A DNA stretch of 64,000 nucleotides. Source: Blastocystis sp. Blastoise. Its lineage: Eukaryota > Protista > Bigyra: Opalinata. The translations under genes and the position numbers were made by a program. The notes below the pieces were generated by a model. That model saw only the letters and a program-made list of their open reading frames with translations, was not told the origin of the DNA and did not search any database. The DNA is taken from NCBI GenBank assembly GCA_039096225.1, contig JBBPEB010000025.1, positions 62,001 to 126,000 of the forward strand. The letters are read 5' to 3'. This document shows, one piece after another, positions 1 through 64,000 of the stretch (within the stretch, counting starts at the first letter, position 1; each line of letters begins with the position of its first letter).

Positions 1-747
1 AAAGGACCGGGTGACATAAAAAAGACAATTCATTCATTGACTATTATATTATGACATGACAGTTTTTGACAAAAAACACATTATTCTAGTATATAATGTA
101 TGACCATTTGAAAATAAGTCAAATAAAACGTTTTTTGTGACACATGTTGTGACAGATACATGACTGAAAAGGTTATAACTCATTAAATAACAACAAGTAT
201 AAGTTTAATATGTGACTATTTGTGTTAAGTTGGGTGACAAATAAAAATTATTTTGTGACAATAGTCAATTGTTATATATTTTTGTTGTATATTATTTCAA
301 ATAGTTTTATATAATGTTTATAATGTAAAATAAAGTCAATAAATGTAAAAAAATATATATATATATAATAATGTAATTAAAAAGTTTTTTTTTTATAAAA
401 TATCATGAAGCAGTCTTGTAGGGACTCTACAGATACACCCTGACTAGTAAAAATAAATAAATAAACAAAAAACATATTAAAATAGTTTTTTCAAAAACCA
501 AACAAAAAACAACAATATAAACAAAAGTCGGATTTGAAAAACAATACTTCCAACAAAATGATTTTTAATAGTCTTATTAAATGATTTTAAAATATATTTT
601 ATATGAAGAATAAGTCACACAACACATTTATAATATTTATATTATAAAATATATTGTTTTTATGTTAAAAAAGAGAAAAATAAGAAAACGATTAGTAGTC
701 ACTTGTTTTATAATTATTATATCACTAAATGGTAAATTAAATAAAGA

Positions 748-819
748 GGTTGTTTGGTCAAGTGGTTAGTGCTAATAAAATTTTTACTTGGTCGACGGAT
801 CGATTCTAACAAGGAACTA
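748..819 (+). pseudogene. Degenerate tRNA-like / Pol III element
   Basis: 72 nt: A-box-like TGGTCAAGTGG, B-box-like GGATCGATTC, followed by a T run (820-828). The cloverleaf is poorly preserved. Confidence 0.35.
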
Positions 820-1135
820 TTTTTTTTTAAATTTTTTAGAACTGCTAATTTACTAATGATTCAATAAAAAAACAGCTTTGTTTCATTTTTTATAGTTTAC
901 AAACATTATCTGCATCATTGATATGTGTTTTTGGTTTAGAATCAACACATTAGTAGATAATTTCTTTTCAAAAATTAGTAAATTATGTTTATAAGAGATT
1001 CTTAGAATGCCTAAAATGCTACAAATATAATAAAAGATGATAAATATAATATTTGAAGATTTTAAATAAATTCAAACTTATTATATAGAATAGTTAATAT
1101 TCAAAGATTGAGTAACATGTTAGTATTGTTGACCA

Positions 1136-1191
1136 GCGCTGTAAACGTAAAGTTGGATATCCACGGTTCGAGTCTCATCCAAGGCATTTTT
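1136..1191 (+). pseudogene. Degenerate tRNA-like 3' half
   Basis: GCG-CTGTAAA-CGT anticodon-like hairpin, B-box GGTTCGAGTC (1165-1174), then TTTTT. Confidence 0.25.
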
Positions 1192-2743
1192 ATTCTTTTA
1201 GTCATTTTTGTGGATTTTAATTTTTTCATTTCTTTCGTTTTATATTTGACTTTCTGGACATAAAACTATGTTAAACATATGACCCAATATGTATTCATTT
1301 AATTATTAAAATAAGGGACGATTTTAAAATTTTGAAGTTAATTGCCATTCATCGCTCATCCATTACCTTCAAAAAAATGAAAGTATCACCAATCGATAGA
1401 GCGCATGTTTGACACCCCAGCTGGACAAATGAGACCTATTAAAGAGGAATTAAGCAGTTCAAACGCCGTTTTAAAACAAAAAACGGTCATTGAAATAAGA
1501 TTGTTTAATTTTTTTAATAGTTTTTTTTACACTTTTATTTTTTCAGTAAAAATATTAATATAACCGTGAAATTTTTTTAACAAATTAATAATAATTTATA
1601 TATATATATTTATTTCTCAATTAAAAAAAAATGATATCAGCGTCATTTATTATATTTTCATTACCAATATATGTTAGGTTATATATTGGTCAAACTAAAG
1701 AGGAATATTATGAAGATATGAATGGTAAGTATTCAATAGATGATCTTATTCCTCATTTTAAGGTATATATAATACTTCTTAGTTATTATTATATAGAATG
1801 GACGAGCAATGAAATGTAAAGAATATAAACATTTCATTGATTCTTTAAAAAAGTCAAATTTCAATATTCCATATGTCATAGAAGGTATACAAAGATATTC
1901 TTTTTTTTCATTATATAGAAATTGAAAACCAACAAAAATCGTTTGTCAAAGAAAAGGAAAAGTATTTCGTGTTGTCGTGTACAGGTATATTAATTCATTA
2001 TTAACATATATTTAATAGGTAACTCATCAATAATTAAAAGACTAGAAACGATAAGAAACAGTTCTGTTCTAGTATCTAGAGAAGATACAAATGTTCAATG
2101 TAGTTGTGATGGAAAAATTATAGGTATGTATATATATGATATAATTAATTTCTATAGTAACATCAAAGAAAGAAAAAACTTTATTAGATAATCTCGTTAT
2201 TAAAGATATCAACATACAAAAAAGTATATATATATATCATTACTATATATACAAAATCTAGCTACAAATGATGATCAAATTATTATCCTTTCAGATTCAG
2301 ATGACATATTTTATGATTCAAGAAAAACAACTGATAGATACGATAGTATTCAGCAGTTAGTATCAATTCATACATCATCTGGTATATAATATATATATAT
2401 TCTTATATTAACCTATTGTTATATATAGAAGAATCGTCATCAGAAACAAAATGCTTTTCTTCACAACATAAAGAAACTACTATTACAGACTTCTTCAGTA
2501 AGTATAATTTATTTATTTAGTTTATTCTATTATATTACAAATATAGTATGTGAAAGTGATAATTCAAGCAACCCCAATACTATTAGGGGTGATACTTTAG
2601 GTTATATACAAAAGTTATCTTGTATTTCTCATTTTATTTCAGATGCATATACTTCTCTACTAGTCAACTCTTGCTCTATTAAAAAAAGTATAGATTGTAT
2701 TTATTCTTCAATTCCATCTTCATATACTACTACTGGAAATCAT

Positions 2744-5731
2744 ATGCAAAATCAATTAGCACCAATAGAACAGACAACAAAAAGTACAAAAGAAAGTGAT
2801 GAATATTCAATGTTGAATCAAGTATCAGAAATCTATCATAATCCTATATCTTCTATCCATGATATTTTAAAGAAGAATGATCAGTTGTTCAAAATTATAG
2901 ATACTGTAATACGAGATGATGGTTCTTTGGTATCTCTCTGTGTCAATACTGTAAATGAGAGATGGAAATTATATTTAGATTCGCATTTATCAGATATAAT
3001 TCTTTTGATTTCTTATTTGGTTGATGATCTACTGTTCTATGATGTTGAAATATACAAGAATCCATACTTAAAAAGTCAGTTAAAACATAGTGACACATAT
3101 AACAAATTCATCATATATAATAGAAACAATAAAAGGTGGTACTGTGCTTCATGTCTTCTTTATTCCACTAAACCTATGTTGTTTGGTGAGAAATATTCTG
3201 CTATTCAAATATCTACTCATAAAAATTCAAAGCTTCATAAGAGTTCTATGAAACAGCTCAAGTCATTATTAGATAATATGAACAATAATCAGTCACTTCT
3301 TACTACTCACAGTGGTAGCATTTCTACAAATAACTATAATGTCTGGAAGTACTTCTTTAGAATATATTATAACTGTATTTGTACCTGTTTGAGTGATATT
3401 CACTCTATATATGGAAAAAATACAAATATATACTCTTCTCATTGTGGTATGTTTTTAACATTATTACGTCTAACTGCAAAAAATAATCCTTTAGTTAAAC
3501 AGCTTCTTGATGAAAATAGTGATGCTTATTTATCAGTTAGGTCTACTCAAAGATGGATTGGTATTATTTCAGAAGAAATGAATAAATCTCTTATTAATTC
3601 TGTCGGAAATCAAATATATAGTTTAACTACTGATGGTACAACGTGTCAAAACATGGAACAACTGGTAATTACAATTCGTTATTGTGATAAATCATATAAT
3701 ATTCATCAATATCTACTTTCAATAGATGAAGAAGTATCTCCCTCTGGACTAATGATATCAAAGATTATTCAATCTAGTATTAAAGAAAAAGGATTACAAC
3801 TGGATAAACTTTGCTCTATCTCCTATGATAATTGTATATGTAATACTAGTAATATACGTGGTATCATTCCTGGACTACAAGTAGCAAATAATTCTGTTAT
3901 TGGATATGGATGTAAAGTTCATCTTTTAAATTTAGCTCTTTTAGATTTAGAAAATCAAATATTAGATACATTTAATTATATAAATATTATCAATGATATA
4001 GCTGTATCGTGGTCGAGATGTTCAAGGTTAAGAGTGCTAATAAAGAACAATGGGTTCAGTCTATATACATTACCACAAGTATCTCAAACTAGATTTACTG
4101 CACGCTATTACTCTATCCTTCCATATATTCTACATCCTAAACAAACTTTGTGTAAAATATTTTTATTATATTTTTATTCATACAATAAAAACACTGTTTG
4201 CTATAAAAATTCAGAAAAAATGCTCAAATGTATTGGTGAAGTATCATTTCATATTTATATAGAATATTGGTTTAGAATTCTGTCTATCGTTAACAAATAC
4301 TCAATTTTACTTCAATCAGATACATTAACTATTTCAGAATCTATAAATATAACCATGGAACTGTTTGATAGTATATCTCAACTAGCTTCATCAAATAATA
4401 TAAAAGAAATGTATTTGAATGCTATGAAACGTCGTGAATTTATATATGAATGCTTAACAAGACTTATTAATAACTTTAAGTTACATAATTATGATAATAC
4501 TAGTGATCAGTCTGTAAGCTCTCTTTTAGATACAATGAAAACGTTAGATGAGTACAAATGTGAATATCTTAATTTATCTAGCAGTGAAATAAAGAATAAT
4601 GAACAAATATTGGAGTCAATACAAACTCAGGAAGATGAAACTATTCTTTTTGAAAATGATATTATGCAAAATGATAATGCATCTGGTAATACTAGTAGAT
4701 TTAGATCAAATTTTTCTATCATTGAATCAATAACATCAATTCTAAACTATAGAGATAATCAAGAAAATAGAAATTATTCTAGAATGTGTAAAGAAAAAGG
4801 TTTAAAATATCATTTGAAAAAAAAGTATGCTTTTTTTCTTATCATTTTTTTATTATCAAATGCTTTTAATAAAATTTATATATATAGAAATCGAGAAAAT
4901 GTTTTAATAAACCAGGACAACGATTATTCTATGGCACCTGTAGCTGATAATAAGTCAAGTGTAAACAATGATCCTTGCAATGATGCCGTTATCACTCCGA
5001 TAAAGACATGCACTTCAAAGGAATTCATTACATATACTATTTGCAAAGAAACTAAAAAAAAATATCCTGATATGGAAATTCAACAATGTTCAAATTACTA
5101 TAATTATGGCCCTTTGCTATGTTTAAATCAAATAAACGATGATGATGTGGATATTCTCTATGATTGTCTGATATTAAAAGAAAATCATTGTTTGATTAGT
5201 GATTCTACGTTAGAAACAAGTTCAAAAGAAAATAATTCTTCCTCATCATTTGAAGTTATGAATCCTTCTGTCTTAGTTCATAAAAGAAGAGGGAGGCCAA
5301 AAAAGAATCAAGAGTCTCTTAATTTAACGAAAAATAGTTGTGATTCTCCTGAAAAGTCTTTAGCTATTAAATATTATGGAATAAAGAGATCAACAATAGG
5401 TTGTTATGATAGTCTAAGTATGGTTTCTACTGATGTCGTTGATGATACAACAAGTATTGGTCAAAAGGAAGTAAATGTTGAAAGCAAACGTAATTCTATT
5501 TTGTCAGCAATTCAATCTAATGATTACTCGTATGTGTTTGTTATTTAATTATATATTATATTTAGAATTGTATACAAAAATCAGAGAAATAACCTTTATC
5601 AGTTTTCTGCATTCACAAGTTTGATAATTTGCAGTTTCAAACAGCGAATTATAAATAGGTTGCTTAATAATTGTATTTTAGACCTATCTTTATCGTATTT
5701 TATTTGTCCAGAACTTATATTAAACACTGTA
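2744..5731 (+). pseudogene. hAT transposase, 5' part (spliced; disrupted by PLV insertion)
   Basis: TTF-type Zn finger (WYCASC...HKNSKLH), first catalytic D (YSLTTDGTT...EQLVITIRY), second D (SISYDN), CxxH (GCKVHLLNL) and TRF for TRW. A 36-nt intron at 5530-5565 (GTATGT..TTTAG) bypasses the stop at 5548 and keeps the frame up to the insertion site. Further small exons probably lie upstream from ~1631. Confidence 0.85.
5730..5731. repeat. TA target-site duplication, left copy
   Basis: ACTG-TA-[element]-TA-ATTTGTCAG; the reconstructed empty site ACT GTA ATT TGT CAG is in frame. Confidence 0.75.
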
Positions 5732-5732
5732 A

Positions 5733-5852
5733 TAATTCTTCCGTTCTTCGAACTGCAGAAGGGGGTATGCAAACCCCGCATAGAGTCTGCGCGACGCGCG
5801 CAGCCATAAGCGGGGAAGACATCCCCCCTTTTTGTTCTCGACGGAAGAATTA
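5733..5852. repeat. GC-rich imperfect terminal palindrome/hairpin (left)
   Basis: Nested pairs TAATTCTTCCGT/ACGGAAGAATTA, AAGGGGGTATG/CATCCCCCCTT, CCCCGC/GCGGGG and CTGCGCG/CGCGCAG around an ACG loop. Confidence 0.9.
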
Positions 5853-6455
5853 ATAACATTTCTGAAGTAAAATAACCATGGGAGTGTAGGGTAGTGTGTG
5901 TGTGTATTTATTTTTTCCCATGTTTATTTATTTTTAATTTATTTGTGTTCCGATTCCAACGTGAAACGTAAAGTGATCAAGGAGAAACTCATAGTAATCA
6001 TAAAAGAAATAAAATACACAGTCCAACCCTCCCCTTTACAGAGAATATTCATGGAAAATGACTCCATCGTTGGTAAAGTGAGTAAAATAATCACGGGAAT
6101 ACAGAAAGAAATACGAAAAGAAGCACAGAATGTGCTAAATAAACACACACCCCGACCCTCCCTTTATATAGAGAAAAGATGAAATGGATGGTTCTATCTA
6201 AAAAGAAATAATAAAAATAATCACGGGAATATATAAAAATAAAAATGTATGTATAGTGATCAATAAATAATATAAAAAGTCATGATAATCATAAAAAAAT
6301 TTATATAAAAAGAGTAAAGTGATCAAGGTATGTATTTATAGTGGGTGAAAGAAAAGCTGGTGGTGGTGTGGTCTTGTAAAAAGATGTACCCACCACCACG
6401 ATTATAACGAGAGACTTTTGGAAACATGAGCGACCGATATGGAAAAATATAAATT

Positions 6456-6493
6456 TTCTAGAACATTCTAGAACATTCTCGAAACTTCTAGAA
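6456..6493. promoter_or_regulatory. Heat-shock-element array (8 alternating nGAAn units) at the inner edge of the left TIR
   Basis: TTCtaGAAcaTTCtaGAAcaTTCtcGAAacTTCtaGAA. Confidence 0.8.
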
Positions 6494-6538
6494 TAATAAA
6501 TTGTATTATTCGTTTTTTCTATTTTTATACTATATATT

Positions 6539-6706
6539 ATGGATTCTCCAAAGCAATTTGCTCCAGATTATAAAGAAGGTACTTGGAAACCTTATGGAAA
6601 TTTTGAAGTTGATGAATTAAGTGATAGTGATTCTGAAGTGGATACTATTAAAACTGAAAGTGAAGATGATTATGAAGATTATATAAAAAAATTTATTGAT
6701 TTTTAA
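6539..6706 (+). CDS. Small acidic protein (55 aa), not in the ORF track
   Basis: ATG 6539 to TAA 6706, MDSPKQFAPDYKEGTWKPYGNFEVDELSDSDSEVDTIKTESEDDYEDYIKKFIDF. HSE array upstream; TTGTTTAGTT 3' motif at 6734. Confidence 0.65.
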   Translation: MDSPKQFAPDYKEGTWKPYGNFEVDELSDSDSEVDTIKTESEDDYEDYIKKFIDF

Positions 6707-6780
6707 ATTAATTCTTATTAATAACAAAACAAATTGTTTAGTTTTTAAAAATAATAATAAATAAAACAAATTAAAATTAA

Positions 6781-8271
6781 CTAATGTTTTCTACGTTTAT
6801 TTCTTAATTTTTTATTTTTTGAAATACGTCTTTTTCTACGTAATCCATTACCTTCTTCGAGATCATAAAATACCTCACCATCATCTTCATCAAATGATTG
6901 AAATTCATCGTCTTCGTTTTTATTTCTTTTATTATTATTTACAAGAGTGACATTTTCTACTGGATTGGGAATCGGGGCTACAGGTGTAATATTTGGAGTG
7001 AAATTATTCGTGACTGCTTGAGACATTGGAACAGTATCAGGTAAAGGAACAGTAGGATCATTCATAAGAGGAATTAAATTTGGAGGATTTGAATCTTCAA
7101 TAGTAATATTATGAATATTTTCTTGTGTTAGAGTATCAGGAGTAGATGAAGAAGTTGGTATAACATTATTATTTGCTTCTATTGGATTTTTTGTTTGTGG
7201 TATTTCTTCCTCTGGATTCTTACCAAATAAAAATCCAGAAAAAGTATTGTATAAATTATTTACACCACTAACAACAGAGTTTGCAACTTTTTTAACACCA
7301 TTAACAATTGGTGTTCCTACATTTGTTGCAGTATTAACAACTTTATTAACAAATGTAGGGTTTTCTGCATAGGGAATATAATTTTTATGAAATGTTGTTG
7401 CTTGATTATCTAAAGATACCTTTTTGTTAAGTCTTTGTTCTTTAGTATCATTGCCTGACATATGAGCAAATCTAAAATAGTTATCAGCTAATATTTTATT
7501 CTTTTTCTTAGCTTCATTATCATTAGTTAATTTCCAATTATCATATAAATTATTTCTATCACTTACAAGTTTTCCTTTAATATCATTGAATCCTTCTTGT
7601 GGATCAACATTAATATCTCTCCACCAATTCTTGAGATCTTTGAATTTATTTGCACCATAATCAACAGCATTACTTATTCCATGAGTGATGTTATTAATAC
7701 CTCCAGTTAATTTATCAGACACATTGTATACATCACTTACAGTGTGATAAATATTAGAAAATAAATTACCACCTCTAGAATATAAGTAACCATCACGATC
7801 TCTTTTAGTAAAATCAATAGCACTATCAATTGTACGAGGATTTAATAATCTAGAATATTTAGAATAATCAGACATATGATTTTGTTTCATATAAGGTAAG
7901 ACATAATCATGAGCATAAATAAGTTTTCTTGTAAAGTTCTTTGGAATTCTACCATCAGGTAACAACCCAGATCCTTCATCTATTGGTTCAGTTTCTTCTG
8001 ATTCTTCTAATGAACTTTGTATAACATCTTGTCTGGTTTCTGACAAATATGAATAGAATGGATTTGACGTTGCTCTATTAACCATATTACTTTCTATTCG
8101 CTTAACAGCAGCTAAAGAATTAGGAGCAATAGAATAATTAATTGGATGACGTTCTTCTCCATCAGGAATAGATCCTGGAACAATATAATTTCGATATTCA
8201 TGACCAGTAGCACGATGATTTACGCCTACTAATCCTTTATTTGAAACATTTAAACGAGCACTTTGTATCAT
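6781..8271 (-). CDS. Viral protein, putative virion core/structural precursor (496 aa)
   Basis: Long intronless ORF with GxG/GG motifs (EGSGL, RGGNL, EGNGL) and a basic C-terminal tail after the last GxG. Confidence 0.7.
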   Translation of the reverse strand: MIQSARLNVSNKGLVGVNHRATGHEYRNYIVPGSIPDGEERHPINYSIAPNSLAAVKRIESNMVNRATSNPFYSYLSETRQDVIQSSLEESEETEPIDEGSGLLPDGRIPKNFTRKLIYAHDYVLPYMKQNHMSDYSKYSRLLNPRTIDSAIDFTKRDRDGYLYSRGGNLFSNIYHTVSDVYNVSDKLTGGINNITHGISNAVDYGANKFKDLKNWWRDINVDPQEGFNDIKGKLVSDRNNLYDNWKLTNDNEAKKKNKILADNYFRFAHMSGNDTKEQRLNKKVSLDNQATTFHKNYIPYAENPTFVNKVVNTATNVGTPIVNGVKKVANSVVSGVNNLYNTFSGFLFGKNPEEEIPQTKNPIEANNNVIPTSSSTPDTLTQENIHNITIEDSNPPNLIPLMNDPTVPLPDTVPMSQAVTNNFTPNITPVAPIPNPVENVTLVNNNKRNKNEDDEFQSFDEDDGEVFYDLEEGNGLRRKRRISKNKKLRNKRRKH

Positions 8272-8395
8272 TTTAGTTTAATAAAATAATTATGAATTTT
8301 AAAACAAAACAAAAATATATATATATATATTAACAAAATTATAATTTAAATGGCAAACATAATATTGCATAAATAAGTAAATATAATATAGTCTA

Positions 8396-9574
8396 TTAAG
8401 TTTCATCGTTTTGCTGATTTCTTAATCCACTATGTTCTTTATCAGGAAGTGCCTTATTTTCATTAAATAAACCTTCATTATATTTGATAATGAATTCATC
8501 AAGTGGCATTGTTCCGTACGTTTTATATATATAGCCTGACTTTTCAGCTGATCTAACATAAATTTTTTCATCTTTAAGAATGAATACCTGATCTTTAAAC
8601 TCTGGATTATTACATATTACTTTTGAGTTCTTACCATTAACATAAATTGTGAATGGTATACCACTTTCAACAATATCATAATGCATACCTTGTTCATCCA
8701 TCTTATCTTCAAATGCTTTGGCATCTTTTTTACGGTTACTCTCATAATTATCCATCTTAGCGTTTGTTTTATTAGTATCATTTTGACGATTCTTTTCATA
8801 TTTATCCATTCTAGATTGTGTATTGTTATAGTCTTGATGACGATTATTTTCATATTTATCCATCTTTGAATTTGTATTGTTAACATCTTTTTTACGATTA
8901 TTTTCATATGTATCCATTTTAGAGTTTGTAATATTATTATCTGATTGACGATTATTTTCATATGTATCCATCTTTGAGTTCAAATATTCGTTATCTTTAT
9001 GTAGATTTTCATAATTACTAGTCATATTTTGTTTCATTGAAGCTGCTTCAGCATGAATGTCATCATTATTGGTTTTAATTTGATATGAAATATTATTTAA
9101 TTGATCATACATATCTTTTTGAGCATTTGAATAGAATTCATAATTCTCTTTATTCTGTTTATATGCTTCTGAATTCAATCCATTTAAGCCTTTTATTGAA
9201 GATAATAATGTTTCATATTGATAATTATTAGGATTACTAGCATCATACCATATCTTACTTGTAGTAGGTACACCATAATTCGTTTGCCATTGAGATAACA
9301 TTGATGAATATCTTGCAGTATCTCCATTAGCTTTAGCTGAATTCATAGTAGCTATAAACATATCTTCAGGTGATTGACCATGATTTCTTAATGCTTGAAC
9401 TGCCATTGAACTATACATAGATCCTTGTGCATTAGGATCATGTGCTAATGGTTGTACTGGTTGTTCATCTTGACAAATATATGAATTGGGTAACCATGGA
9501 TCCCAAGATTGTTTTTTCTGATTTCTTGATAAAATATCATAGAGAGTTACACTATCTCCTAAATTACTTTGCAT
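8396..9574 (-). CDS. Viral coiled-coil protein with 18-aa tandem repeats (392 aa)
   Basis: About five NSKMD[TK]YENNR repeats with a 54-bp period. Confidence 0.75.
   Translation of the reverse strand: MQSNLGDSVTLYDILSRNQKKQSWDPWLPNSYICQDEQPVQPLAHDPNAQGSMYSSMAVQALRNHGQSPEDMFIATMNSAKANGDTARYSSMLSQWQTNYGVPTTSKIWYDASNPNNYQYETLLSSIKGLNGLNSEAYKQNKENYEFYSNAQKDMYDQLNNISYQIKTNNDDIHAEAASMKQNMTSNYENLHKDNEYLNSKMDTYENNRQSDNNITNSKMDTYENNRKKDVNNTNSKMDKYENNRHQDYNNTQSRMDKYEKNRQNDTNKTNAKMDNYESNRKKDAKAFEDKMDEQGMHYDIVESGIPFTIYVNGKNSKVICNNPEFKDQVFILKDEKIYVRSAEKSGYIYKTYGTMPLDEFIIKYNEGLFNENKALPDKEHSGLRNQQNDET
8695..8985 (-). repeat. 54-bp coding tandem repeat (~5 copies)
   Basis: TCCAT[CT] recurs every 54 bp between ~8697 and ~8970. 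Confidence 0.85.
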
Positions 9575-9650
9575 TATTTATTGTATTAAATTAAAAATAA
9601 TTATATAACAAAACAAATAATTAATTATGAAATAATAAAAATTAAAATAA

Positions 9651-10688
9651 TTAATTTAAATGAAATTTTTTTAAGAAGAATTGAACAAGATTAATAATTA
9701 GATTAGTAGTAGTATCAAAGGATGTAGAGTTGACAAGAGCACCACCACAACGTTCAGCATTCTCTTTTGTAACACCACTTCCACTAGGATTTTTAAAGTA
9801 GTTATCAGCAGTTTCTTTACGTTTCTTATCATCATCAGTAGTAATCATATTATAAGCGAAATCAATAGGGATACCAAGAGAAGGATAATAGTATTTTAAT
9901 GCATTCACTACAATAGGAACAATCGTTTTAATAGTTTTAATAGCAGTATTCGCAATAATAGAATGCTTTTGTTTTGGATCCATAGGATATTCTTTATCGA
10001 TAACGACATTAACAATATCACGTACAGACACATGCTCATCATTTTTAGGTAATCGTTCTTTTATATCTTGTAATTTCTTTCTATTAGACTTTATATTATT
10101 AGAACGAATAGCCTTCTTAGCAATAATTCTTATTTGAGGAGTTACGAATTTACTTGTTTTCTTTTCTTTTTCTCGGTGACTCCCATGTTCTTTACGATGT
10201 TTTTGATGCCTTCTATGTATACCTTGACCAAATATATCATCATAATTTTCATCTTCAAGATTTGCATTATTATAATCTTTATCATCATCAGCCATCATTT
10301 TTCTTGTTATTCTCTTTGGTTGATAAGTATCATCATCGTTATATAATTCATCATCTCTATTAGCATCTTCAATATGTTCTTCAAATTGTCTTTTCTTTTC
10401 TTCTTTTGCTTTTTCTTGACGTTTTTGTTCTTTACGTTTCTGATAATAATTATATCCAGCAAATGCTCCTAATGTACCTAAAATAGGTAATGCAGTATAG
10501 ACACCATTTTTAAAGTCAGCCCAATCAGCATCTCTAGTTTGTTGTCTAACAATTTCTTCAAAACCAGTTCCTCCATATCTTACATAACGTTTATGATAAA
10601 GATCACGTCTATTTGATTTTGGTGGTGATCCTCCAAATAATCGTGGATCACAATTTTGTTTTAAATATCTTTTTGTAATTGAACTCAT
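9651..10688 (-). CDS. Viral protein with one hydrophobic helix and GxG motifs (345 aa)
   Basis: TM-like GVYTALPILGTLGAFAGYNYY followed by a basic coil; motifs FGGS, YGGTG, FGQGI, SGSGV, CGGAL. Confidence 0.7.
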   Translation of the reverse strand: MSSITKRYLKQNCDPRLFGGSPPKSNRRDLYHKRYVRYGGTGFEEIVRQQTRDADWADFKNGVYTALPILGTLGAFAGYNYYQKRKEQKRQEKAKEEKKRQFEEHIEDANRDDELYNDDDTYQPKRITRKMMADDDKDYNNANLEDENYDDIFGQGIHRRHQKHRKEHGSHREKEKKTSKFVTPQIRIIAKKAIRSNNIKSNRKKLQDIKERLPKNDEHVSVRDIVNVVIDKEYPMDPKQKHSIIANTAIKTIKTIVPIVVNALKYYYPSLGIPIDFAYNMITTDDDKKRKETADNYFKNPSGSGVTKENAERCGGALVNSTSFDTTTNLIINLVQFFLKKFHLN

Positions 10689-10741
10689 AACAAAACAATA
10701 AAATAATTATGGTTTATATGACAAATTAAAATATAAAAAAA

Positions 10742-11779
10742 TTAATGAAAAGAAGGATAACCAGAATAATGCTTTTTATTTAAATAAGGATTAAAAATGC
10801 GTCGTTGACTATCTTGTATGATTTGATCTTGTATGATTTGTAAGATGGATTCTTTAGGTTTATCTTTTTCATCTCGTTCAATACCTTTCAATGAGACTTC
10901 TTCTTCAATAGGTAAAAACTTCTTCATTTTCTTTTCATATGTAGATATATGTTCATTAGGACGTTTAATACTACTACCTGATACTTCACCTTGTTCTTCT
11001 CGTTTCTCTTTTTCACTATCTTCTTCTGTCCATTTCCTTTTCTTTACCATCTTATATACATTCTGTTTACTACCACAATCAGGATTAGTCCATATTGTTA
11101 AATCATCACTACCTTGTTTCAACATAAAGAATTGATGTGGATCATTCATTAATTCTTCATCTGTAAGAATTTCATTTAGATTCGATGGCATAATCTTTAA
11201 TTTATCTGGTAAGAATCCAGGATCACGTTTTAAGATTTGACTATTAATAAAGAAATGAGATACTTGACTTAATATAGATTGATTGGTAACATCTGTATGA
11301 CTTTGAAGACATATAATAGCATTCTGTTTATAATGACGACCTTTAGATAATATAGATACAATCAATTGTTTGGTTTGTCTAGATAATGGATAGATATCAT
11401 CCAATACAATAAAATTATGTTCTGGTAATTTATATGTATTGACTAATTCATCAACAGTTTTAATCTTTTTAAATTTATCATCTACAGAATCATACCATTT
11501 ATAATCAATTCCAGCATGTTCACAAATATCTTGAAAGGATGTATAACATTCATTCTTATTGGATGCATCAGGACAAATTACTGTGACTTGTTTATATTTA
11601 TTTTTAAGATCCATAGAACATAAGAGATTCACAGTTAAGAAAGATTTACCTGAGAATGTTCTTGCAATAATCAATATAAATTTTGATTCATATGTTTTAT
11701 GATGTGATTTTCCATATTTAAATTCTAAGACTCCACATCCTTTACGTGTTTCTTTTAATGGATTTATTTTATTCACCAT
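10742..11779 (-). CDS. A32-like (FtsK/HerA family) genome-packaging ATPase
   Basis: Walker A ILIIARTFSGKS, Walker B FIVLDD, and the GRH...ICLQS motif typical of A32 ATPases. Confidence 0.9.
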   Translation of the reverse strand: MVNKINPLKETRKGCGVLEFKYGKSHHKTYESKFILIIARTFSGKSFLTVNLLCSMDLKNKYKQVTVICPDASNKNECYTSFQDICEHAGIDYKWYDSVDDKFKKIKTVDELVNTYKLPEHNFIVLDDIYPLSRQTKQLIVSILSKGRHYKQNAIICLQSHTDVTNQSILSQVSHFFINSQILKRDPGFLPDKLKIMPSNLNEILTDEELMNDPHQFFMLKQGSDDLTIWTNPDCGSKQNVYKMVKKRKWTEEDSEKEKREEQGEVSGSSIKRPNEHISTYEKKMKKFLPIEEEVSLKGIERDEKDKPKESILQIIQDQIIQDSQRRIFNPYLNKKHYSGYPSFH

Positions 11780-11848
11780 TTTTATATGATTTTAATCAAC
11801 AAAACAAAAAATAATTAATGATAAGTTAAAGATAAATAAATGATTTTA

Positions 11849-12514
11849 TTAAGATGCAGTAAAGTATATATAAAGATTTGTATTTGATAAATCAATTGGA
11901 TTATTTAATTGATCATATATTTCCCATTGGATATCTGTATATTTACCATCAATACATGGAATAGATAAATCACTTAAAGCAAATGTATTATCAAATCCTT
12001 GTTTAGCATATAAAGGAATAGAAATTAAATCATTATCTTTATTAATAATATCACAATACACACGTAACATATAGATCTTATACCATGAAATATTATTAGA
12101 TATATATTCATCACTGTAAGTAATTGGTGTATTAAAGTATTCATCATCTAATCCTAAATAATAAAAGAATTCTTTATTACTAAGACTTCTTCTGAATCCA
12201 CTATACGTACCAAATGTTTTTGTTTCTTTATCATAATAGAATGCACTCGTTTGTCCAGATACAGATATTGTCATCTTCTTACCAAGTTCAATTAATTTCT
12301 CAAAGAATTCTTCCAATGAATAGTTACCAGCTGGAAATGTATGTGCTGTTGCATTATTTTCAGTTATTCTGAAAGATGGGATATTAATGATATCACTTGT
12401 ATTCACTAATGTATTGATATGAGTAATATTTTTACCTACTAAATCCAAAGTATAATTGAATTGTTCATGACAAATTTGACTTGTAATTTTACTTAGATGA
12501 GATATTGATGTCAT
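11849..12514 (-). CDS. Minor capsid (penton-like single jelly-roll) protein
   Basis: FPAGNYSLEEF, LRVYCDII and IQWEIYDQLNNPIDL resemble Polinton/PLV mCP motifs; located between the ATPase and MCP. Confidence 0.75.
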   Translation of the reverse strand: MTSISHLSKITSQICHEQFNYTLDLVGKNITHINTLVNTSDIINIPSFRITENNATAHTFPAGNYSLEEFFEKLIELGKKMTISVSGQTSAFYYDKETKTFGTYSGFRRSLSNKEFFYYLGLDDEYFNTPITYSDEYISNNISWYKIYMLRVYCDIINKDNDLISIPLYAKQGFDNTFALSDLSIPCIDGKYTDIQWEIYDQLNNPIDLSNTNLYIYFTAS

Positions 12515-12612
12515 TTTTATTAAATGAATTAATTATGAAATTATAAACAAAACAATATTTTTTTAGAATAATATAAAGTTGATACAAATAATAAAAATAT
12601 CAAATAAATAAA

Positions 12613-13836
12613 TTAATTGGTAGCACCATCTCTAACAAATTTAACAAATATAAAATGAGCATATAAAGTATAAGGACCAGTAACAGTTCCACCAGTATAT
12701 TCAGTTAATAATGAGATATTAACTTCACAACCACTACGCGTATTGACATCAACAACACTTGAAATAGGGAATATATAAATAGGTTGTTCATACCACTTTT
12801 CACCGTTTAAAGGAGATTGAGGATGACTATTACATCTCCAAGTATTATAAAGCATAGCATTAGGAATAATTTGTGATGGATTCGTTGTTTTATACGTAGT
12901 AGGGAAATCCGTCTTTGGTAAGATATTTTGACCACCAATTTGGAATTGACATGATTTTAATAATTCAGTTTTAATAGGAATCATGCTCTTCTCTTGATTT
13001 GTGAAGTATAACATACAATAATCAGGTACGAAAACAACACTTCTATTGGATAAGAATTGTTGTGGAGTTGGTGTACCTGATACTGATGCTTGTGAATAAA
13101 CAGGTGTAGTGAATGCAGATATCTGACAATTATTAGGAATACATTTAATCAAAGCACGTGGATCATTACCAAAATTAATATCATAAATTTGTTGAAGATG
13201 AATATAAACACGATCAAATTTCAATGCAGTGATTACAGTGGTACCGGTAAATAGATTCTTTAAATAATTTGTAACGAATTGCATCTTCAAAGATTTTACT
13301 TTAATAGCACAATCAAATGTACCAAGACCAGTAATAAGAGATAAAGGAATAATAACTTGAGCTTTTTCTTTCATTTCCATTCCAGCAATACTACTCAACG
13401 TGTTATTATATAAGCATTCTGTCATACTATACATAGATTTATCAATTTCATCTTTACTTAATTCTTTAATAGTAACAAATTTTCTTGCTTTACTGGATTC
13501 AATAGAAGATTCAGAATAATTAATAAGAATATCTTGACCCGTAGGAGATACAAACGTAAGATCTGTAGTAATTTTATCAATAATACTATAGATATTAGAA
13601 TGTTGTACAACTGAAGATGTTGAATTTTTGTCTCTAGTACCAGTAATATTGAAATTCAGTTCTAAGAATGAATTACTGAAATCAATATAAGGGCTATCCA
13701 CTGAATTATATAAGAATTCAAATGGATAAGGTTGATTTAATAAATCTTGACTTGTAGAAACTAGAATAGGAATTTGTACAGGTTTAATAGTTTGATTTGC
13801 CTTTGAAGGTAAGAATTGTCTTGGGAATCCTTCCAT
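12613..13836 (-). CDS. Major capsid protein 1 (putative double jelly-roll)
   Basis: YIDFSNSFLELNFNI N-terminal motif, IIPL and VPDYCMLYF; 407 aa, beta-rich, in a capsid-module context. Confidence 0.75.
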   Translation of the reverse strand: MEGFPRQFLPSKANQTIKPVQIPILVSTSQDLLNQPYPFEFLYNSVDSPYIDFSNSFLELNFNITGTRDKNSTSSVVQHSNIYSIIDKITTDLTFVSPTGQDILINYSESSIESSKARKFVTIKELSKDEIDKSMYSMTECLYNNTLSSIAGMEMKEKAQVIIPLSLITGLGTFDCAIKVKSLKMQFVTNYLKNLFTGTTVITALKFDRVYIHLQQIYDINFGNDPRALIKCIPNNCQISAFTTPVYSQASVSGTPTPQQFLSNRSVVFVPDYCMLYFTNQEKSMIPIKTELLKSCQFQIGGQNILPKTDFPTTYKTTNPSQIIPNAMLYNTWRCNSHPQSPLNGEKWYEQPIYIFPISSVVDVNTRSGCEVNISLLTEYTGGTVTGPYTLYAHFIFVKFVRDGATN

Positions 13837-14012
13837 GTTAGTAATTATTGTTTATGTATTTTTTTTAACAAAATAAAAATAAAATAATAATAATATTTTA
13901 TAATTATTAATTAATTTTAATTTTTATAACAAAACAAATGATTTTATTATAGAATAGAATAGAATTAATTAAACAAGTTAACGTTAAGAATAGTAAGTAA
14001 GAAATATTAAAT

Positions 14013-15506
14013 TTAAATATCACGTACACTACGTACAGCGATCATATGTAAGGTATAAGGAGAACTATCACTTAGATCAGTAGTAGTATGTTTATAAATA
14101 CCAGCATGAGAAGCTACCTTATAAGAGGCAGTATCAGCTTCCCAATGATATTTTGTCTTTTTATCTGTTGGATCAACGTAACTTTTCCATTGACACGTTT
14201 GTCCATCAGGAACAGTGGATGAATCAATATGTTCATATTTAACATCATGAACATCAACATTACAATCGAAATTCAATTCAATACCACTATCTGATTGGAT
14301 ATTCATTAATGATTTTGTTGGAATAATATAAATAGGATGTTTAATCCATTCATCATATTTAAGAATAGTTTCAGGATTTGAATTATCAGCCCATAAACAA
14401 TATAAATTCTTATTAGGACAAGATAAACTAGTAGTTTCTGCATTATTGAAGACATGACCTTTTGTAGTAAGATTATGATAATACATTTGAGTAGGGAATT
14501 CAGTTTGAGGGAACATTTGAACATCACCAATCAAACAACTTTGATATGTTGGCCATACATTTGGACTAGCTATATTACTAATAGTTGTTGAACTATACCC
14601 ATTTGTAAACCAAAATAATATATATTCAGGTATAAATGGTAAAGCTCTATTGATATTGAAATGATTAGTAGTTAATCTTGTATTTTGATAATCAACTTGA
14701 ATACATGTAGGTATAGTTTTATATAATTCATTCGATTGGAACTGAATATCTTTATAAGTCATTAAATTCATAGTAGCTGATTCAATCTTGAATGTACTAA
14801 ACCATTTTTCATCATCTAAATGTAACCATTCGGTAGTTTTGGTAGCAGTACCATTCTTGAAATAAATACTCATTTTATTATCAATTAATGATTCAATAGT
14901 ACTAGTTCTAAATAACATATTGAAATGTTTAGTTAATATTAAAGAATCTCCATCAACACCTAAACCACTAATAAGATATAAAGGAATAGCAATATGAATA
15001 GATTCATTTGGATGTGCACGTATATAACGAATAGAATTCAATTCATAAGTATCTGCAGATAAATCTTCACCATACATAGATTTTTCTAAATCATTTTTAC
15101 TAATATCTTTTAATAATATCATTTTACGACCACGTGAAGCATGTGTACAATTTTCTTCATATTTTAAAGCACGATCAGATCCATCAGGTAATGTATAAAC
15201 CATTTCAACATCAGTAGTATCAATAATAGAATAAATATTAGCTTTTTGAACTAATTGATCCAAGAAATATTGACATAATTGATCATAGGTGAAACTAGCA
15301 GAAGTACCTGTTTCATCTAAATAAACAGAAACTGGTCCAGCTTTATCTGTTACAGTTGCTTTGACAGTAAGATCCAAATAGGATTGATTGAAATTGATAT
15401 AAGTATTATCCACATTAGTCCAATGATATTGAAAGATATAAGGACTAGATAGAATATCAGTATTGCTTTGAATAGGAATATTATCTTTAATTCTTAAGAT
15501 TCTCAT
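14013..15506 (-). CDS. Major capsid protein 2 (paralog of 12613-13836 with insertions)
   Basis: Colinear shared blocks: YINFNQSYLDL, NIYSIID, KSMY, IPLYLISGLG, FIPEYILFWFTN, PQTEFPT, PIYIIP, PYTL. Confidence 0.75.
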   Translation of the reverse strand: MRILRIKDNIPIQSNTDILSSPYIFQYHWTNVDNTYINFNQSYLDLTVKATVTDKAGPVSVYLDETGTSASFTYDQLCQYFLDQLVQKANIYSIIDTTDVEMVYTLPDGSDRALKYEENCTHASRGRKMILLKDISKNDLEKSMYGEDLSADTYELNSIRYIRAHPNESIHIAIPLYLISGLGVDGDSLILTKHFNMLFRTSTIESLIDNKMSIYFKNGTATKTTEWLHLDDEKWFSTFKIESATMNLMTYKDIQFQSNELYKTIPTCIQVDYQNTRLTTNHFNINRALPFIPEYILFWFTNGYSSTTISNIASPNVWPTYQSCLIGDVQMFPQTEFPTQMYYHNLTTKGHVFNNAETTSLSCPNKNLYCLWADNSNPETILKYDEWIKHPIYIIPTKSLMNIQSDSGIELNFDCNVDVHDVKYEHIDSSTVPDGQTCQWKSYVDPTDKKTKYHWEADTASYKVASHAGIYKHTTTDLSDSSPYTLHMIAVRSVRDI

Positions 15507-15576
15507 TTTTTTTAATAAAAAATATTAATAAATAAAATAAAATTAATATAAATTATAATTTAATAAATTAGAAAAT

Positions 15577-18015
15577 ATGGAACTTGATGATGATAATTAT
15601 GAAGAACAGACTTCATTAGAAGAGAAGGATACTCGTATTAAAACACATGTAGTCCCTATTGATGTTCGTTGTATTGATAATCAATTCAATATACATTTAT
15701 CGAATTCTATTGATATCACTAAAAATATCATTTCTTATATTGATCTTAATTTAATTGGTAGTGAAAGTGTGCCTCTATTTGATACATTCACAAAAACACA
15801 AATATTCAAATATATAAATACTCGTGTCAATGGTAATAGTTCCGTATATACAATCACTTTAGATCAGAAAAATTATTCCATTCCACAATTATTAGAACTA
15901 TGTCATTTTGATGTATGTGATAGACCAGTAATAAAAGATTCTCCTGATATTGATCCTACTGTCAAAATTAATGAATACCCTACAATAACCATTGATAGAG
16001 ATGATTGGTATTGTGAATTCACAATTGCTAATACTAGACGTGGCTTTTATTTCCCAAGAGGAACCTATACAGATATAGAATTTTGGTGGGTTGCTGTATG
16101 TTGTGTATCAGCTGTATGGAAAAACCCGGTAGGTAATCGAATAATGATGAAATATGATGATGATACTATAACAATATATAGACCTGAAGTCACCACTTAT
16201 AATATTCCTGTTACAACAACAGGAACTTATAAATTTAATGGATTCTTTACTAATGGAAGTAATGATTATAAAACATATACTGTTTCAACACAAGATAGTG
16301 AAAATAAAATAACTTGTGAAGTAAATGGTGCTCATACATTTTATTTTAATTGGTCAAGTAGTAATATACTCAGTTTAGAAAGGCAATTATTCACTGGTTT
16401 GAAAATAAATAGCAATACATTGGTGTATACTACACCTCAAAAAGAAATTACATTAAATAGAATGAAAAGAACAGTTACAGTTGAAGATAAATATAATACT
16501 ATGATTATTAGACATATAAATAAATATGATGGTAATTATGACACTACATTCACTGTTCCTCCTGGTGACTATACTGAAGATGAATTCTATGATTTATTAG
16601 AAAGTTCAATTAATAATACTATTAAAACAAATTATTTAAGTATAACAAAAGATGCTCAAACTATGGACGATAAGGATGGATATATTTTATATTTATCATT
16701 TCAAGATATTGATTCAACATCATGGACACTTACAGCTATAGATATAGAACATTCATTATTTAAGTATCGTGGTGCTCTACATAATATACGTCCTGATTTA
16801 GTTTATGATGAACAAGGATGTTTTGCTTGGCATGTATCTTATGGTAAACAATTATTACCAGATACACCTGTTGATTTGAATACATTAGATTTAGATGGTA
16901 ATTATAAGTGTTATACTGATAGTTATCATATAGATTTTTCTCAAGCTCAAGAATTAGGTGAAATCCTAGGTTATAATAAATTAGGTCATGATGAAATTAT
17001 TAATTATGGTATTCATAATATTGATAGTAGTCGTCCAAAAGGAATGTTAATAGCTCAATCGAATATAGTAGATAATAGTCAGAATTCTTTATATTCATTC
17101 AATGTGAATAATTATAAAGGCAATAATGAATTTCATGATATTATGAATATTAATGTGTCTCCTTATTTGAATACAATACAAGATATTACAATACGATATA
17201 CTGATAAAAATAAACAATATGTGAATTTCAATAATAATTGTATTTTAAGAGGATTCTTAGAATTCTCAGATACAGTAGATACGATTCAACCAAGTGAAAC
17301 TATTAAGAAATTATGTTTGAATTGTTTAACAGCAGACACACAATTCTATGCTGAATATCCTACATTGAATATCCAAAATAAGATCTTAAAAGATATTATT
17401 ATTCAAAATGATACTGATACGATCCAAACAAATGCATCTAAATTATGTACTGGATATATAAATGGATCTTATTATCCAACATTTAGTTTTCCTTTATCGG
17501 ATAAATATGTTACATATAGTAATATAAATTCTCCAATCACAATTGATCATCATATCGATTTAAGATTTGATGAATTATTCAAAGGAAATATCATTTGTAA
17601 TATATGTGAACCGAATGGTAGTGATATACGTTTCAAAGCTTATGATGAAGTATATTGTGATTTTAGTACAAGTAAGAATTTAATTTATGAATTGAAGAAA
17701 ACCAATGTCTATGGATATCAATACTTAACGAATATACAAATTATATCAGTGTATGGTCAATCCACTGATTACTTATATCCTATTTCATTAAGATGTTTTA
17801 CTAATGAATATGAGAATAATATTCATGTTATTGATACTACAAATCTACCTTATTACTATTCGAATGGTATTAAATATGAAGGTATATCGAATAAGATCAA
17901 TAAGAATGTTTATTATTGTAATCGTAAATTATTAAAGTTATTACCTCATGATAATATGTTCTTTATTACTTGTGATTATCCTTGTGTTGTTTTATTAACT
18001 ATCTCTTATATATAA
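15577..18015 (+). CDS. Large minor-capsid-like / fibre-like protein (812 aa)
   Basis: Three mCP-type motifs (LDQKNYSIPQL, FPRGTYTDIEF, VPPGDYTEDEF) plus LGEILGY, QSNIV and ITIRYTDKNKQYVNFNN. Confidence 0.6.
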   Translation: MELDDDNYEEQTSLEEKDTRIKTHVVPIDVRCIDNQFNIHLSNSIDITKNIISYIDLNLIGSESVPLFDTFTKTQIFKYINTRVNGNSSVYTITLDQKNYSIPQLLELCHFDVCDRPVIKDSPDIDPTVKINEYPTITIDRDDWYCEFTIANTRRGFYFPRGTYTDIEFWWVAVCCVSAVWKNPVGNRIMMKYDDDTITIYRPEVTTYNIPVTTTGTYKFNGFFTNGSNDYKTYTVSTQDSENKITCEVNGAHTFYFNWSSSNILSLERQLFTGLKINSNTLVYTTPQKEITLNRMKRTVTVEDKYNTMIIRHINKYDGNYDTTFTVPPGDYTEDEFYDLLESSINNTIKTNYLSITKDAQTMDDKDGYILYLSFQDIDSTSWTLTAIDIEHSLFKYRGALHNIRPDLVYDEQGCFAWHVSYGKQLLPDTPVDLNTLDLDGNYKCYTDSYHIDFSQAQELGEILGYNKLGHDEIINYGIHNIDSSRPKGMLIAQSNIVDNSQNSLYSFNVNNYKGNNEFHDIMNINVSPYLNTIQDITIRYTDKNKQYVNFNNNCILRGFLEFSDTVDTIQPSETIKKLCLNCLTADTQFYAEYPTLNIQNKILKDIIIQNDTDTIQTNASKLCTGYINGSYYPTFSFPLSDKYVTYSNINSPITIDHHIDLRFDELFKGNIICNICEPNGSDIRFKAYDEVYCDFSTSKNLIYELKKTNVYGYQYLTNIQIISVYGQSTDYLYPISLRCFTNEYENNIHVIDTTNLPYYYSNGIKYEGISNKINKNVYYCNRKLLKLLPHDNMFFITCDYPCVVLLTISYI

Positions 18016-18084
18016 ATATTTTAAGTCATTTCATTTAAATTAAAAAATGTTTTGTTATATTATTCATTTAAAAATTATTAAAAA

Positions 18085-18507
18085 ATGGAGCCTAAATCTG
18101 TATCTGAATCCTTACATTCTTTATCAAGTACAAGTTCAACAAGTTCAGATAGTTCAACAACAACCACATTATCCGAAGAAGAAATAGAAAAGAAAAATAC
18201 TTTATTAGAATTTATTATAAAAGCTATAAAATGTTTATTTGAGAAATCAACTGAATTCTTTCAATTAATTGTTAAAAATATAGATATTCATTGTAATTGT
18301 TGTAATCCACAAACAAAGAAAGTCTATTATAAGACAATGAAAATACAACAAACTATTATTGAAGAAGAAGTCAAACATATATCAGAAGTCTTGAATGAAT
18401 TAGAAGAAATTGATTCTAATCAAAATGAATCAATACAAGAATTAGCTGTTCAATTAATGAAATTAAATATAAGTGTTGATTCTATTGTTCAATCTCTTCA
18501 TTTATAA
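18085..18507 (+). CDS. Hypothetical viral protein (140 aa; Ser-rich N-terminus, coiled-coil C-terminus)
   Basis: ATG-initiated ORF followed by the element's 3' motif at 18542. Confidence 0.7.
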   Translation: MEPKSVSESLHSLSSTSSTSSDSSTTTTLSEEEIEKKNTLLEFIIKAIKCLFEKSTEFFQLIVKNIDIHCNCCNPQTKKVYYKTMKIQQTIIEEEVKHISEVLNELEEIDSNQNESIQELAVQLMKLNISVDSIVQSLHL

Positions 18508-18574
18508 TTCTATGAAATGTTATAAAATATTAATAATAAATTTGTTTTGTTTATAAATAATTTAATTTTTAATA

Positions 18575-20371
18575 ATGCAATCAACAGGTTATTCAGATAA
18601 AGATTGTGAGGAATTCTTTACAAATTGTATAGATCAATTATTACATTGGAAGAAAATACAATTATCAACAAGTATAAATTGGAAGAAATGGATCAAGACA
18701 ATATGTAAGAAATTTCGTAATGAAGAACGAATTCAAATCGATGATATGGAAGAACCGTTCTTTTGTGTAGAAGTGTTAACAGATCCATTTCAATTTCAAA
18801 ATGTTATGCAACATAAACAAACAGAAGCTCCTGGACAACAAGGTGGATTATCCAATACTACTGTAGCTAATTATATGCAAATGATTACATATATAATGAA
18901 GAATATATCTATTTGTACAGATGATGAAGATATCATTAATTATAAAGCATTTACTCCACAAAATATAAAGAAATGGGAACATTTATGGGGTTCTTTACAA
19001 ATAGATGCTACTTATTCAAGACATTATGAAATCACTCAGAAAATTATTAATTGTGAAGCTGATTGGGGAGAAATCATTAATATCACCAAAAAGAATTATT
19101 TAGAGAATCCTAATGATTTATATTATGTGAATAGTTATTTATTAGTTTTAACTTATGATACATTATGTGCTCGTAATGATTATAATGATTGTGTAATCTA
19201 TACTCGTGGTCAACAAATTCCTTTATCGTTAAGAAGAACAACCAATTATATTGATTTAAATACTCTGACTATTCATGTGAATGATACAAAGAATCGATTT
19301 GAAATCGGTAAGAATGAATATCCTACTTATCAATATTTATCAGAAGAATATTTGAATGTCTTAGCTAGATCCTTACGTTTATTTCCAAGACATTATTTAT
19401 TTGTTACTGAGAATGGTGGTAAAGTACGTGATTTGAAATTTGGTGATGAATATATAAAACCCCATTTAGGCTGGATTTATAAAACACAACAGAATAATTC
19501 TTTAATTAATGGTTGTGATATTATAAGACATTTATTTGCTCAATATTATTATAGATTATCAAGAGAAGCACAATTCCAACATAATGATTCAGAACACGAA
19601 TCTAAAGGTGTAGAACTCTTTGAAAATTCGATTATGAAGATGTTACATAGTCAATCAACACATATGGAAAATTATATATCTCCTTATTTATCTTCTCATT
19701 CAACTAAATTGCAAGATTTAGATAATAAAACAAGAACATTTCATATTGATATGAATAATATTACTTATACAAGAGAAATTAATCAATTAAATAAATTATT
19801 ATTTTTATGTAAACGATTTAATGATCGTATAGAACAATATGATGAAGACTATGAAGATGTATTTGGTAAAGAGAATTTCAATATGAAATCAGAATCGATA
19901 TTAAGTAGTCTAGAACAATATTCATCAGATAATGATACTATAATGATTACATTAAGATATTATAAAGATCTATTAAAGCATCATTATCCAGATAAAACAG
20001 ATTTAGAAAATGAATTACCTGTAGGATGTACATTAGAATCTGAAGAAGTTCCAGATGATTCTAGAGATCGTTATAATCGTTTTATACGTAATAAACAATT
20101 ATTACCTGATCATTTACATAATAATACAACGGATTCAGAATTAACGAATACTCAAGCATCTCTTATGCAACAAAATACTCAAGATGAAAACTCTACACCT
20201 ATAGTTATGAATAATTCAGATACTTATGCATTACGTAGTCTTTCTACTATGCCTCCTTTAGAACCTATTCATCGTGGTCATGGTTTATTGAAAAAACATA
20301 AAAGTAATGCATTCTTTAAAGTCAAAGTCCCTAAAAAACATTTTCATGGAATTCAATTTAAATTTTATTAA
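18575..20371 (+). CDS. Tyrosine recombinase 1 (598 aa, long C-terminal extension)
   Basis: Catalytic-like R (LCARNDY), K (DTKN), R (IIRHLFA) and H-x8-Y (MLHSQSTHMENY). Confidence 0.8.
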   Translation: MQSTGYSDKDCEEFFTNCIDQLLHWKKIQLSTSINWKKWIKTICKKFRNEERIQIDDMEEPFFCVEVLTDPFQFQNVMQHKQTEAPGQQGGLSNTTVANYMQMITYIMKNISICTDDEDIINYKAFTPQNIKKWEHLWGSLQIDATYSRHYEITQKIINCEADWGEIINITKKNYLENPNDLYYVNSYLLVLTYDTLCARNDYNDCVIYTRGQQIPLSLRRTTNYIDLNTLTIHVNDTKNRFEIGKNEYPTYQYLSEEYLNVLARSLRLFPRHYLFVTENGGKVRDLKFGDEYIKPHLGWIYKTQQNNSLINGCDIIRHLFAQYYYRLSREAQFQHNDSEHESKGVELFENSIMKMLHSQSTHMENYISPYLSSHSTKLQDLDNKTRTFHIDMNNITYTREINQLNKLLFLCKRFNDRIEQYDEDYEDVFGKENFNMKSESILSSLEQYSSDNDTIMITLRYYKDLLKHHYPDKTDLENELPVGCTLESEEVPDDSRDRYNRFIRNKQLLPDHLHNNTTDSELTNTQASLMQQNTQDENSTPIVMNNSDTYALRSLSTMPPLEPIHRGHGLLKKHKSNAFFKVKVPKKHFHGIQFKFY

Positions 20372-20424
20372 TTTTTTAAACATATAAACAAAACAACTTT
20401 TTATAGTAAAAAATAAATATATAT

Positions 20425-23400
20425 TTAATTTGGTATAGCATATAAAGTATTATCTATTAAAATTCGTTTTGTTGATGACGTATTATGATATTGATCTTCA
20501 CTATAAACAATTTCTTCTTTCTTAGATAAACAATTGGATAAACAGAATAAATCTGTATCTACACATTCATTATAAGTATTATCAATCATTAAACCACAAA
20601 TACCAATAGCATTCCCTCCCTTATAGAAATTTGAAGTATGTTTTCTATGAATATTCACAATATCTATAGAATTAAATGTATCTTTACTACTTAAACAACC
20701 AAATAAAGCATTTGTAAATTTATCTAAATCTTTCTTAATCGTAAATTGATTATTATTATTCACTTTCTTATAACTATTAAAAATATCTTCAATAGTAACT
20801 ACATTCAAATAATAAGGATCTATAGTAATATGGTTATCAACAAAAGATTTCAAATCATATCCTTCTGTACTACGATCAAAGAATCGTTTCTTACATTCAC
20901 TTATATGATATTCATTATCTAATTCATGCATATCTAATTGCATACTAGAATAGAAATAATTACTTACTAGATAACTAAAGATAATTGAACGATTCTGATA
21001 GAATTTATCAGATAAAGTATAATCCATTTCATAATGATTGGGTTTCAATCTCTTTTCTACTGTCTGTTTACGTTTCGGTAAATTATGATCTACATAATCT
21101 TCATATAAATTAGCATTACCAGGAGGGAAATAACGACAACATGATGGTAAGAAACAAACTCTTCTTTCAATAGGACCAGCATTCACAGCAGTAGGTTGGA
21201 TATTACTTGTCATAAATAAAGTACCCGTGAAATGAACTTTTGTAAATATATTACTGAATAATTTACGAGCACTAGCACCTTCTTTCTTTTCTGCTATTTC
21301 TTTAAAGACTTTAGAAGAGAATGGATTAAATGTTTTCTTTCTACCAGTAACATCTTCTTCTATTAATTCATTCATATAATACATAGTCTTATTAGACATA
21401 TCTACAATCTTAGGAGCTATAGATGTTTCTTCTAAATTATCTGGATTTACTATAATACATTGATTACTACCTACAATACGAGAAATTAAATCAGTTGTTA
21501 TTGTTTTACCATTACTACCTGTACTACCATATAATATATAAGAAACTGTTTTCTGAGTATTGACATAGAAAGCAGTGGTTAAGATACGTAACATAATACT
21601 TTCATATTTCTTATCGAATTCACAATATCTTGCAATATGTTGTTCAAATAATTGGATAATATCTTTCTGTTCATTATTAATATTCCAACTTACATTAAAT
21701 TCAGTATCAATTAATAAATCTTCAAACACCATATCTTCTTTATGATATGGTTGGATATAATATTGTCTAGGATCTTCTTCTGTTGATTCTTTTGGATATA
21801 AATAGCCAAGTTGTGTATAGATAACACGTTCTTTATGAACCATATACGTATCTAAATATTCTTTATAAGATTTACCATAAGTCTTCAAATAACGATTCAA
21901 CCATTCTTTATAATGATATTCATTAGTAACAGAAGCAGACATTATTTTATCAACTATTTTTTGATGTTGTTCATTCTCTTTGGAATATAATCTTGATAAT
22001 TTGAATTTCTCTACAATCGATTTCATAAATGTAGTTATTTTGGTTTCAAAGAAATTAATATCATAATTATTCTTACAACGTCTTAAGATATTATATTCAT
22101 CAAATGTATATAAGATAAAATTATCTTTATCTAATATAATAGAAACAATTTCATTAAATTCTAATAATTGAAATAACATAACTAATGTTTGTGAATCTAC
22201 AAGATTAAAGGATTGAATACATTCTAAAATAGACATAAATATGAAATCATTATCATCATCTTTATTAAATAATTTATTATCCATTAATATCTTCAAAATA
22301 TAATTATTCGATAAATGAGTAGGATCAACTTGTATATGATTCCATGTAGATTCAATTACATCATCACTTCGATCATGACCATAACGTAATGAATAATTTT
22401 TAAATAATTCTAATCCTCTTGTTGTATTACAAATCTGTTTTGCTGCACAACATAATTTATACCAAGTATTATGAGATTCAAAATAATTCATATCTTCAAT
22501 AGAACCAATCAATAATAAATATCGTTCTAATAAAGCTTCTTTAGATGCTGTAGTATCCAATATAGTATCTGTAGAAATCAACATAGGAATATCTTTAATA
22601 TCTTGTATAGAACATAATATAGTACGTGAACAATTATTTAATCTTGCATAATAACGTTTATAACGTGAATATTGTTTTAATTTATAAAAAATAATAGGAT
22701 TAATAATATCACTTATAATATCATCTTCATTCTTATAATTCAATAATGTTTTGAAATAATAATGTTCATCGATTTCATCATCTATTTTCTTCCATGTTTT
22801 ATTGGTATATTCTTCATATAATTTATAAGTAGATGGAGAATTATCTTTACTACAACCAAGAAACATACAACCATTATTCTTTCTGGGTTTACCAATAACA
22901 TTATAATCAATGAATTCTTTTATATCTAAATTATATGTTTTACATAAATCAACCAATTTGGTATTCAGAATCATACTATTATATAAGAAAAATAAATAAT
23001 CACCATTTACAAACCAATTTGTATATATATGAATTCCCCATGAATAATGTATTTCATTATGAACTGTCTTCTTATTCACTTCTTTCTTTGTATACACAAG
23101 CGAAATAAATTCTTGATTATAATAATGAATACAATGATTACATATTTCTTCTATAAATTCATGAATAAAAGAATCTGTTAGAAAAGAAAAATCATTTGAT
23201 ATTTGGTGATAATCTAAATCAAACCATAATCTTCTATAATTAGTTGATGTATTACAAGGAGTACAATCAATATAATGTAATAATTCTTTTGGATTTTGAT
23301 AATTAGTAAACAGACTTTTATAAAATGGTAATGGATTTGGTATAATAATTTCACTATGATTATCTTTTGAATTATCATGATTAAAGGAACCAAAAGTATA

Positions 23401-23427
23401 AACAAAATGAATTTGTGAATTTTCCAT
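20425..23427 (-). CDS. AEP primase-polymerase + PriCT-2 + SF3 (D5-like) helicase
   Basis: LWFDLDY, WGIHIY, PriCT-2-like NTWYKL..GLELFKNYS, Walker A YGSTGSNGKT, Walker B YYMNE, motif C FMTSN, Arg finger IERRV. Likely ATG at 23427 (the track start at 23475 is TTG). Confidence 0.9.
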   Translation of the reverse strand: MENSQIHFVYTFGSFNHDNSKDNHSEIIIPNPLPFYKSLFTNYQNPKELLHYIDCTPCNTSTNYRRLWFDLDYHQISNDFSFLTDSFIHEFIEEICNHCIHYYNQEFISLVYTKKEVNKKTVHNEIHYSWGIHIYTNWFVNGDYLFFLYNSMILNTKLVDLCKTYNLDIKEFIDYNVIGKPRKNNGCMFLGCSKDNSPSTYKLYEEYTNKTWKKIDDEIDEHYYFKTLLNYKNEDDIISDIINPIIFYKLKQYSRYKRYYARLNNCSRTILCSIQDIKDIPMLISTDTILDTTASKEALLERYLLLIGSIEDMNYFESHNTWYKLCCAAKQICNTTRGLELFKNYSLRYGHDRSDDVIESTWNHIQVDPTHLSNNYILKILMDNKLFNKDDDNDFIFMSILECIQSFNLVDSQTLVMLFQLLEFNEIVSIILDKDNFILYTFDEYNILRRCKNNYDINFFETKITTFMKSIVEKFKLSRLYSKENEQHQKIVDKIMSASVTNEYHYKEWLNRYLKTYGKSYKEYLDTYMVHKERVIYTQLGYLYPKESTEEDPRQYYIQPYHKEDMVFEDLLIDTEFNVSWNINNEQKDIIQLFEQHIARYCEFDKKYESIMLRILTTAFYVNTQKTVSYILYGSTGSNGKTITTDLISRIVGSNQCIIVNPDNLEETSIAPKIVDMSNKTMYYMNELIEEDVTGRKKTFNPFSSKVFKEIAEKKEGASARKLFSNIFTKVHFTGTLFMTSNIQPTAVNAGPIERRVCFLPSCCRYFPPGNANLYEDYVDHNLPKRKQTVEKRLKPNHYEMDYTLSDKFYQNRSIIFSYLVSNYFYSSMQLDMHELDNEYHISECKKRFFDRSTEGYDLKSFVDNHITIDPYYLNVVTIEDIFNSYKKVNNNNQFTIKKDLDKFTNALFGCLSSKDTFNSIDIVNIHRKHTSNFYKGGNAIGICGLMIDNTYNECVDTDLFCLSNCLSKKEEIVYSEDQYHNTSSTKRILIDNTLYAIPN

Positions 23428-23513
23428 GATTATTTGACTTATAAATAATGAAAATAAATATGGCATAAAATTCAAAACAAATAATATATTAAAGATTCTA
23501 GAAGTCAGTTTTA

Positions 23514-23633
23514 GAAGCTTCTAGAACCTTCTAGAACATTCAAGAACATTCTAGAACATTCTATAATAGTAAATATTACTTTATATTTTTAAATGTTCTA
23601 GAACCTTCGAGAACCTTCGAGAACCTTCTAGAA
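23514..23633. promoter_or_regulatory. Two HSE arrays (10 units at 23514-23561; 8 units at 23596-23633) upstream of the primase-helicase
   Basis: Perfect 5-bp alternation of GAA and TTC. Confidence 0.8.
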
Positions 23634-23743
23634 CATCCTTTTTATACTTTAGTGTTTTAAATGTATATACAATAAACAAAACAATTTTCAATGATTTTTT
23701 ACAAGTTTATAAGTAAAAATAGAAAAATAAACAAGAAAAATAA

Positions 23744-24367
23744 TTAAATTTCAATTGGTTCTTGACTATTAATATATGTACATGAATGAGGCCATCCATT
23801 CTTATCATATAAAATACCATCCCAGAAATACATTTGTTTTGAAGGATCTCTTTTAATCTTGTTAATACTCTTAGCATGAACAACTTCATAAGAATAAACT
23901 TTACCTTTTTCATCATAAAGGAATCCATCTTCCATATGGAATTTCATAATATCAAAATCATCATCTTTAGAATTCGAATGTTCTTTAGAATCTTCAGAAC
24001 ATAAAATAGTAGTTCTATCACTTTCTAAAAGATCTTCAGTATTGATAATATCTTGAATATCTTGTTCTTCGTTAAGTTGTTGAGTATAAATATCAGCAGC
24101 GAATTCTTCATAATCTTCAAGACCTTTAATAACCGCGTTTATACGTTTTAAAGCTGATCTATAGTTTTCGACTTCGAAAGAAGCAAGACGTTCTTTAGAT
24201 TTTGCAATACCCAATAGATTCTTTTCTCTATTCAATTGAGACTGATGTAAATCAATATCACGAAGAACATTCTTATGAACTTCAACAGCCTTCTTAGAAT
24301 TCTTAAGAAGTTCCATACGAACAGTTTGAAGACATTTACGGGAATCAGCAGAAAGATTAAATTGCAT
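23744..24367 (-). CDS. Hypothetical viral coiled-coil protein (~207 aa)
   Basis: First in-frame ATG at 24367 (MQFNLS); 3' motif at 23675. Confidence 0.7.
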   Translation of the reverse strand: MQFNLSADSRKCLQTVRMELLKNSKKAVEVHKNVLRDIDLHQSQLNREKNLLGIAKSKERLASFEVENYRSALKRINAVIKGLEDYEEFAADIYTQQLNEEQDIQDIINTEDLLESDRTTILCSEDSKEHSNSKDDDFDIMKFHMEDGFLYDEKGKVYSYEVVHAKSINKIKRDPSKQMYFWDGILYDKNGWPHSCTYINSQEPIEI

Positions 24368-24478
24368 TATAATCGCGAATATCGTTACAGAGAGAAAATT
24401 TGTATTTATCAAAATGAAATAAATAATACATTTAAATGGAATATTAAATATTCTAGGAGACAGTGTAGAATCTCTATG

Positions 24479-24496
24479 GAATGTTCTAGAAGGTTC
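24479..24496. promoter_or_regulatory. HSE (4 units)
   Basis: GAAtgTTCtaGAAggTTC. Confidence 0.65.
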
Positions 24497-24501
24497 ATTT
24501 G

Positions 24502-24649
24502 ATTGGCTAATTTTGTCGACTTAGCATTTTTTATTTGTGTTTCGATGACGAGTATAGTCGGCATCTGTAATTTGATTGGATAAAAAAATTAGTAAAACAC
24601 AATTAGACGATGACGACGATGTGTCATACGAAATAAGTTATTTTATTGG
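24502..24649. promoter_or_regulatory. Three inverted CCAAT boxes interleaved with TGACG half-sites in a divergent promoter
   Basis: ATTGG at 24502, 24575 and 24645; GATGACGA containing TGACG at 24546 and 24611. Confidence 0.45.
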
Positions 24650-24765
24650 CTTATTTTCCAGCTGGAAGCAATAGGCTTTTGTTAGCAACTGAAATGAAGA
24701 ACTGTACACTAAAAATAGTATATTTAATATATTGTATAAAAATACTTTTGAAGGTTTAAATAATC

Positions 24766-25293
24766 ATGGAAATTCCTGATAGTCTTTCTGCCAGTTTATC
24801 CCCTTTCGGTCAAGCCATGATATCCCCCTTGTTGAATCCATTTGAAAATAGTGTTTCTGAAAATCCTATGGCTTTACCCAATGATAATGATTTCTGTTTT
24901 AATTCGCGTGACGAAATCATGTTTGAAGATCCACCTCAAGAAATTCATCCAATCAATGATGTTTACGTATCTAAAAATCCAGATAGATATCATTCGGTTA
25001 ACAATCAACCAATACAATTTCAAGATCAAGTAAATACAAATCCTGATAAGCAAGCATTATTATTTACAAATGAGGAGTTAACAAATATATCCAGTCAATT
25101 CGAATCTTTATTTCAAACTATTGAAACAGCTGATAATATATTAAATGGTATTTATTGTACTGTTGATCATTTAAAAACAAAGATTGAAAGTCAGAAACAA
25201 GATTTGAAACAGATTCATGATGATTCTAAAGAAATTGTTTCATTATTATCCGAATATTCTATTCCTTCTATGTCTGAAATATTTGATCATTAA
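24766..25293 (+). CDS. Hypothetical viral protein (175 aa; acidic/Pro-rich N-terminus, coiled-coil C-terminus)
   Basis: ATG-initiated ORF; 3' motif at 25316. Confidence 0.75.
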   Translation: MEIPDSLSASLSPFGQAMISPLLNPFENSVSENPMALPNDNDFCFNSRDEIMFEDPPQEIHPINDVYVSKNPDRYHSVNNQPIQFQDQVNTNPDKQALLFTNEELTNISSQFESLFQTIETADNILNGIYCTVDHLKTKIESQKQDLKQIHDDSKEIVSLLSEYSIPSMSEIFDH

Positions 25294-25488
25294 TTTATTT
25301 ATTTAATTAATTATTTTGTTTTGTTTATTTTTTTTTAATTTAATTTCACAAAGTTTAAATGGAAAATAGAATAGTTTCAAATAGAATTCTTGAATGGTCT
25401 AATGGATCTATTAAAGAAATATGTAACTACAGTATCATGGTTCGATTCCGTTAAAATGTTTCCATTAGATTATTCAAGTGTTCTTTTT

Positions 25489-25536
25489 TTCTAGAACCTT
25501 CTCGAACATTCTAGAACCTTCTAGAACCTTCTCGAA
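25489..25536. promoter_or_regulatory. HSE array (10 units) upstream of the SSB-like gene
   Basis: TTCtaGAAccTTCtcGAAcaTTCtaGAAccTTCtaGAAccTTCtcGAA. Confidence 0.8.
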
Positions 25537-25612
25537 AATTGATTCATTTGAAAAGAATATCGTAAAATATTAGTATTAAAATACTTATATTTTTACTAAA
25601 TACTTAACTAAA

Positions 25613-26206
25613 ATGTCTTCAACTGAATTTAAGAAACCTGCTATTCTTGATACTTCTAACTTTAATTTACAATGGGATGACACCAAAGAAAATGCTGTTC
25701 TTTTAAATAATAATCATCGTGTATGTATTTCTACTGATGCTACACCATGTTTATTTGGTTATATTGTTACACGTGATAAATGGACTTTATTAACAATTGA
25801 AGATGATAATCAAGTATTCTTAACTGCTTATAAAGAACTTTATCGTAAATTATGTGAATTATGTCCTGATGGTGATATTGTTAATTTTGTACGTATGGAT
25901 AATGGTAAATATAAGATTACAATTAAAGTACCTATTAATGCATCGAAGAATGTTACTATTGATATCACTGATAAAAGAGATAAGAAGATTAATATCGGTA
26001 AAGATCCTAAGTTAACTTACGAAGAAATACGTGAAAAGTATATTCCACCAAATACGTTATGTAAAGTATTATTTACAATACATGGTATTCATCGTTATAA
26101 TAACAAGTATTATATTGGTTTATATGCTCGTTCTATTAAAGTCATCGATAAATCTACGAAGAATACTAATAGTAATGATACTATTATTGATTTAACTAAT
26201 TTATAA
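25613..26206 (+). CDS. Putative single-stranded DNA-binding protein (NCLDV / T7 gp2.5-like OB fold)
   Basis: C-terminal IPPNTLCKVLFTIHGIHRYNNKYYIGLYARSIKV pattern resembles the NCLDV SSB beta strands; 197 aa. Confidence 0.55.
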   Translation: MSSTEFKKPAILDTSNFNLQWDDTKENAVLLNNNHRVCISTDATPCLFGYIVTRDKWTLLTIEDDNQVFLTAYKELYRKLCELCPDGDIVNFVRMDNGKYKITIKVPINASKNVTIDITDKRDKKINIGKDPKLTYEEIREKYIPPNTLCKVLFTIHGIHRYNNKYYIGLYARSIKVIDKSTKNTNSNDTIIDLTNL

Positions 26207-26280
26207 ATTTTTAATGTTAAATTTATTTTTTATTAATATATTTGTTTTGTTTATAAATAATTTTATAATTGAAATAAAAA

Positions 26281-27909
26281 ATGCAAAGTTGTATCTTAGG
26301 AATGCCAAGTCCTGGTACTTTTGGTATGAATTTAATTTCAACTGGAAAAGAATATAGGCGATATAATACACAACCATTACATAAAATGGATCAATATAAT
26401 CCAATATTTCATGAAATAGGTCCAAATTCATCTATGCCTGTGTCTACTTTAGAAAGTAAAGAAATACATGATGGCAAAGAAGATGATTATGTAGATCGTT
26501 CTAAAACATTTGGTAAAGATGCTGTTCCACAAGGAAATGGTGCTTTAATTCGTGCTAGAGCAGCAGGTAAAGGTGTAATGAAAGCAGCTGGTCCAGAAGA
26601 AGATAAAATAGATGGTGAAGATCGTCAATATAAAGTATTAAATCCATGTAAACCAAGACGTAAATCTGGTAGAGGAATTATTCCAAATAAATCAGAAATC
26701 AATAAATTAGAGAATAATCAAGGTTCTGGTATTGGTGATGCAATTAAAAATAAAGTAAAAGATATGTATCAACGAAATGTATTAGATATAAGAGATGCTA
26801 TTGTAGATAAAAAAGCTAATAGAAAAGCTCGTGATGCATTAGCTATTTTAGCTCAATATGTTGGTGATGGTCATCATGATCTTGATGATGAATTCAAAAG
26901 ATTCTATGAACATAAAATAAAACGTGGTGGAAAGATTCCTATATCTGTTGCTTCAGCAATTATGAATGCAATTAAAAATAAGAAAATGATTAAGAATCCA
27001 AAATTAAGAAGAATGTTAAGACCTTCAATTATACCAAAATATATAGATTTAGATTCAGCTCAAAGTGGTGATGGTATATTAAGAGTTAAAAGAGGTGGTG
27101 GATTCTGGGATGGAGTTATGAACTATGCACCAGCTCTTTTAGGTGTAGTTGATAAAGGTATGGATTCTTTTGCTAAAGGTAGAAAAGCTTATTATGATAC
27201 ACATTTGGCACAACAGTCAAGTGAATTAAATGATATGGAATTTGAAATGGAAAAATTAAAACGTCAACAAGCATTAAATGAAATGAAAAAACAAATAGGT
27301 TCAGGAAATACTATAAATAAGATGTTTGAAGGATATTATGATGTAGCTGATGAAATGCAAGATGCTATTGATGAAGATGATAGATTACATCCACAACCCG
27401 TTGTTCAACCTCCACCACCTCCACAACAACAAGTTGCTAGACATCCTCAACCTCAACCTCCTCAACCTTATAAACCAATGTCTCGTGATGAACAAAGTTA
27501 TCCTTATAAGATTTATGGTTTCCCTCAAAATGATAAAGAGAAAGTCGATAGAAAATGGAAAGAAGATGAAAGGGATAAACGAATAGCTGCAAGAAGAGCT
27601 AAACGTAGAGGTTATGGTGGTCGAGTTAAATTAAGTAAAGAAGAATTCTTAGAACGAATGAGAAGAGGAAAAGAAGCTAAAAAGAAAAAAGGTGGTGATT
27701 TACCTCCATTAGTAACAGCTTATACAGATTTTGTAATACCTGCACAAGTAGCTCAAAGGAAACGTAAAGTAGCTAAGAATGATTTAAAACAATTACAAAT
27801 TATAAAACAGAAGATGGATAATAATGAAATATTAGATAGAGGTGAGCAAATGTTTTGGAAAGAAAAGAAGTATATGTTATCAAAAAACTCAGGGGAGGGG
27901 ATCTGGTAA
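26281..27909 (+). CDS. Basic GxG-rich virion core precursor (542 aa)
   Basis: About 11 GxG/GG motifs (QGNGA, AGKGV, SGRGI, QGSGI, RGGKI, SGDGI, RGGGF, IGSGN, YGGRV, KGGDL, SGEGI); overlaps the protease ORF. Confidence 0.7.
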   Translation: MQSCILGMPSPGTFGMNLISTGKEYRRYNTQPLHKMDQYNPIFHEIGPNSSMPVSTLESKEIHDGKEDDYVDRSKTFGKDAVPQGNGALIRARAAGKGVMKAAGPEEDKIDGEDRQYKVLNPCKPRRKSGRGIIPNKSEINKLENNQGSGIGDAIKNKVKDMYQRNVLDIRDAIVDKKANRKARDALAILAQYVGDGHHDLDDEFKRFYEHKIKRGGKIPISVASAIMNAIKNKKMIKNPKLRRMLRPSIIPKYIDLDSAQSGDGILRVKRGGGFWDGVMNYAPALLGVVDKGMDSFAKGRKAYYDTHLAQQSSELNDMEFEMEKLKRQQALNEMKKQIGSGNTINKMFEGYYDVADEMQDAIDEDDRLHPQPVVQPPPPPQQQVARHPQPQPPQPYKPMSRDEQSYPYKIYGFPQNDKEKVDRKWKEDERDKRIAARRAKRRGYGGRVKLSKEEFLERMRRGKEAKKKKGGDLPPLVTAYTDFVIPAQVAQRKRKVAKNDLKQLQIIKQKMDNNEILDRGEQMFWKEKKYMLSKNSGEGIW

Positions 27910-28001
27910 AGAGTAAAGATGAAAAACTTATTCAAAATTCAATGAATTGTGATAATCCTATTATATCTGATAAAACTCGTCATGTTACTCCTAGATCCCC
28001 T
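27882..28001 (+). other. Predicted -1 programmed ribosomal frameshift signal
   Basis: A_AAA_AAC at 27882-27888 in the correct phase; 7-nt spacer; stem AGGGGATCTGG (27896-27906) / CTAGATCCCCT (27991-28001), extended by GAGTAA/TTACTC. Confidence 0.75.
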
Positions 28002-28475
28002 GATAATTTCAAACAAACTCTATCTCAATATTGTAATATACCCAATTCTTTAATATCTCAATTATATAATTATGCTTATTTAAATAAACCTACCTCTTCT
28101 GTTGCTTGTGATCGTGCTGAAAATGTTATGAAACAATTAAATAAAACGAATTCTCAATCTTATAATTATTATAATAGTTATGATGATTTTGAACAAAATA
28201 TAGATCAAGATCAAACTAAATTTAATATGATCTTCCATGAAAGTCCTAGTGATCCTTATAATGGTCATTTTGAAGCTGTTATTTATAATGGTAATAAAAA
28301 TATAGAACACTATTCATCATTAGGAAATAAACCTACTTTTTCAAAATCATTTATTCAAAATCATAATATTCAATATAATCCTATTCAACACCAAAAAACT
28401 ACAAGTAATGCAAATGGTTGCTTTTATTATTCTTTACTTTATTTACTTTCTAATGGAAATCTTATGCCTTGTTAA
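27888..28475 (+). CDS. Adenain/Ulp1-like cysteine protease (in the -1 frame of the upstream ORF; first own ATG at 27942)
   Basis: NGHFEAV...IEHYSSLG...QYNPIQHQKTTSNANGCFYY matches the Polinton protease pattern GxHW..YFDSFG..YN..QxQ..S..CG.YC. Confidence 0.8.
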   Translation, partial: LRGGDLVKSKDEKLIQNSMNCDNPIISDKTRHVTPRSPDNFKQTLSQYCNIPNSLISQLYNYAYLNKPTSSVACDRAENVMKQLNKTNSQSYNYYNSYDDFEQNIDQDQTKFNMIFHESPSDPYNGHFEAVIYNGNKNIEHYSSLGNKPTFSKSFIQNHNIQYNPIQHQKTTSNANGCFYYSLLYLLSNGNLMPC

Positions 28476-28479
28476 AACC

Positions 28480-28497
28480 TTCTAGAATATTCTAGAA
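28480..28497. promoter_or_regulatory. HSE (4 units)
   Basis: TTCtaGAAtaTTCtaGAA. Confidence 0.65.
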
Positions 28498-28561
28498 TCT
28501 CTAATTTATTATATTAATATTTTGTATAATTAATTTGTTTTGTTTAATATTTAATACTATA

Positions 28562-28717
28562 ATGACAAAGAAACGATTTGGCAATTACTACTTAGATCGT
28601 AGTGCAGAAATTTTAGAGAATGTAAATGAAATACTGTCAGTTATTGAAATTGTTCTTATTATTATATATATTTTACTTTACTTTTATATGTCCAAGAAAC
28701 ATTCTAGAACATTCTAG
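28562..28717 (+). CDS. Small single-TM protein (51 aa)
   Basis: ATG at 28562; hydrophobic ILSVIEIVLIIIYILLYFYM; HSE upstream and 3' motif downstream. Confidence 0.5.
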   Translation: MTKKRFGNYYLDRSAEILENVNEILSVIEIVLIIIYILLYFYMSKKHSRTF

Positions 28718-28724
28718 AACATTC
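28702..28724. promoter_or_regulatory. HSE (5 units)
   Basis: TTCtaGAAcaTTCtaGAAcaTTC. Confidence 0.7.
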
Positions 28725-28819
28725 ATTTTGAACTGGCTCTATTTGTAGAATCTTTAATTTATTATATTAGTATTTTATATAATTAATTTGTTTTGTTTAA
28801 TCATTGGTTAATTTAAATA

Positions 28820-29194
28820 ATGAACAAGAAATATCTTAGTTATTCTTATTTTTGTCGTGTGATGAAGAATCTAAAAGAAGAAGGAATTAAATCTAAAAAG
28901 AATGAAATAGCGAATCTATTAGAACAATTTTTAAATAACAATAACAACAAAAATCTTAGTGATTTACAACTAAGTTATTGTAGAAATATGCTACTTTATA
29001 TAGATGATCCTGTGATTCATCAACGTCTTGAAATGCTATTGGATAAACAATATATGAAGAATGAGAATCAATATCAAGATGATAAGAATCTTATTCAACC
29101 CAATAATATGTTTATGCCTACTATGAAAAGTAATCAACAACAAAATCAATATCAAAATAATAATAATACTCTATCTTTCTTACCTTTTAATTAA
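28820..29194 (+). CDS. Hypothetical viral protein (124 aa; N/Q-rich tail)
   Basis: ATG-initiated ORF; variant 3' motif TTGTTTAGTT at 29218. Confidence 0.65.
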   Translation: MNKKYLSYSYFCRVMKNLKEEGIKSKKNEIANLLEQFLNNNNNKNLSDLQLSYCRNMLLYIDDPVIHQRLEMLLDKQYMKNENQYQDDKNLIQPNNMFMPTMKSNQQQNQYQNNNNTLSFLPFN

Positions 29195-29267
29195 TTTTTA
29201 TATCCTTTTATTACTAGTTGTTTAGTTATATTCAAATTTAAAACAAAACAAGCATGAAAACATAAAA

Positions 29268-30203
29268 TTATTCAATTAATTTTTTAAATAAATTATTATT
29301 TTCTAAAGATACATAAGAATTAATATGTGTATAATCATTATGACATAAAGCAGAAGCAGAATTTTCTATATCTTGGAATGTATTGGTTGTAGTTGTAGCA
29401 TATAATTTTCTTAATGCATTAATGGTCAATTTTGGATGGATTTGTTTTAAATGCTTATTCACAAACCAATCAAATGCTTTAGTAGTAAATCCAGTTCGTA
29501 CAGAAGATTCAAATATAAATTTACGATTTGGATTTCTTTTTAAGAGTAATTCTAGATCTTCAATCAATTCTTTTGGTGCATCTAATTGAATTGTAGAGTA
29601 TTTACCAGCAGTTTTATAATCATTTAATAGAATAGAACCAGTATGTTTCTCTTTATCATAAACAATATAATTCTTATGAATAGCTGGATCAATAGTATCT
29701 TCTGGAGTTAGAATGAATAATTGAGCATAATCAGCACGAGCAGGAGGAAGATAGGAGTAAAAATCTAATATTAATCGTAATGGATTATAATTTTCTAATT
29801 TATCGTGATATTCATGTAAATATGGAGTCGTAATACCATCTTTAATAAGATCTTGAATTAAAGTACGTTTCTTATTATCCAGATATTTTTCATACATTGC
29901 ATTAATAATCACATAAAATTCACACCATTTATTTAAAATACCTTCTTTATTTAATGAAGAAACATTACGTATAATAAATAATATCAATTCACATAACGAT
30001 TTCATTGGACTAATTTTGATTTTACGTTCATTTACCATATAATCCATGAATGAATAAGGATTCTTTAAGAATTCTGAGAACTTTTTAAATGGTAATGGGA
30101 AAATATATAAATTGAAATAATTGGTTAAACGTTTTTTCCAAATATCAGAATAATTTGAATTTTGTATAACCAAAAGATACTTGTCATAATTTGTATTTTT
30201 CAT
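29268..30203 (-). CDS. Tyrosine recombinase 2 (311 aa)
   Basis: LPPARADY (R), DYKTAGKY (K), NALRKLYAT (R) and LCHNDYTHINSY (H-x8-Y). Confidence 0.85.
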   Translation of the reverse strand: MKNTNYDKYLLVIQNSNYSDIWKKRLTNYFNLYIFPLPFKKFSEFLKNPYSFMDYMVNERKIKISPMKSLCELILFIIRNVSSLNKEGILNKWCEFYVIINAMYEKYLDNKKRTLIQDLIKDGITTPYLHEYHDKLENYNPLRLILDFYSYLPPARADYAQLFILTPEDTIDPAIHKNYIVYDKEKHTGSILLNDYKTAGKYSTIQLDAPKELIEDLELLLKRNPNRKFIFESSVRTGFTTKAFDWFVNKHLKQIHPKLTINALRKLYATTTTNTFQDIENSASALCHNDYTHINSYVSLENNNLFKKLIE

Positions 30204-30291
30204 TGTTTTTCTTAAGTAGAATCTTTAAAACTTCTATTTTCAAAAGAATAATACATAAGAAAATCAAAATAAAATATCTAAGATTCTCATG

Positions 30292-30339
30292 TTCTCGAAT
30301 GTTCTAGAAGTTTCGAGAATGTTCTAGAATGTTCTAGAA
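30292..30339. promoter_or_regulatory. HSE array (10 units) upstream of tyrosine recombinase 2, at the inner edge of the right TIR
   Basis: TTCtcGAAtgTTCtaGAAgtTTCgaGAAtgTTCtaGAAtgTTCtaGAA. Confidence 0.8.
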
Positions 30340-31063
30340 AATTTATATTTTTCCATATCGGTCGCTCATGTTTCCAAAAGTCTCTCGTTATAATCGTGGT
30401 GGTGGGTACATCTTTTTACAAGACCACACCACCACCAGCTTTTCTTTCACCCACTATAAATACATACCTTGATCACTTTACTCTTTTTATATAAATTTTT
30501 TTATGATTATCATGACTTTTTATATTATTTATTGATCACTATACATACATTTTTATTTTTATATATTCCCGTGATTATTTTTATTATTTCTTTTTAGATA
30601 GAACCATCCATTTCATCTTTTCTCTATATAAAGGGAGGGTCGGGGTGTGTGTTTATTTAGCACATTCTGTGCTTCTTTTCGTATTTCTTTCTGTATTCCC
30701 GTGATTATTTTACTCACTTTACCAACGATGGAGTCATTTTCCATGAATATTCTCTGTAAAGGGGAGGGTTGGACTGTGTATTTTATTTCTTTTATGATTA
30801 CTATGAGTTTCTCCTTGATCACTTTACGTTTCACGTTGGAATCGGAACACAAATAAATTAAAAATAAATAAACATGGGAAAAAATAAATACACACACACA
30901 CTACCCTACACTCCCATGGTTATTTTACTTCAGAAATGTTATTAATTCTTCCGTCGAGAACAAAAAGGGGGGATGTCTTCCCCGCTTATGGCTGCGCGCG
31001 TCGCGCAGACTCTATGCGGGGTTTGCATACCCCCTTCTGCAGTTCGAAGAACGGAAGAATTAT
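30302..31063 (-). repeat. Right terminal inverted repeat (762 bp)
   Basis: Reverse complement of 5732-6493. Confidence 0.95.
30943..31062. repeat. GC-rich imperfect terminal palindrome/hairpin (right)
   Basis: Mirror of 5733-5852. Confidence 0.9.
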
Positions 31064-31065
31064 TA
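31064..31065. repeat. TA target-site duplication, right copy
   Basis: ...GGAAGAATTAT-TA-ATTTGTCAG. Confidence 0.75.
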
Positions 31066-31524
31066 ATTTGTCAGAAACTTTTTATTGATACATTTTATGA
31101 AGTCTTTAATGGAAGGTTAGAAAGAAATTATTGTATGGAGATGACAACTATAATGACTTGTATAAAGTCTTCTGTGACACGATTATGGTCTATTACGTCC
31201 CTAGCTAATTATGTGAAAGAAAAATTTCCTGAATCATTTGAAATTTATAAAGAAACTATTAATCTATGTTTAACTATTAACCCTACAAGCATCAAGAGTG
31301 AAACTTCTTTCAGTATGCTTAGAAGAGTAAAAGATTGCTTTCAAACTCGTATGAAAGGTGCACTTCTGCAATCATATATGACTTGTACATGCAATAAAGA
31401 CCTACTATCATCAATAGAATCATCTACAGTCGTCGAAAAATATATGAAACAACTAAATTTACCTTCTTTAAGTAATTCAATTATCAATAAAGTGTTGAAG
31501 ACTGAGATTATTTACAATTCGTAG
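31066..31524 (+). pseudogene. hAT transposase, 3' part (C-terminal dimerisation domain with catalytic E)
   Basis: FPESFEIYK...LTINPTSIKSETSFSMLRRVKDCFQTRM corresponds to the hATC P.TS...ER.FS motif; in frame with the sequence left of the insertion. Confidence 0.85.
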
Positions 31525-32277
31525 CTCTCGAATATAATCAACAGCTTTTAAATTAGATATATTCTTATTATTGCGTATTTGATAAGTTATTACTATATGT
31601 ATGCATTTTTTTACAATTGTTTTATAAGCTGATTATAAAGTTTTTTATTAAATTATTTCTACTTATTATTTTTAATTTTTTTATCATATCTAATTGTTAT
31701 AATATTAAAATGATCATTTTAAATTAATATAACTATGCTTACTTGGAATAAAACTTGAAAGAACTCATTATCGAGTTATTTTTTTAAGTATACACTATTC
31801 ATTATTACAAATTATTCAGTAATTGATAAGCCATTTTTTATGTTGAATTATTAAAGAAACTAAGTGTCACCGAACATGCTAAAAGAAAAAAATCAACTCA
31901 ATAACTGAATAAAATAGCTCATATTCAATTTCAATATTCTAATACTAATAACCAATTTAAATATGTTTTCTTAAATTAAGAAATAATTTGTAGCGTAGAT
32001 ATCTTAAAACGATATAAATCATAACATATTAATTCTTATCATGAATTTACACAGGGAAGAACAAATACTACTATATATATATGACGACAGTAAATACAAT
32101 GAAAGTAATAAAGTAACATAATTAAAGATTTACAACATATATATATATATATATATAGTGTGAACACATTAATATTGTGTATATAAATATAAAAGTAGTT
32201 TAAATTTAAAAGAATATATATATGTATGTGATAGATAAGAGCAAAATAATTAAATATATATATATATATATATATGA

Positions 32278-32345
32278 TCATTAAACCAGGAGTTGAACCT
32301 GGAATAATCTATTGTGATTATCATCCACCAAATTGAGTTTAATGA
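32278..32345 (-). pseudogene. tRNA-like structure
   Basis: Minus strand: 8-bp outer stem TCATTAAA/TTTAATGA, perfect T-arm CCAGG-TTCAACT-CCTGG, ATAATC/GATTAT stem and D-loop-like CTCAATTTGGT. Geometry is non-canonical. Confidence 0.4.
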
Positions 32346-34503
32346 AAGAAATGAATACTATTATTAATAGAATTAGATTATAGATTATTAATAAATTAAG
32401 TATAATCAGTATGCTCGACATAATATATGTTTTTCATATATATTTAATTAAAAATAAAACAGACTTTTAAGAAATAATAATAATAATTGAAATAATAATA
32501 AATTCTACATAAACCTGCCAGCAACACTAACTCAAAATAATCTCAATTAAATCTATAATAATAAAAATAAGTATATATAAATGTAATATAGACAAAAACA
32601 ATGATTATAAATTAAAAAAAGAAAAAAAGAATAGATTAAGCAGACTATTCCAAGATAAAATACTATTATATCTATGATTATGGTAAACATTCTAAATATC
32701 GCGTAAATAGAAATATATAATTATGTTAGAGCTGATAAGAATTTAAAGAAATACAGTATAAACATAGAAGTAACTGAATGAGAGAAATAGAATTATTAGA
32801 CATGTTTTTAATAAATATATAAATAGAAAAAAAAATTAATATTTAGACAAATAGATAAAAGAAATAAATGAAAAGTTATGAATAGAGCATAATGTAAGCA
32901 CATTGATAATAACAACAAACAACAAAAAATACGAAAAATAAAACATTAAAAGATAATACATATATACTTTAACAATATGAAAATATAAGAAACACAGTAC
33001 TCAATTCTTGGTAATCCCACTAAGCAAGTTTCAAAAGCACGTCTTTGTCAAAAGCTGAATAATGGAAGAACAGTACATCCGTTGAATAAGGACTGATTCA
33101 TAGTGTGATCAAAGTTTAAGTAGACAATTCATCAATGTCATCGATAATTTAAAAGCATTATATAGTAAACAGTGTATATTATAAATACATTTTTTTAGTG
33201 AATTATTGTTTTATTAAACAGAAGCTGGAAGTTTTCTTATTTGATGTGCTTGATTGCATTAAATTACCGTAATTTAAAACATAATCAAAGGAAAAAAAAG
33301 AAAAAAATCATAATTTAGATCCTTGAAAAAAACAATCATTTCAGACTATTATTTTATGTTATGTTCTTATTATCTTTGACAGGTAGCCTCTAATACGCTT
33401 ATTTGAATTGTGGGATCAATTAAAAATTAAATAGTGTTGACTATTTGTTGTATCGTATTCAAGAAACTAGTTTTTTGTTGTGAGATATCATTGTATCATG
33501 TTGTTTACAAGTAGTAGATGCTATGAAACTATACCAACGATTAAGGGTTGATTATTAAGTGTTTTTCTTTCTAATTAGCAATGTAATGCTACTTATACAT
33601 GTAAATGTGTGATCTCAATTAAATATCTTTCTTATTTCAATATATAATTGTAGTAGTGTTGTGTATTACATAAAGTCAAAATATCGTCTATTACTCCTTT
33701 TTTAAATTTTCAGACATATTAAGCATGGATTAAAAAGTGTCACCTAAAAGTCGTGGCAATTGTCACAAAAGTCAGGGAAGACATTGAACACTTCAAAATA
33801 GCAAAAAAACAATAAAATCATTAACAATTTATTTTCAAGACTTTTTGAATTCATATTTTTTTACTTACAACTCTATATTCTGATAGAAATAATTTTTATT
33901 AGTCTTTATATATTAGCATTCGATCTAGATACAAAAATGCTTTATATTCAAATAAAATGTTTACACAATTTCAAAATTTATGATTTGAATTTGTTTTATT
34001 TATTCTTGCATACATTCTAAGATAATGTATACTCATAGGATATTTTTATAATTGTTAAATAGAGGAATTGAATCCACTCGGTGTTCACTTTGTTTGTTAA
34101 CACATATTTTAATTGTCATCCATATACTTTTCATTATATAAATATATATATTATGGCTGGAAAATTTATTATGTCCCAATATACAAGGAAATCTCATAAT
34201 TGAAAAGACCACAAAACTCTTCTTAGCTCTTCTTTTTATTTACTTAAACAACTATCTATCTGATAAATATCAAAAAATATAAAAACAAATAAAACTTCGT
34301 CTTTAGAAATCTAAAAATTCGTTTGACGAAAAAGAATCAAAATTAAAAATAATTATGACTCATTATCGATGAGAGAACCATGAATATATAAAAAAACATT
34401 AATTCTGTTCCAAAAAAAACGAAGATTTTCTTTTATTATACTACGATGAACTATGTGAGATTCTGTCAATTAATATTTAATTTAGAGAATAAATTATACT
34501 GCA

Positions 34504-56026
<21,523 letters not shown>

Positions 56027-56040
56027 TAATTTTTATTAGG

Positions 56041-56200
<160 letters not shown>

Positions 56201-57303
56201 TAGCTATGATTTATTCATTATATACAAATAAGAACTTTTTTATTTTTGAAAACAAAAATATATCTATATATTTTGTTAATTATTAGAAATGTTGTTAATT
56301 AAATATTATATACAAGCTGTTTTGCTAGTTTGTTTTCTCCTTATAATTAAGATCATAATCATTTTTTAAAAGTAAGTTTGATCATAGATTTCAAAGAGGA
56401 AAAGATAATTATTGCATTTTATAATAGTATTTTACAATTTTATGAATAATTTACTATTAAACTACTGCTAGTAAATAGAAACAGGATAGTATCATTAAGA
56501 AAAAGAAATATTTCGATGACAATTAGAAGATATAATTAATTTTCATTTTGTATTGATGTCCTCTTGATGCTGTTTATAGCCTATAACTAATATTTCCACA
56601 CTTTATTTTCTTTAAACGATATATAATAAATAGAATTCACAAAAAATGATTTCTCTTAATTAAAATACTTTTTACCGGTCATTAACAAGAAATAAACAGG
56701 ATTATATTTAGAAATATAAATAATGAAGAATATTCTACATTATGACTATTTAATTGTTAAAGATATTATGTATAGTCATACAGGGCTTGCTTTAACACAA
56801 GTTAATATAATCCTGATAATTTCAAACATAATTCAAAAATTTCTTTGCAATAATTAGGTATAATTAATGAGTTTTTTGTTTATTTATATTTCCAGGTACT
56901 TTTTTTATTATTTATAGTATATCATAATAACAGTAAAATGAATTTTTATTCACATTTATTATTCTCTATTAATTTTAGAAGCTAGTTGCTTTATCTTTCA
57001 GATAATCAGATTCTGTAGTAATTATACATTGATTTATAAATTCCACAGAAAAACAGAAAAGAACAGTATTCATAGTATCTCCATAAGTAATTATATTCAA
57101 TTCGTTAAAATGGTTGTATCTCACTATTATGAGTCTGATAATAAGAATAAACTATATTCTACGTTTATCACAAGCAACAAATAAAATCTTCGTTTGAGAT
57201 TCTTCTGTATAAATCATTTTTAATATTTTGATTCTCTAAATTTTATCATCAGGCAACATTTTGGCATCTGATATTAATATTTTTTACAAATTTCTTCAAG
57301 AAA

Positions 57304-60300
57304 ATGAGAAGAAGTGTCAATCGATATACCTATGACTCTGTGTCTAGGTCATTTTCTGCTGATTCAGAGAGTACAAGGATCACTATTGTAGATGATCAGA
57401 CCTATGAACTACAAACTGAAGATAATCAACATAAAATAGTACGAATGGAGGTAGATAATGCATTACATTACTTATATTCTGAAGAACATCCAAAAAGAGT
57501 GATGAAATCTAGGAATTCCATGGAGTCTTTTGATTGTGATTCGTGTTCCTATTCAACAACATCCAGTTCAATATCAAAATCAATATCAAAAGACCGTTCT
57601 CGTTATTCCAAAGAATCTATTGATGTATATAATTGTGTTTTCTTTTCTTTTTTTCAATTCATTTTAATCATTATTTTTTATTATTATGTTATACTTATAG
57701 TATTAAATTTAATAATCATTTTTCATATATATATATATATATTTATATATATAATTAGTTTCAAGGTCGATCTAAATCTCAAAGTCTTTCCAATAATGAA
57801 GACAGTCAAGAGAAAGAAATACATGAAGAACCTTTTCGTAATATATTATATGAAAAAGAATGGAGAAAAGCAACTTCTGATACAGAATATATGCCTTATT
57901 TTGGAGGTATGTTACTTATTATATAGAGTATAATATATATATATTAGATCAAATGCTATTTAATGATCCTGATTTCGGTATATTATTATACCCTGAACGA
58001 AAAAACCCAAAGGTAACTATATATAGTCATATTATATATATATAGGTTATAATATCTGTTACTATTTTTAATGAGACATATACTGAATTAAATGATTCGC
58101 TACGAGGAATAGCAGGTATATATATATAATTATCATACATATATTCTTATTATATATTATATATTATATATTATATATAGATAATATAGAGAATCTTCCA
58201 GAGTATAGTTATGGTCTTACTGCTGATGATATTATTGTTATTGTCATTTTTGATGGTCGCGAGAAAGTTCATCCCTCTATATTTGAAGTAATTATATATA
58301 ATAATAATAATATTTATTATAACATAGTATTTTACATAACTATATATATATATATAGAGGAGAATTGATGATAAACATTATTTAACTGAAGAAGATTTCC
58401 AATTAATGGATGACGCACTAAGCCAAAGTAAACGTCTTGAAACGGCATGGGAACACTATAAACCTATTCTTCAAAAACAATATACAGATCGTGAAATTAT
58501 AAATATGACTAAAAAACTTCCCACGGTTCAAATGCATATATCTGTTTTTCTTCTTTATATATATATTTTTATTTATTTATTTTTTTATTTATTTTTATTT
58601 TTATATTTTATTTTTATTTTTTATTTTATATTTTTCTTTAATAATATACTTATTTAAATGTTTTCGACGTATTCCTAAGGGATCAGTAGGAAATGAATCA
58701 TTTTATTCTCCTTTCGATATCCTCTTTGCAATTAAAGTATATATATATATATATATATATTACTCTTAATTCTATTGTCATTTAATGTTATTTATCATAA
58801 TTTATATATTTATATATTTTATATATTACTATTATAGGAACATAACCGCGGTAAATTGAGTAGTCACTTTTGGATTTTACGAGTTTTTTGTCGTCAATTG
58901 GATCCTGATTATGTGACTTTGTTAGATGTAGGAACAAAAGTATATATATAATATTCATATATATTGTTTTATATTTTATTATTTTATATTATATTTGTAG
59001 TATTTATTACTATTTTAAATACTTATATATATAGCCAATGAAAACTTCATTAATTCAATTATTTAATGAAATGGACGAAAACCCTCAAATTGGAGGATGT
59101 TGTGGAGAAATTACAGTATATAACATAATATATAATATATAACATATAATAATTTAATAATATATTATATACTATTTTCTATTATATACTATTATATATT
59201 ATATATTATAATATATTATAATATATAGTATATAATAATATATAATAGAAAATAGTATAAAATAGTATTATAATATATATAGGCATCAGACGCTCCTAAG
59301 ACATCGCCGGTAATGGCTGCGCAGTTCTTTGAGTATAAAGTGAGTCACTTCTTAGAGAAGGCGATGGAGTCTGTATTTGGGTATGTTTCTGTACTTCCTG
59401 GAGCATTCTCGGCATATAGATATGAAGCACTTCAAGTATATATACAATACTATTATTTCTATATAGCATATCGTTTTATTTATTACTTTTATTTTTTATA
59501 TTTTATATATTTAATATATTCTAATATATTATATATTGTATATTTCATATTCCTTTGTAAAATGAATATAAACTACTATTTCTATTATATAGGGTACTCC
59601 ATTAGATAAATACTTTTTACTTGAAGATGAGCAGAATAGACTATCTGTCGATCCATTTAGCGCAAATATGTATTTAGCTGAAGACAGAATTATGGGCTTT
59701 GAAATGCTTGTGAAGAAAGACAGAGCGTATACACTTCATTTCAGTATATATTATTATTATTTATTATTTATTATTTATTATTTATTATTTATTATTTATT
59801 ATTTATTATTTATTATTTATTATTTATTATTTATTATTTATTATTTATTATTTATTTATTATTTATTATTTATTATTTATTATTTATTATTTATTTATTA
59901 TTTATTATTTATTATTTATTATTTATTATTTATTATTTATTATTTATTATTTATTTATTATTTATTATTTATTATTTATTATTTATTTATTATTTATTAT
60001 TTATTATTTATTATTTATTATTTATTATTTATTATTTATTATTTATTATTTTTCTCTTTCATTATTTCGAGTATATATGATATTCTCTAGTAAGCACAGC
60101 TTTAGCAACTACTGATATTCCATCGACATTAAATATACTTATAAGACAACGTAGAAGATGGTTAAATGGATCCTTCTTTGCAAGTATATATATATATATA
60201 TATGTTATAAATAATATATCTCTTTTTCTTCTATATATATATACACTTATAGGTTTATATGCTATAAAGGAATGGCCTCGTCTATATACTGAAAGTGGTC

Positions 60301-61676
60301 ACTCGTTTTTTCGCAAAATATTATTGTCATGTCAACTTTTCTATTTTGTTATTAATACAGGTATAACTATTTGTATCACTTTTTAAAGTAATTATATTCT
60401 ATTATTGATCCATTTATAATATATATATTATGGACCTATTATTGATTTTTCTAATCTATTAATAATCAACTTTTTATCTATTAATAATCAACTTTTAATC
60501 TATTAATAATAAATTATTAATCACATTTTTATCTATTAATAATCTCTCTATAGGTATGACAGTTATGCAAATGGCCAATGTATTTCTTACGTTTGCTGTT
60601 GTCATCCAATCATCTTTTCAGAATTTCTCTGAATTAGCTGTTTTTATTCTTGATTCTATATATCTTTGTGTTACAGGATTACAAGTATATTTATATTAAT
60701 AGTGGTTTCTATGTTCATATTATTATTATTATTAATATTATTATTATTATTACTATTAGTAATAGTAATAGTCGTATTAATATATTTAATATATTTAATA
60801 TATTTAATATATTTAATATATTTAATATATTTAATATATTTAATATATATATAGTTTGTATATGCCCTTGGGAATGATCCCCGTGATAATCGTGAAGTAT
60901 ACCGTTTATCATATATTGTTTATGGATGTCTCTCTTTACTCTCTCTTGTTCGTATATATATATATTTATTAACCATATATATATAATAATATTTATCAAT
61001 AATAATAATTCTATAAATAAACTTATTTATAACTCTATATATATAATATTATTAATATAATAACAATAATAATAATATTTCATCTATTTTCTTCTTCTTT
61101 TAGTAACATTTACAAGTATCGAAAACTTTAGTCTTTATATCTTGATCTCTGCAGCTACTTCCATTTTCGTTATTCTTTTTGGAGCTATTATTCACGGGGA
61201 ACTGTTCACAATTCTTCCCTGTATTATTCAATATATGTATGTTTTTATATTTCTTTTATATATACATATTATAACTTTTTGAAAATCAATATTAATATGA
61301 ATAATATTCCAAATAGATATATTATTACTTTAATTATTATAACTATATTTATTCATATATAAGGTTTATGCTACCAACATTTATGAATATTTTTATTATT
61401 TATTCATTTTGTAACGTCGATGATGTGTCATGGGGGACGCGTGACTCGTCACTCATTCAAAACTCACAACAAATCAAAGACGTTGAAATCAAGTATTTTT
61501 ATTATGTTTAATAAATTATATATATTCTTCTTTATATTCATTTATATATATTGATACATAATATAAGTATATGTGTATTAAAAGTATATATAAAAATATA
61601 GATATAAACAATTCCGTTCTAAGATTGTTTTATTTTGGGCAGCTTTAAATTGGATTTATGTTGGATATATTATGGT

Positions 61677-61723
<47 letters not shown>

Positions 61724-63189
61724 TTATATAATGTATATAGTTTGAAGATTATGATTTATACAGTTCGTTGTTGATGATGATTATTACTGTTTTATTCTCC
61801 TATAGATTGGTAGGAAGTATCTTATATCAATTAATTCGTTTATATAAATGGTATAAGAAATATCACAGTAAAAGTAATAGAAGTAAATTATTTATAAGAC
61901 CTATTGATGATCCTAATCAGTATATATATAGTATTATGTTTATATATATTTATTTTCTCTTTACTATTAATTGTATTATCTACATATATGATACTATTAT
62001 TATATAGAGAGAGTCTTCGTAAATACGACGATACAGAAGAGAAGAAGCGACTGTTAGTAGAATTGGCGAAAGTCATGCCTGAACATGATCATTATATTCC
62101 TATTTATATGGTATATATATAAACTTGTTTATATAACATTTTTAATAATAATAATAATAATAATATATATATATAGAATATGATAGAAACAATTGATATA
62201 GATATTATATATGATTTTATATTTCATACCTATGCTACATGGATTGTTCATAATGACACACCTTCCGTCAGTACCAATAATTCTGAATTAACACTTAGTT
62301 TTGACGATTCTATGGAGAATTCTATATCACGTGAGTGTGTCAGTGCTGAGATTATTCAAGAGAAAAAAGAACATTCGAAATCTATAGAAGATATAGTAAT
62401 GTATTTAGGTAGAAGTGATTTTGAAAGATTAGTTATTGAATTATGTTATTTAAAGAATAAAAGCAGATGCAGTACGCTTGCAAATAGAATGTTTGACAGA
62501 GTATATATAATTTATTATTTATTATTTATATTATTATTTATATTATTATTTATTATTTATTATTTATTATTTATTATTTATTATTTATTATTTATTTATT
62601 ATTTATTATTTATTATTTATTATTTATTATTTATTTATTATTTATTATTTATTATTTATTATTTATTATTTATTATTTATTATTATTTATTTATTATTTA
62701 TTATTTATTATTTATTATTTATTATTTATTATTTATATTATTTATTATTTATTATTTATTTATTATTTATTATTTATTATTTATTATTTATTATTTATTA
62801 TTTATTATTTATTATTTATTATTTATTATTTATTATTTATTATTTATTATTTATTTATTATTTATTATTATATATATATATAGAATGCTCGTGAAGTATC
62901 AGTAAGTAAAACTATATCGGGTCCTCGATCCTCTCTATTAATGCTTAATTATATGCAATTTATGAACTCCTTCTGTGAAATCATAAGAATGGAATATATT
63001 TATCCAAAAAACATGAGTATATACATATATTCAAAAATTTATATTATTCTATTCTAATTCTATATAAACATATCTATATCATATAGATTCGAAGTTAATT
63101 ATGAAGAAATTCATACAAGAGAATCTGTCATATTCACCTCCTCTTTTATCATTATTCAAAGAATTCTCGGAAGCATGGAAAACTTATAA
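57304..63189 (+). CDS. CHS: Host chitin synthase (multi-exon, GT2 family)
   Basis: Spliced motifs [68 protein letters not shown] (~60148) and DDVSWGTR; the 3' end is tentative. Confidence 0.9.
59748..60048. repeat. AT-rich (TTATTTATTAT-type) intronic tandem repeat; similar array at ~62510-62870
   Basis: Low-complexity repeat generating spurious YYLLFII ORFs. Confidence 0.85.
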
Positions 63190-63820
63190 TCATTAAATTA
63201 TTTTATTTTATTTTTGTGAACACTATTTCTTCTTTATTTTATTGTTTTATGTGATTTTAAAGTGTGATATATTCAGATATAAGATTATTTGCAAATTCTA
63301 TTTGTAAAAACACTGTTCTTCTTATAAACAACAAATATATACTATTGTTCTCAAAAAACAGTGAAAAACTTCATAAAGCACAAATATAGAATAAATAAAT
63401 AAAATAGTATATATCCTATGATCAATAACTTATAGAGAACAGTAGAAAATAAGTAAGACACAGAATAAAAGTCAATTATTCAAAAAAAAAAACATTAGTT
63501 TACCTATAATTTACTGTATTCATCATCATCAAGCTCTTTCTTAGTTCTATTCACCAATTTTAATATATAAATCAACAAAATAGTGTAATAATTAATTAAA
63601 TCGTCTTTGATTCTTTTACAAACATCATAAAAACATCAGTGATGACCCCAAATCAAATAATTCATATCGATAAAAAAATGATACCAATTTTAAATCCTTT
63701 AAACAGTTAAACAAATCAAAAAAAAAAGAAATTTTTTCATTCTAATTTTTCTCATTTCAAGTCTTTTTATTCCTCTATTTCCACTTCAGAAGCCTAACTC
63801 TAATATATCTGTATTCTATT

Positions 63821-64000
63821 ATGGATTCTGAATTTGATTCTAATTTATTTGAGGATATCCTACTCAACGATTCTCCTCAGTCTCCAGGTTTCTATCTTTA
63901 TTATTTTGTATTAAACAATTTACAATATTTCTAGATGACTTTTCAACAGAAATATTAGAATCATTTCCCATAACTGGTTCAGACTCGTTGTATGATATTG
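63821..64000 (+). CDS. 5' end of another host gene (partial, unknown)
   Basis: ATG GAT TCT GAA... acidic exon, GT..TAG intron, second exon running off the window. Confidence 0.35.

Follow-up and report, generated by a model that had tools for sequence, protein, structure and literature searches.

Known Polinton-like elements and the Blastocystis locus

Polinton-like viruses combining a primase-helicase with a tyrosine recombinase have been described (Yutin et al., 2015, PMC4642659), and integrated members reported from oomycetes carry a helicase-primase, a tyrosine recombinase, and inverted repeats (Bellas and Sommaruga, 2021, PMC7805220). The latter report also describes the "Gossevirus" group of stramenopile-linked Polinton-like viruses (PMC7805220). 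Endogenous mavirus-like elements are known from Cafeteria (Hackl et al., 2021, PMC8547959), and a midsize linear dsDNA virus, the Blastocystis "MELD virus", has been reported as well (Starrett et al., 2021, PMC8502044). We analyzed a 64-kb window of the genome of Blastocystis sp. "Blastoise", from the tortoise gut, which contains a 25,336-bp element related to these systems.

Compared with Polinton-like viruses as described in these reports, the element shares the 14–40 kb size range, inverted repeats, a double jelly-roll capsid protein with a packaging ATPase, a helicase-primase type of replicon replacing pPolB, a tyrosine recombinase replacing rve, and multi-copy integration in stramenopile chromosomes; a cysteine protease, a candidate here, is described for some Polinton-like members. 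Unlike the Polinton-like viruses so described, the element has two tandem paralogous double jelly-roll capsid genes, two putatively paralogous tyrosine recombinases with no rve, heat-shock-element arrays on its early genes, a GC-rich terminal fold-back, and an anaerobic gut host, and it is flanked by TA rather than by the reported 5–7-bp duplications. With the Blastocystis "MELD virus" it shares the host genus and virion proteins unrecognizable by primary sequence. That virus, however, is characterized by an adintovirus-like PolB and integrase (PMC8502044), whereas our element pairs tyrosine recombinases with a replicon of the helicase type and lies within an assembled chromosome. The Cafeteria elements, as reported, are likewise intact double jelly-roll viruses that a heterotrophic stramenopile carries in multiple copies with inverted repeats; a tyrosine recombinase and primase/helicase are found in some types, and promoter motifs define regulatory class in both systems. 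They are described as keeping rve and mostly 3–5-bp duplications, whereas the present element has no rve and TA flanks; their promoters mimic giant-virus motifs and the elements themselves reactivate on CroV infection, whereas the motifs found here resemble host transcription-factor sites.

Strict Polintons/Mavericks resemble the element in being self-synthesizing, bounded by inverted repeats, and 15–25 kb long, and they encode a double jelly-roll capsid protein, penton, ATPase, and protease, of which the penton and protease are candidates here; unlike them, the element lacks pPolB, rve, and a 5–6-bp duplication. Cryptons are eukaryotic tyrosine-recombinase DNA transposons in which a circular form crosses over with a short identical target, leaving a short direct repeat but no true duplication. 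The insertion proposed for our element, a tyrosine-recombinase crossover at a short target, would be similar, although to our knowledge Cryptons, unlike the element, have no inverted repeats, capsid genes, or replication genes.

An intact element within a hAT transposase gene

The element occupies window positions 5730–31065 and is bounded by 100% identical 764-nt inverted repeats, at 5730..6493 (+ strand) and 30302..31065 (− strand, 100% complementary to the left arm). The first-pass annotation had reported matching 762-bp repeats; these are indeed present, each extended by a self-complementary TA at its outer end (5730–5731 and 31064–31065). The left repeat holds internal direct sub-repeats and, at its inner end, a heat-shock-element array; its GC content is 34.6%, against 26.7% for the element overall. 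Within the window, its terminal 27-mer is confined to the two element ends (shuffling expectation 0), and the terminal 130 nt are 50% GC. Nested in the repeat is a GC-rich fold-back palindrome (5733..5854, unstranded; mirror copy 30941–31062) with a DNA fold of −34.2 kcal/mol, compared with −15.65 ± 2.78 for 200 shuffles, none of which was as good (z −6.67). Between the repeats, 18 tightly packed ORFs of 124–1013 aa and two small ones are all open, as had been claimed, and occupy 90% of the 23.8-kb unique region.

The element interrupts a hAT transposase gene at a TA, with TA on both sides, in line with the annotated site of integration. The 5′ part of this gene (2744..5729, +; DUF4371, Pfam PF14291, E 3.5e-9) includes a 36-nt GT-AG intron at 5530–5565, and the 3′ part (31066..31524, +) matches the hAT dimerization region (PF05699, E 0.0039, below cut-off). 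The left flank has one open frame up to 5731, and from 31066 the right flank stays open into the dimerization domain; the split gene returns in frame solely when exactly one TA is retained. This TA target rule is based on one insertion site of one copy. Tyrosine recombinase overlap regions are 6–8 bp, and a 2-bp flanking repeat is atypical of these enzymes. A multi-copy repeat that is collapsed or polished during assembly could show 100% identity over 764 nt, but it is extremely improbable that the perfect repeats or the entire insertion are assembly artefacts: the flanks join in frame into a single host gene, many contigs carry the same set of genes, and the assemblies in the genome paper are described as contiguous and built from long reads (PMC10690189).

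Capsid and packaging genes

Two double jelly-roll capsid proteins are encoded, one recognized by its predicted structure and the other as its paralogue. MCP-A (407 aa; 12613..13836, −) gave an AF2 model with pLDDT 82.8 and pTM 0.82, which in Foldseek matched the Sputnik capsid protein (E 6e-13) as well as PRD1 P3 and PBCV-1 Vp54. VIA comparison over residues 11–407 gave Z scores of 19.2 for Faustovirus, 17.8 for mavirus, and 17.4 for Sputnik, with the PBCV-1 capsid protein also within Z 17–19. The best structural match in BFVD (E 8e-18, TM 0.70) was an uncharacterized protein of a "MELD virus sp.", possibly but not necessarily the Blastocystis "MELD virus". MCP-B (497 aa; 14013..15506, −) is a tandem paralogue (BLASTP 29% identity, E 9e-43) with homologues in the same Blastocystis genome and in public assemblies. 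The capsid gene of the first-pass annotation is thus borne out, and its description of a two-capsid element is exceeded, there being two tandem double jelly-roll genes plus a candidate penton. This candidate minor capsid protein (221 aa; 11849..12514, −), which has no family match in Pfam, PHROGs, or NCBIfam, is proposed from its position between the ATPase and capsid genes and from a language-model lead: its nearest clusters in an Atlas feature search were mostly viral (score 0.97–0.98), one of them with DUF5901 on 14% of members.

The similarity of MCP-A to the mavirus and Sputnik proteins would suit a virophage-like satellite, silent until a giant virus infects and with TTGTTTTGTT read by giant-virus machinery as in mavirus and CroV. 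However, NCLDV capsid proteins are structurally just as similar, and therefore the fold does not single out virophages.

Annotated packaging and protease functions fared differently. The FtsK/A32-type packaging ATPase (345 aa; 10742..11779, −) matched the terminase large subunit family phrog_2666 (E 1.2e-10), with sub-threshold Pfam matches to DEAD (E 2.7e-4) and FtsK_SpoIIIE (E 0.049), while the candidate cysteine maturation protease (177 aa; 27942..28475, +), recognized by eye from an ordered His...Gln...Cys pattern, had no match in Pfam, PHROGs, NCBIfam, or PDB sequences. Sites of the form GxG[ILVMF] number 14 against about 2.6 expected and lie mostly in three proteins. The Gly/Pro/Lys-rich ORF542 (542 aa; 26281..27909, +), a candidate core protein and, from its sequence, a likely protease substrate, has six (0.73 expected); the basic ORF345a (345 aa; 9651..10688, −), a candidate minor virion protein, has three (0.16 expected); and ORF496 (496 aa; 6781..8271, −), which has a basic C-terminus, matches the tape-measure-like phrog_167 (E 1.6e-6), and may be an internal or core virion protein, has two (0.29 expected). 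The motif TTGTTTTGTT lies 29 nt upstream of ORF542, directly abuts the ATG of ORF345a, and lies 31 nt upstream of ORF496; it is also found 32 nt upstream of a repeat-rich 392-aa ORF (8396..9574, −) that has only a weak SLATT_6 match (E 0.0032, NCBIfam). An 812-aa protein (15577..18015, +), for which a spike or vertex role is a guess, matched nothing in Pfam, PHROGs, or NCBIfam, and its similarity to the 221-aa ORF is non-significant. It is followed by an ORF call for a 140-aa coiled-coil-like protein (18085..18507, +).

Replication and recombination genes

The replication protein (1013 aa; 20425..23466, −), which has a heat-shock-element promoter, contains a D5/P4-type SF3 helicase (phrog_1156, E 2.5e-9, residues 587–762; NCBIfam TIGR01613, E 1.1e-8, residues 596–774). 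It had been annotated as an AEP-SF3 replicase; the helicase was recovered, while the N-terminal 300 aa had no database match and the AEP primase domain was not found, Pfam included, although motifs seen by eye make an N-terminal AEP primase probable. The annotated absence of pPolB and an rve integrase agrees with searches of Pfam, PHROGs, and NCBIfam, where neither was matched.

Both of the tyrosine recombinases claimed earlier were supported, one by fold and the other by profile-profile comparison. YR598 (598 aa; 18575..20371, +) has a late-type upstream motif and, over about residues 1–390, a predicted Cre/Xer-type fold of two domains, followed by a 200-aa low-confidence tail. Its model is of moderate quality (mean pLDDT 60.6). 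Tyrosine recombinases fill the top ~45 rows of the Foldseek output, with a best E of 2.5e-3 and none reaching E 0.001, and both domains align with Cre (Z 12.2 over 280 aa) and XerH (Z 11.7 over 300 aa). The motifs LCARNDY, GCDxIRHLFAQ, and MLHSQxTHMxNYI are invariant in 16/16 aligned sequences of the YR598 family, as are the Arg, Arg, His, and Tyr positions. YR311 (311 aa; 29268..30203, −), which adjoins the right inverted repeat and has a heat-shock-element promoter, is a candidate tyrosine recombinase and, from its sequence, a putative distant paralogue of YR598: hhalign matched it to the YR598 family with a probability of 92.4% (E 5.2e-7, 275 columns, catalytic motifs in register), and its neighbours in the Atlas search were Preplasmiviricota clusters, including one in which 16% of members carry PF00589. 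Catalytic competence of the two proteins is not assured, because their scores against Pfam Phage_integrase are below cut-off (E 0.084 for YR311, 0.048 for YR598) and the HxxR His is absent in both, with Asp or Asn instead.

Promoter classes

A heat-shock element consists of at least three contiguous alternating nGAAn units. Trimer matches of this kind are nearly confined to the element: 43 of the 44 in the window fall inside it, in eight clusters upstream of non-structural genes, compared with one in the 38.7 kb of host DNA. The array unit TTCTAGAA is an 8-bp perfect palindrome recurring every 10 bp (one helical turn), and arrays run up to ~10 nGAAn/nTTCn units. The arrays are unstranded features. 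One, of TTCTAGAAnn repeats (6456..6493), lies 47 nt upstream of a small acidic 55-aa ORF (6540..6707, +); two (23514–23561 and 23596–23633) lie 48–167 nt upstream of the replication gene; a cluster at 24479–24496 occupies the divergent promoter region common to the 207-aa (23744..24367, −) and 175-aa (24766..25293, +) ORF calls; another array (25489..25540) lies 73–124 nt upstream of a 197-aa ORF call (25613..26206, +); and the last (30292..30339), 89–137 nt upstream of YR311, spans the inner edge of the right repeat. A duplicated promoter module (28480..28797, +), with copies at 28480–28544 and 28702–28797, has the order heat-shock element, GAATCTtTAAT core, TTGTTTTGTT. Between its copies is a 51-aa ORF, membrane-spanning by eye (28562–28717), and a 124-aa ORF call follows (28820..29194, +).

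All 15 copies of TTGTTTTGTT in the window are inside the element, each co-oriented with the local genes, and 11 of 16 copies (one 9-mer included) sit 0–32 nt upstream of an ATG. Judged from these upstream motifs, the element's genes form two promoter classes, heat-shock elements marking the non-structural genes and TTGTTTTGTT marking the virion genes and YR598. As sequence features, the cis-signals on which the first-pass annotation based its "induction programme" are real.

There is some chance, though it is the less favoured interpretation of these signals, that the TTCTAGAA arrays are operators of an element-encoded dimeric regulator such as a repressor rather than targets of a host heat-shock factor, and therefore induction need not be stress-linked. 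An 8-bp palindrome per 10 bp suits any dimeric regulator, the arrays are nearly absent from host DNA, and none of six small ORFs gained a function from Pfam, PHROGs, or NCBIfam. Against this, the arrays, with up to ~10 units, fit the textbook heat-shock-element definition of at least three, and no DNA-binding domain was recognizable in the element's ORFs using Pfam and NCBIfam.

The promoters also bear on dependence on a giant virus. In favour of a satellite, the short AT-rich, late-promoter-like TTGTTTTGTT lies at a fixed short distance upstream of the virion genes, and hexagonal particles measuring as much as 200 nm have been reported from the cytoplasm of Blastocystis (PMC12835684). Nevertheless, the replication and recombination genes carry classic nuclear transcription-factor site arrays and no viral motif, the element has its own replicative helicase, and a survey reported no gene flux between giant viruses of the gut and Blastocystis (10.1101/2024.03.23.586382), and we regard a satellite lifestyle as quite improbable. 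The heat-shock-element arrays on non-structural genes would argue instead for transcription by host RNA polymerase II.

Copies and relatives

The genome-wide copy search suggested in the first-pass annotation revealed a family: element proteins recur at at least 90% identity ~20 times, on at least 13 contigs of the same genome, with four copies close together on one contig. Each 90% protein cluster holds 9–21 distinct sequences, and the exact window sequences of MCP-A, MCP-B, the penton candidate, and YR311 are found on 5, 4, 3, and 3 contigs, respectively. Together with the perfect repeats, intact ORFs, and split transposase gene, these exact proteins and the number of family copies strengthen the earlier view of a recent and potentially active copy.

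Relatives in public assemblies include recurrent contigs of ~23.7 kb and ~27.4 kb, and contigs of 23,710, 23,715, 23,719, and 23,956 bp recur among the homologue clusters of MCP-A, MCP-B, and YR311. Contigs of recurrent size can also come from multi-copy integrated repeats. The morphogenesis set is retained at 43–65% identity in many divergent relatives, which points to purifying selection on virion genes, and relatives on genome-sized contigs keep both capsid paralogues. The capsid sequence was undetectable in IMG/VR and JGI metagenomes.

Such a copy number, the insertion inside another transposon's gene, and the lack of a free-virus relative in IMG/VR would also be consistent with a virus-derived transposon that multiplies only within the genome, as Mavericks and Cryptons do, its capsid genes being recent relics or repurposed and no infectious particle being formed. 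This is unlikely, however, given that all ~20 ORFs are intact at 90% coding density and that relatives conserve both the morphogenesis set and the paired capsid genes.

Proposed life cycle

The locus is best explained as a Blastocystis virus of the Polinton-like, double jelly-roll kind, integrated with its genome intact and likely to have kept the capacity for excision, replication, and virion formation. Its identification as a complete Polinton-like provirus that has a helicase replicon and tyrosine recombinases but lacks pPolB and rve agrees with the first-pass annotation, and the element is real and probably active. In the cycle that may be inferred, stress would induce the provirus, which would then excise, assemble virions, and re-integrate at a TA. 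The element would enter and leave the chromosome when a tyrosine recombinase crosses its joined, palindromic inverted-repeat ends over with a short target, TA or possibly TAAT; a TA would be left on each side. A nuclear host regulator of the heat-shock-factor type would switch on the non-structural genes (the replication protein, YR311, and four small ORFs), and a later class would comprise the virion genes and YR598, which have TTGTTTTGTT a short way before the ATG. Host polymerases would replicate the element together with its own helicase and probable primase, and the GC-rich terminal fold-backs may serve end replication or recombinase binding. The candidate small cysteine protease would likely trim Gly-rich core proteins at GxG sites. 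If this reading is true, the element would be the first host-anchored DNA virus of Blastocystis, a very common gut protist.

Element Boundaries and Insertion Site

The Polinton-like provirus occupies window positions 5730-31065 (25,336 bp) and has a GC content of 26.7%, versus 22.2% for the remainder of the window. A repeat search of the window returned a single outstanding inverted pair, the terminal arms of the element at 5730-6493 and 30302-31065, which are 764 nt long, 100% complementary, and separated by 23,808 nt. The outermost two bases at each end of the element are TA; because TA is self-complementary, these arms equal the matching 762-bp terminal inverted repeats of the first-pass annotation plus the flanking TA, and that description is confirmed. 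Within the 64-kb window the terminal 27-mer is found only at the two ends of the element (0 expected). Each inverted repeat has in its outer 122 nt (5733-5854 in the left arm) a GC-rich fold-back of -34.2 kcal/mol, compared with -15.65 +/- 2.78 for shuffles (z -6.67). ORF calls through this terminal palindrome, at 5599-5859 (-) and 30973-31065 (+), were dismissed as artefacts of palindrome composition; the 183-aa ORF at 30973-31524 is genuine host coding sequence from 31066 on only. Direct sub-repeat families lie further inside the inverted repeat, at 5866-6340 (for example, GTAAAGTGATCAAGG in 4 copies and AATAATCACGGGAATA in 3 copies), together with two CCCTCCC...TATA-like blocks; these may be iterons or promoters.

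The host site is a split gene for a hAT-type transposase (2744-5729 and 31066-31524), with DUF4371 in a 934-aa ORF on the left flank (PF14291, E 3.5e-9) and the hAT dimerisation region on the right (PF05699, E 0.0039, below cut-off). Downstream of a 36-nt GT-AG intron (5530-5565), the reading frame on the left has no stop up to base 5731 and that on the right none from 31066 onward; the two connect only when exactly one TA is retained. The element has therefore split the hAT transposase gene and is now flanked by TA left and right; the overlap between the target and the element ends, once joined, is TAAT at most. Tortoise isolates of Blastocystis have been described as having a GC content of 21-23% and longer introns in a long-read assembly preprint (PMC10690189), and the 36-nt hAT intron agrees with the "longer, variable" introns reported there. 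Host genes downstream, at 51965-56026, encode SPRY (E 2.4e-21) and HECT ubiquitin-ligase (E 1.3e-45) domains, an ordinary eukaryotic context.

Capsid, Packaging, and Replication Genes

The unique region enclosed by the arms is filled to 90% by 18 ORFs of 124-1013 aa plus two small ones. All are open, in agreement with the uninterrupted reading frames described earlier. The 407-aa MCP-A (12613-13836, -) gave an AF2 model with a pLDDT of 82.8 and a pTM of 0.82 from a 24-sequence alignment. Foldseek matched this model to 201 PDB chains at E <= 0.001, led by the Sputnik capsid protein (6e-13), with SGIV, PRD1 P3, and PBCV-1 Vp54 among the further top matches. VIA-align scored residues 11-407 at Z 19.2 against Faustovirus, 18.8 against PBCV-1, 17.8 against mavirus, and 17.4 against Sputnik, and the closest predicted viral structure was an uncharacterised "MELD virus sp." protein (E 8e-18, TM 0.70, 13% identity). 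The modelled fold is a double jelly-roll, so a structure of another kind, which would have spoken against the capsid gene proposed at first, did not appear; the double jelly-roll major capsid protein typical of the Polinton-like group is thus present, by its modelled fold, as MCP-A. The adjacent gene encodes the 497-aa MCP-B (14013-15506, -), a full-length paralogue of MCP-A (29% identity, E 9e-43) with homologues of its own (7 representatives, four of them at 45-55% identity).

The 345-aa ATPase (10742-11779) matched a terminase/packaging family (phrog_2666, E 1.2e-10), which upholds the packaging gene of the first-pass annotation, and also matched DEAD (2.7e-4) and FtsK_SpoIIIE (0.049) in Pfam under the curated cut-offs. 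An FtsK/A32-type packaging ATPase, another trait of the Polinton-like group, is present. A 221-aa ORF is a candidate for the penton, the single jelly-roll minor capsid protein of the group, on a language-model lead, its neighbours in an Atlas feature search being mostly viral; it had no family match in Pfam, PHROGs, or NCBIfam. A resemblance to the 812-aa ORF, to which a common "P.G.Y[ST]..EF" pattern had pointed, was not significant (best E 0.43).

The 1013-aa replication protein contains the SF3 helicase domain of a D5/P4-type primase-helicase (phrog_1156, E 2.5e-9; TIGR01613, E 1.1e-8, under the curated cut-off), and the SF3 half of the AEP-SF3 replicase proposed earlier therefore stands. 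Residues 1-300 had no match in Pfam or PDB sequences, so the AEP primase call rests on DxD- and GxH-like motifs recognised by eye.

Adenain-type proteases cleave where GxG precedes a hydrophobic residue. Such GxG[ILVMF] sites are overrepresented in three Gly-rich/basic proteins, ORF542 (26281-27909; 6 observed vs 0.73 expected), ORF345a (9651-10688; 3 vs 0.16), and ORF496 (6781-8271; 2 vs 0.29), and the 598-aa recombinase YR598 has one close to its C-terminus. Judged from their sequence, these are possible cleavage sites of a maturation protease. The candidate adenain/Ulp1-type maturation protease, of 177 aa, had no match in Pfam, PHROGs, NCBIfam, or PDB sequences; the abundance of such sites in candidate core proteins supports it indirectly. 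ORF496 also weakly matched a phage tape-measure PHROG (E 1.6e-6), as did ORF392 (8396-9574) SLATT_6 (E 0.0032). Both labels occur in the gene-map legend for the MELD virus in Starrett et al. 2021 (PMC8502044). PDB sequence searches gave no useful match for YR311, YR598, the replication protein, the capsid profile, the YR598 profile, the protease, the ATPase, or the primase N-terminus.

No ORF matched pPolB in Pfam, PHROGs, or NCBIfam, and the same three collections gave zero matches to the rve integrase, as the first reading had anticipated. The element thereby differs from strict Polintons/Mavericks, which have pPolB and an rve integrase that leaves a 5-6-bp target-site duplication, whereas the flanks here share TA only. 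It fits the broader Polinton-like group, whose members measure 14-40 kb, often have inverted repeats, lack the pPolB and rve pair, and typically encode a helicase-primase and/or tyrosine recombinase. Stramenopiles are already known to harbour integrated Polinton-like viruses in which inverted repeats go together with a helicase-primase and a tyrosine recombinase. Those of oomycetes combine these features with 5-7-bp duplications (PMC7805220), and the Cafeteria elements provide a further precedent (PMC8547959). In Blastocystis, data mining has yielded a "MELD virus" credited with PolB and an integrase (PMC8502044).

Two Tyrosine-Recombinase-Fold Proteins

The first of the two putative recombinases, YR598 (598 aa, 18575-20371, +), has 163 homologues, and the motifs LCARNDY, HVNDTKN, GCDxIRHLFAQ, and MLHSQxTHMxNYIxPY are kept in all 16 aligned sequences. 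Its structural model is moderate (mean pLDDT 60.6), with residues 1-335 mostly at 70-90 and the C-terminal 200 aa poorly modelled. Foldseek returned no row at E <= 0.001 for YR598; the first ~45 rows were tyrosine recombinases throughout, including XerA (2.5e-3), Tn1549 Int, XerH, Cre, XerD, and lambda Int. A structure search independent of Foldseek was led by Cre (Z 12.2, 280 aa) and XerH (11.7, 300 aa), followed by XerA, Tn1549 Int, and lambda Int. Both domains of YR598 aligned with the top structures, and the N-terminal domain also matched isolated SAM-like integrase domains. The model thus indicates a two-domain tyrosine-recombinase fold, with core-binding and catalytic domains. A reading of YR598 as a protelomerase is possible but was not supported, the matches to TelA (Z 5.7) and TelK (Z 5.1) being weaker than those to Cre (12.2) and Xer.

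The second, YR311 (311 aa, 29268-30203, -), has one distant homologue cluster at 42% identity. Its family profile aligned with that of YR598 over 275 columns (hhalign probability 92.4%, E 5.2e-7), with the Arg, Arg, His, and Tyr motifs in register between the two families. The Atlas clusters nearest to it consist of Preplasmiviricota proteins, and in one of them 16% of members carry PF00589. In Pfam, YR311 fell below the cut-off for PF00589 (E 0.084, 13.1 bits vs a gathering score of 27.1), the YR598 homologue P0174 was likewise below the gathering score (E 0.048), and YR598 itself had no PF00589 match.

The catalytic set of tyrosine recombinases follows the consensus R...K...HxxR...H/W...Y. 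Conserved positions in YR598 and YR311, respectively, are the first Arg (ARNDY/ARADY), the second Arg (IRHLFA/LRKLYA), and the His and Tyr (HSQxTHMxNY/HNDYTHINSY). In place of the His of HxxR, YR598 has Asp and YR311 has Asn, and the assignment of the Lys is uncertain. YR598 and YR311 are thus both recombinase-fold proteins, which may or may not be catalytically active. The two tyrosine recombinases of the first-pass annotation are supported, one by its fold and the other by its profile link. It is conceivable that their roles are split between YR311, which is array-driven and adjoins the inverted repeat, and YR598, which has a late motif and a long tail.

Regulatory Motifs

A heat-shock element consists of at least three contiguous alternating nGAAn/nTTCn units. 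The strict trimer pattern has 44 matches in the window, 43 of which fall within the element in eight clusters; by sequence, these arrays have the makeup of heat-shock elements. A 55-aa small ORF, the replication gene, ORF207, ORF197, ORF124, and YR311 have clusters at 47-167 nt upstream of them, and the inner edges of the inverted repeats are formed or crossed by two of the arrays. The arrays might instead be operators of a regulator encoded by the element; their near confinement to the element would suit such operators and their heat-shock-element composition a host factor, and we regard operators as possible, if on the unlikely side.

The second motif, TTGTTTTGTT, occurs in 15 copies in the element and 0 in the other 38.7 kb of the window, always co-oriented with the local genes. 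Counting one 9-mer copy, 11 of 16 are located 0-32 nt upstream of a start codon. The genes preceded by TTGTTTTGTT are ORF496, ORF392, ORF345a, the ATPase, the 221-aa ORF, ORF140, YR598, ORF542, ORF124, and a 51-aa small ORF. Structural and non-structural genes thus have distinct signals. Three copies of TTGTTTTGTT lie 3' of the last gene at convergent gene ends, so it may be either a promoter or a 3'-end signal. A general 3'-end signal of the host was rejected, as the window's 38.7 kb of host sequence lacks the 10-mer. In addition, the genome preprint describes the downstream gene element of human subtypes as not enriched in tortoise isolates (PMC10690189). On these two grounds TTGTTTTGTT is treated as element-specific. 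A promoter module composed of a heat-shock element, a GAATCTtTAAT core, and TTGTTTTGTT is duplicated at 28480-28797, and its first copy precedes the 51-aa small ORF (28562-28717), which has a hydrophobic stretch.

Copies and Relatives

The exact sequence of MCP-A is present on 5 contigs, that of MCP-B on 4, and those of the 221-aa protein and YR311 on 3 each; that the element is an assembly artefact is scarcely credible beside these recurrences and the host reading frame restored at a single TA. Clusters at 90% identity contain 9 distinct sequences for MCP-A, 15 for MCP-B, 11 for the ATPase, 10 for YR311, and 21 for YR598, all from this single genome and on contigs of at least 13 distinct lengths. 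From these protein clusters, the only basis for the copy number, the genome is estimated to hold about 20 very young copies, which bears out the recent origin proposed in the first reading. The family makes up ~0.5 Mb of the 33-Mb genome, where its members are annotated as hypothetical proteins only; the exact proteins are named "hypothetical protein WA158_... [Blastocystis sp. Blastoise]". The same genome encodes relatives of MCP-A at 47-51% identity and further relatives of MCP-B and YR598. Capsid and recombinase proteins on other contigs (P0077, P0079, P0080, P0169, P0171, and P0232) represent distant lineages at 47-55% identity. As these are distant lineages of the same virus family in one Blastocystis genome, several related viruses appear to have colonised it.

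ENA and Logan assemblies yielded 87 relatives of MCP-A and 163 of YR598, at 43-65% identity. Contigs of 23,710, 23,715, 23,719, and 23,956 nt recur across the MCP-A, MCP-B, and YR311 homologue clusters, and a second lineage has its peak near 27.4 kb. Contigs of ~23.71-23.96 and ~26.9-27.5 kb recur in many independent assemblies in the clusters of P0007, P0170, P0089, and P0168, which hold relatives of the capsid and recombinase genes. The recurring sizes suggest discrete genome-sized units, and since the MCP-A, MCP-B, and YR311 clusters share them, the layout of two capsid genes and a recombinase is conserved in a unit that assembles at genome size. The sizes are compatible with free genomes and also with multi-copy insertions. 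About 20 copies in one genome are what a purely intragenomic transposon might leave; for an element with intact ORFs and virion genes conserved in divergent relatives, we consider such a transposon improbable. No related DNA loci were found in IMG/VR with the capsid and YR598 alignments, or in JGI metagenomes.

A Proposed Temperate Cycle

The anatomy of the element can be assembled into a temperate cycle, offered here as a proposal. A recombinase crossover between a TA or TAAT target and the joined, palindromic ends would account for both integration and excision. In the nucleus, a host HSF-type factor would drive the early genes, and the virion genes and YR598 would form a later class. Replication would combine the helicase of the element with host polymerases, the two double jelly-roll proteins would serve as the building blocks of the capsid, the ATPase would package the DNA, and a protease would cut core proteins at GxG sites. 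A giant-virus-dependent virophage, which the Sputnik and mavirus matches of MCP-A might recall and for which host-type arrays upstream of the replication gene would be unexpected, seems improbable. In a more far-reaching version of the temperate cycle, the element would stand for a family of temperate viruses with double jelly-roll capsids in which the host heat-shock-factor pathway directly controls the lysogenic switch: stress would induce the replication protein and excision by YR311, and the late YR598 would be packaged or would act on the hairpin-forming palindromic ends in end resolution and re-integration, with a capsid of two proteins. Taken as a whole, this more far-reaching version is tentative and rather unlikely.

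A literature search joining the heat shock element with Polintons found nothing except a plant transposon review. For Blastocystis with Polinton or major capsid protein, no title or opening of an abstract pointed to such an element. Viral elements are not discussed in the main text of the genome preprint ("virus" 1, "viral" 1, "Maverick" 0), the supplements of which may list such repeats (PMC10690189). A 2026 review treats the viruses of Blastocystis as unresolved, with old particle sightings overlooked and the sole metagenomic report of uncertain source (PMC12835684).

Significance

Blastocystis is said to be the commonest eukaryote in the human gut. A cultured isolate of it is now tied to a complete capsid-encoding virus genome in its chromosome; the host of this genome is therefore certain, and induction, excision, particle formation, and transmission are open to direct testing. 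For the biology of Polinton-like viruses, the conserved paralogous pair of double jelly-roll capsid genes is unusual, as is the pair of paralogous tyrosine recombinases with different promoter classes. A third oddity is the use of heat-shock-element arrays as apparent early promoters, which would argue for nuclear, host-driven control independent of giant viruses. If the more far-reaching version is true, many public assemblies would contain, in the relatives on contigs of ~23.7 and 27.4 kb, viruses of gut Blastocystis that are common but overlooked, and such viruses could explain the old reports of virus-like particles.

Follow-up and report, generated by a model that had tools for sequence, protein, structure and literature searches.

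Within the window (the whole 64,000-nt stretch of DNA that was analysed), Blastocystis sp. Blastoise carries a 25.3-kb Polinton-like provirus in which perfectly alternating nGAAn arrays stand before the primase-helicase gene and six further ORFs. These arrays are predicted sites of the host heat shock factor (HSF), which is likely to bind them, and it is proposed, as a reading that is on balance favoured, that they let host stress start the excision and replication genes of the provirus without a helper virus. Heat or proteotoxic stress would be the putative trigger, which is slightly more likely than not.

[quoted passage not shown] The element has a length of 25,336 nt and TIRs of 764 nt, as in endogenous Polinton-like viruses (PLVs), and is inserted into a hAT transposase gene whose reading frame stays open as far as each of the junctions. 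Blastocystis sp. Blastoise has about 19-21 near-identical copies that the genes of the element match, and many metagenome assemblies contain relatives. Two divergent families accompany these copies in the Blastoise assembly, and metagenome contigs of 20-27 kb encode the homologous capsid, over a capsid divergence of about 40%. Contigs of viruses, metagenomes and prokaryote genomes yielded no related locus when scanned with the helicase or the capsid alignment, and the helicase had no match in phages by tblastn. Among the sequencing runs listed as matches none was an RNA run, and one run contained 0.34 of the words. The palindromic ends are predicted hairpins (Table 1), and the DNA fold of 5722-5862 reaches -34.2 kcal/mol (z -6.5), with none of 200 shuffles as good.

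Table 1. Features of the Blastocystis provirus, in window coordinates.
Feature	Position	Strand	Remarks
Left terminal inverted repeat, 764 nt	5730..6493	+	100% complementary to 30302-31065
GC-rich terminal palindrome, predicted hairpin	5730..5856		Mirrored at right end
nGAAn array, 8 units	6456..6493		Inner end of left TIR; 45 nt upstream of 55-aa ORF
55-aa acidic ORF	6539..6706	+	No Pfam match; 45 nt downstream of array
Putative core protein, 496 aa	6781..8271	-	G-x-G motifs, basic tail; presumed role; no array
392-aa ORF in structural block	8396..9574	-	No array
Putative core protein, 345 aa, basic	9651..10688	-	Presumed role; no array
P-loop packaging ATPase	10742..11779	-	PHROG 2666, E 1.2e-10; no array
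Possible minor capsid protein, 221 aa	11849..12514	-	By position beside capsid genes only; no array
Major capsid protein 1 (MCP1), double jelly-roll	12613..13836	-	No array
Major capsid protein paralogue 2	14013..15506	-	hhalign to MCP1 alignment; no array
Possible fibre or penton-associated protein, 812 aa	15577..18015	+	Presumed role; no array
140-aa ORF	18085..18507	+	No array
Putative tyrosine recombinase 1, 598 aa	18575..20371	+	R, K, xxRH, H..Y motifs by eye; no array
Primase-helicase, D5/P4-like, 1000 aa	20425..23429	-	84 nt downstream of 10-unit array
nGAAn array, 10 units	23514..23561		Proximal to primase-helicase
nGAAn array, 8 units	23596..23633		Second array before primase-helicase
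207-aa ORF	23744..24367	-	111 nt downstream of 4-unit array
nGAAn array, 4 units	24479..24496		Between divergent 207-aa and 175-aa ORFs
175-aa acidic, coiled-coil-like ORF	24766..25293	+	269 nt from 4-unit array
nGAAn array, 10 units	25489..25536		76 nt upstream of 197-aa ORF
197-aa conserved protein	25613..26206	+	76 nt downstream of 10-unit array
Putative core protein, 542 aa, basic, glycine-motif-rich	26281..27909	+	Presumed role; no proximal array
Putative maturation cysteine protease, 177 aa	27942..28475	+	His ... Gln ... Cys by eye; no array
nGAAn array, 4 units	28480..28497		First cassette copy; 64 nt upstream of 51-aa ORF
51-aa ORF, hydrophobic stretch	28562..28717	+	3' end overlaps next array
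nGAAn array, 5 units	28702..28724		Second cassette copy; 95 nt upstream of 124-aa ORF
124-aa ORF	28820..29194	+	95 nt downstream of 5-unit array
Putative tyrosine recombinase 2, 311 aa	29268..30203	-	88 nt downstream of 10-unit array
nGAAn array, 10 units	30292..30339		8 units form inner end of right TIR
Right terminal inverted repeat	30302..31065	-	Pairs with left TIR

The double jelly-roll capsid of a PLV was recognized by Foldseek, in which the AlphaFold model of MCP1 matches the Sputnik, PBCV-1 and PRD1 capsids (E 1.5e-10), and for the paralogue by hhalign against the MCP1 alignment (probability 100, E 6.9e-41). MCP1 has 87 homologues, and the capsid tree, built by a quick method, takes in this capsid family only. 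The packaging ATPase, also expected of a PLV, additionally has a weak match to FtsK in Pfam (E 0.049), while the 221-aa and 812-aa minor capsid (penton) candidates gave no family match in Pfam or PHROGs, nor did the 177-aa putative protease match any family. The pPolB and rve integrase that characterize Polintons/Mavericks had no match among the 20 element ORFs searched in Pfam and the 18 in PHROGs. The primase-helicase matches PHROG 1156 (E 2.5e-9) and TIGR01613 (E 1.1e-8), and its start agrees with the annotation in sister copies.

The gene labels "SSB-like" and "recombinase" are kept in putative form, the matches behind them being weak. For the tyrosine recombinase or rve integrase expected of a PLV, the candidate 311-aa protein has a match of E 0.084 to Pfam Phage_integrase and none in PDB; its RADY, YKT, RKLY and H..H..Y motifs are kept in a 42%-identical relative; its match to the 598-aa protein spans 20 residues only. 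Inspection of metagenomic recombinase homologues for array-coded peptides in N-terminal extensions was uninformative. The 197-aa protein, which is possibly an OB-fold ssDNA-binding protein, has homologues of 22-31% identity in metagenome assemblies, while its single-sequence model has a pLDDT of 35 and neither fold nor profile searches gave a significant match. The 207-aa protein had no usable match in the ESM Atlas, and a suspected similarity between the 175-aa coiled coil and HSBP1 found no support in Pfam.

When the entire window was scanned for perfect alternation, exactly the eight arrays first claimed came out, with the same coordinates and unit numbers; the one further match, of 3 units, lies at 47223 in coding DNA of the host. 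As independent sites they number 6-7 rather than eight, because the arrays at 6456-6493 and 30302-30339 are one site copied in the TIRs and those at 28480 and 28702 head a duplicated promoter cassette. Under Markov nulls of orders 1, 3 and 5 (each trained on the element's own sequence and run 300 times), 0.02-0.09 arrays of at least 4 units would be expected per element length and none of at least 8 units arose; as to similar arrays being common at random in host DNA, the 38.7 kb of host DNA in the window has none of at least 4 units. With up to 2 mismatches allowed, TTCTAGAAnnTTCTAGAA has 21 matches, all inside arrays, against 0.11 expected, and an unbiased period-10 scan found no other tract in the element. 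Core positions (GAA/TTC) show 0 deviations in 105, while there are 13 deviations at 56 spacer positions. Alternating nGAAn units are bound cooperatively by HSF trimers, and HSF prefers an A before GAA, as is present in 41 of the 51 non-redundant units.

A heat shock element (HSE) comprises at least three alternating nGAAn units in a promoter-proximal position; here, 4-10 perfect units lie 45-111 nt upstream of the next same-strand ATG (distances from the ATG) for seven of the 20 ORFs. These are the genes originally named, i.e., the primase-helicase, 197-aa and 311-aa genes and four small ORFs, and for the primase-helicase the gap, measured to ATG 23429 in Table 1, is 47 nt to the first in-frame ATG. 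The gap measurement likewise agrees that no array lies near the ATPase, both capsid genes, the putative core proteins and the 598-aa recombinase-like gene, and the same is found for the putative protease gene. That the arrays mark the non-structural genes holds for most but not all of them: between classes that are partly inferred, an array is found no more than 120 nt away for 7 of 10 presumed non-virion genes and for 0 of 10 genes presumed to serve the virion (Fisher p 0.003), but the 598-aa and 140-aa ORFs have none and the 175-aa ORF has one at 269 nt only.

In a supplementary table, the HSF domain IPR000232 is counted 2-3 times in 8 of 8 Blastocystis genomes (PMC12129017), and by these counts the host encodes the HSF DNA-binding domain; none of the viral ORFs that were scanned with Pfam has an HSF domain. 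A stramenopile HSF, PITG_04701 of P. infestans, bound TTCTAGAA in EMSA, three units being bound best; it counts against the HSF reading that most of the HSFs examined in P. infestans recognize ungapped motifs and vary with development (PMC11267843). Moreover, a CRESS-virus Rep is encoded at 12 of the 69 IMG/VR loci that have TTCTAGAAnnTTCTAGAA, whereas none of 80 loci with out-of-phase halves has one (p 5.6e-5, computed on non-independent loci). A 6-unit scan added two Rep loci; of the 13 arrays that could be placed, 10 stand 36-134 nt upstream of Rep, and the Rep-associated arrays come from 7 lineages with Reps 23-55% identical; the same motif before unrelated Rep initiators points to a host factor. 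Since these motif-bearing circular ssDNA viruses have no integrase, the presence of the motif does not have to signify control of latency. Within IMG/VR, 50 of 68 six-unit matches lie within long, mostly phage-like reading frames, and arrays of this kind thus exist where there is no HSF. An 8-unit metagenome scan returned at least 120 stretches, and only 1 of 39 neighbouring ORFs scanned codes for a heat-shock protein. Long nGAAn arrays can also originate as 10-bp minisatellites. The HSF reading of the first-pass annotation thus survives as to binding, which the invariant cores, the host HSF domains, the stramenopile HSF and the Rep-upstream motif make likely, while the proposed stress-inducible, SOS-like switch does not follow from the motif itself.

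The signal TGTTTTGTT has 16 exact copies in the element and one in the host part of the window, stands after stop codons on the coding strand and resembles the Blastocystis downstream element. It was also considered as a late promoter, being found 26-41 nt before many ATGs, and this reading was set aside because copies exist between convergent genes and are missing between divergent genes; TGTTTTGTT may have a dual role as 3' signal and late promoter. Because the virus has no RNA polymerase and its 3' signal is Blastocystis-like, its genes would be transcribed in the nucleus by the Pol II of the host. Activated HSF would start an early module of primase-helicase, putative SSB, recombinase 2 and small ORFs, the recombinase might work on the ends of the TIRs and replication might be primed by the terminal hairpins, while the array-less virion genes would come on later via a viral factor or copy number.

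Every point for HSF binding also serves a reading in which a host HSF-family protein acts on the arrays, as strong early promoters, as a constitutive, infection-induced or developmental activator (encystation, for example) or as a repressor, and not as a switch for heat stress. Integrase-less small ssDNA viruses with the same motif before Rep agree with it, as do the expression of oomycete HSFs, which differs across life stages (PMC11267843), and the Blastocystis HSF domains, only 2-3 per genome in the table counts (PMC12129017). However, arrays of 8-10 units fit cooperative binding by stress-activated trimers, and long HSEs are preferred by HSF1-type factors (PMC12047821). About 20 intact copies in one genome also suggest normally quiet early genes. 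This reading is considered unlikely. Binding by a viral protein, be it an autoregulatory early-gene factor or one using the arrays as recombinase accessory sites or replication iterons, could explain why one array is the exact inner TIR boundary, and there are several small viral ORFs without assigned function and similar arrays inside phage-like genes, some of which presumably resemble replication initiators. It is nevertheless improbable: iterons belong to one origin and usually differ when the initiator differs, whereas the arrays occupy six internal promoter regions at least 700 nt from the hairpin ends, the same core precedes unrelated Rep genes, and a search of low sensitivity detected no DNA-binding domain in the small ORFs.

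That a helper giant virus is needed, the arrays being a helper-type promoter or incidental, is very unlikely, since the motif is a eukaryotic HSE on early and not late genes, the 3' signal is like that of Blastocystis, and egoviruses, the known gut giant viruses, have no gene flux with Blastocystis (10.1101/2024.03.23.586382); on its side are mavirus and Tetraselmis PLVs, which are woken by giant viruses (10.1101/2025.10.09.676808), an element without DNA polymerase, and virion genes without arrays. Any tandem TTCnnGAAnn repeat looks like an HSE and such tracts are common in metagenomes, yet neutral 10-bp minisatellites born of slippage are scarcely credible here, where cores are fixed while spacers vary and every tract stands at promoter distance, with none in the host DNA of the window.

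Host HSF acting upon stress, if true, would make HSE-driven early promoters an overlooked strategy, many CRESS viruses included, and fever, gut inflammation, oxygen or the warming of a basking reptile would free the virus from Blastocystis, the commonest gut protist. Thousands of intact Polinton-like proviruses lie in protist genomes; giant viruses are the only triggers of PLV-type elements demonstrated in the literature examined, and the Blastocystis provirus proposes a host trigger, a candidate way to wake a provirus without a helper virus. In addition, it points to a Blastocystis DNA virus family not found described in the searches made, where literature on Blastocystis endogenous viruses, Polintons, DNA viruses and capsids gave unrelated matches only. 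As the first-pass annotation had supposed, no report of HSF drive in PLVs, or joining "Polinton-like" with "heat shock element", was found in a search with subscription journals and bioRxiv supplements outside it, and among the CRESS-virus matches listed none contained "heat shock element". Only tentatively might one speak of an undescribed, HSF-induced temperate PLV family of Blastocystis with relatives widespread in metagenomes, and of HSE early promoters as general in small nuclear DNA viruses. The arrays might also offer promoters that are already at hand, strong and perhaps inducible, for a protist whose genetic toolkit is small.

HSF-driven mobile elements and viral promoters are already known, as in ONSEN and herpesviruses. 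DIRS-1 of Dictyostelium, a tyrosine-recombinase element of a protist, has inverted terminal repeats that contain a heat-shock promoter; unlike the Blastocystis provirus, it is a retrotransposon without a capsid. In Arabidopsis, a host heat shock factor binds a heat-responsive element of ONSEN and extrachromosomal copies appear under heat (PMC3907296), but ONSEN is an LTR retrotransposon with one promoter, whereas the Blastocystis provirus, a dsDNA virus, codes for a capsid and has its arrays at several promoters of early genes. Host HSFs also bind nGAAn elements at KSHV ORF50 and at EBV BZLF1 and Qp, promoters of genes through which a latent DNA virus enters lytic replication; these have 2-3 units at 1-2 promoters in an animal host, in contrast to 4-10 perfect units across an early module (PMC12047821). 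Mavirus/EMALEs and Tetraselmis PLVs are integrated small jelly-roll viruses in which, as here, the promoter motif predicts the waker, but there the motif is a late promoter of the giant-virus type, and a giant virus, not host stress, is required to reactivate them (10.1101/2025.10.09.676808). Bellas 2023 (PMC10120064) and the Halocafeteria PLV text (10.64898/2026.07.28.741278) do not mention heat, nor does the former mention Blastocystis; they describe endogenous PLVs of 15-30 kb with TIRs, a tyrosine recombinase and palindromic TIR ends. The Blastocystis provirus shares with those PLVs the double jelly-roll capsid, the packaging ATPase, a primase-helicase without pPolB and terminal palindromes proposed to prime replication, and is set apart from them by a pair of capsid paralogues, by a second recombinase-like gene beside the first, and by the HSE arrays.

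The nGAAn arrays, candidate heat shock elements, are a real feature of the Polinton-like (PLV) provirus. Scanning for GAA/TTC units that alternate perfectly with a 5-nt period recovered all eight arrays of the first-pass annotation exactly as described, although the first and last are one site, copied by the terminal inverted repeat (TIR) whose inner ends they form. The annotation had proposed a check for chance arrays, and in host DNA the same scan gave one 3-unit chance match alone. Markov nulls trained on the element yielded, per element length, at most 0.09 arrays of at least 4 units and no 8-unit array, while a mismatch-tolerant search found 21 matches against 0.11 expected. The period-10 tracts revealed by an unbiased scan of the element are solely these arrays, and 41 of 51 array units have the form AGAAn.

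Regarding placement, the annotated distances hold, with an array 45-111 nt upstream of 7 of 20 ORFs: the primase-helicase (two arrays), a 197-aa putative SSB, putative recombinase 2 (311 aa), and ORFs of 55, 207, 51 and 124 aa. The reported lack of arrays before capsid, ATPase and core genes extends to all ten presumed virion or assembly genes (Fisher p 0.003 against the other genes, with classes assigned partly by inference). Recombinase 1 (598 aa) is also without an array, as previously noted, and so is a 140-aa ORF. In the divergent promoter of the 207-aa and 175-aa ORFs, three ATTGG words, which are CCAAT-box-like, lie beside a 4-unit array.

The element comprises 25,336 nt. Its 407-aa protein has a predicted double jelly-roll fold with structural matches to Sputnik, PBCV-1 and PRD1 capsids, and the adjoining 497-aa protein is a capsid paralogue. 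The element also encodes a packaging-type ATPase, a D5/P4-like primase-helicase, two recombinase-like ORFs with weak matches and, as read by eye, candidates for a cysteine protease and for core proteins. Family profile searches of its ORFs gave no match to DNA polymerase, RNA polymerase or rve integrase. The palindrome at each end is predicted to form a hairpin far more stable than those of shuffled sequences (z -6.5) and is a candidate replication primer or resolution site; Halocafeteria PLVs without pPolB likewise have terminal palindromes (10.64898/2026.07.28.741278). In the AT-rich host gene, CCCGTG/CACGGG words are likewise common.

Moreover, TGTTT[T/A]GTT occurs 17-84 nt past the stop codon, on the coding strand, in 17 of the 20 ORFs, and TGTTTTGTT itself is found in 16 exact copies within the element, against a single copy in the host DNA of the window. 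This motif, likely a 3' processing signal, resembles TGTTTGTT, the downstream gene element of human-associated Blastocystis, which directs 3' cleavage in those isolates and is not enriched in tortoise isolates (PMC12129017). The Blastocystis-like 3' motif, together with the lack of a viral RNA polymerase, suggests that the element is transcribed by host Pol II.

The provirus splits a hAT transposase, with DUF4371 on the left and the hAT dimerisation region on the right, and 2-4 nt (TA to TAAT) are common to both element ends. That the hAT reading frame stays open as far as the two junctions suggests that the insertion is recent. Near-identical capsid, helicase and recombinase proteins, annotated as hypothetical, are present in about 19-21 copies in Blastocystis sp. 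Blastoise, and this organism also has at least two additional, divergent families of capsid (47-51% identity; P0077, P0079, P0080). The 87 other capsid matches are mostly metagenome proteins from ENA or Logan that share 56-63% identity with the capsid (P0002-P0087, P0099, P0113-P0118, P0146), some on contigs of whole-element size (26-27.5 kb), and one SSB-like relative is present on 176 contigs. These relatives appear to form a widespread virus family, of which no description was found in the literature searched.

Positions of features in the window and, for L numbers, in IMG/VR loci with nGAAn arrays
Feature	Position	Remark
hAT-like DNA transposon around the provirus	near 10 and 33745	apparent ends
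hAT-like ORF	2744-5548 + 31066-31524	
Perfect TIR	5730-6493 / 30302-31065	764 nt
Terminal palindrome	5730-5856 + right-end mirror	GC-rich
TIR interior	5880-6440	repeated motifs AAAGTGATCAAG, AATCACGGGAAT and CCAT-type boxes
Divergent promoter	24500-24700	
Arrays	28480 and 28702	one at the head of each copy of a duplicated promoter cassette
Very large host gene	~34500-64000	intron-rich; SPRY-like repeats, long AT microsatellites
CRESS loci	L065:998-1136, L050:1484-1610, L081, L091, L098, L112, L117, L123, L134, L137	4-6-unit arrays upstream of Rep

The same motif also occurs in CRESS-DNA viruses, whose Rep is encoded at 12 of 69 IMG/VR loci with TTCTAGAAnnTTCTAGAA against 0 of 80 controls with the motif halves 3-5 nt apart (at least 119 found; the 80 fully fetched were counted and 39 with short flanks left out), and at 2 of 68 loci in a six-unit scan. 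Of the 13 arrays that can be placed, ten are upstream of Rep, at 36-134 nt from its start, and three lie elsewhere; at one further locus the Rep start is cut off, so the array is not placeable. Those upstream represent seven lineages with Reps 23-55% identical, one lineage having a TATA box after the array. Non-coding motifs 20-150 nt before an ORF make up 18/69 of the in-phase set versus 4/80 of the out-of-phase controls. Eight-unit tracts are common in metagenomes, where, among the matches listed, a heat-shock protein is one of 39 neighbouring ORFs scanned, a method that intron-rich genes escape. In IMG/VR, 50 of 68 six-unit matches fall inside long reading frames, mostly on phage-like contigs; an array by itself thus proves little. 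Some GAA/TTC arrays lie within phage-like genes that seem to resemble replication initiators (L016, L039 and other six-unit loci) and are possibly origin iterons.

Going beyond array presence and placement, we consider it probable, if not strongly so, that stress-activated host heat shock factor (HSF) starts the early module, followed by excision, replication and virion genes. HSF trimers would bind the 8-10-unit arrays cooperatively and switch the early module on, recombinase 2 would cut the genome out at the TIR ends, terminal hairpins would prime synthesis by the viral primase-helicase and host polymerase, and virion genes would be expressed afterwards. Eight Blastocystis genomes each hold 2-3 HSF-type DNA-binding domains (InterPro table, PMC12129017). 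EMSA has shown binding of TTCTAGAA, with three units bound best, by an HSF of the stramenopile Phytophthora infestans, although most of the ten HSFs resolved there prefer ungapped motifs (PMC11267843).

A shared motif ahead of unrelated replication genes, in eukaryotic viruses that are themselves unrelated, is the pattern expected of a conserved host factor; binding by a viral protein is improbable. It is rather unlikely that HSF binds the arrays under another kind of regulation. Since the motif can serve ssDNA viruses without an integrase, its role may be that of a strong early promoter instead of a latency switch. In the literature covered, the triggers of PLVs and virophages are giant viruses (10.1101/2025.10.09.676808). 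The seven non-redundant arrays show 13 deviations at 56 spacer positions and 0 at 105 core positions, events not fully independent owing to slippage. A helper virus or neutral repeats are, even jointly, very improbable here.

Literature searches found neither "Polinton-like" together with "heat shock element" nor, in work on Blastocystis viruses, anything on this element's family, subscription papers and preprint supplements being outside their scope. Bellas 2023 (PMC10120064) makes no mention of Blastocystis, and the available part of the egovirus preprint (10.1101/2024.03.23.586382) holds nothing on this family. A latent giant virus of Chlamydomonas has host-like latency genes, and the available part of that preprint does not mention HSF. 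HSF capture is known in other mobile DNA; for PLVs, no report was found in the literature searched. DIRS-1 is one mobile element with HSF capture. Such capture is also known in ONSEN (PMC3907296) and at herpesvirus lytic promoters (PMC12047821).

Follow-up and report, generated by a model that had tools for sequence, protein, structure and literature searches.

Two tyrosine recombinase genes in an element bounded by inverted repeats

The window analysed here, a stretch of 64,000 nucleotides from contig JBBPEB010000025.1 of Blastocystis sp. Blastoise, contains two intact open reading frames (ORFs) for divergent tyrosine recombinases (YRs), YR1 and YR2. Both lie within an element of 25,336 bp (5730–31065) that ends in perfect 764-nt terminal inverted repeats (TIRs), whose coordinates set both limits of the span (Table 1). 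YR1 is found directly downstream of capsid and ATPase genes. YR2 is compact and abuts the right TIR, as the initial annotation had described, with its start codon 98 nt inward of the repeat.

Table 1. Features of the element, in window coordinates
Feature	Position	Strand	Remarks
Left TIR	5730–6493		764 nt; 100% complementary to 30302–31065
Terminal GC-rich imperfect palindrome	5733–5852		120 nt; mirror copy at ~30943–31062
HSE-like array	6456–6493		
496-aa protein	6781–8271	-	C-terminal EEGNG/LRRKRRISKNKK...
Packaging ATPase	10742–11779	-	phrog_2666 (head and packaging), E 1.2e-10; weak Pfam FtsK and DEAD matches
Capsid-like gene, 407 aa	12613–13836	-	paralogue of the 497-aa gene
Capsid-like gene (MCP-like), 497 aa	14013–15506	-	paralogue of the 407-aa gene
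TTGTTTTGTTT	18542–18552	+	33 nt before the YR1 ATG
YR1, 598 aa	18575–20371	+	intact ORF; tyrosine recombinase core and C-terminal extension
Primase-helicase-like replication gene, 1013 aa	20425–23466	-	phrog_1156 'DNA primase', E 2.6e-9
Two HSE-like arrays	23509–23566, 23596–23633		upstream of the primase-helicase gene
HSE-like array	25489–25536		upstream of the 197-aa ORF
197-aa ORF	25613–26206		HSE-like array upstream
Gly-rich basic protein, 542 aa	26281–27909	+	five G-x-G-[ILVM] sites
Adenain-like cysteine protease candidate, 177 aa	27942–28475	+	nearest ESM-Atlas clusters with Peptidase_C5
HSE-like arrays	28480–28497, 28702–28719		
YR2, 311 aa	29268–30203	-	intact ORF; compact two-domain tyrosine recombinase
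HSE-like array, 10 perfect TTCnnGAA units	30292–30339		89 nt ahead of the start codon of YR2
Right TIR	30302–31065		764 nt; sequence read

Among the other genes, the primase-helicase carries a Walker-A-like GSTGSNGKT spotted by eye, and searches of Pfam and PHROGs showed no protein-primed polymerase in the element. The two capsid-like proteins share 29% identity (BLASTP, E 9e-43). The nearest ESM-Atlas clusters of the 497-aa protein are viral, some members carrying Sputnik_MCP or Capsid_NCLDV (score 0.96), and we treat its reading as a major capsid protein (MCP), an alignment-free look-alike, as a lead only. The same applies to the adenain-like protease candidate (ESM-Atlas score 0.96, 208 of 256 features in common), an equally alignment-free assignment, in which an H...GC order is seen by eye and for which Pfam gave no match. 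The 542-aa Gly-rich basic protein is a putative core or cement precursor. With its TIRs and a size within 15–40 kb, both features of the Polinton-like virus (PLV) and virophage type, the element is, as judged from its sequence, probably a Polinton-like endogenous virus of Blastocystis, the MCP and protease of this reading resting on ESM-Atlas look-alikes.

Each end of the element holds a 120-nt imperfect palindrome, which folds as single-stranded DNA with −34.2 kcal/mol (z −6.9; none of 200 shuffles was equally good) and has the 11-mer AATTCTTCCGT at both its borders, in inverted orientation. The window contains just four copies of this 11-mer, all of them at the element termini; it is the sole repeated terminal word found, of one type only. 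The integrated copy retains the entire palindrome, not half of it. The element interrupts a hAT ORF, with TA on each side of the insertion and a reading frame that is continuous across it. A longer target-site duplication was considered and rejected, as the 15-nt stretch of similarity between its flanks is not significant and 29% of random host pairs score equally high. Only one sequencing run, of unspecified type and with no RNA run listed beside it, contains related DNA, with 0.30 of the sampled words; its contigs, 90–99% alike, cover 25610–26177, parts of 27057–28389, 28913–29118 and, in YR2, 29338–30018. No contig of that run matches 30108–31800 and no joints were seen, the contigs spanning neither the TIRs nor the junction, so that they bear on neither the expression nor the ends of the element.

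Both proteins share the fold and active site of tyrosine recombinases

Residues 1–380 of YR1 form a two-domain tyrosine recombinase core with R200 (in ARNDY), K239, R318 (D315xxR318), H358 and Y367, followed by an extension of about 220 aa (residues 381–598). The corresponding residues of YR2 are R156 (in ARADY), K197, R265 (N262xxR265), H288 and Y297. Assigned by motif order and by HMM alignment to the integrase 3nkh rather than by residue superposition, these positions agree with the R-K-R-H-x8-Y set and the shared ARxDY motif first noted for the two proteins. The histidine of the HxxR box is replaced in both (D315-I-I-R318 in YR1, N262-A-L-R265 in YR2); some recognised members of the superfamily also lack it, such as topoisomerase IB, which has Lys. 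Conservation extends to relatives. We found 163 homologues of YR1, and in 12 YR1-family sequences the four motifs (R200, K239, R318, H358, Y367) are kept, the only departure by eye being LCCRNDY instead of LCARNDY in P0063. In the YR2 family, 67 sequences show no variation at R156, K197 or R265 and a conservation of 90% or above for H288 and the Tyr.

YR1 has no match to Pfam PF00589 (Phage_integrase), and searching it against the PDB by sequence alone returned nothing relevant; YR2 reaches 13.1 bits against PF00589, below the gathering cut-off of 27.1, and two of 27 YR2-family relatives give sub-threshold matches. Neither protein was matched in PHROGs. The YR2 family profile finds 3nkh in the PDB with E 4e-5.

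The AF2 model of YR2 has a pLDDT of 95.7. In Foldseek, Cre is its best match (E 7.5e-4, TM 0.54), then XerA and lambda Int, with Tn1549 Int also matched and TelA at rank 39 (E 0.065). VIA-align gives Z scores of 12.6–13.0, Cre aligning at Z 12.6 over 278 of 311 residues (rmsd 4.6), and for the catalytic domain topoisomerase IB and Xer tie at Z 13.0. The YR1 model is weak, with a pLDDT of 57 overall and below 50 over 332–446, the region that holds H358 and Y367. When it was compared with 48,161 chains by VIA-align, Cre again came out best (Z 10.2, rmsd 5.4, 270 residues, model 17–376), and the 10 chains at Z of at least 8 are all YRs, YR-like regulators or topoisomerase IB, including SroF (Z 8.9), variola topoisomerase IB (Z 8.5) and MrpR (Z 8.4); TelK scores Z 5.0. 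Both proteins have a helical Cre-type N-domain, not that of topoisomerase IB. The comparison with Cre, Xer and protelomerases called for by the initial annotation thus gives a YR fold for both proteins, nearer to Cre and Xer than to TelK and TelA. The modelled two-domain fold and the conserved catalytic residues support the placement of both in the tyrosine recombinase superfamily, with the YR1 model the weaker of the two.

The best viral structural matches of YR2 are proteins of Aureococcus anophagefferens virus (AaV; E 3e-11, TM 0.75). Further look-alikes come from other algal giant viruses, from Qinghai Lake virophage (E 6e-4) and from HaV01, where the protein has a Tyr-recombinase domain.

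YR1 and YR2 are related to each other and occur together

In a BLASTP comparison of YR1 with YR2, the best segment joins the H-x8-Y boxes ENSIMKMLHSQSTHMENYIS and ENSASALCHNDYTHINSYVS (E 0.053), and hhalign of the two families gives a probability of 98.8% over 285 columns (E 6.3e-17). Profile comparison thus identifies the two proteins as anciently diverged paralogues of one tyrosine recombinase family. Between lineages, identity is 54–63% for the YR1 core and 34–53% for YR2. In the tree, a long stem leads to YR1, and the branches within YR1 are short; with so long a stem and no root, the tree does not place YR1 firmly as sister to the YR2 subfamily.

The pair recurs in related elements. A Blastocystis sp. 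genome at NCBI with 98%-identical proteins holds about 18–21 element copies, and in 12 of the 15 listed copies the YR2 accession lies 5–8 numbers from that of YR1; a second lineage, ~40–58% identical, has them paired likewise in 3 of 3 copies, linkage being judged in each case from the order of accessions and locus tags. Both YR families are also present in two metagenome lineages, on contigs of up to 21.8–24 kb. The two genes thus appear to be retained together. No DNA loci related to YR1 or YR2 were found in viral_contigs, JGI metagenome contigs, prokaryote genome_contigs or phage records, and a profile search of the word-indexed protein collection brought no further names.

Regulatory signals and C-terminal tails set the two genes apart

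The array upstream of YR2 that resembles heat-shock elements (HSEs) is partly a feature of the TIR: its units from 30302 onwards lie within the repeat, so that eight of the ten are TIR-borne and recur at the left end (6456–6493). A 4-unit HSE pattern has 21 matches in the window, where 0.3 would be expected, and all 21 fall inside the element, at seven sites. The genes behind these arrays are YR2, the primase-helicase, the 197-aa ORF, a 124-aa ORF and two small ORFs; with the same pattern, no array was found in the window upstream of YR1, nor ahead of any of the capsid, ATPase and core genes. The 10-unit array first reported for YR2 is therefore present and perfect, but it is not special to this gene, as arrays also precede the primase-helicase and four other ORFs. 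What holds is the asymmetry: YR2 has an array, as does the primase-helicase, while YR1, which adjoins the capsid and ATPase genes in the structural block as originally described, and the morphogenesis genes have none.

The motif TTGTTTTGTTT, shortly before YR1, was considered as a late promoter of YR1 and the structural genes and rejected, for its core TGTTTTGTT follows stop codons, those of HSE-class genes included. In 16 of 20 genes, a stop codon is followed on its own strand, exactly 13–85 nt on, by TGTTTTGTT, and this placement accounts for every one of the 16 exact copies that the element holds. TGTTTTGTT resembles TGTTTGTT, which serves Blastocystis as poly(A) downstream element (PMC4159000). 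TTGTTTTGTTT is therefore best read as a host-type poly(A) downstream element belonging to the 140-aa gene before YR1. Such host-type signals on the genes of the element point to nuclear, host-driven expression.

YR1 ends in PIHRGHG/LLKKHK..., as the initial annotation had it, and this tail was said to share a GxG-plus-basic pattern with putative virion proteins. The closest parallel is indeed the end of the 496-aa protein (DLEEGNG/LRRKRR), and the pattern is enriched: G-x-G-[ILVM], a motif defined only after inspection of the proteins, has 12 occurrences where 2.3 would be expected and is confined to proteins of the morphogenesis block. YR1 has one such site, at residue 568; the others fall in the ATPase, the MCP-like protein and the proteins of 496, 345 and 542 aa, and neither YR2 nor the primase-helicase has any. 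By eye, such sites occur in the C-terminal tails of five of seven distinct YR1 sequences. The motif lies outside the strict adenovirus consensus.

A possible division of labour between the two recombinases

Taken together, our tentative reading, held with less than even confidence, is that YR1 and YR2 are a paralogue pair in a 25.3-kb Blastocystis Polinton-like virus with their work divided in time. YR2 would be produced from the provirus under stress by way of host factors acting through the HSE array, and the reaction predicted for it is excision of the element at its ends. YR1 would be packaged with the DNA into the virus particle, a prediction drawn from its position among morphogenesis genes and its protease-type GxG-plus-basic tail, and, once in the next cell, may then integrate the genome by its ends. 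We infer the heat-shock control, the packaging of YR1 and the reaction of each enzyme; a split into integrase and excisase, as the initial annotation envisaged, fits the sequence data. It is conceivable, if rather doubtful, that the element represents a stress-inducible, host-transcribed provirus in which two dedicated YRs, with no Xis-type factor, set the direction of recombination: an HSF-driven YR would excise, and a capsid-delivered, protease-processed YR would insert the linear genome by its inverted ends. The arrays could also be bound by a protein encoded in the element rather than by host HSF; the window contains no host gene with an HSE to set beside them.

Since the two genes are co-conserved, they might instead act as an obligate heteromeric pair of the XerC/XerD or VLF-1/INT-1 kind, the two enzymes binding different half-sites at the ends of the element and sharing the work of integration and excision alike, with one strand-pair exchange for each. 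We consider this rather unlikely. The linkage of the two genes in listed copies and metagenome lineages fits it equally well, the proteins are paralogous with a full catalytic set each, and in bracoviruses the knock-down of VLF-1 or INT-1, either alone, abolishes excision (available text of PMC3649998). However, the HSE array at YR2 has no counterpart at YR1, the two proteins diverge at unlike rates, the 220-aa extension with its processing-type tail belongs to YR1 only, and the single terminal word AATTCTTCCGT offers no hint that half-sites come in two types. The ends of the element suggest a different assignment, in which YR2 is the sole integrase and excisase and YR1 a late resolvase, baculovirus VLF-1- or protelomerase-like, that turns concatemer or circle junctions or palindrome cruciforms into unit-length linear genomes for packaging. 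A linear genome with TIRs and a primase-helicase, for which no protein-primed polymerase is shown, needs some step to resolve its ends, and the terminal palindromes, the higher conservation of the YR1 core, its place downstream of the capsid and ATPase genes and its added C-terminal region, such as protelomerases carry, are in line with a resolvase. Against it stand the retention of the full palindrome in the integrated copy and the low rank of the protelomerases for both proteins (for YR1, TelK far below Cre). The greater likeness of both models to Cre and Xer than to TelK and TelA weakens the protelomerase idea, which retains some weight from the palindrome at each end; we regard a resolvase role for YR1 as unlikely.

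More improbable still is that one of the YRs, more likely YR1, no longer recombines DNA and has become a regulator that binds DNA, a structural or core protein, or an enzyme that relaxes DNA in the manner of topoisomerase IB. The YR fold has precedents for such roles in the MrpR and SroF regulators and in virion topoisomerases, and SroF, MrpR and variola topoisomerase IB are among the best matches of YR1, topoisomerase IB ties with Xer for the catalytic domain of YR2, and the HxxR histidine is replaced in both proteins. Yet R, K, R, H and Tyr are conserved in all aligned YR1 sequences and across the YR2 family, and the N-domain of both is of the Cre type rather than that of topoisomerase IB.

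Blastocystis is the commonest protist genus of the human gut. PLVs and virophages with a tyrosine recombinase are already known, but there is no known account of how such an enzyme inserts or removes a linear genome bounded by TIRs, or of what wakes such proviruses without a giant virus. The element described here offers a tractable case, with many near-identical copies in one Blastocystis genome, a culturable genus, relatives on complete-looking 22–24-kb gut-metagenome contigs, separable signatures of the two recombinases, and unusually strong HSE arrays before the replication and YR2 genes. If the proposed split between YR1 and YR2 were true, it would give a new answer to the control of directionality in site-specific recombination, a natural stress-inducible vector system for Blastocystis, and an unusual arrangement in which a virus enters a genome with one enzyme and leaves it with another.

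Comparison with known systems

Our literature searches found no paper joining 'two tyrosine recombinases' with 'virophage', and those on Polintons, tyrosine recombinases or major capsid proteins in Blastocystis returned only a virus with PolB and an rve integrase (the MELD virus) and unrelated work. The available text of a Blastocystis genome paper (PMC12129017) treats transposable elements in general, and the words 'recombinase' and 'Maverick' do not occur in it.

OLV11-like YRs are described from Polinton-like viruses and virophages, with AaV named as a carrier (available text of Yutin et al. 2015, PMC4642659). Like these, YR2 is a divergent YR of ~300 aa near the end of an element that encodes an MCP, here a candidate, and a packaging ATPase, the elements described there measuring 20–40 kb. 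In the accessible part of that account they carry one recombinase, whereas the Blastocystis element has two paralogues; our comparison of YR2 with this family runs through structural look-alikes, which make it a possible member. The present element also differs from the PLVs and virophages with an OLV11-like YR in its host, a stramenopile that lives anaerobically in the gut, and in the host-type poly(A) signals on its genes.

Another parallel is VLF-1 and INT-1 of nudiviruses and bracoviruses, which are both virion proteins and both required for proviral excision (available text of Burke et al. 2013, PMC3649998). They too are, as far as that text goes, paralogous virus-encoded YRs within an endogenous DNA virus. 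The virus lineage is unrelated, however, and the structural similarity is weak (YR2 against VLF-1, E 0.01–0.09); moreover, bracovirus segments, as described in the available text, have direct repeats and are packaged as circles, whereas the Blastocystis element has 764-nt TIRs.

With XerC and XerD, the pair shares a fold and the keeping together of two paralogous YRs. Xer proteins are of similar sizes and are chromosomal housekeeping enzymes, whereas YR1 has a 220-aa extension and a regulatory context unlike that of YR2. Cre, lambda Int and Tn1549 Int have the same two-domain C-clamp fold and R-K-R-H-Y active site, but identity to them is 8–15%, the His of HxxR is D or N here, and the PF00589 cut-off is not reached. 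The protelomerases TelK and TelA resemble our proteins in their YR-type catalytic domain, and the palindromic ends are the kind of substrate on which they act, yet they match less well than Cre and Xer (YR1 with TelK, Z 5.0; YR2 with TelA, E 0.065).

Finally, the MELD virus, seen in host datasets, resembles the present element in being virus-like, of middle size and made of linear dsDNA, and in belonging to Blastocystis; it has a protein-primed PolB and an rve retroviral-type integrase (available text of Starrett et al. 2021, PMC8502044). In place of that combination, the element studied here has a primase-helicase and two YRs.

Architecture and insertion site of the element

A perfect (100 %) inverted repeat of 764 nt bounds the 25,336-bp element, which sits in a gene-dense, intron-free block of the strongly AT-rich window (~2.7-31.5 kb, standard code, GC ~27 %); beyond ~31.5 kb, ORFs are sparse and GC falls to ~20 %. 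In composition the element resembles a Polinton-like virus or virophage-type element, encoding a packaging ATPase, a primase-helicase-like protein, two capsid-like paralogues, a candidate adenain-like protease and several proteins rich in Gly and Lys/Arg. The nearest ESM-Atlas clusters of the larger capsid-like protein are viral (score 0.96), and some members carry Sputnik_MCP or Capsid_NCLDV, which serves as a lead only. Neither a protein-primed polymerase nor an rve integrase was seen among the element's genes. A doubled major-capsid gene is unusual among small Polinton-like elements. Also of note is a basic protein of 542 aa: it contains 44 Gly, has G-x-G-[ILVM] at five sites and GG at several more, and has the look of a polyprotein that would give rise to small core or cement proteins.

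At its outer end each terminal inverted repeat (TIR) carries 120 nt that make up an imperfect, GC-rich palindrome (-34.2 kcal/mol, z -6.9). Inverted copies of AATTCTTCCGT mark its two limits, and this word occurs exactly four times in the window, always at the termini. The palindrome may serve as an origin, as a site of recombination or as an end that folds into a hairpin. If the termini were joined, the junction would necessarily be palindromic, with the 11-mers AATTCTTCCGT as its arms, and we infer that such a TIR-TIR site is what a tyrosine recombinase (YR) needs to insert a circularised genome that ends up TIR-bounded. Further inside, the TIR holds iteron-like direct repeats: GTAAAGTGATCAAGG in two exact copies and two variants, AAAATAATCACGGGAATA in two copies and one variant, and a CCCTCCC-TTTA-AGAGA pair.

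The element splits a hAT-type transposase gene: on its upstream side DUF4371 is encoded, on its downstream side the hAT dimerisation domain. TA stands at each junction, and the transposase frame reads on from one half to the other only when a single TA counts, which would make the TA on each side host or duplicated sequence. Longer similarity between the flanks, considered as a target-site duplication, was not significant. The only sequencing run with related DNA yielded contigs in fragments, and no joints appeared among them. A mini-intron (GTATGT...TAG) apparently follows position 5530 in the transposase gene.

Features of the element and its surroundings (window coordinates)
Feature	Position	Strand	Remarks
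TIR	5730-6493 / 30302-31065		
Terminal palindrome	5733-5852 and 30943-31062		centre CTGCGCG-ACG-CGCGCAG; genome ~25 % GC
Iteron-like repeats	5866-6330		mirrored in right TIR
hAT-type transposase gene, halves	2744-5729 / 31066-31524		
YR1	18575-20371	plus	598 aa
YR2	29268-30203	minus	311 aa
Packaging ATPase	in element		phrog_2666, E 1.2e-10
Primase-helicase-like protein	in element		1013 aa; phrog_1156, E 2.6e-9
Capsid-like paralogues, tandem	12613-13836 + 14013-15506		29 % identity, E 9e-43 to each other
Adenain-like protease candidate	in element		177 aa; neighbours carry Peptidase_C5 (adenain family), 0.96, lead
542-aa basic protein	26281-27909		
55-aa acidic ORF	6539-6706		
HSE array	30292-30339		10 perfect units; upstream of YR2
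HSE array	6456-6493		TIR copy of YR2 array; upstream of 55-aa acidic ORF, left end
Two HSE arrays	23509-23633		upstream of primase-helicase gene
HSE array	25489-25536		upstream of 197-aa ORF
HSE arrays	28480-28497, 28702-28719		upstream of 51-aa ORF and 124-aa ORF
TGTTTTGTT, examples	8302-8312, 9606-9616, 12545-12555, 20386-20396, 29241-29251		range 6700-29260
A/T spacer	15507-15576		70 nt

YR1 and YR2 are paralogues with the tyrosine-recombinase fold

YR2 matches Pfam Phage_integrase below threshold (E 0.084), and a profile built from two sequences recovered 831 relatives at E ≤0.001 in a full HMMER scan. Across the 67 of these that were aligned, R156, K197 and R265 never vary, and conservation of H288 and the Tyr is 90 % or higher; the profile of this alignment matches the PDB integrase 3nkh (E 4e-5) with the RHxx and GHS boxes aligned. 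The AlphaFold model built from it (pLDDT 95.7) finds Cre as its top PDB match in Foldseek (E 7.5e-4, TM 0.54), followed by XerA, lambda Int and Tn1549 Int, with TelA ranking only 39. VIA-align gives Cre Z 12.6 over 278 residues, and for the catalytic domain alone places topoisomerase IB, XerA and XerH equal at Z 13.0. Among viral models, YR2 matches uncharacterised proteins of Aureococcus anophagefferens virus (E 3e-11, TM 0.75), Pyramimonas orientalis virus, Tetraselmis virus 1 and Hokovirus, a "Tyr recombinase domain" protein of Heterosigma virus, and Qinghai Lake virophage.

YR1 has 163 homologues and no sequence match in Pfam, PHROG or PDB. The motifs LCARNDY, IHVNDTKN, GCDxIRHLFAQ and MLHSQxTHMxNYI are kept in 12 aligned sequences, with LCCRNDY in P0063, a YR1-like relative from the same genome. 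Its model is mediocre (pLDDT 57, with long stretches <50 from residue 332 on); nearly all its matches in a Foldseek-independent search of 48,161 chains are recombinases, with Z scores of 10.2 for Cre (270 residues aligned), 9.5 for XerA, 9.2 for an archaeal Xer, 8.7 for lambda Int, 8.6 for XerH, 8.5 for variola topoisomerase IB, 6.2 for Flp and 5.0 for TelK. Compared directly by hhalign, the YR1 and YR2 families align at 98.8 % probability (E 6.3e-17; YR1 24-374 on YR2 14-300) with all catalytic boxes in register: R200, K239, D315xxR318, H358 and Y367 in YR1, and R156, K197, N262xxR265, H288 and Y297 in YR2. The His of HxxR is replaced in both, and the H-x8-Y and ARxDY motifs reported in the initial annotation are confirmed in both sequences. 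Judged by this homology and the structural matches, YR1 is a two-domain YR2-like core of ~380 aa plus an extension of ~220 aa, to which no fold is assigned.

The two genes also appear to be kept together. NCBI lists proteins 98 % identical to YR1 as hypothetical proteins of Blastocystis sp. Blastoise, which makes the host a Blastocystis. A cluster look-up in that genome gave 15 named YR2 accessions in addition to the sequence in the window, and 21 YR1 cluster members. If accession order is taken to reflect gene order, a YR2 accession lies 5-8 numbers off in 12 of the 15 listed YR1 accessions, and in 7 of these 12 pairs the locus tags are also 5-8 apart, on same-length contigs. In a second lineage of the same genome (YR1-like P0063, YR2-like P0125), 3 of 3 copies are paired, 4-5 apart. 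In metagenomes, a YR1 cluster (P0005) and a YR2 cluster (P0124) each have a longest contig of 21,800 bases, and YR1 clusters of 621-628 aa and the YR2 cluster P0003 reach contigs of 23.0-24.1 kb. Several copies of both lineages lie on one 1.32-Mb contig (tags 003346, 003464/003468, 003480/003485, 003510/003515), which suggests insertion hot spots or nested arrays.

Among four lineages, in two of which pairing rests on coinciding contig sizes, identity is 54-63 % in the YR1 core, 29-36 % in its extension and 34-53 % in YR2. YR1 forms a fully supported clade with a very long stem and short inner branches, and the YR2 subfamily a separate supported clade, possibly its sister, in an unrooted tree. 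Together, tree and identities suggest that a duplication or capture took place long ago and that YR1 has been strongly constrained since.

Regulatory signals and the YR1 tail

All 21 matches to TTCnnGAAnnTTCnnGAA in the window (0.3 expected) fall inside the element. They make up seven heat-shock element (HSE) arrays, each a run of TTCnnGAA units in perfect phase, with as many as 10-12 units in an array. Within the element no array precedes YR1 or any morphogenesis gene; since arrays do precede the primase-helicase gene and other ORFs, the HSE is a class mark common to the replication gene and YR2. The opposite regulatory signatures proposed for the two recombinases therefore stand as to presence and absence, but the HSE is not special to YR2. 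HSF may bind these arrays, or they may act as operators for a protein that the element itself encodes. The very acidic 55-aa ORF, just inside the left TIR and behind the left array copy, mirrors the position of YR2 at the right end.

A motif 33 nt upstream of the YR1 ATG, TTGTTTTGTTT (28 matches, 5 expected), was rejected as a shared late promoter, because its core, TGTTTTGTT, tracks stop codons, those of HSE-class genes included. Of 20 element genes, 16 have the core 13-85 nt past their stop codon on the same strand; YR2 and the primase-helicase are among them, as is the gene that closes each run, and every one of the 16 exact copies in the element is thereby explained. On their own strand, neither YR1 nor the 542-aa gene has it. 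TGTTTTGTT resembles, with one base more, the Blastocystis poly(A) downstream element TGTTTGTT (PMC4159000). From this likeness and its position after stops we read it as a probable host-type 3'-end signal. This suggests that transcription and processing of the element's mRNAs fall to the nuclear machinery of the host, and it leaves YR1 with no positive sign of a "late promoter". The spacer between the divergent MCP-like and 812-aa genes is 100 % A/T, contains neither HSE nor TGTTTTGTT, and may represent a third type of promoter, active in both directions.

YR1 was also said to end in the GxG-plus-basic tail of putative virion proteins, and this is borne out. G-x-G-[ILVM], a pattern defined post hoc after inspection of the proteins, was found 12 times where per-protein shuffles predict 2.3: five times in the 542-aa protein, twice each in the 496-aa and 345-aa proteins, also in the ATPase and the MCP-like protein, and, at residue 568, a single time in YR1 (PIHRGHG|LLKKHK). 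The 496-aa tail, DLEEGNG|LRRKRR..., is a close parallel. The pattern is absent from YR2, the primase-helicase and other HSE-class proteins, and departs from the strict adenovirus consensus. By eye, the C-terminal tails of 5 of 7 distinct YR1 sequences hold comparable sites, and these precede a conserved peptide, A-F-x-[KR]-x-[KR]-x-P. Together with the lead-level adenain-like protease gene, the tail suggests that YR1 may be processed like core proteins and hence reach the capsid.

Proposed division of labour and comparison with known systems

The element is multi-copy in Blastocystis, apparently recent, and probably a Polinton-like provirus. Single YRs are known in Polinton-like viruses and virophages (PMC4642659, PMC11296320). 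Our literature search found no paper joining "two tyrosine recombinases" with "virophage", and, supplements excluded, no description of this element family for Blastocystis. The element combines, in one provirus, a conserved pair of YR paralogues, early genes fronted by HSE arrays and host-type poly(A) signals. The Blastocystis "MELD virus" (PMC8502044) carries PolB and an rve integrase, whereas neither was seen in the present element. In its viral structural matches YR2 keeps company with the OLV11-like recombinases described by Yutin et al. (2015; PMC4642659), and it may on this structural likeness belong with them.

We tentatively favour a division of labour in time. Host factors acting via the HSE array would cause YR2 to be made from the provirus together with the primase-helicase, and YR2 would excise the element. 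YR1 would be produced with the particle proteins and, carrying its processing-type tail, be packaged and then integrate the incoming genome.

Three other arrangements bear on this reading. YR1 might resolve ends or concatemers for packaging, leaving both integration and excision to YR2; palindromic ends, and the fact that no protein-primed polymerase was seen, speak for this, but the weak resemblance to TelK and TelA speaks against it, and we consider it unlikely. That YR1 does not recombine at all, and has instead a regulatory, core or topoisomerase-like function, is improbable given its conserved catalytic set. Somewhat doubtful, but the more serious contender, is an obligate heteromeric pair of YR1 and YR2. 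The best precedent for a temporal split between YR1 and YR2 comes from the bracovirus recombinases VLF-1 and INT-1, which PMC3649998 describes as paralogous YRs, both present in virions and both required for excision; that precedent suits the obligate pair equally well.

Follow-up and report, generated by a model that had tools for sequence, protein, structure and literature searches.

In retroviruses, the frame that encodes the protease is -1 relative to that of a structural polyprotein (PMC8310308). At the gag-pro junctions of MMTV, HTLV, BLV and IAP, the heptamer A_AAA_AAC is followed by a spacer of 6-8 nt and then a 3′ structure; the entry for MMTV gives AAAAAAC and 7 nt (PMC3835772). Few heptamers are as shifty in eukaryotes as A_AAA_AAC, which a halovirus uses as well (PMC5009743). 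Frameshifting is known from 'relatively few' eukaryotic DNA viruses (PMC8310308).

Prokaryotic dsDNA viruses, with bacterial or archaeal hosts, use slippage to fix the ratio of virion gene products (lambda G/GT, T7, Listeria PSA, halovirus g-t; PMC8310308, PMC5009743). A preprint whose broad virus group, protease class and proposed mechanism are those considered here predicts, in one sentence and by KnotInFrame, that adintoviruses and adenoviruses make -1 frameshifts at Penton and at Hexon-Adenain ('Hexain') (PMC11071296). The accessible text of PMC10120064, PMC9952930, PMC8502044 and PMC8537868 does not mention a core-protease frameshift, and the incomplete literature collection that we searched gave no description of the element family or of the junction presented here. 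For polinton-like viruses (PLVs), the capsid-adenain sentence in the accessible text of PMC11071296 was the only prior hint that we found.

Here we describe a junction in an integrated element of Blastocystis sp. Blastoise at which a minority of ribosomes probably slip by -1 at A_AAA_AAC, so that a single mRNA would also yield a core-protease fusion of 731 aa. Heptamer, spacer, predicted 3′ structure and a protease placed at -1 relative to a putative structural polyprotein all resemble retroviral gag-pro, as would the predicted low-dose, self-releasing protease. Unlike retroviruses, the element is an integrating dsDNA; its protease is of the cysteine type (putatively CE-clan) where theirs is aspartic, its predicted stem has a long loop (84 nt) where they have a compact pseudoknot, and some of its relatives use a plain in-frame fusion. 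Slippage that fixes a virion-gene ratio would be shared with the prokaryotic dsDNA viruses lambda, T7, Listeria PSA and the halovirus, whose frameshift products are tail chaperones or capsid extensions and are not known to include a maturation protease. Compared with 'Hexain', which is likewise still a prediction, the partner of the protease is core-like here and a capsid protein there (PMC11071296), and natural in-frame fusions and a conserved trans-frame leader provide comparative support here.

The host element and its protease

The window (the whole 64,000-nt stretch of contig JBBPEB010000025.1 that was analysed) contains an integrated element of 25.3 kb with terminal inverted repeats (TIRs; 5730..31065, no strand assigned). 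The TIRs at the element's ends are perfect over 764 nt (5730-6493 and 30302-31065; 100% complementary), which argues that this copy is young. Size and ends agree with the definition of polinton-like viruses as integrated dsDNA of 15-45 kb with terminal inverted repeats, and we file the element as polinton-like (MELD-type) from its anatomy. Among its 18 long ORFs are a P-loop ATPase-like ORF (10742-11779; PHROG 2666 terminase, E 1.2e-10; Pfam FtsK, E 0.05; these profiles are general and not PLV-specific), a primase-helicase (20425-23466; PHROG 1156, E 2.5e-9) and a tyrosine-recombinase-like ORF (29268-30203; weak Pfam match, E 0.084). No match to protein-primed PolB or to an rve integrase was found among the 17 element ORFs scanned. 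Because neither was detected and the element has a primase-helicase and a tyrosine-recombinase-like ORF instead, we do not assign it to Polinton/Maverick proper. Two paralogous ORFs (12613-13836 and 14013-15506; 29% identical) are candidates for a double jelly-roll major capsid protein; they gave no Pfam or PHROG match, and a single-sequence model of a candidate was too poor for a structure search (pLDDT 33.5). A PDB sequence search gave no relevant match, and a sigma-70 scan was set aside as irrelevant to a Blastocystis host.

Counted from ATG 27942, the protease residues His109, Gln151 and Cys160 occur in the catalytic order His...Gln...Cys, and throughout the family GHF, HQ and GC line up. 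The usual catalytic acid sits in an F-[DE]-P/S-x-G strand. At this position the protease family has Ser (YSSLG) and the adenain-like relatives P0071 and P0069 have Asp; a nearby Glu may substitute as the acid. Pfam gave no direct match to the protease; its profile reaches P0071 at E 6e-4, and P0071 scores 22.1 bits against Peptidase_C5 (cut-off 21.3). Atlas neighbours (0.92-0.94) carry PF00770 on 13-62% of their members, with a weak recognition (2215) that lies under the 2300 mark. With a structure model of pLDDT 56.8, Foldseek returned nothing at E<=0.001. VIA ranks 1-15 were almost all CE-clan enzymes by title, with a best Z of only 5.5 (rmsd 3.9, 121 aligned), ASFV pS273R at Z 4.8 and adenovirus protease at Z 2.7.

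By these indirect links, the protease is putatively CE-clan/adenain-like and may work like adenain. The order of the catalytic residues is shared with the maturation proteases of the adenain, virophage and PLV type (Peptidase_C5, clan CE), which it may also resemble in fold, and, as for the PLV protease, a candidate packaging ATPase accompanies it in a TIR element (PMC9952930). Known adenains are stand-alone ORFs; in its family, the protease is either fused to a core-like gene or overlaps one, and it has about 50 extra N-terminal residues in addition to the Ser at the acid position.

The overlap of ORF1 with the protease frame

ORF1 (26281..27909; + strand, as are all features of the junction) encodes a basic protein of 542 aa for which no family match was found and whose nearest homologues, 85-98% identical, are database-named Blastocystis proteins. 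The protein is likely a core (DNA-condensing) precursor polyprotein, as suggested by its being basic and by its GG/GxG motifs, nine in number, to which we applied the adenain cleavage rule. The 3′ end of ORF1 reads TCA AAA AAC TCA GGG GAG GGG ATC TGG TAA. The heptamer A_AAA_AAC (27882..27888) begins here at the third codon base of the ORF1 frame and is thus in X_XXY_YYZ phase, seven codons before the ORF1 stop. In the -1 frame (27846..28475), which reads ...KKLRGGDLVKSKDEKLIQNSMNCD..., no stop occurs between 27846 and the one at 28473-75; it encodes a conserved leader (GG motif, SKDEKLIQ) followed by the protease. Slippage at the heptamer would join 536 residues to the product of the 195 codons downstream of the slip, giving 731 aa. 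The sequence-only reading had claimed a heptamer in the required phase near the end of ORF1, a protease frame open across it in -1 and a fusion of ~731 aa, and each of these was borne out; its identification of A_AAA_AAC as the MMTV gag-pro slippery site agrees with a table in PMC3835772.

In-phase canonical heptamers occur 22 times in the 6963 codon positions of the element's 18 ORFs. None but the heptamer at 27882 has a -1 ORF of at least 50 codons, and the 110 nt downstream of it are the most stable (-31.2; next best, -24.7; n=22). It is this combination, the strongest downstream fold together with the only long -1 ORF among 22 heptamers, that stands out. Slippery heptamers are depleted in the ORFs of the element (22 seen, 70±7 expected from 300 synonymous shuffles, none of which was as low), and synonymous shuffles likewise predicted 27 in-phase A_AAA_AA where 4 were seen. 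A general avoidance of A runs could account for the depletion.

A spacer of 7 nt (27889..27895) separates the heptamer from a predicted stimulatory stem (27896..28001), in which the computed fold has three helices; by this prediction, the 3′ structure lies within the 5-9 nt expected of such spacers. Helix 1 (27896-27906/27991-28001) has 11 bp, including one G-U, with predicted pair probabilities of 0.89-1.0, and helix 2 (27911-16/27985-90) has 6 bp at 0.81-1.0. Both had been proposed earlier, 7 nt downstream of the heptamer, together with an ATGA/TCAT extension that was not recovered: the best fold has 27918-22/27977-81 as helix 3 (probability about 0.7). The ORF1 stop (27907-09) would be located in a bulge above helix 1. 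In an alternative predicted register, 27889-27896 pairs with 27996-28003 (8 bp). For a 122-nt region, picked after the fact, the folding energy is -31.2 kcal/mol and z is -2.61, and 2 of 200 shuffles did as well; a wider 301-nt window around the stem is not unusual (z -0.92; 18 of 100 shuffles). When the element is scanned in sliding windows of 110 nt (n=5046; mean -13.2, sd 5.3), the site is outside the top 25, which are TIR hairpins, repeat arrays and one Pro/Gln-rich patch.

Of the 18 ORFs, 15 have the motif TGTTTTGTT within 100 nt past the stop, or 16 if one mismatch is allowed. It is present at 12 of 13 head-to-tail junctions, the sole exception being core-to-protease, and past the stops at each of the two convergent junctions; at 15.5 kb, where a pair of ORFs diverges, the 60 nt upstream do not contain it. 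Occurrence at convergent and not at divergent junctions fits a role at the 3′ end. The motif resembles a downstream element described for human Blastocystis subtypes, and the accessible text of the same paper reports no significant end motif in host genes of tortoise-lineage (tortoise isolate) Blastocystis (PMC10690189), for which reason we infer the role of the motif from its position. It had been claimed that neither a 3′-end motif nor an HSE lies between the two ORFs. This agrees with our scans, in which TGTTTTGTT, with up to one mismatch allowed, had no match in 27700-28475 and no TTCTAGAA-type repeat was found between 25529 and 28480. The first such motif downstream of ORF1 is TTTGTTTTGTT at 28534..28544 (+), which is likely the 3′-end signal of a core+protease mRNA.

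Fused and split relatives

We compared the junction with its relatives at the protein level; scans of viral-contig, metagenome and genome collections found no homologue DNA. P0048 is a 617-aa single ORF from a cluster of 30, with five 617-aa proteins among the 15 members listed. Its residues 1-409 are homologous to ORF1 and align to window frame +1, and its residues 431-617 align to frame +3. P0028 and P0003 likewise span both window frames, and core and protease are also spanned by P0049 (533 aa, 3 members), a eukaryotic gene model. Metagenome ORF calls were taken as unspliced, and P0046-51 are eukaryotic gene models, in which core-protease joints are seen as models and not as DNA. Split proteases occur as 190/177-aa calls on Logan/ENA contigs of up to 24 kb. 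In P0001/P0002 the start was called 13 codons upstream of the Met, at the equivalent of window codon CTG 27903; this extra start is perhaps near-cognate, or else a real ATG.

Within the 13 residues upstream of the Met, S[KR][DN]E..[LIR]Q is kept in all ten homologues printed, fused or split, and GG or GxG is often found a few residues ahead of it. Because this 13-residue leader is conserved, the -1 frame upstream of ATG 27942 is coding and under constraint. In a sister family whose named host is the same, P0046 and P0051, the two models (2 of 2) that show the position, have HLDCD for MNCD, and, since Leu is found there, the Met of the protease is dispensable. The four sister models (P0046, P0047, P0050 and P0051) join core to protease at three different points, as would be expected had the gene caller met two frames. 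The core paralogues (n=21, the window's own included) are identical in their last 14 residues, where none of the 14 alignment columns varies, compared with 24 of the 60 preceding columns. These 21 sequences are not independent, because they all have the same organism name and represent mosaics made from two alleles. A tree of the protease domain (13 rows), in which 1 of 10 branches is well supported, cannot order the fused and split states.

Codon compatibility of the stem in homologues was rejected as evidence because it is driven by amino-acid identity and therefore uninformative: split P0046 retains 20 of 21 pairs, and fused P0003 also retains 18 of 22. That the protein collection lacks the stand-alone protease was dropped as support, all seven of the other element proteins checked being absent as well.

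The in-frame relatives, the conserved leader, the unconserved Met and the missing post-stop motif make it likely that the core-protease fusion is a natural product. They lend comparative support to the putative fusion by -1 slip that had been proposed from the nucleotide sequence.

Routes to the protease and their consequences

A short intron, likeliest at 27870-27892, could also produce a core-protease fusion if it were spliced from part of the transcripts, which we consider unlikely. A spliced junction had been named earlier only as an observation that would refute slippage; we found a specific candidate of 23 nt (GTATAT..CAG; 27870..27892, +) whose removal gives the same frame change and a 723-aa fusion with the junction WKEKK/GGDL. 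It preserves the conserved leader, six of the nine host donor regions examined agree with its donor GTATAT, the paralogues' invariant tail starts about where it starts, and the Blastocystis host is intron-rich. However, the seven host introns with open-frame checks (of nine regions in one host gene, sizes inferred from its sequence) are 33-167 nt long and have TAG ends after TA-rich tracts, and the candidate is only 23 nt. The printed intron sizes also exceed it (30 nt in human Blastocystis subtypes, longer in tortoise isolates; PMC10690189). All 21 database models of ORF1 terminate at the in-frame stop, and splicing would make the geometry of heptamer, spacer and stem a mere coincidence. The two frames could be fused by 58 GT..AG pairs, 14 of them at most 120 nt long; in the alternative introns of 29 and 41 nt, either the acceptor is rich in purines or the donor is weak. 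Of three sequencing runs, one gave 30 aligned contigs, none of them over 27532-27912, and two gave none, a result that carries no information on expression or splicing.

It is quite unlikely that the protease is made alone from ATG 27942 or the near-cognate CTG 27903, through a transcript of its own, leaky scanning or reinitiation, with the split arising by gene fission. ATG 27942 does open a complete 177-aa domain, relatives of the P0001/P0002 type are called as stand-alone ORFs of 177/190 aa, and the adenoviral adenain is a separate ORF (PMC8537868). Such a start is at odds with the Leu of both sister models, with the conservation of the leader upstream of the Met and with the junction's lack of a post-stop motif or TTCTAGAA repeat. 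Moreover, both ATG 27942 and CTG 27903 lie within the predicted stem, and the DNA ahead of ATG 27942 is missing the AT-rich untranslated gap that precedes the other 17 ORFs.

That we are dealing with one gene, split by a one-base homopolymer assembly error or by an inactivating mutation in an endogenous copy, is very improbable: relatives are in frame, the break is located at A and G runs and one assembly pipeline is perhaps common to all 21 paralogues, but the 20 other copies have the same tail frame, the Logan/ENA relatives are also split, 19 A/T runs of at least 6 in the element's ORFs keep their frames open, A runs of at least 7 number 1 there where 20 are expected, and the copy is young, judging by its 100% identical TIRs.

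Under -1 slippage, the reading that we favour, a single core+protease mRNA would end at the motif near 28535. Most ribosomes would halt at 27907 and make core alone; those that slip would make the core-protease fusion, which would be packaged together with core. GG sites, for example LRGG right past the slip, would serve the protease for its own release, after which it would cut the GG/GxG motifs of the ORF1 product and other virion proteins. In-frame relatives would make core and protease 1:1, and the frameshift lineage would lower the protease dose, as in retroviral gag-pro. Both self-release at RGG and sub-stoichiometric packaging of the protease are what we infer from this arrangement. We regard the junction as a real, well-placed signal for a probable recoding event that has good indirect support.

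We lean towards the broader view that Blastocystis polinton-like viruses converged on the gag-pro design, with the maturation protease as the C-terminal part of the core polyprotein and, depending on the lineage, in frame or behind a programmed -1 frameshift. Stand-alone 'protease' calls in PLV genomes may then be truncated fusions and call for caution. If true, our reading would show a virus of the adenovirus lineage dosing and delivering its maturation protease via the core protein. The in-frame and frameshift relatives would form a natural pair for studying the origin of recoding, since living relatives would represent the state before the switch, a fusion made 1:1, as well as the state after it, a protease kept at low dose by recoding.

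Slippery sequences in the coding regions of the element

We counted A runs and slippery heptamers in the ORFs of the polinton-like element (window 6781-30203) and compared them with the numbers expected from synonymous shuffles. A single run of seven or more A was observed against 20 expected, and 22 slippery heptamers against 70. The coding sequence of the element strongly avoids both. The sole A7 run forms an in-phase A_AAA_AAA on the minus strand (9651-9680), five codons ahead of the stop of ORF 9651-10688, where a -1 shift would add 13 codons. The predicted structure at this site is weak (-14 kcal/mol), and the heptamer is probably there by chance.

Termini, insertion site and host gene

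The strongest predicted hairpins of the element are formed by the outermost 115 nt of both TIRs (5731-5845 and 30950-31065), reaching -55 kcal/mol per 110 nt; they may represent a replication or packaging terminus. The element splits a hAT transposase gene, with the upstream part at 2744-5548 and the dimerisation domain extending to 31524 downstream. TA is present at both element-host junctions (5720-5735 and 31060-31075) and is possibly a 2-bp target duplication. Further downstream, a host gene that we take from its motifs to be chitin-synthase-like (57232-62900) is interrupted by numerous AT-rich GT..TAG introns; the ones that we checked measure 33-167 nt.

Capsid candidates, possible protease substrates and related families

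Two tandem, beta-rich ORFs (12613-13836 and 14013-15506) are paralogous, sharing 29% identity, and are likely candidates for duplicated major capsid proteins. Two more basic ORFs, 6781-8271 and 9651-10688, carry four GG/GxG motifs each and may be further substrates of the core-linked protease. The same host name appears on three or more separate families of elements that bear this core-protease module (database proteins P0046-P0052 and P0049/P0067/P0068); of three such families, one apparently has the module fused in frame and two have it split.

Repeat arrays

Arrays of TTCTAGAA-type 10-nt units, similar in appearance to heat-shock elements, lie within the TIRs and 5' of several element ORFs (6456-6493, 23496-23633, 25489-25536, 28480-28497, 28702-28719 and 30292-30339). 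Through these arrays, the element could be stress-inducible.
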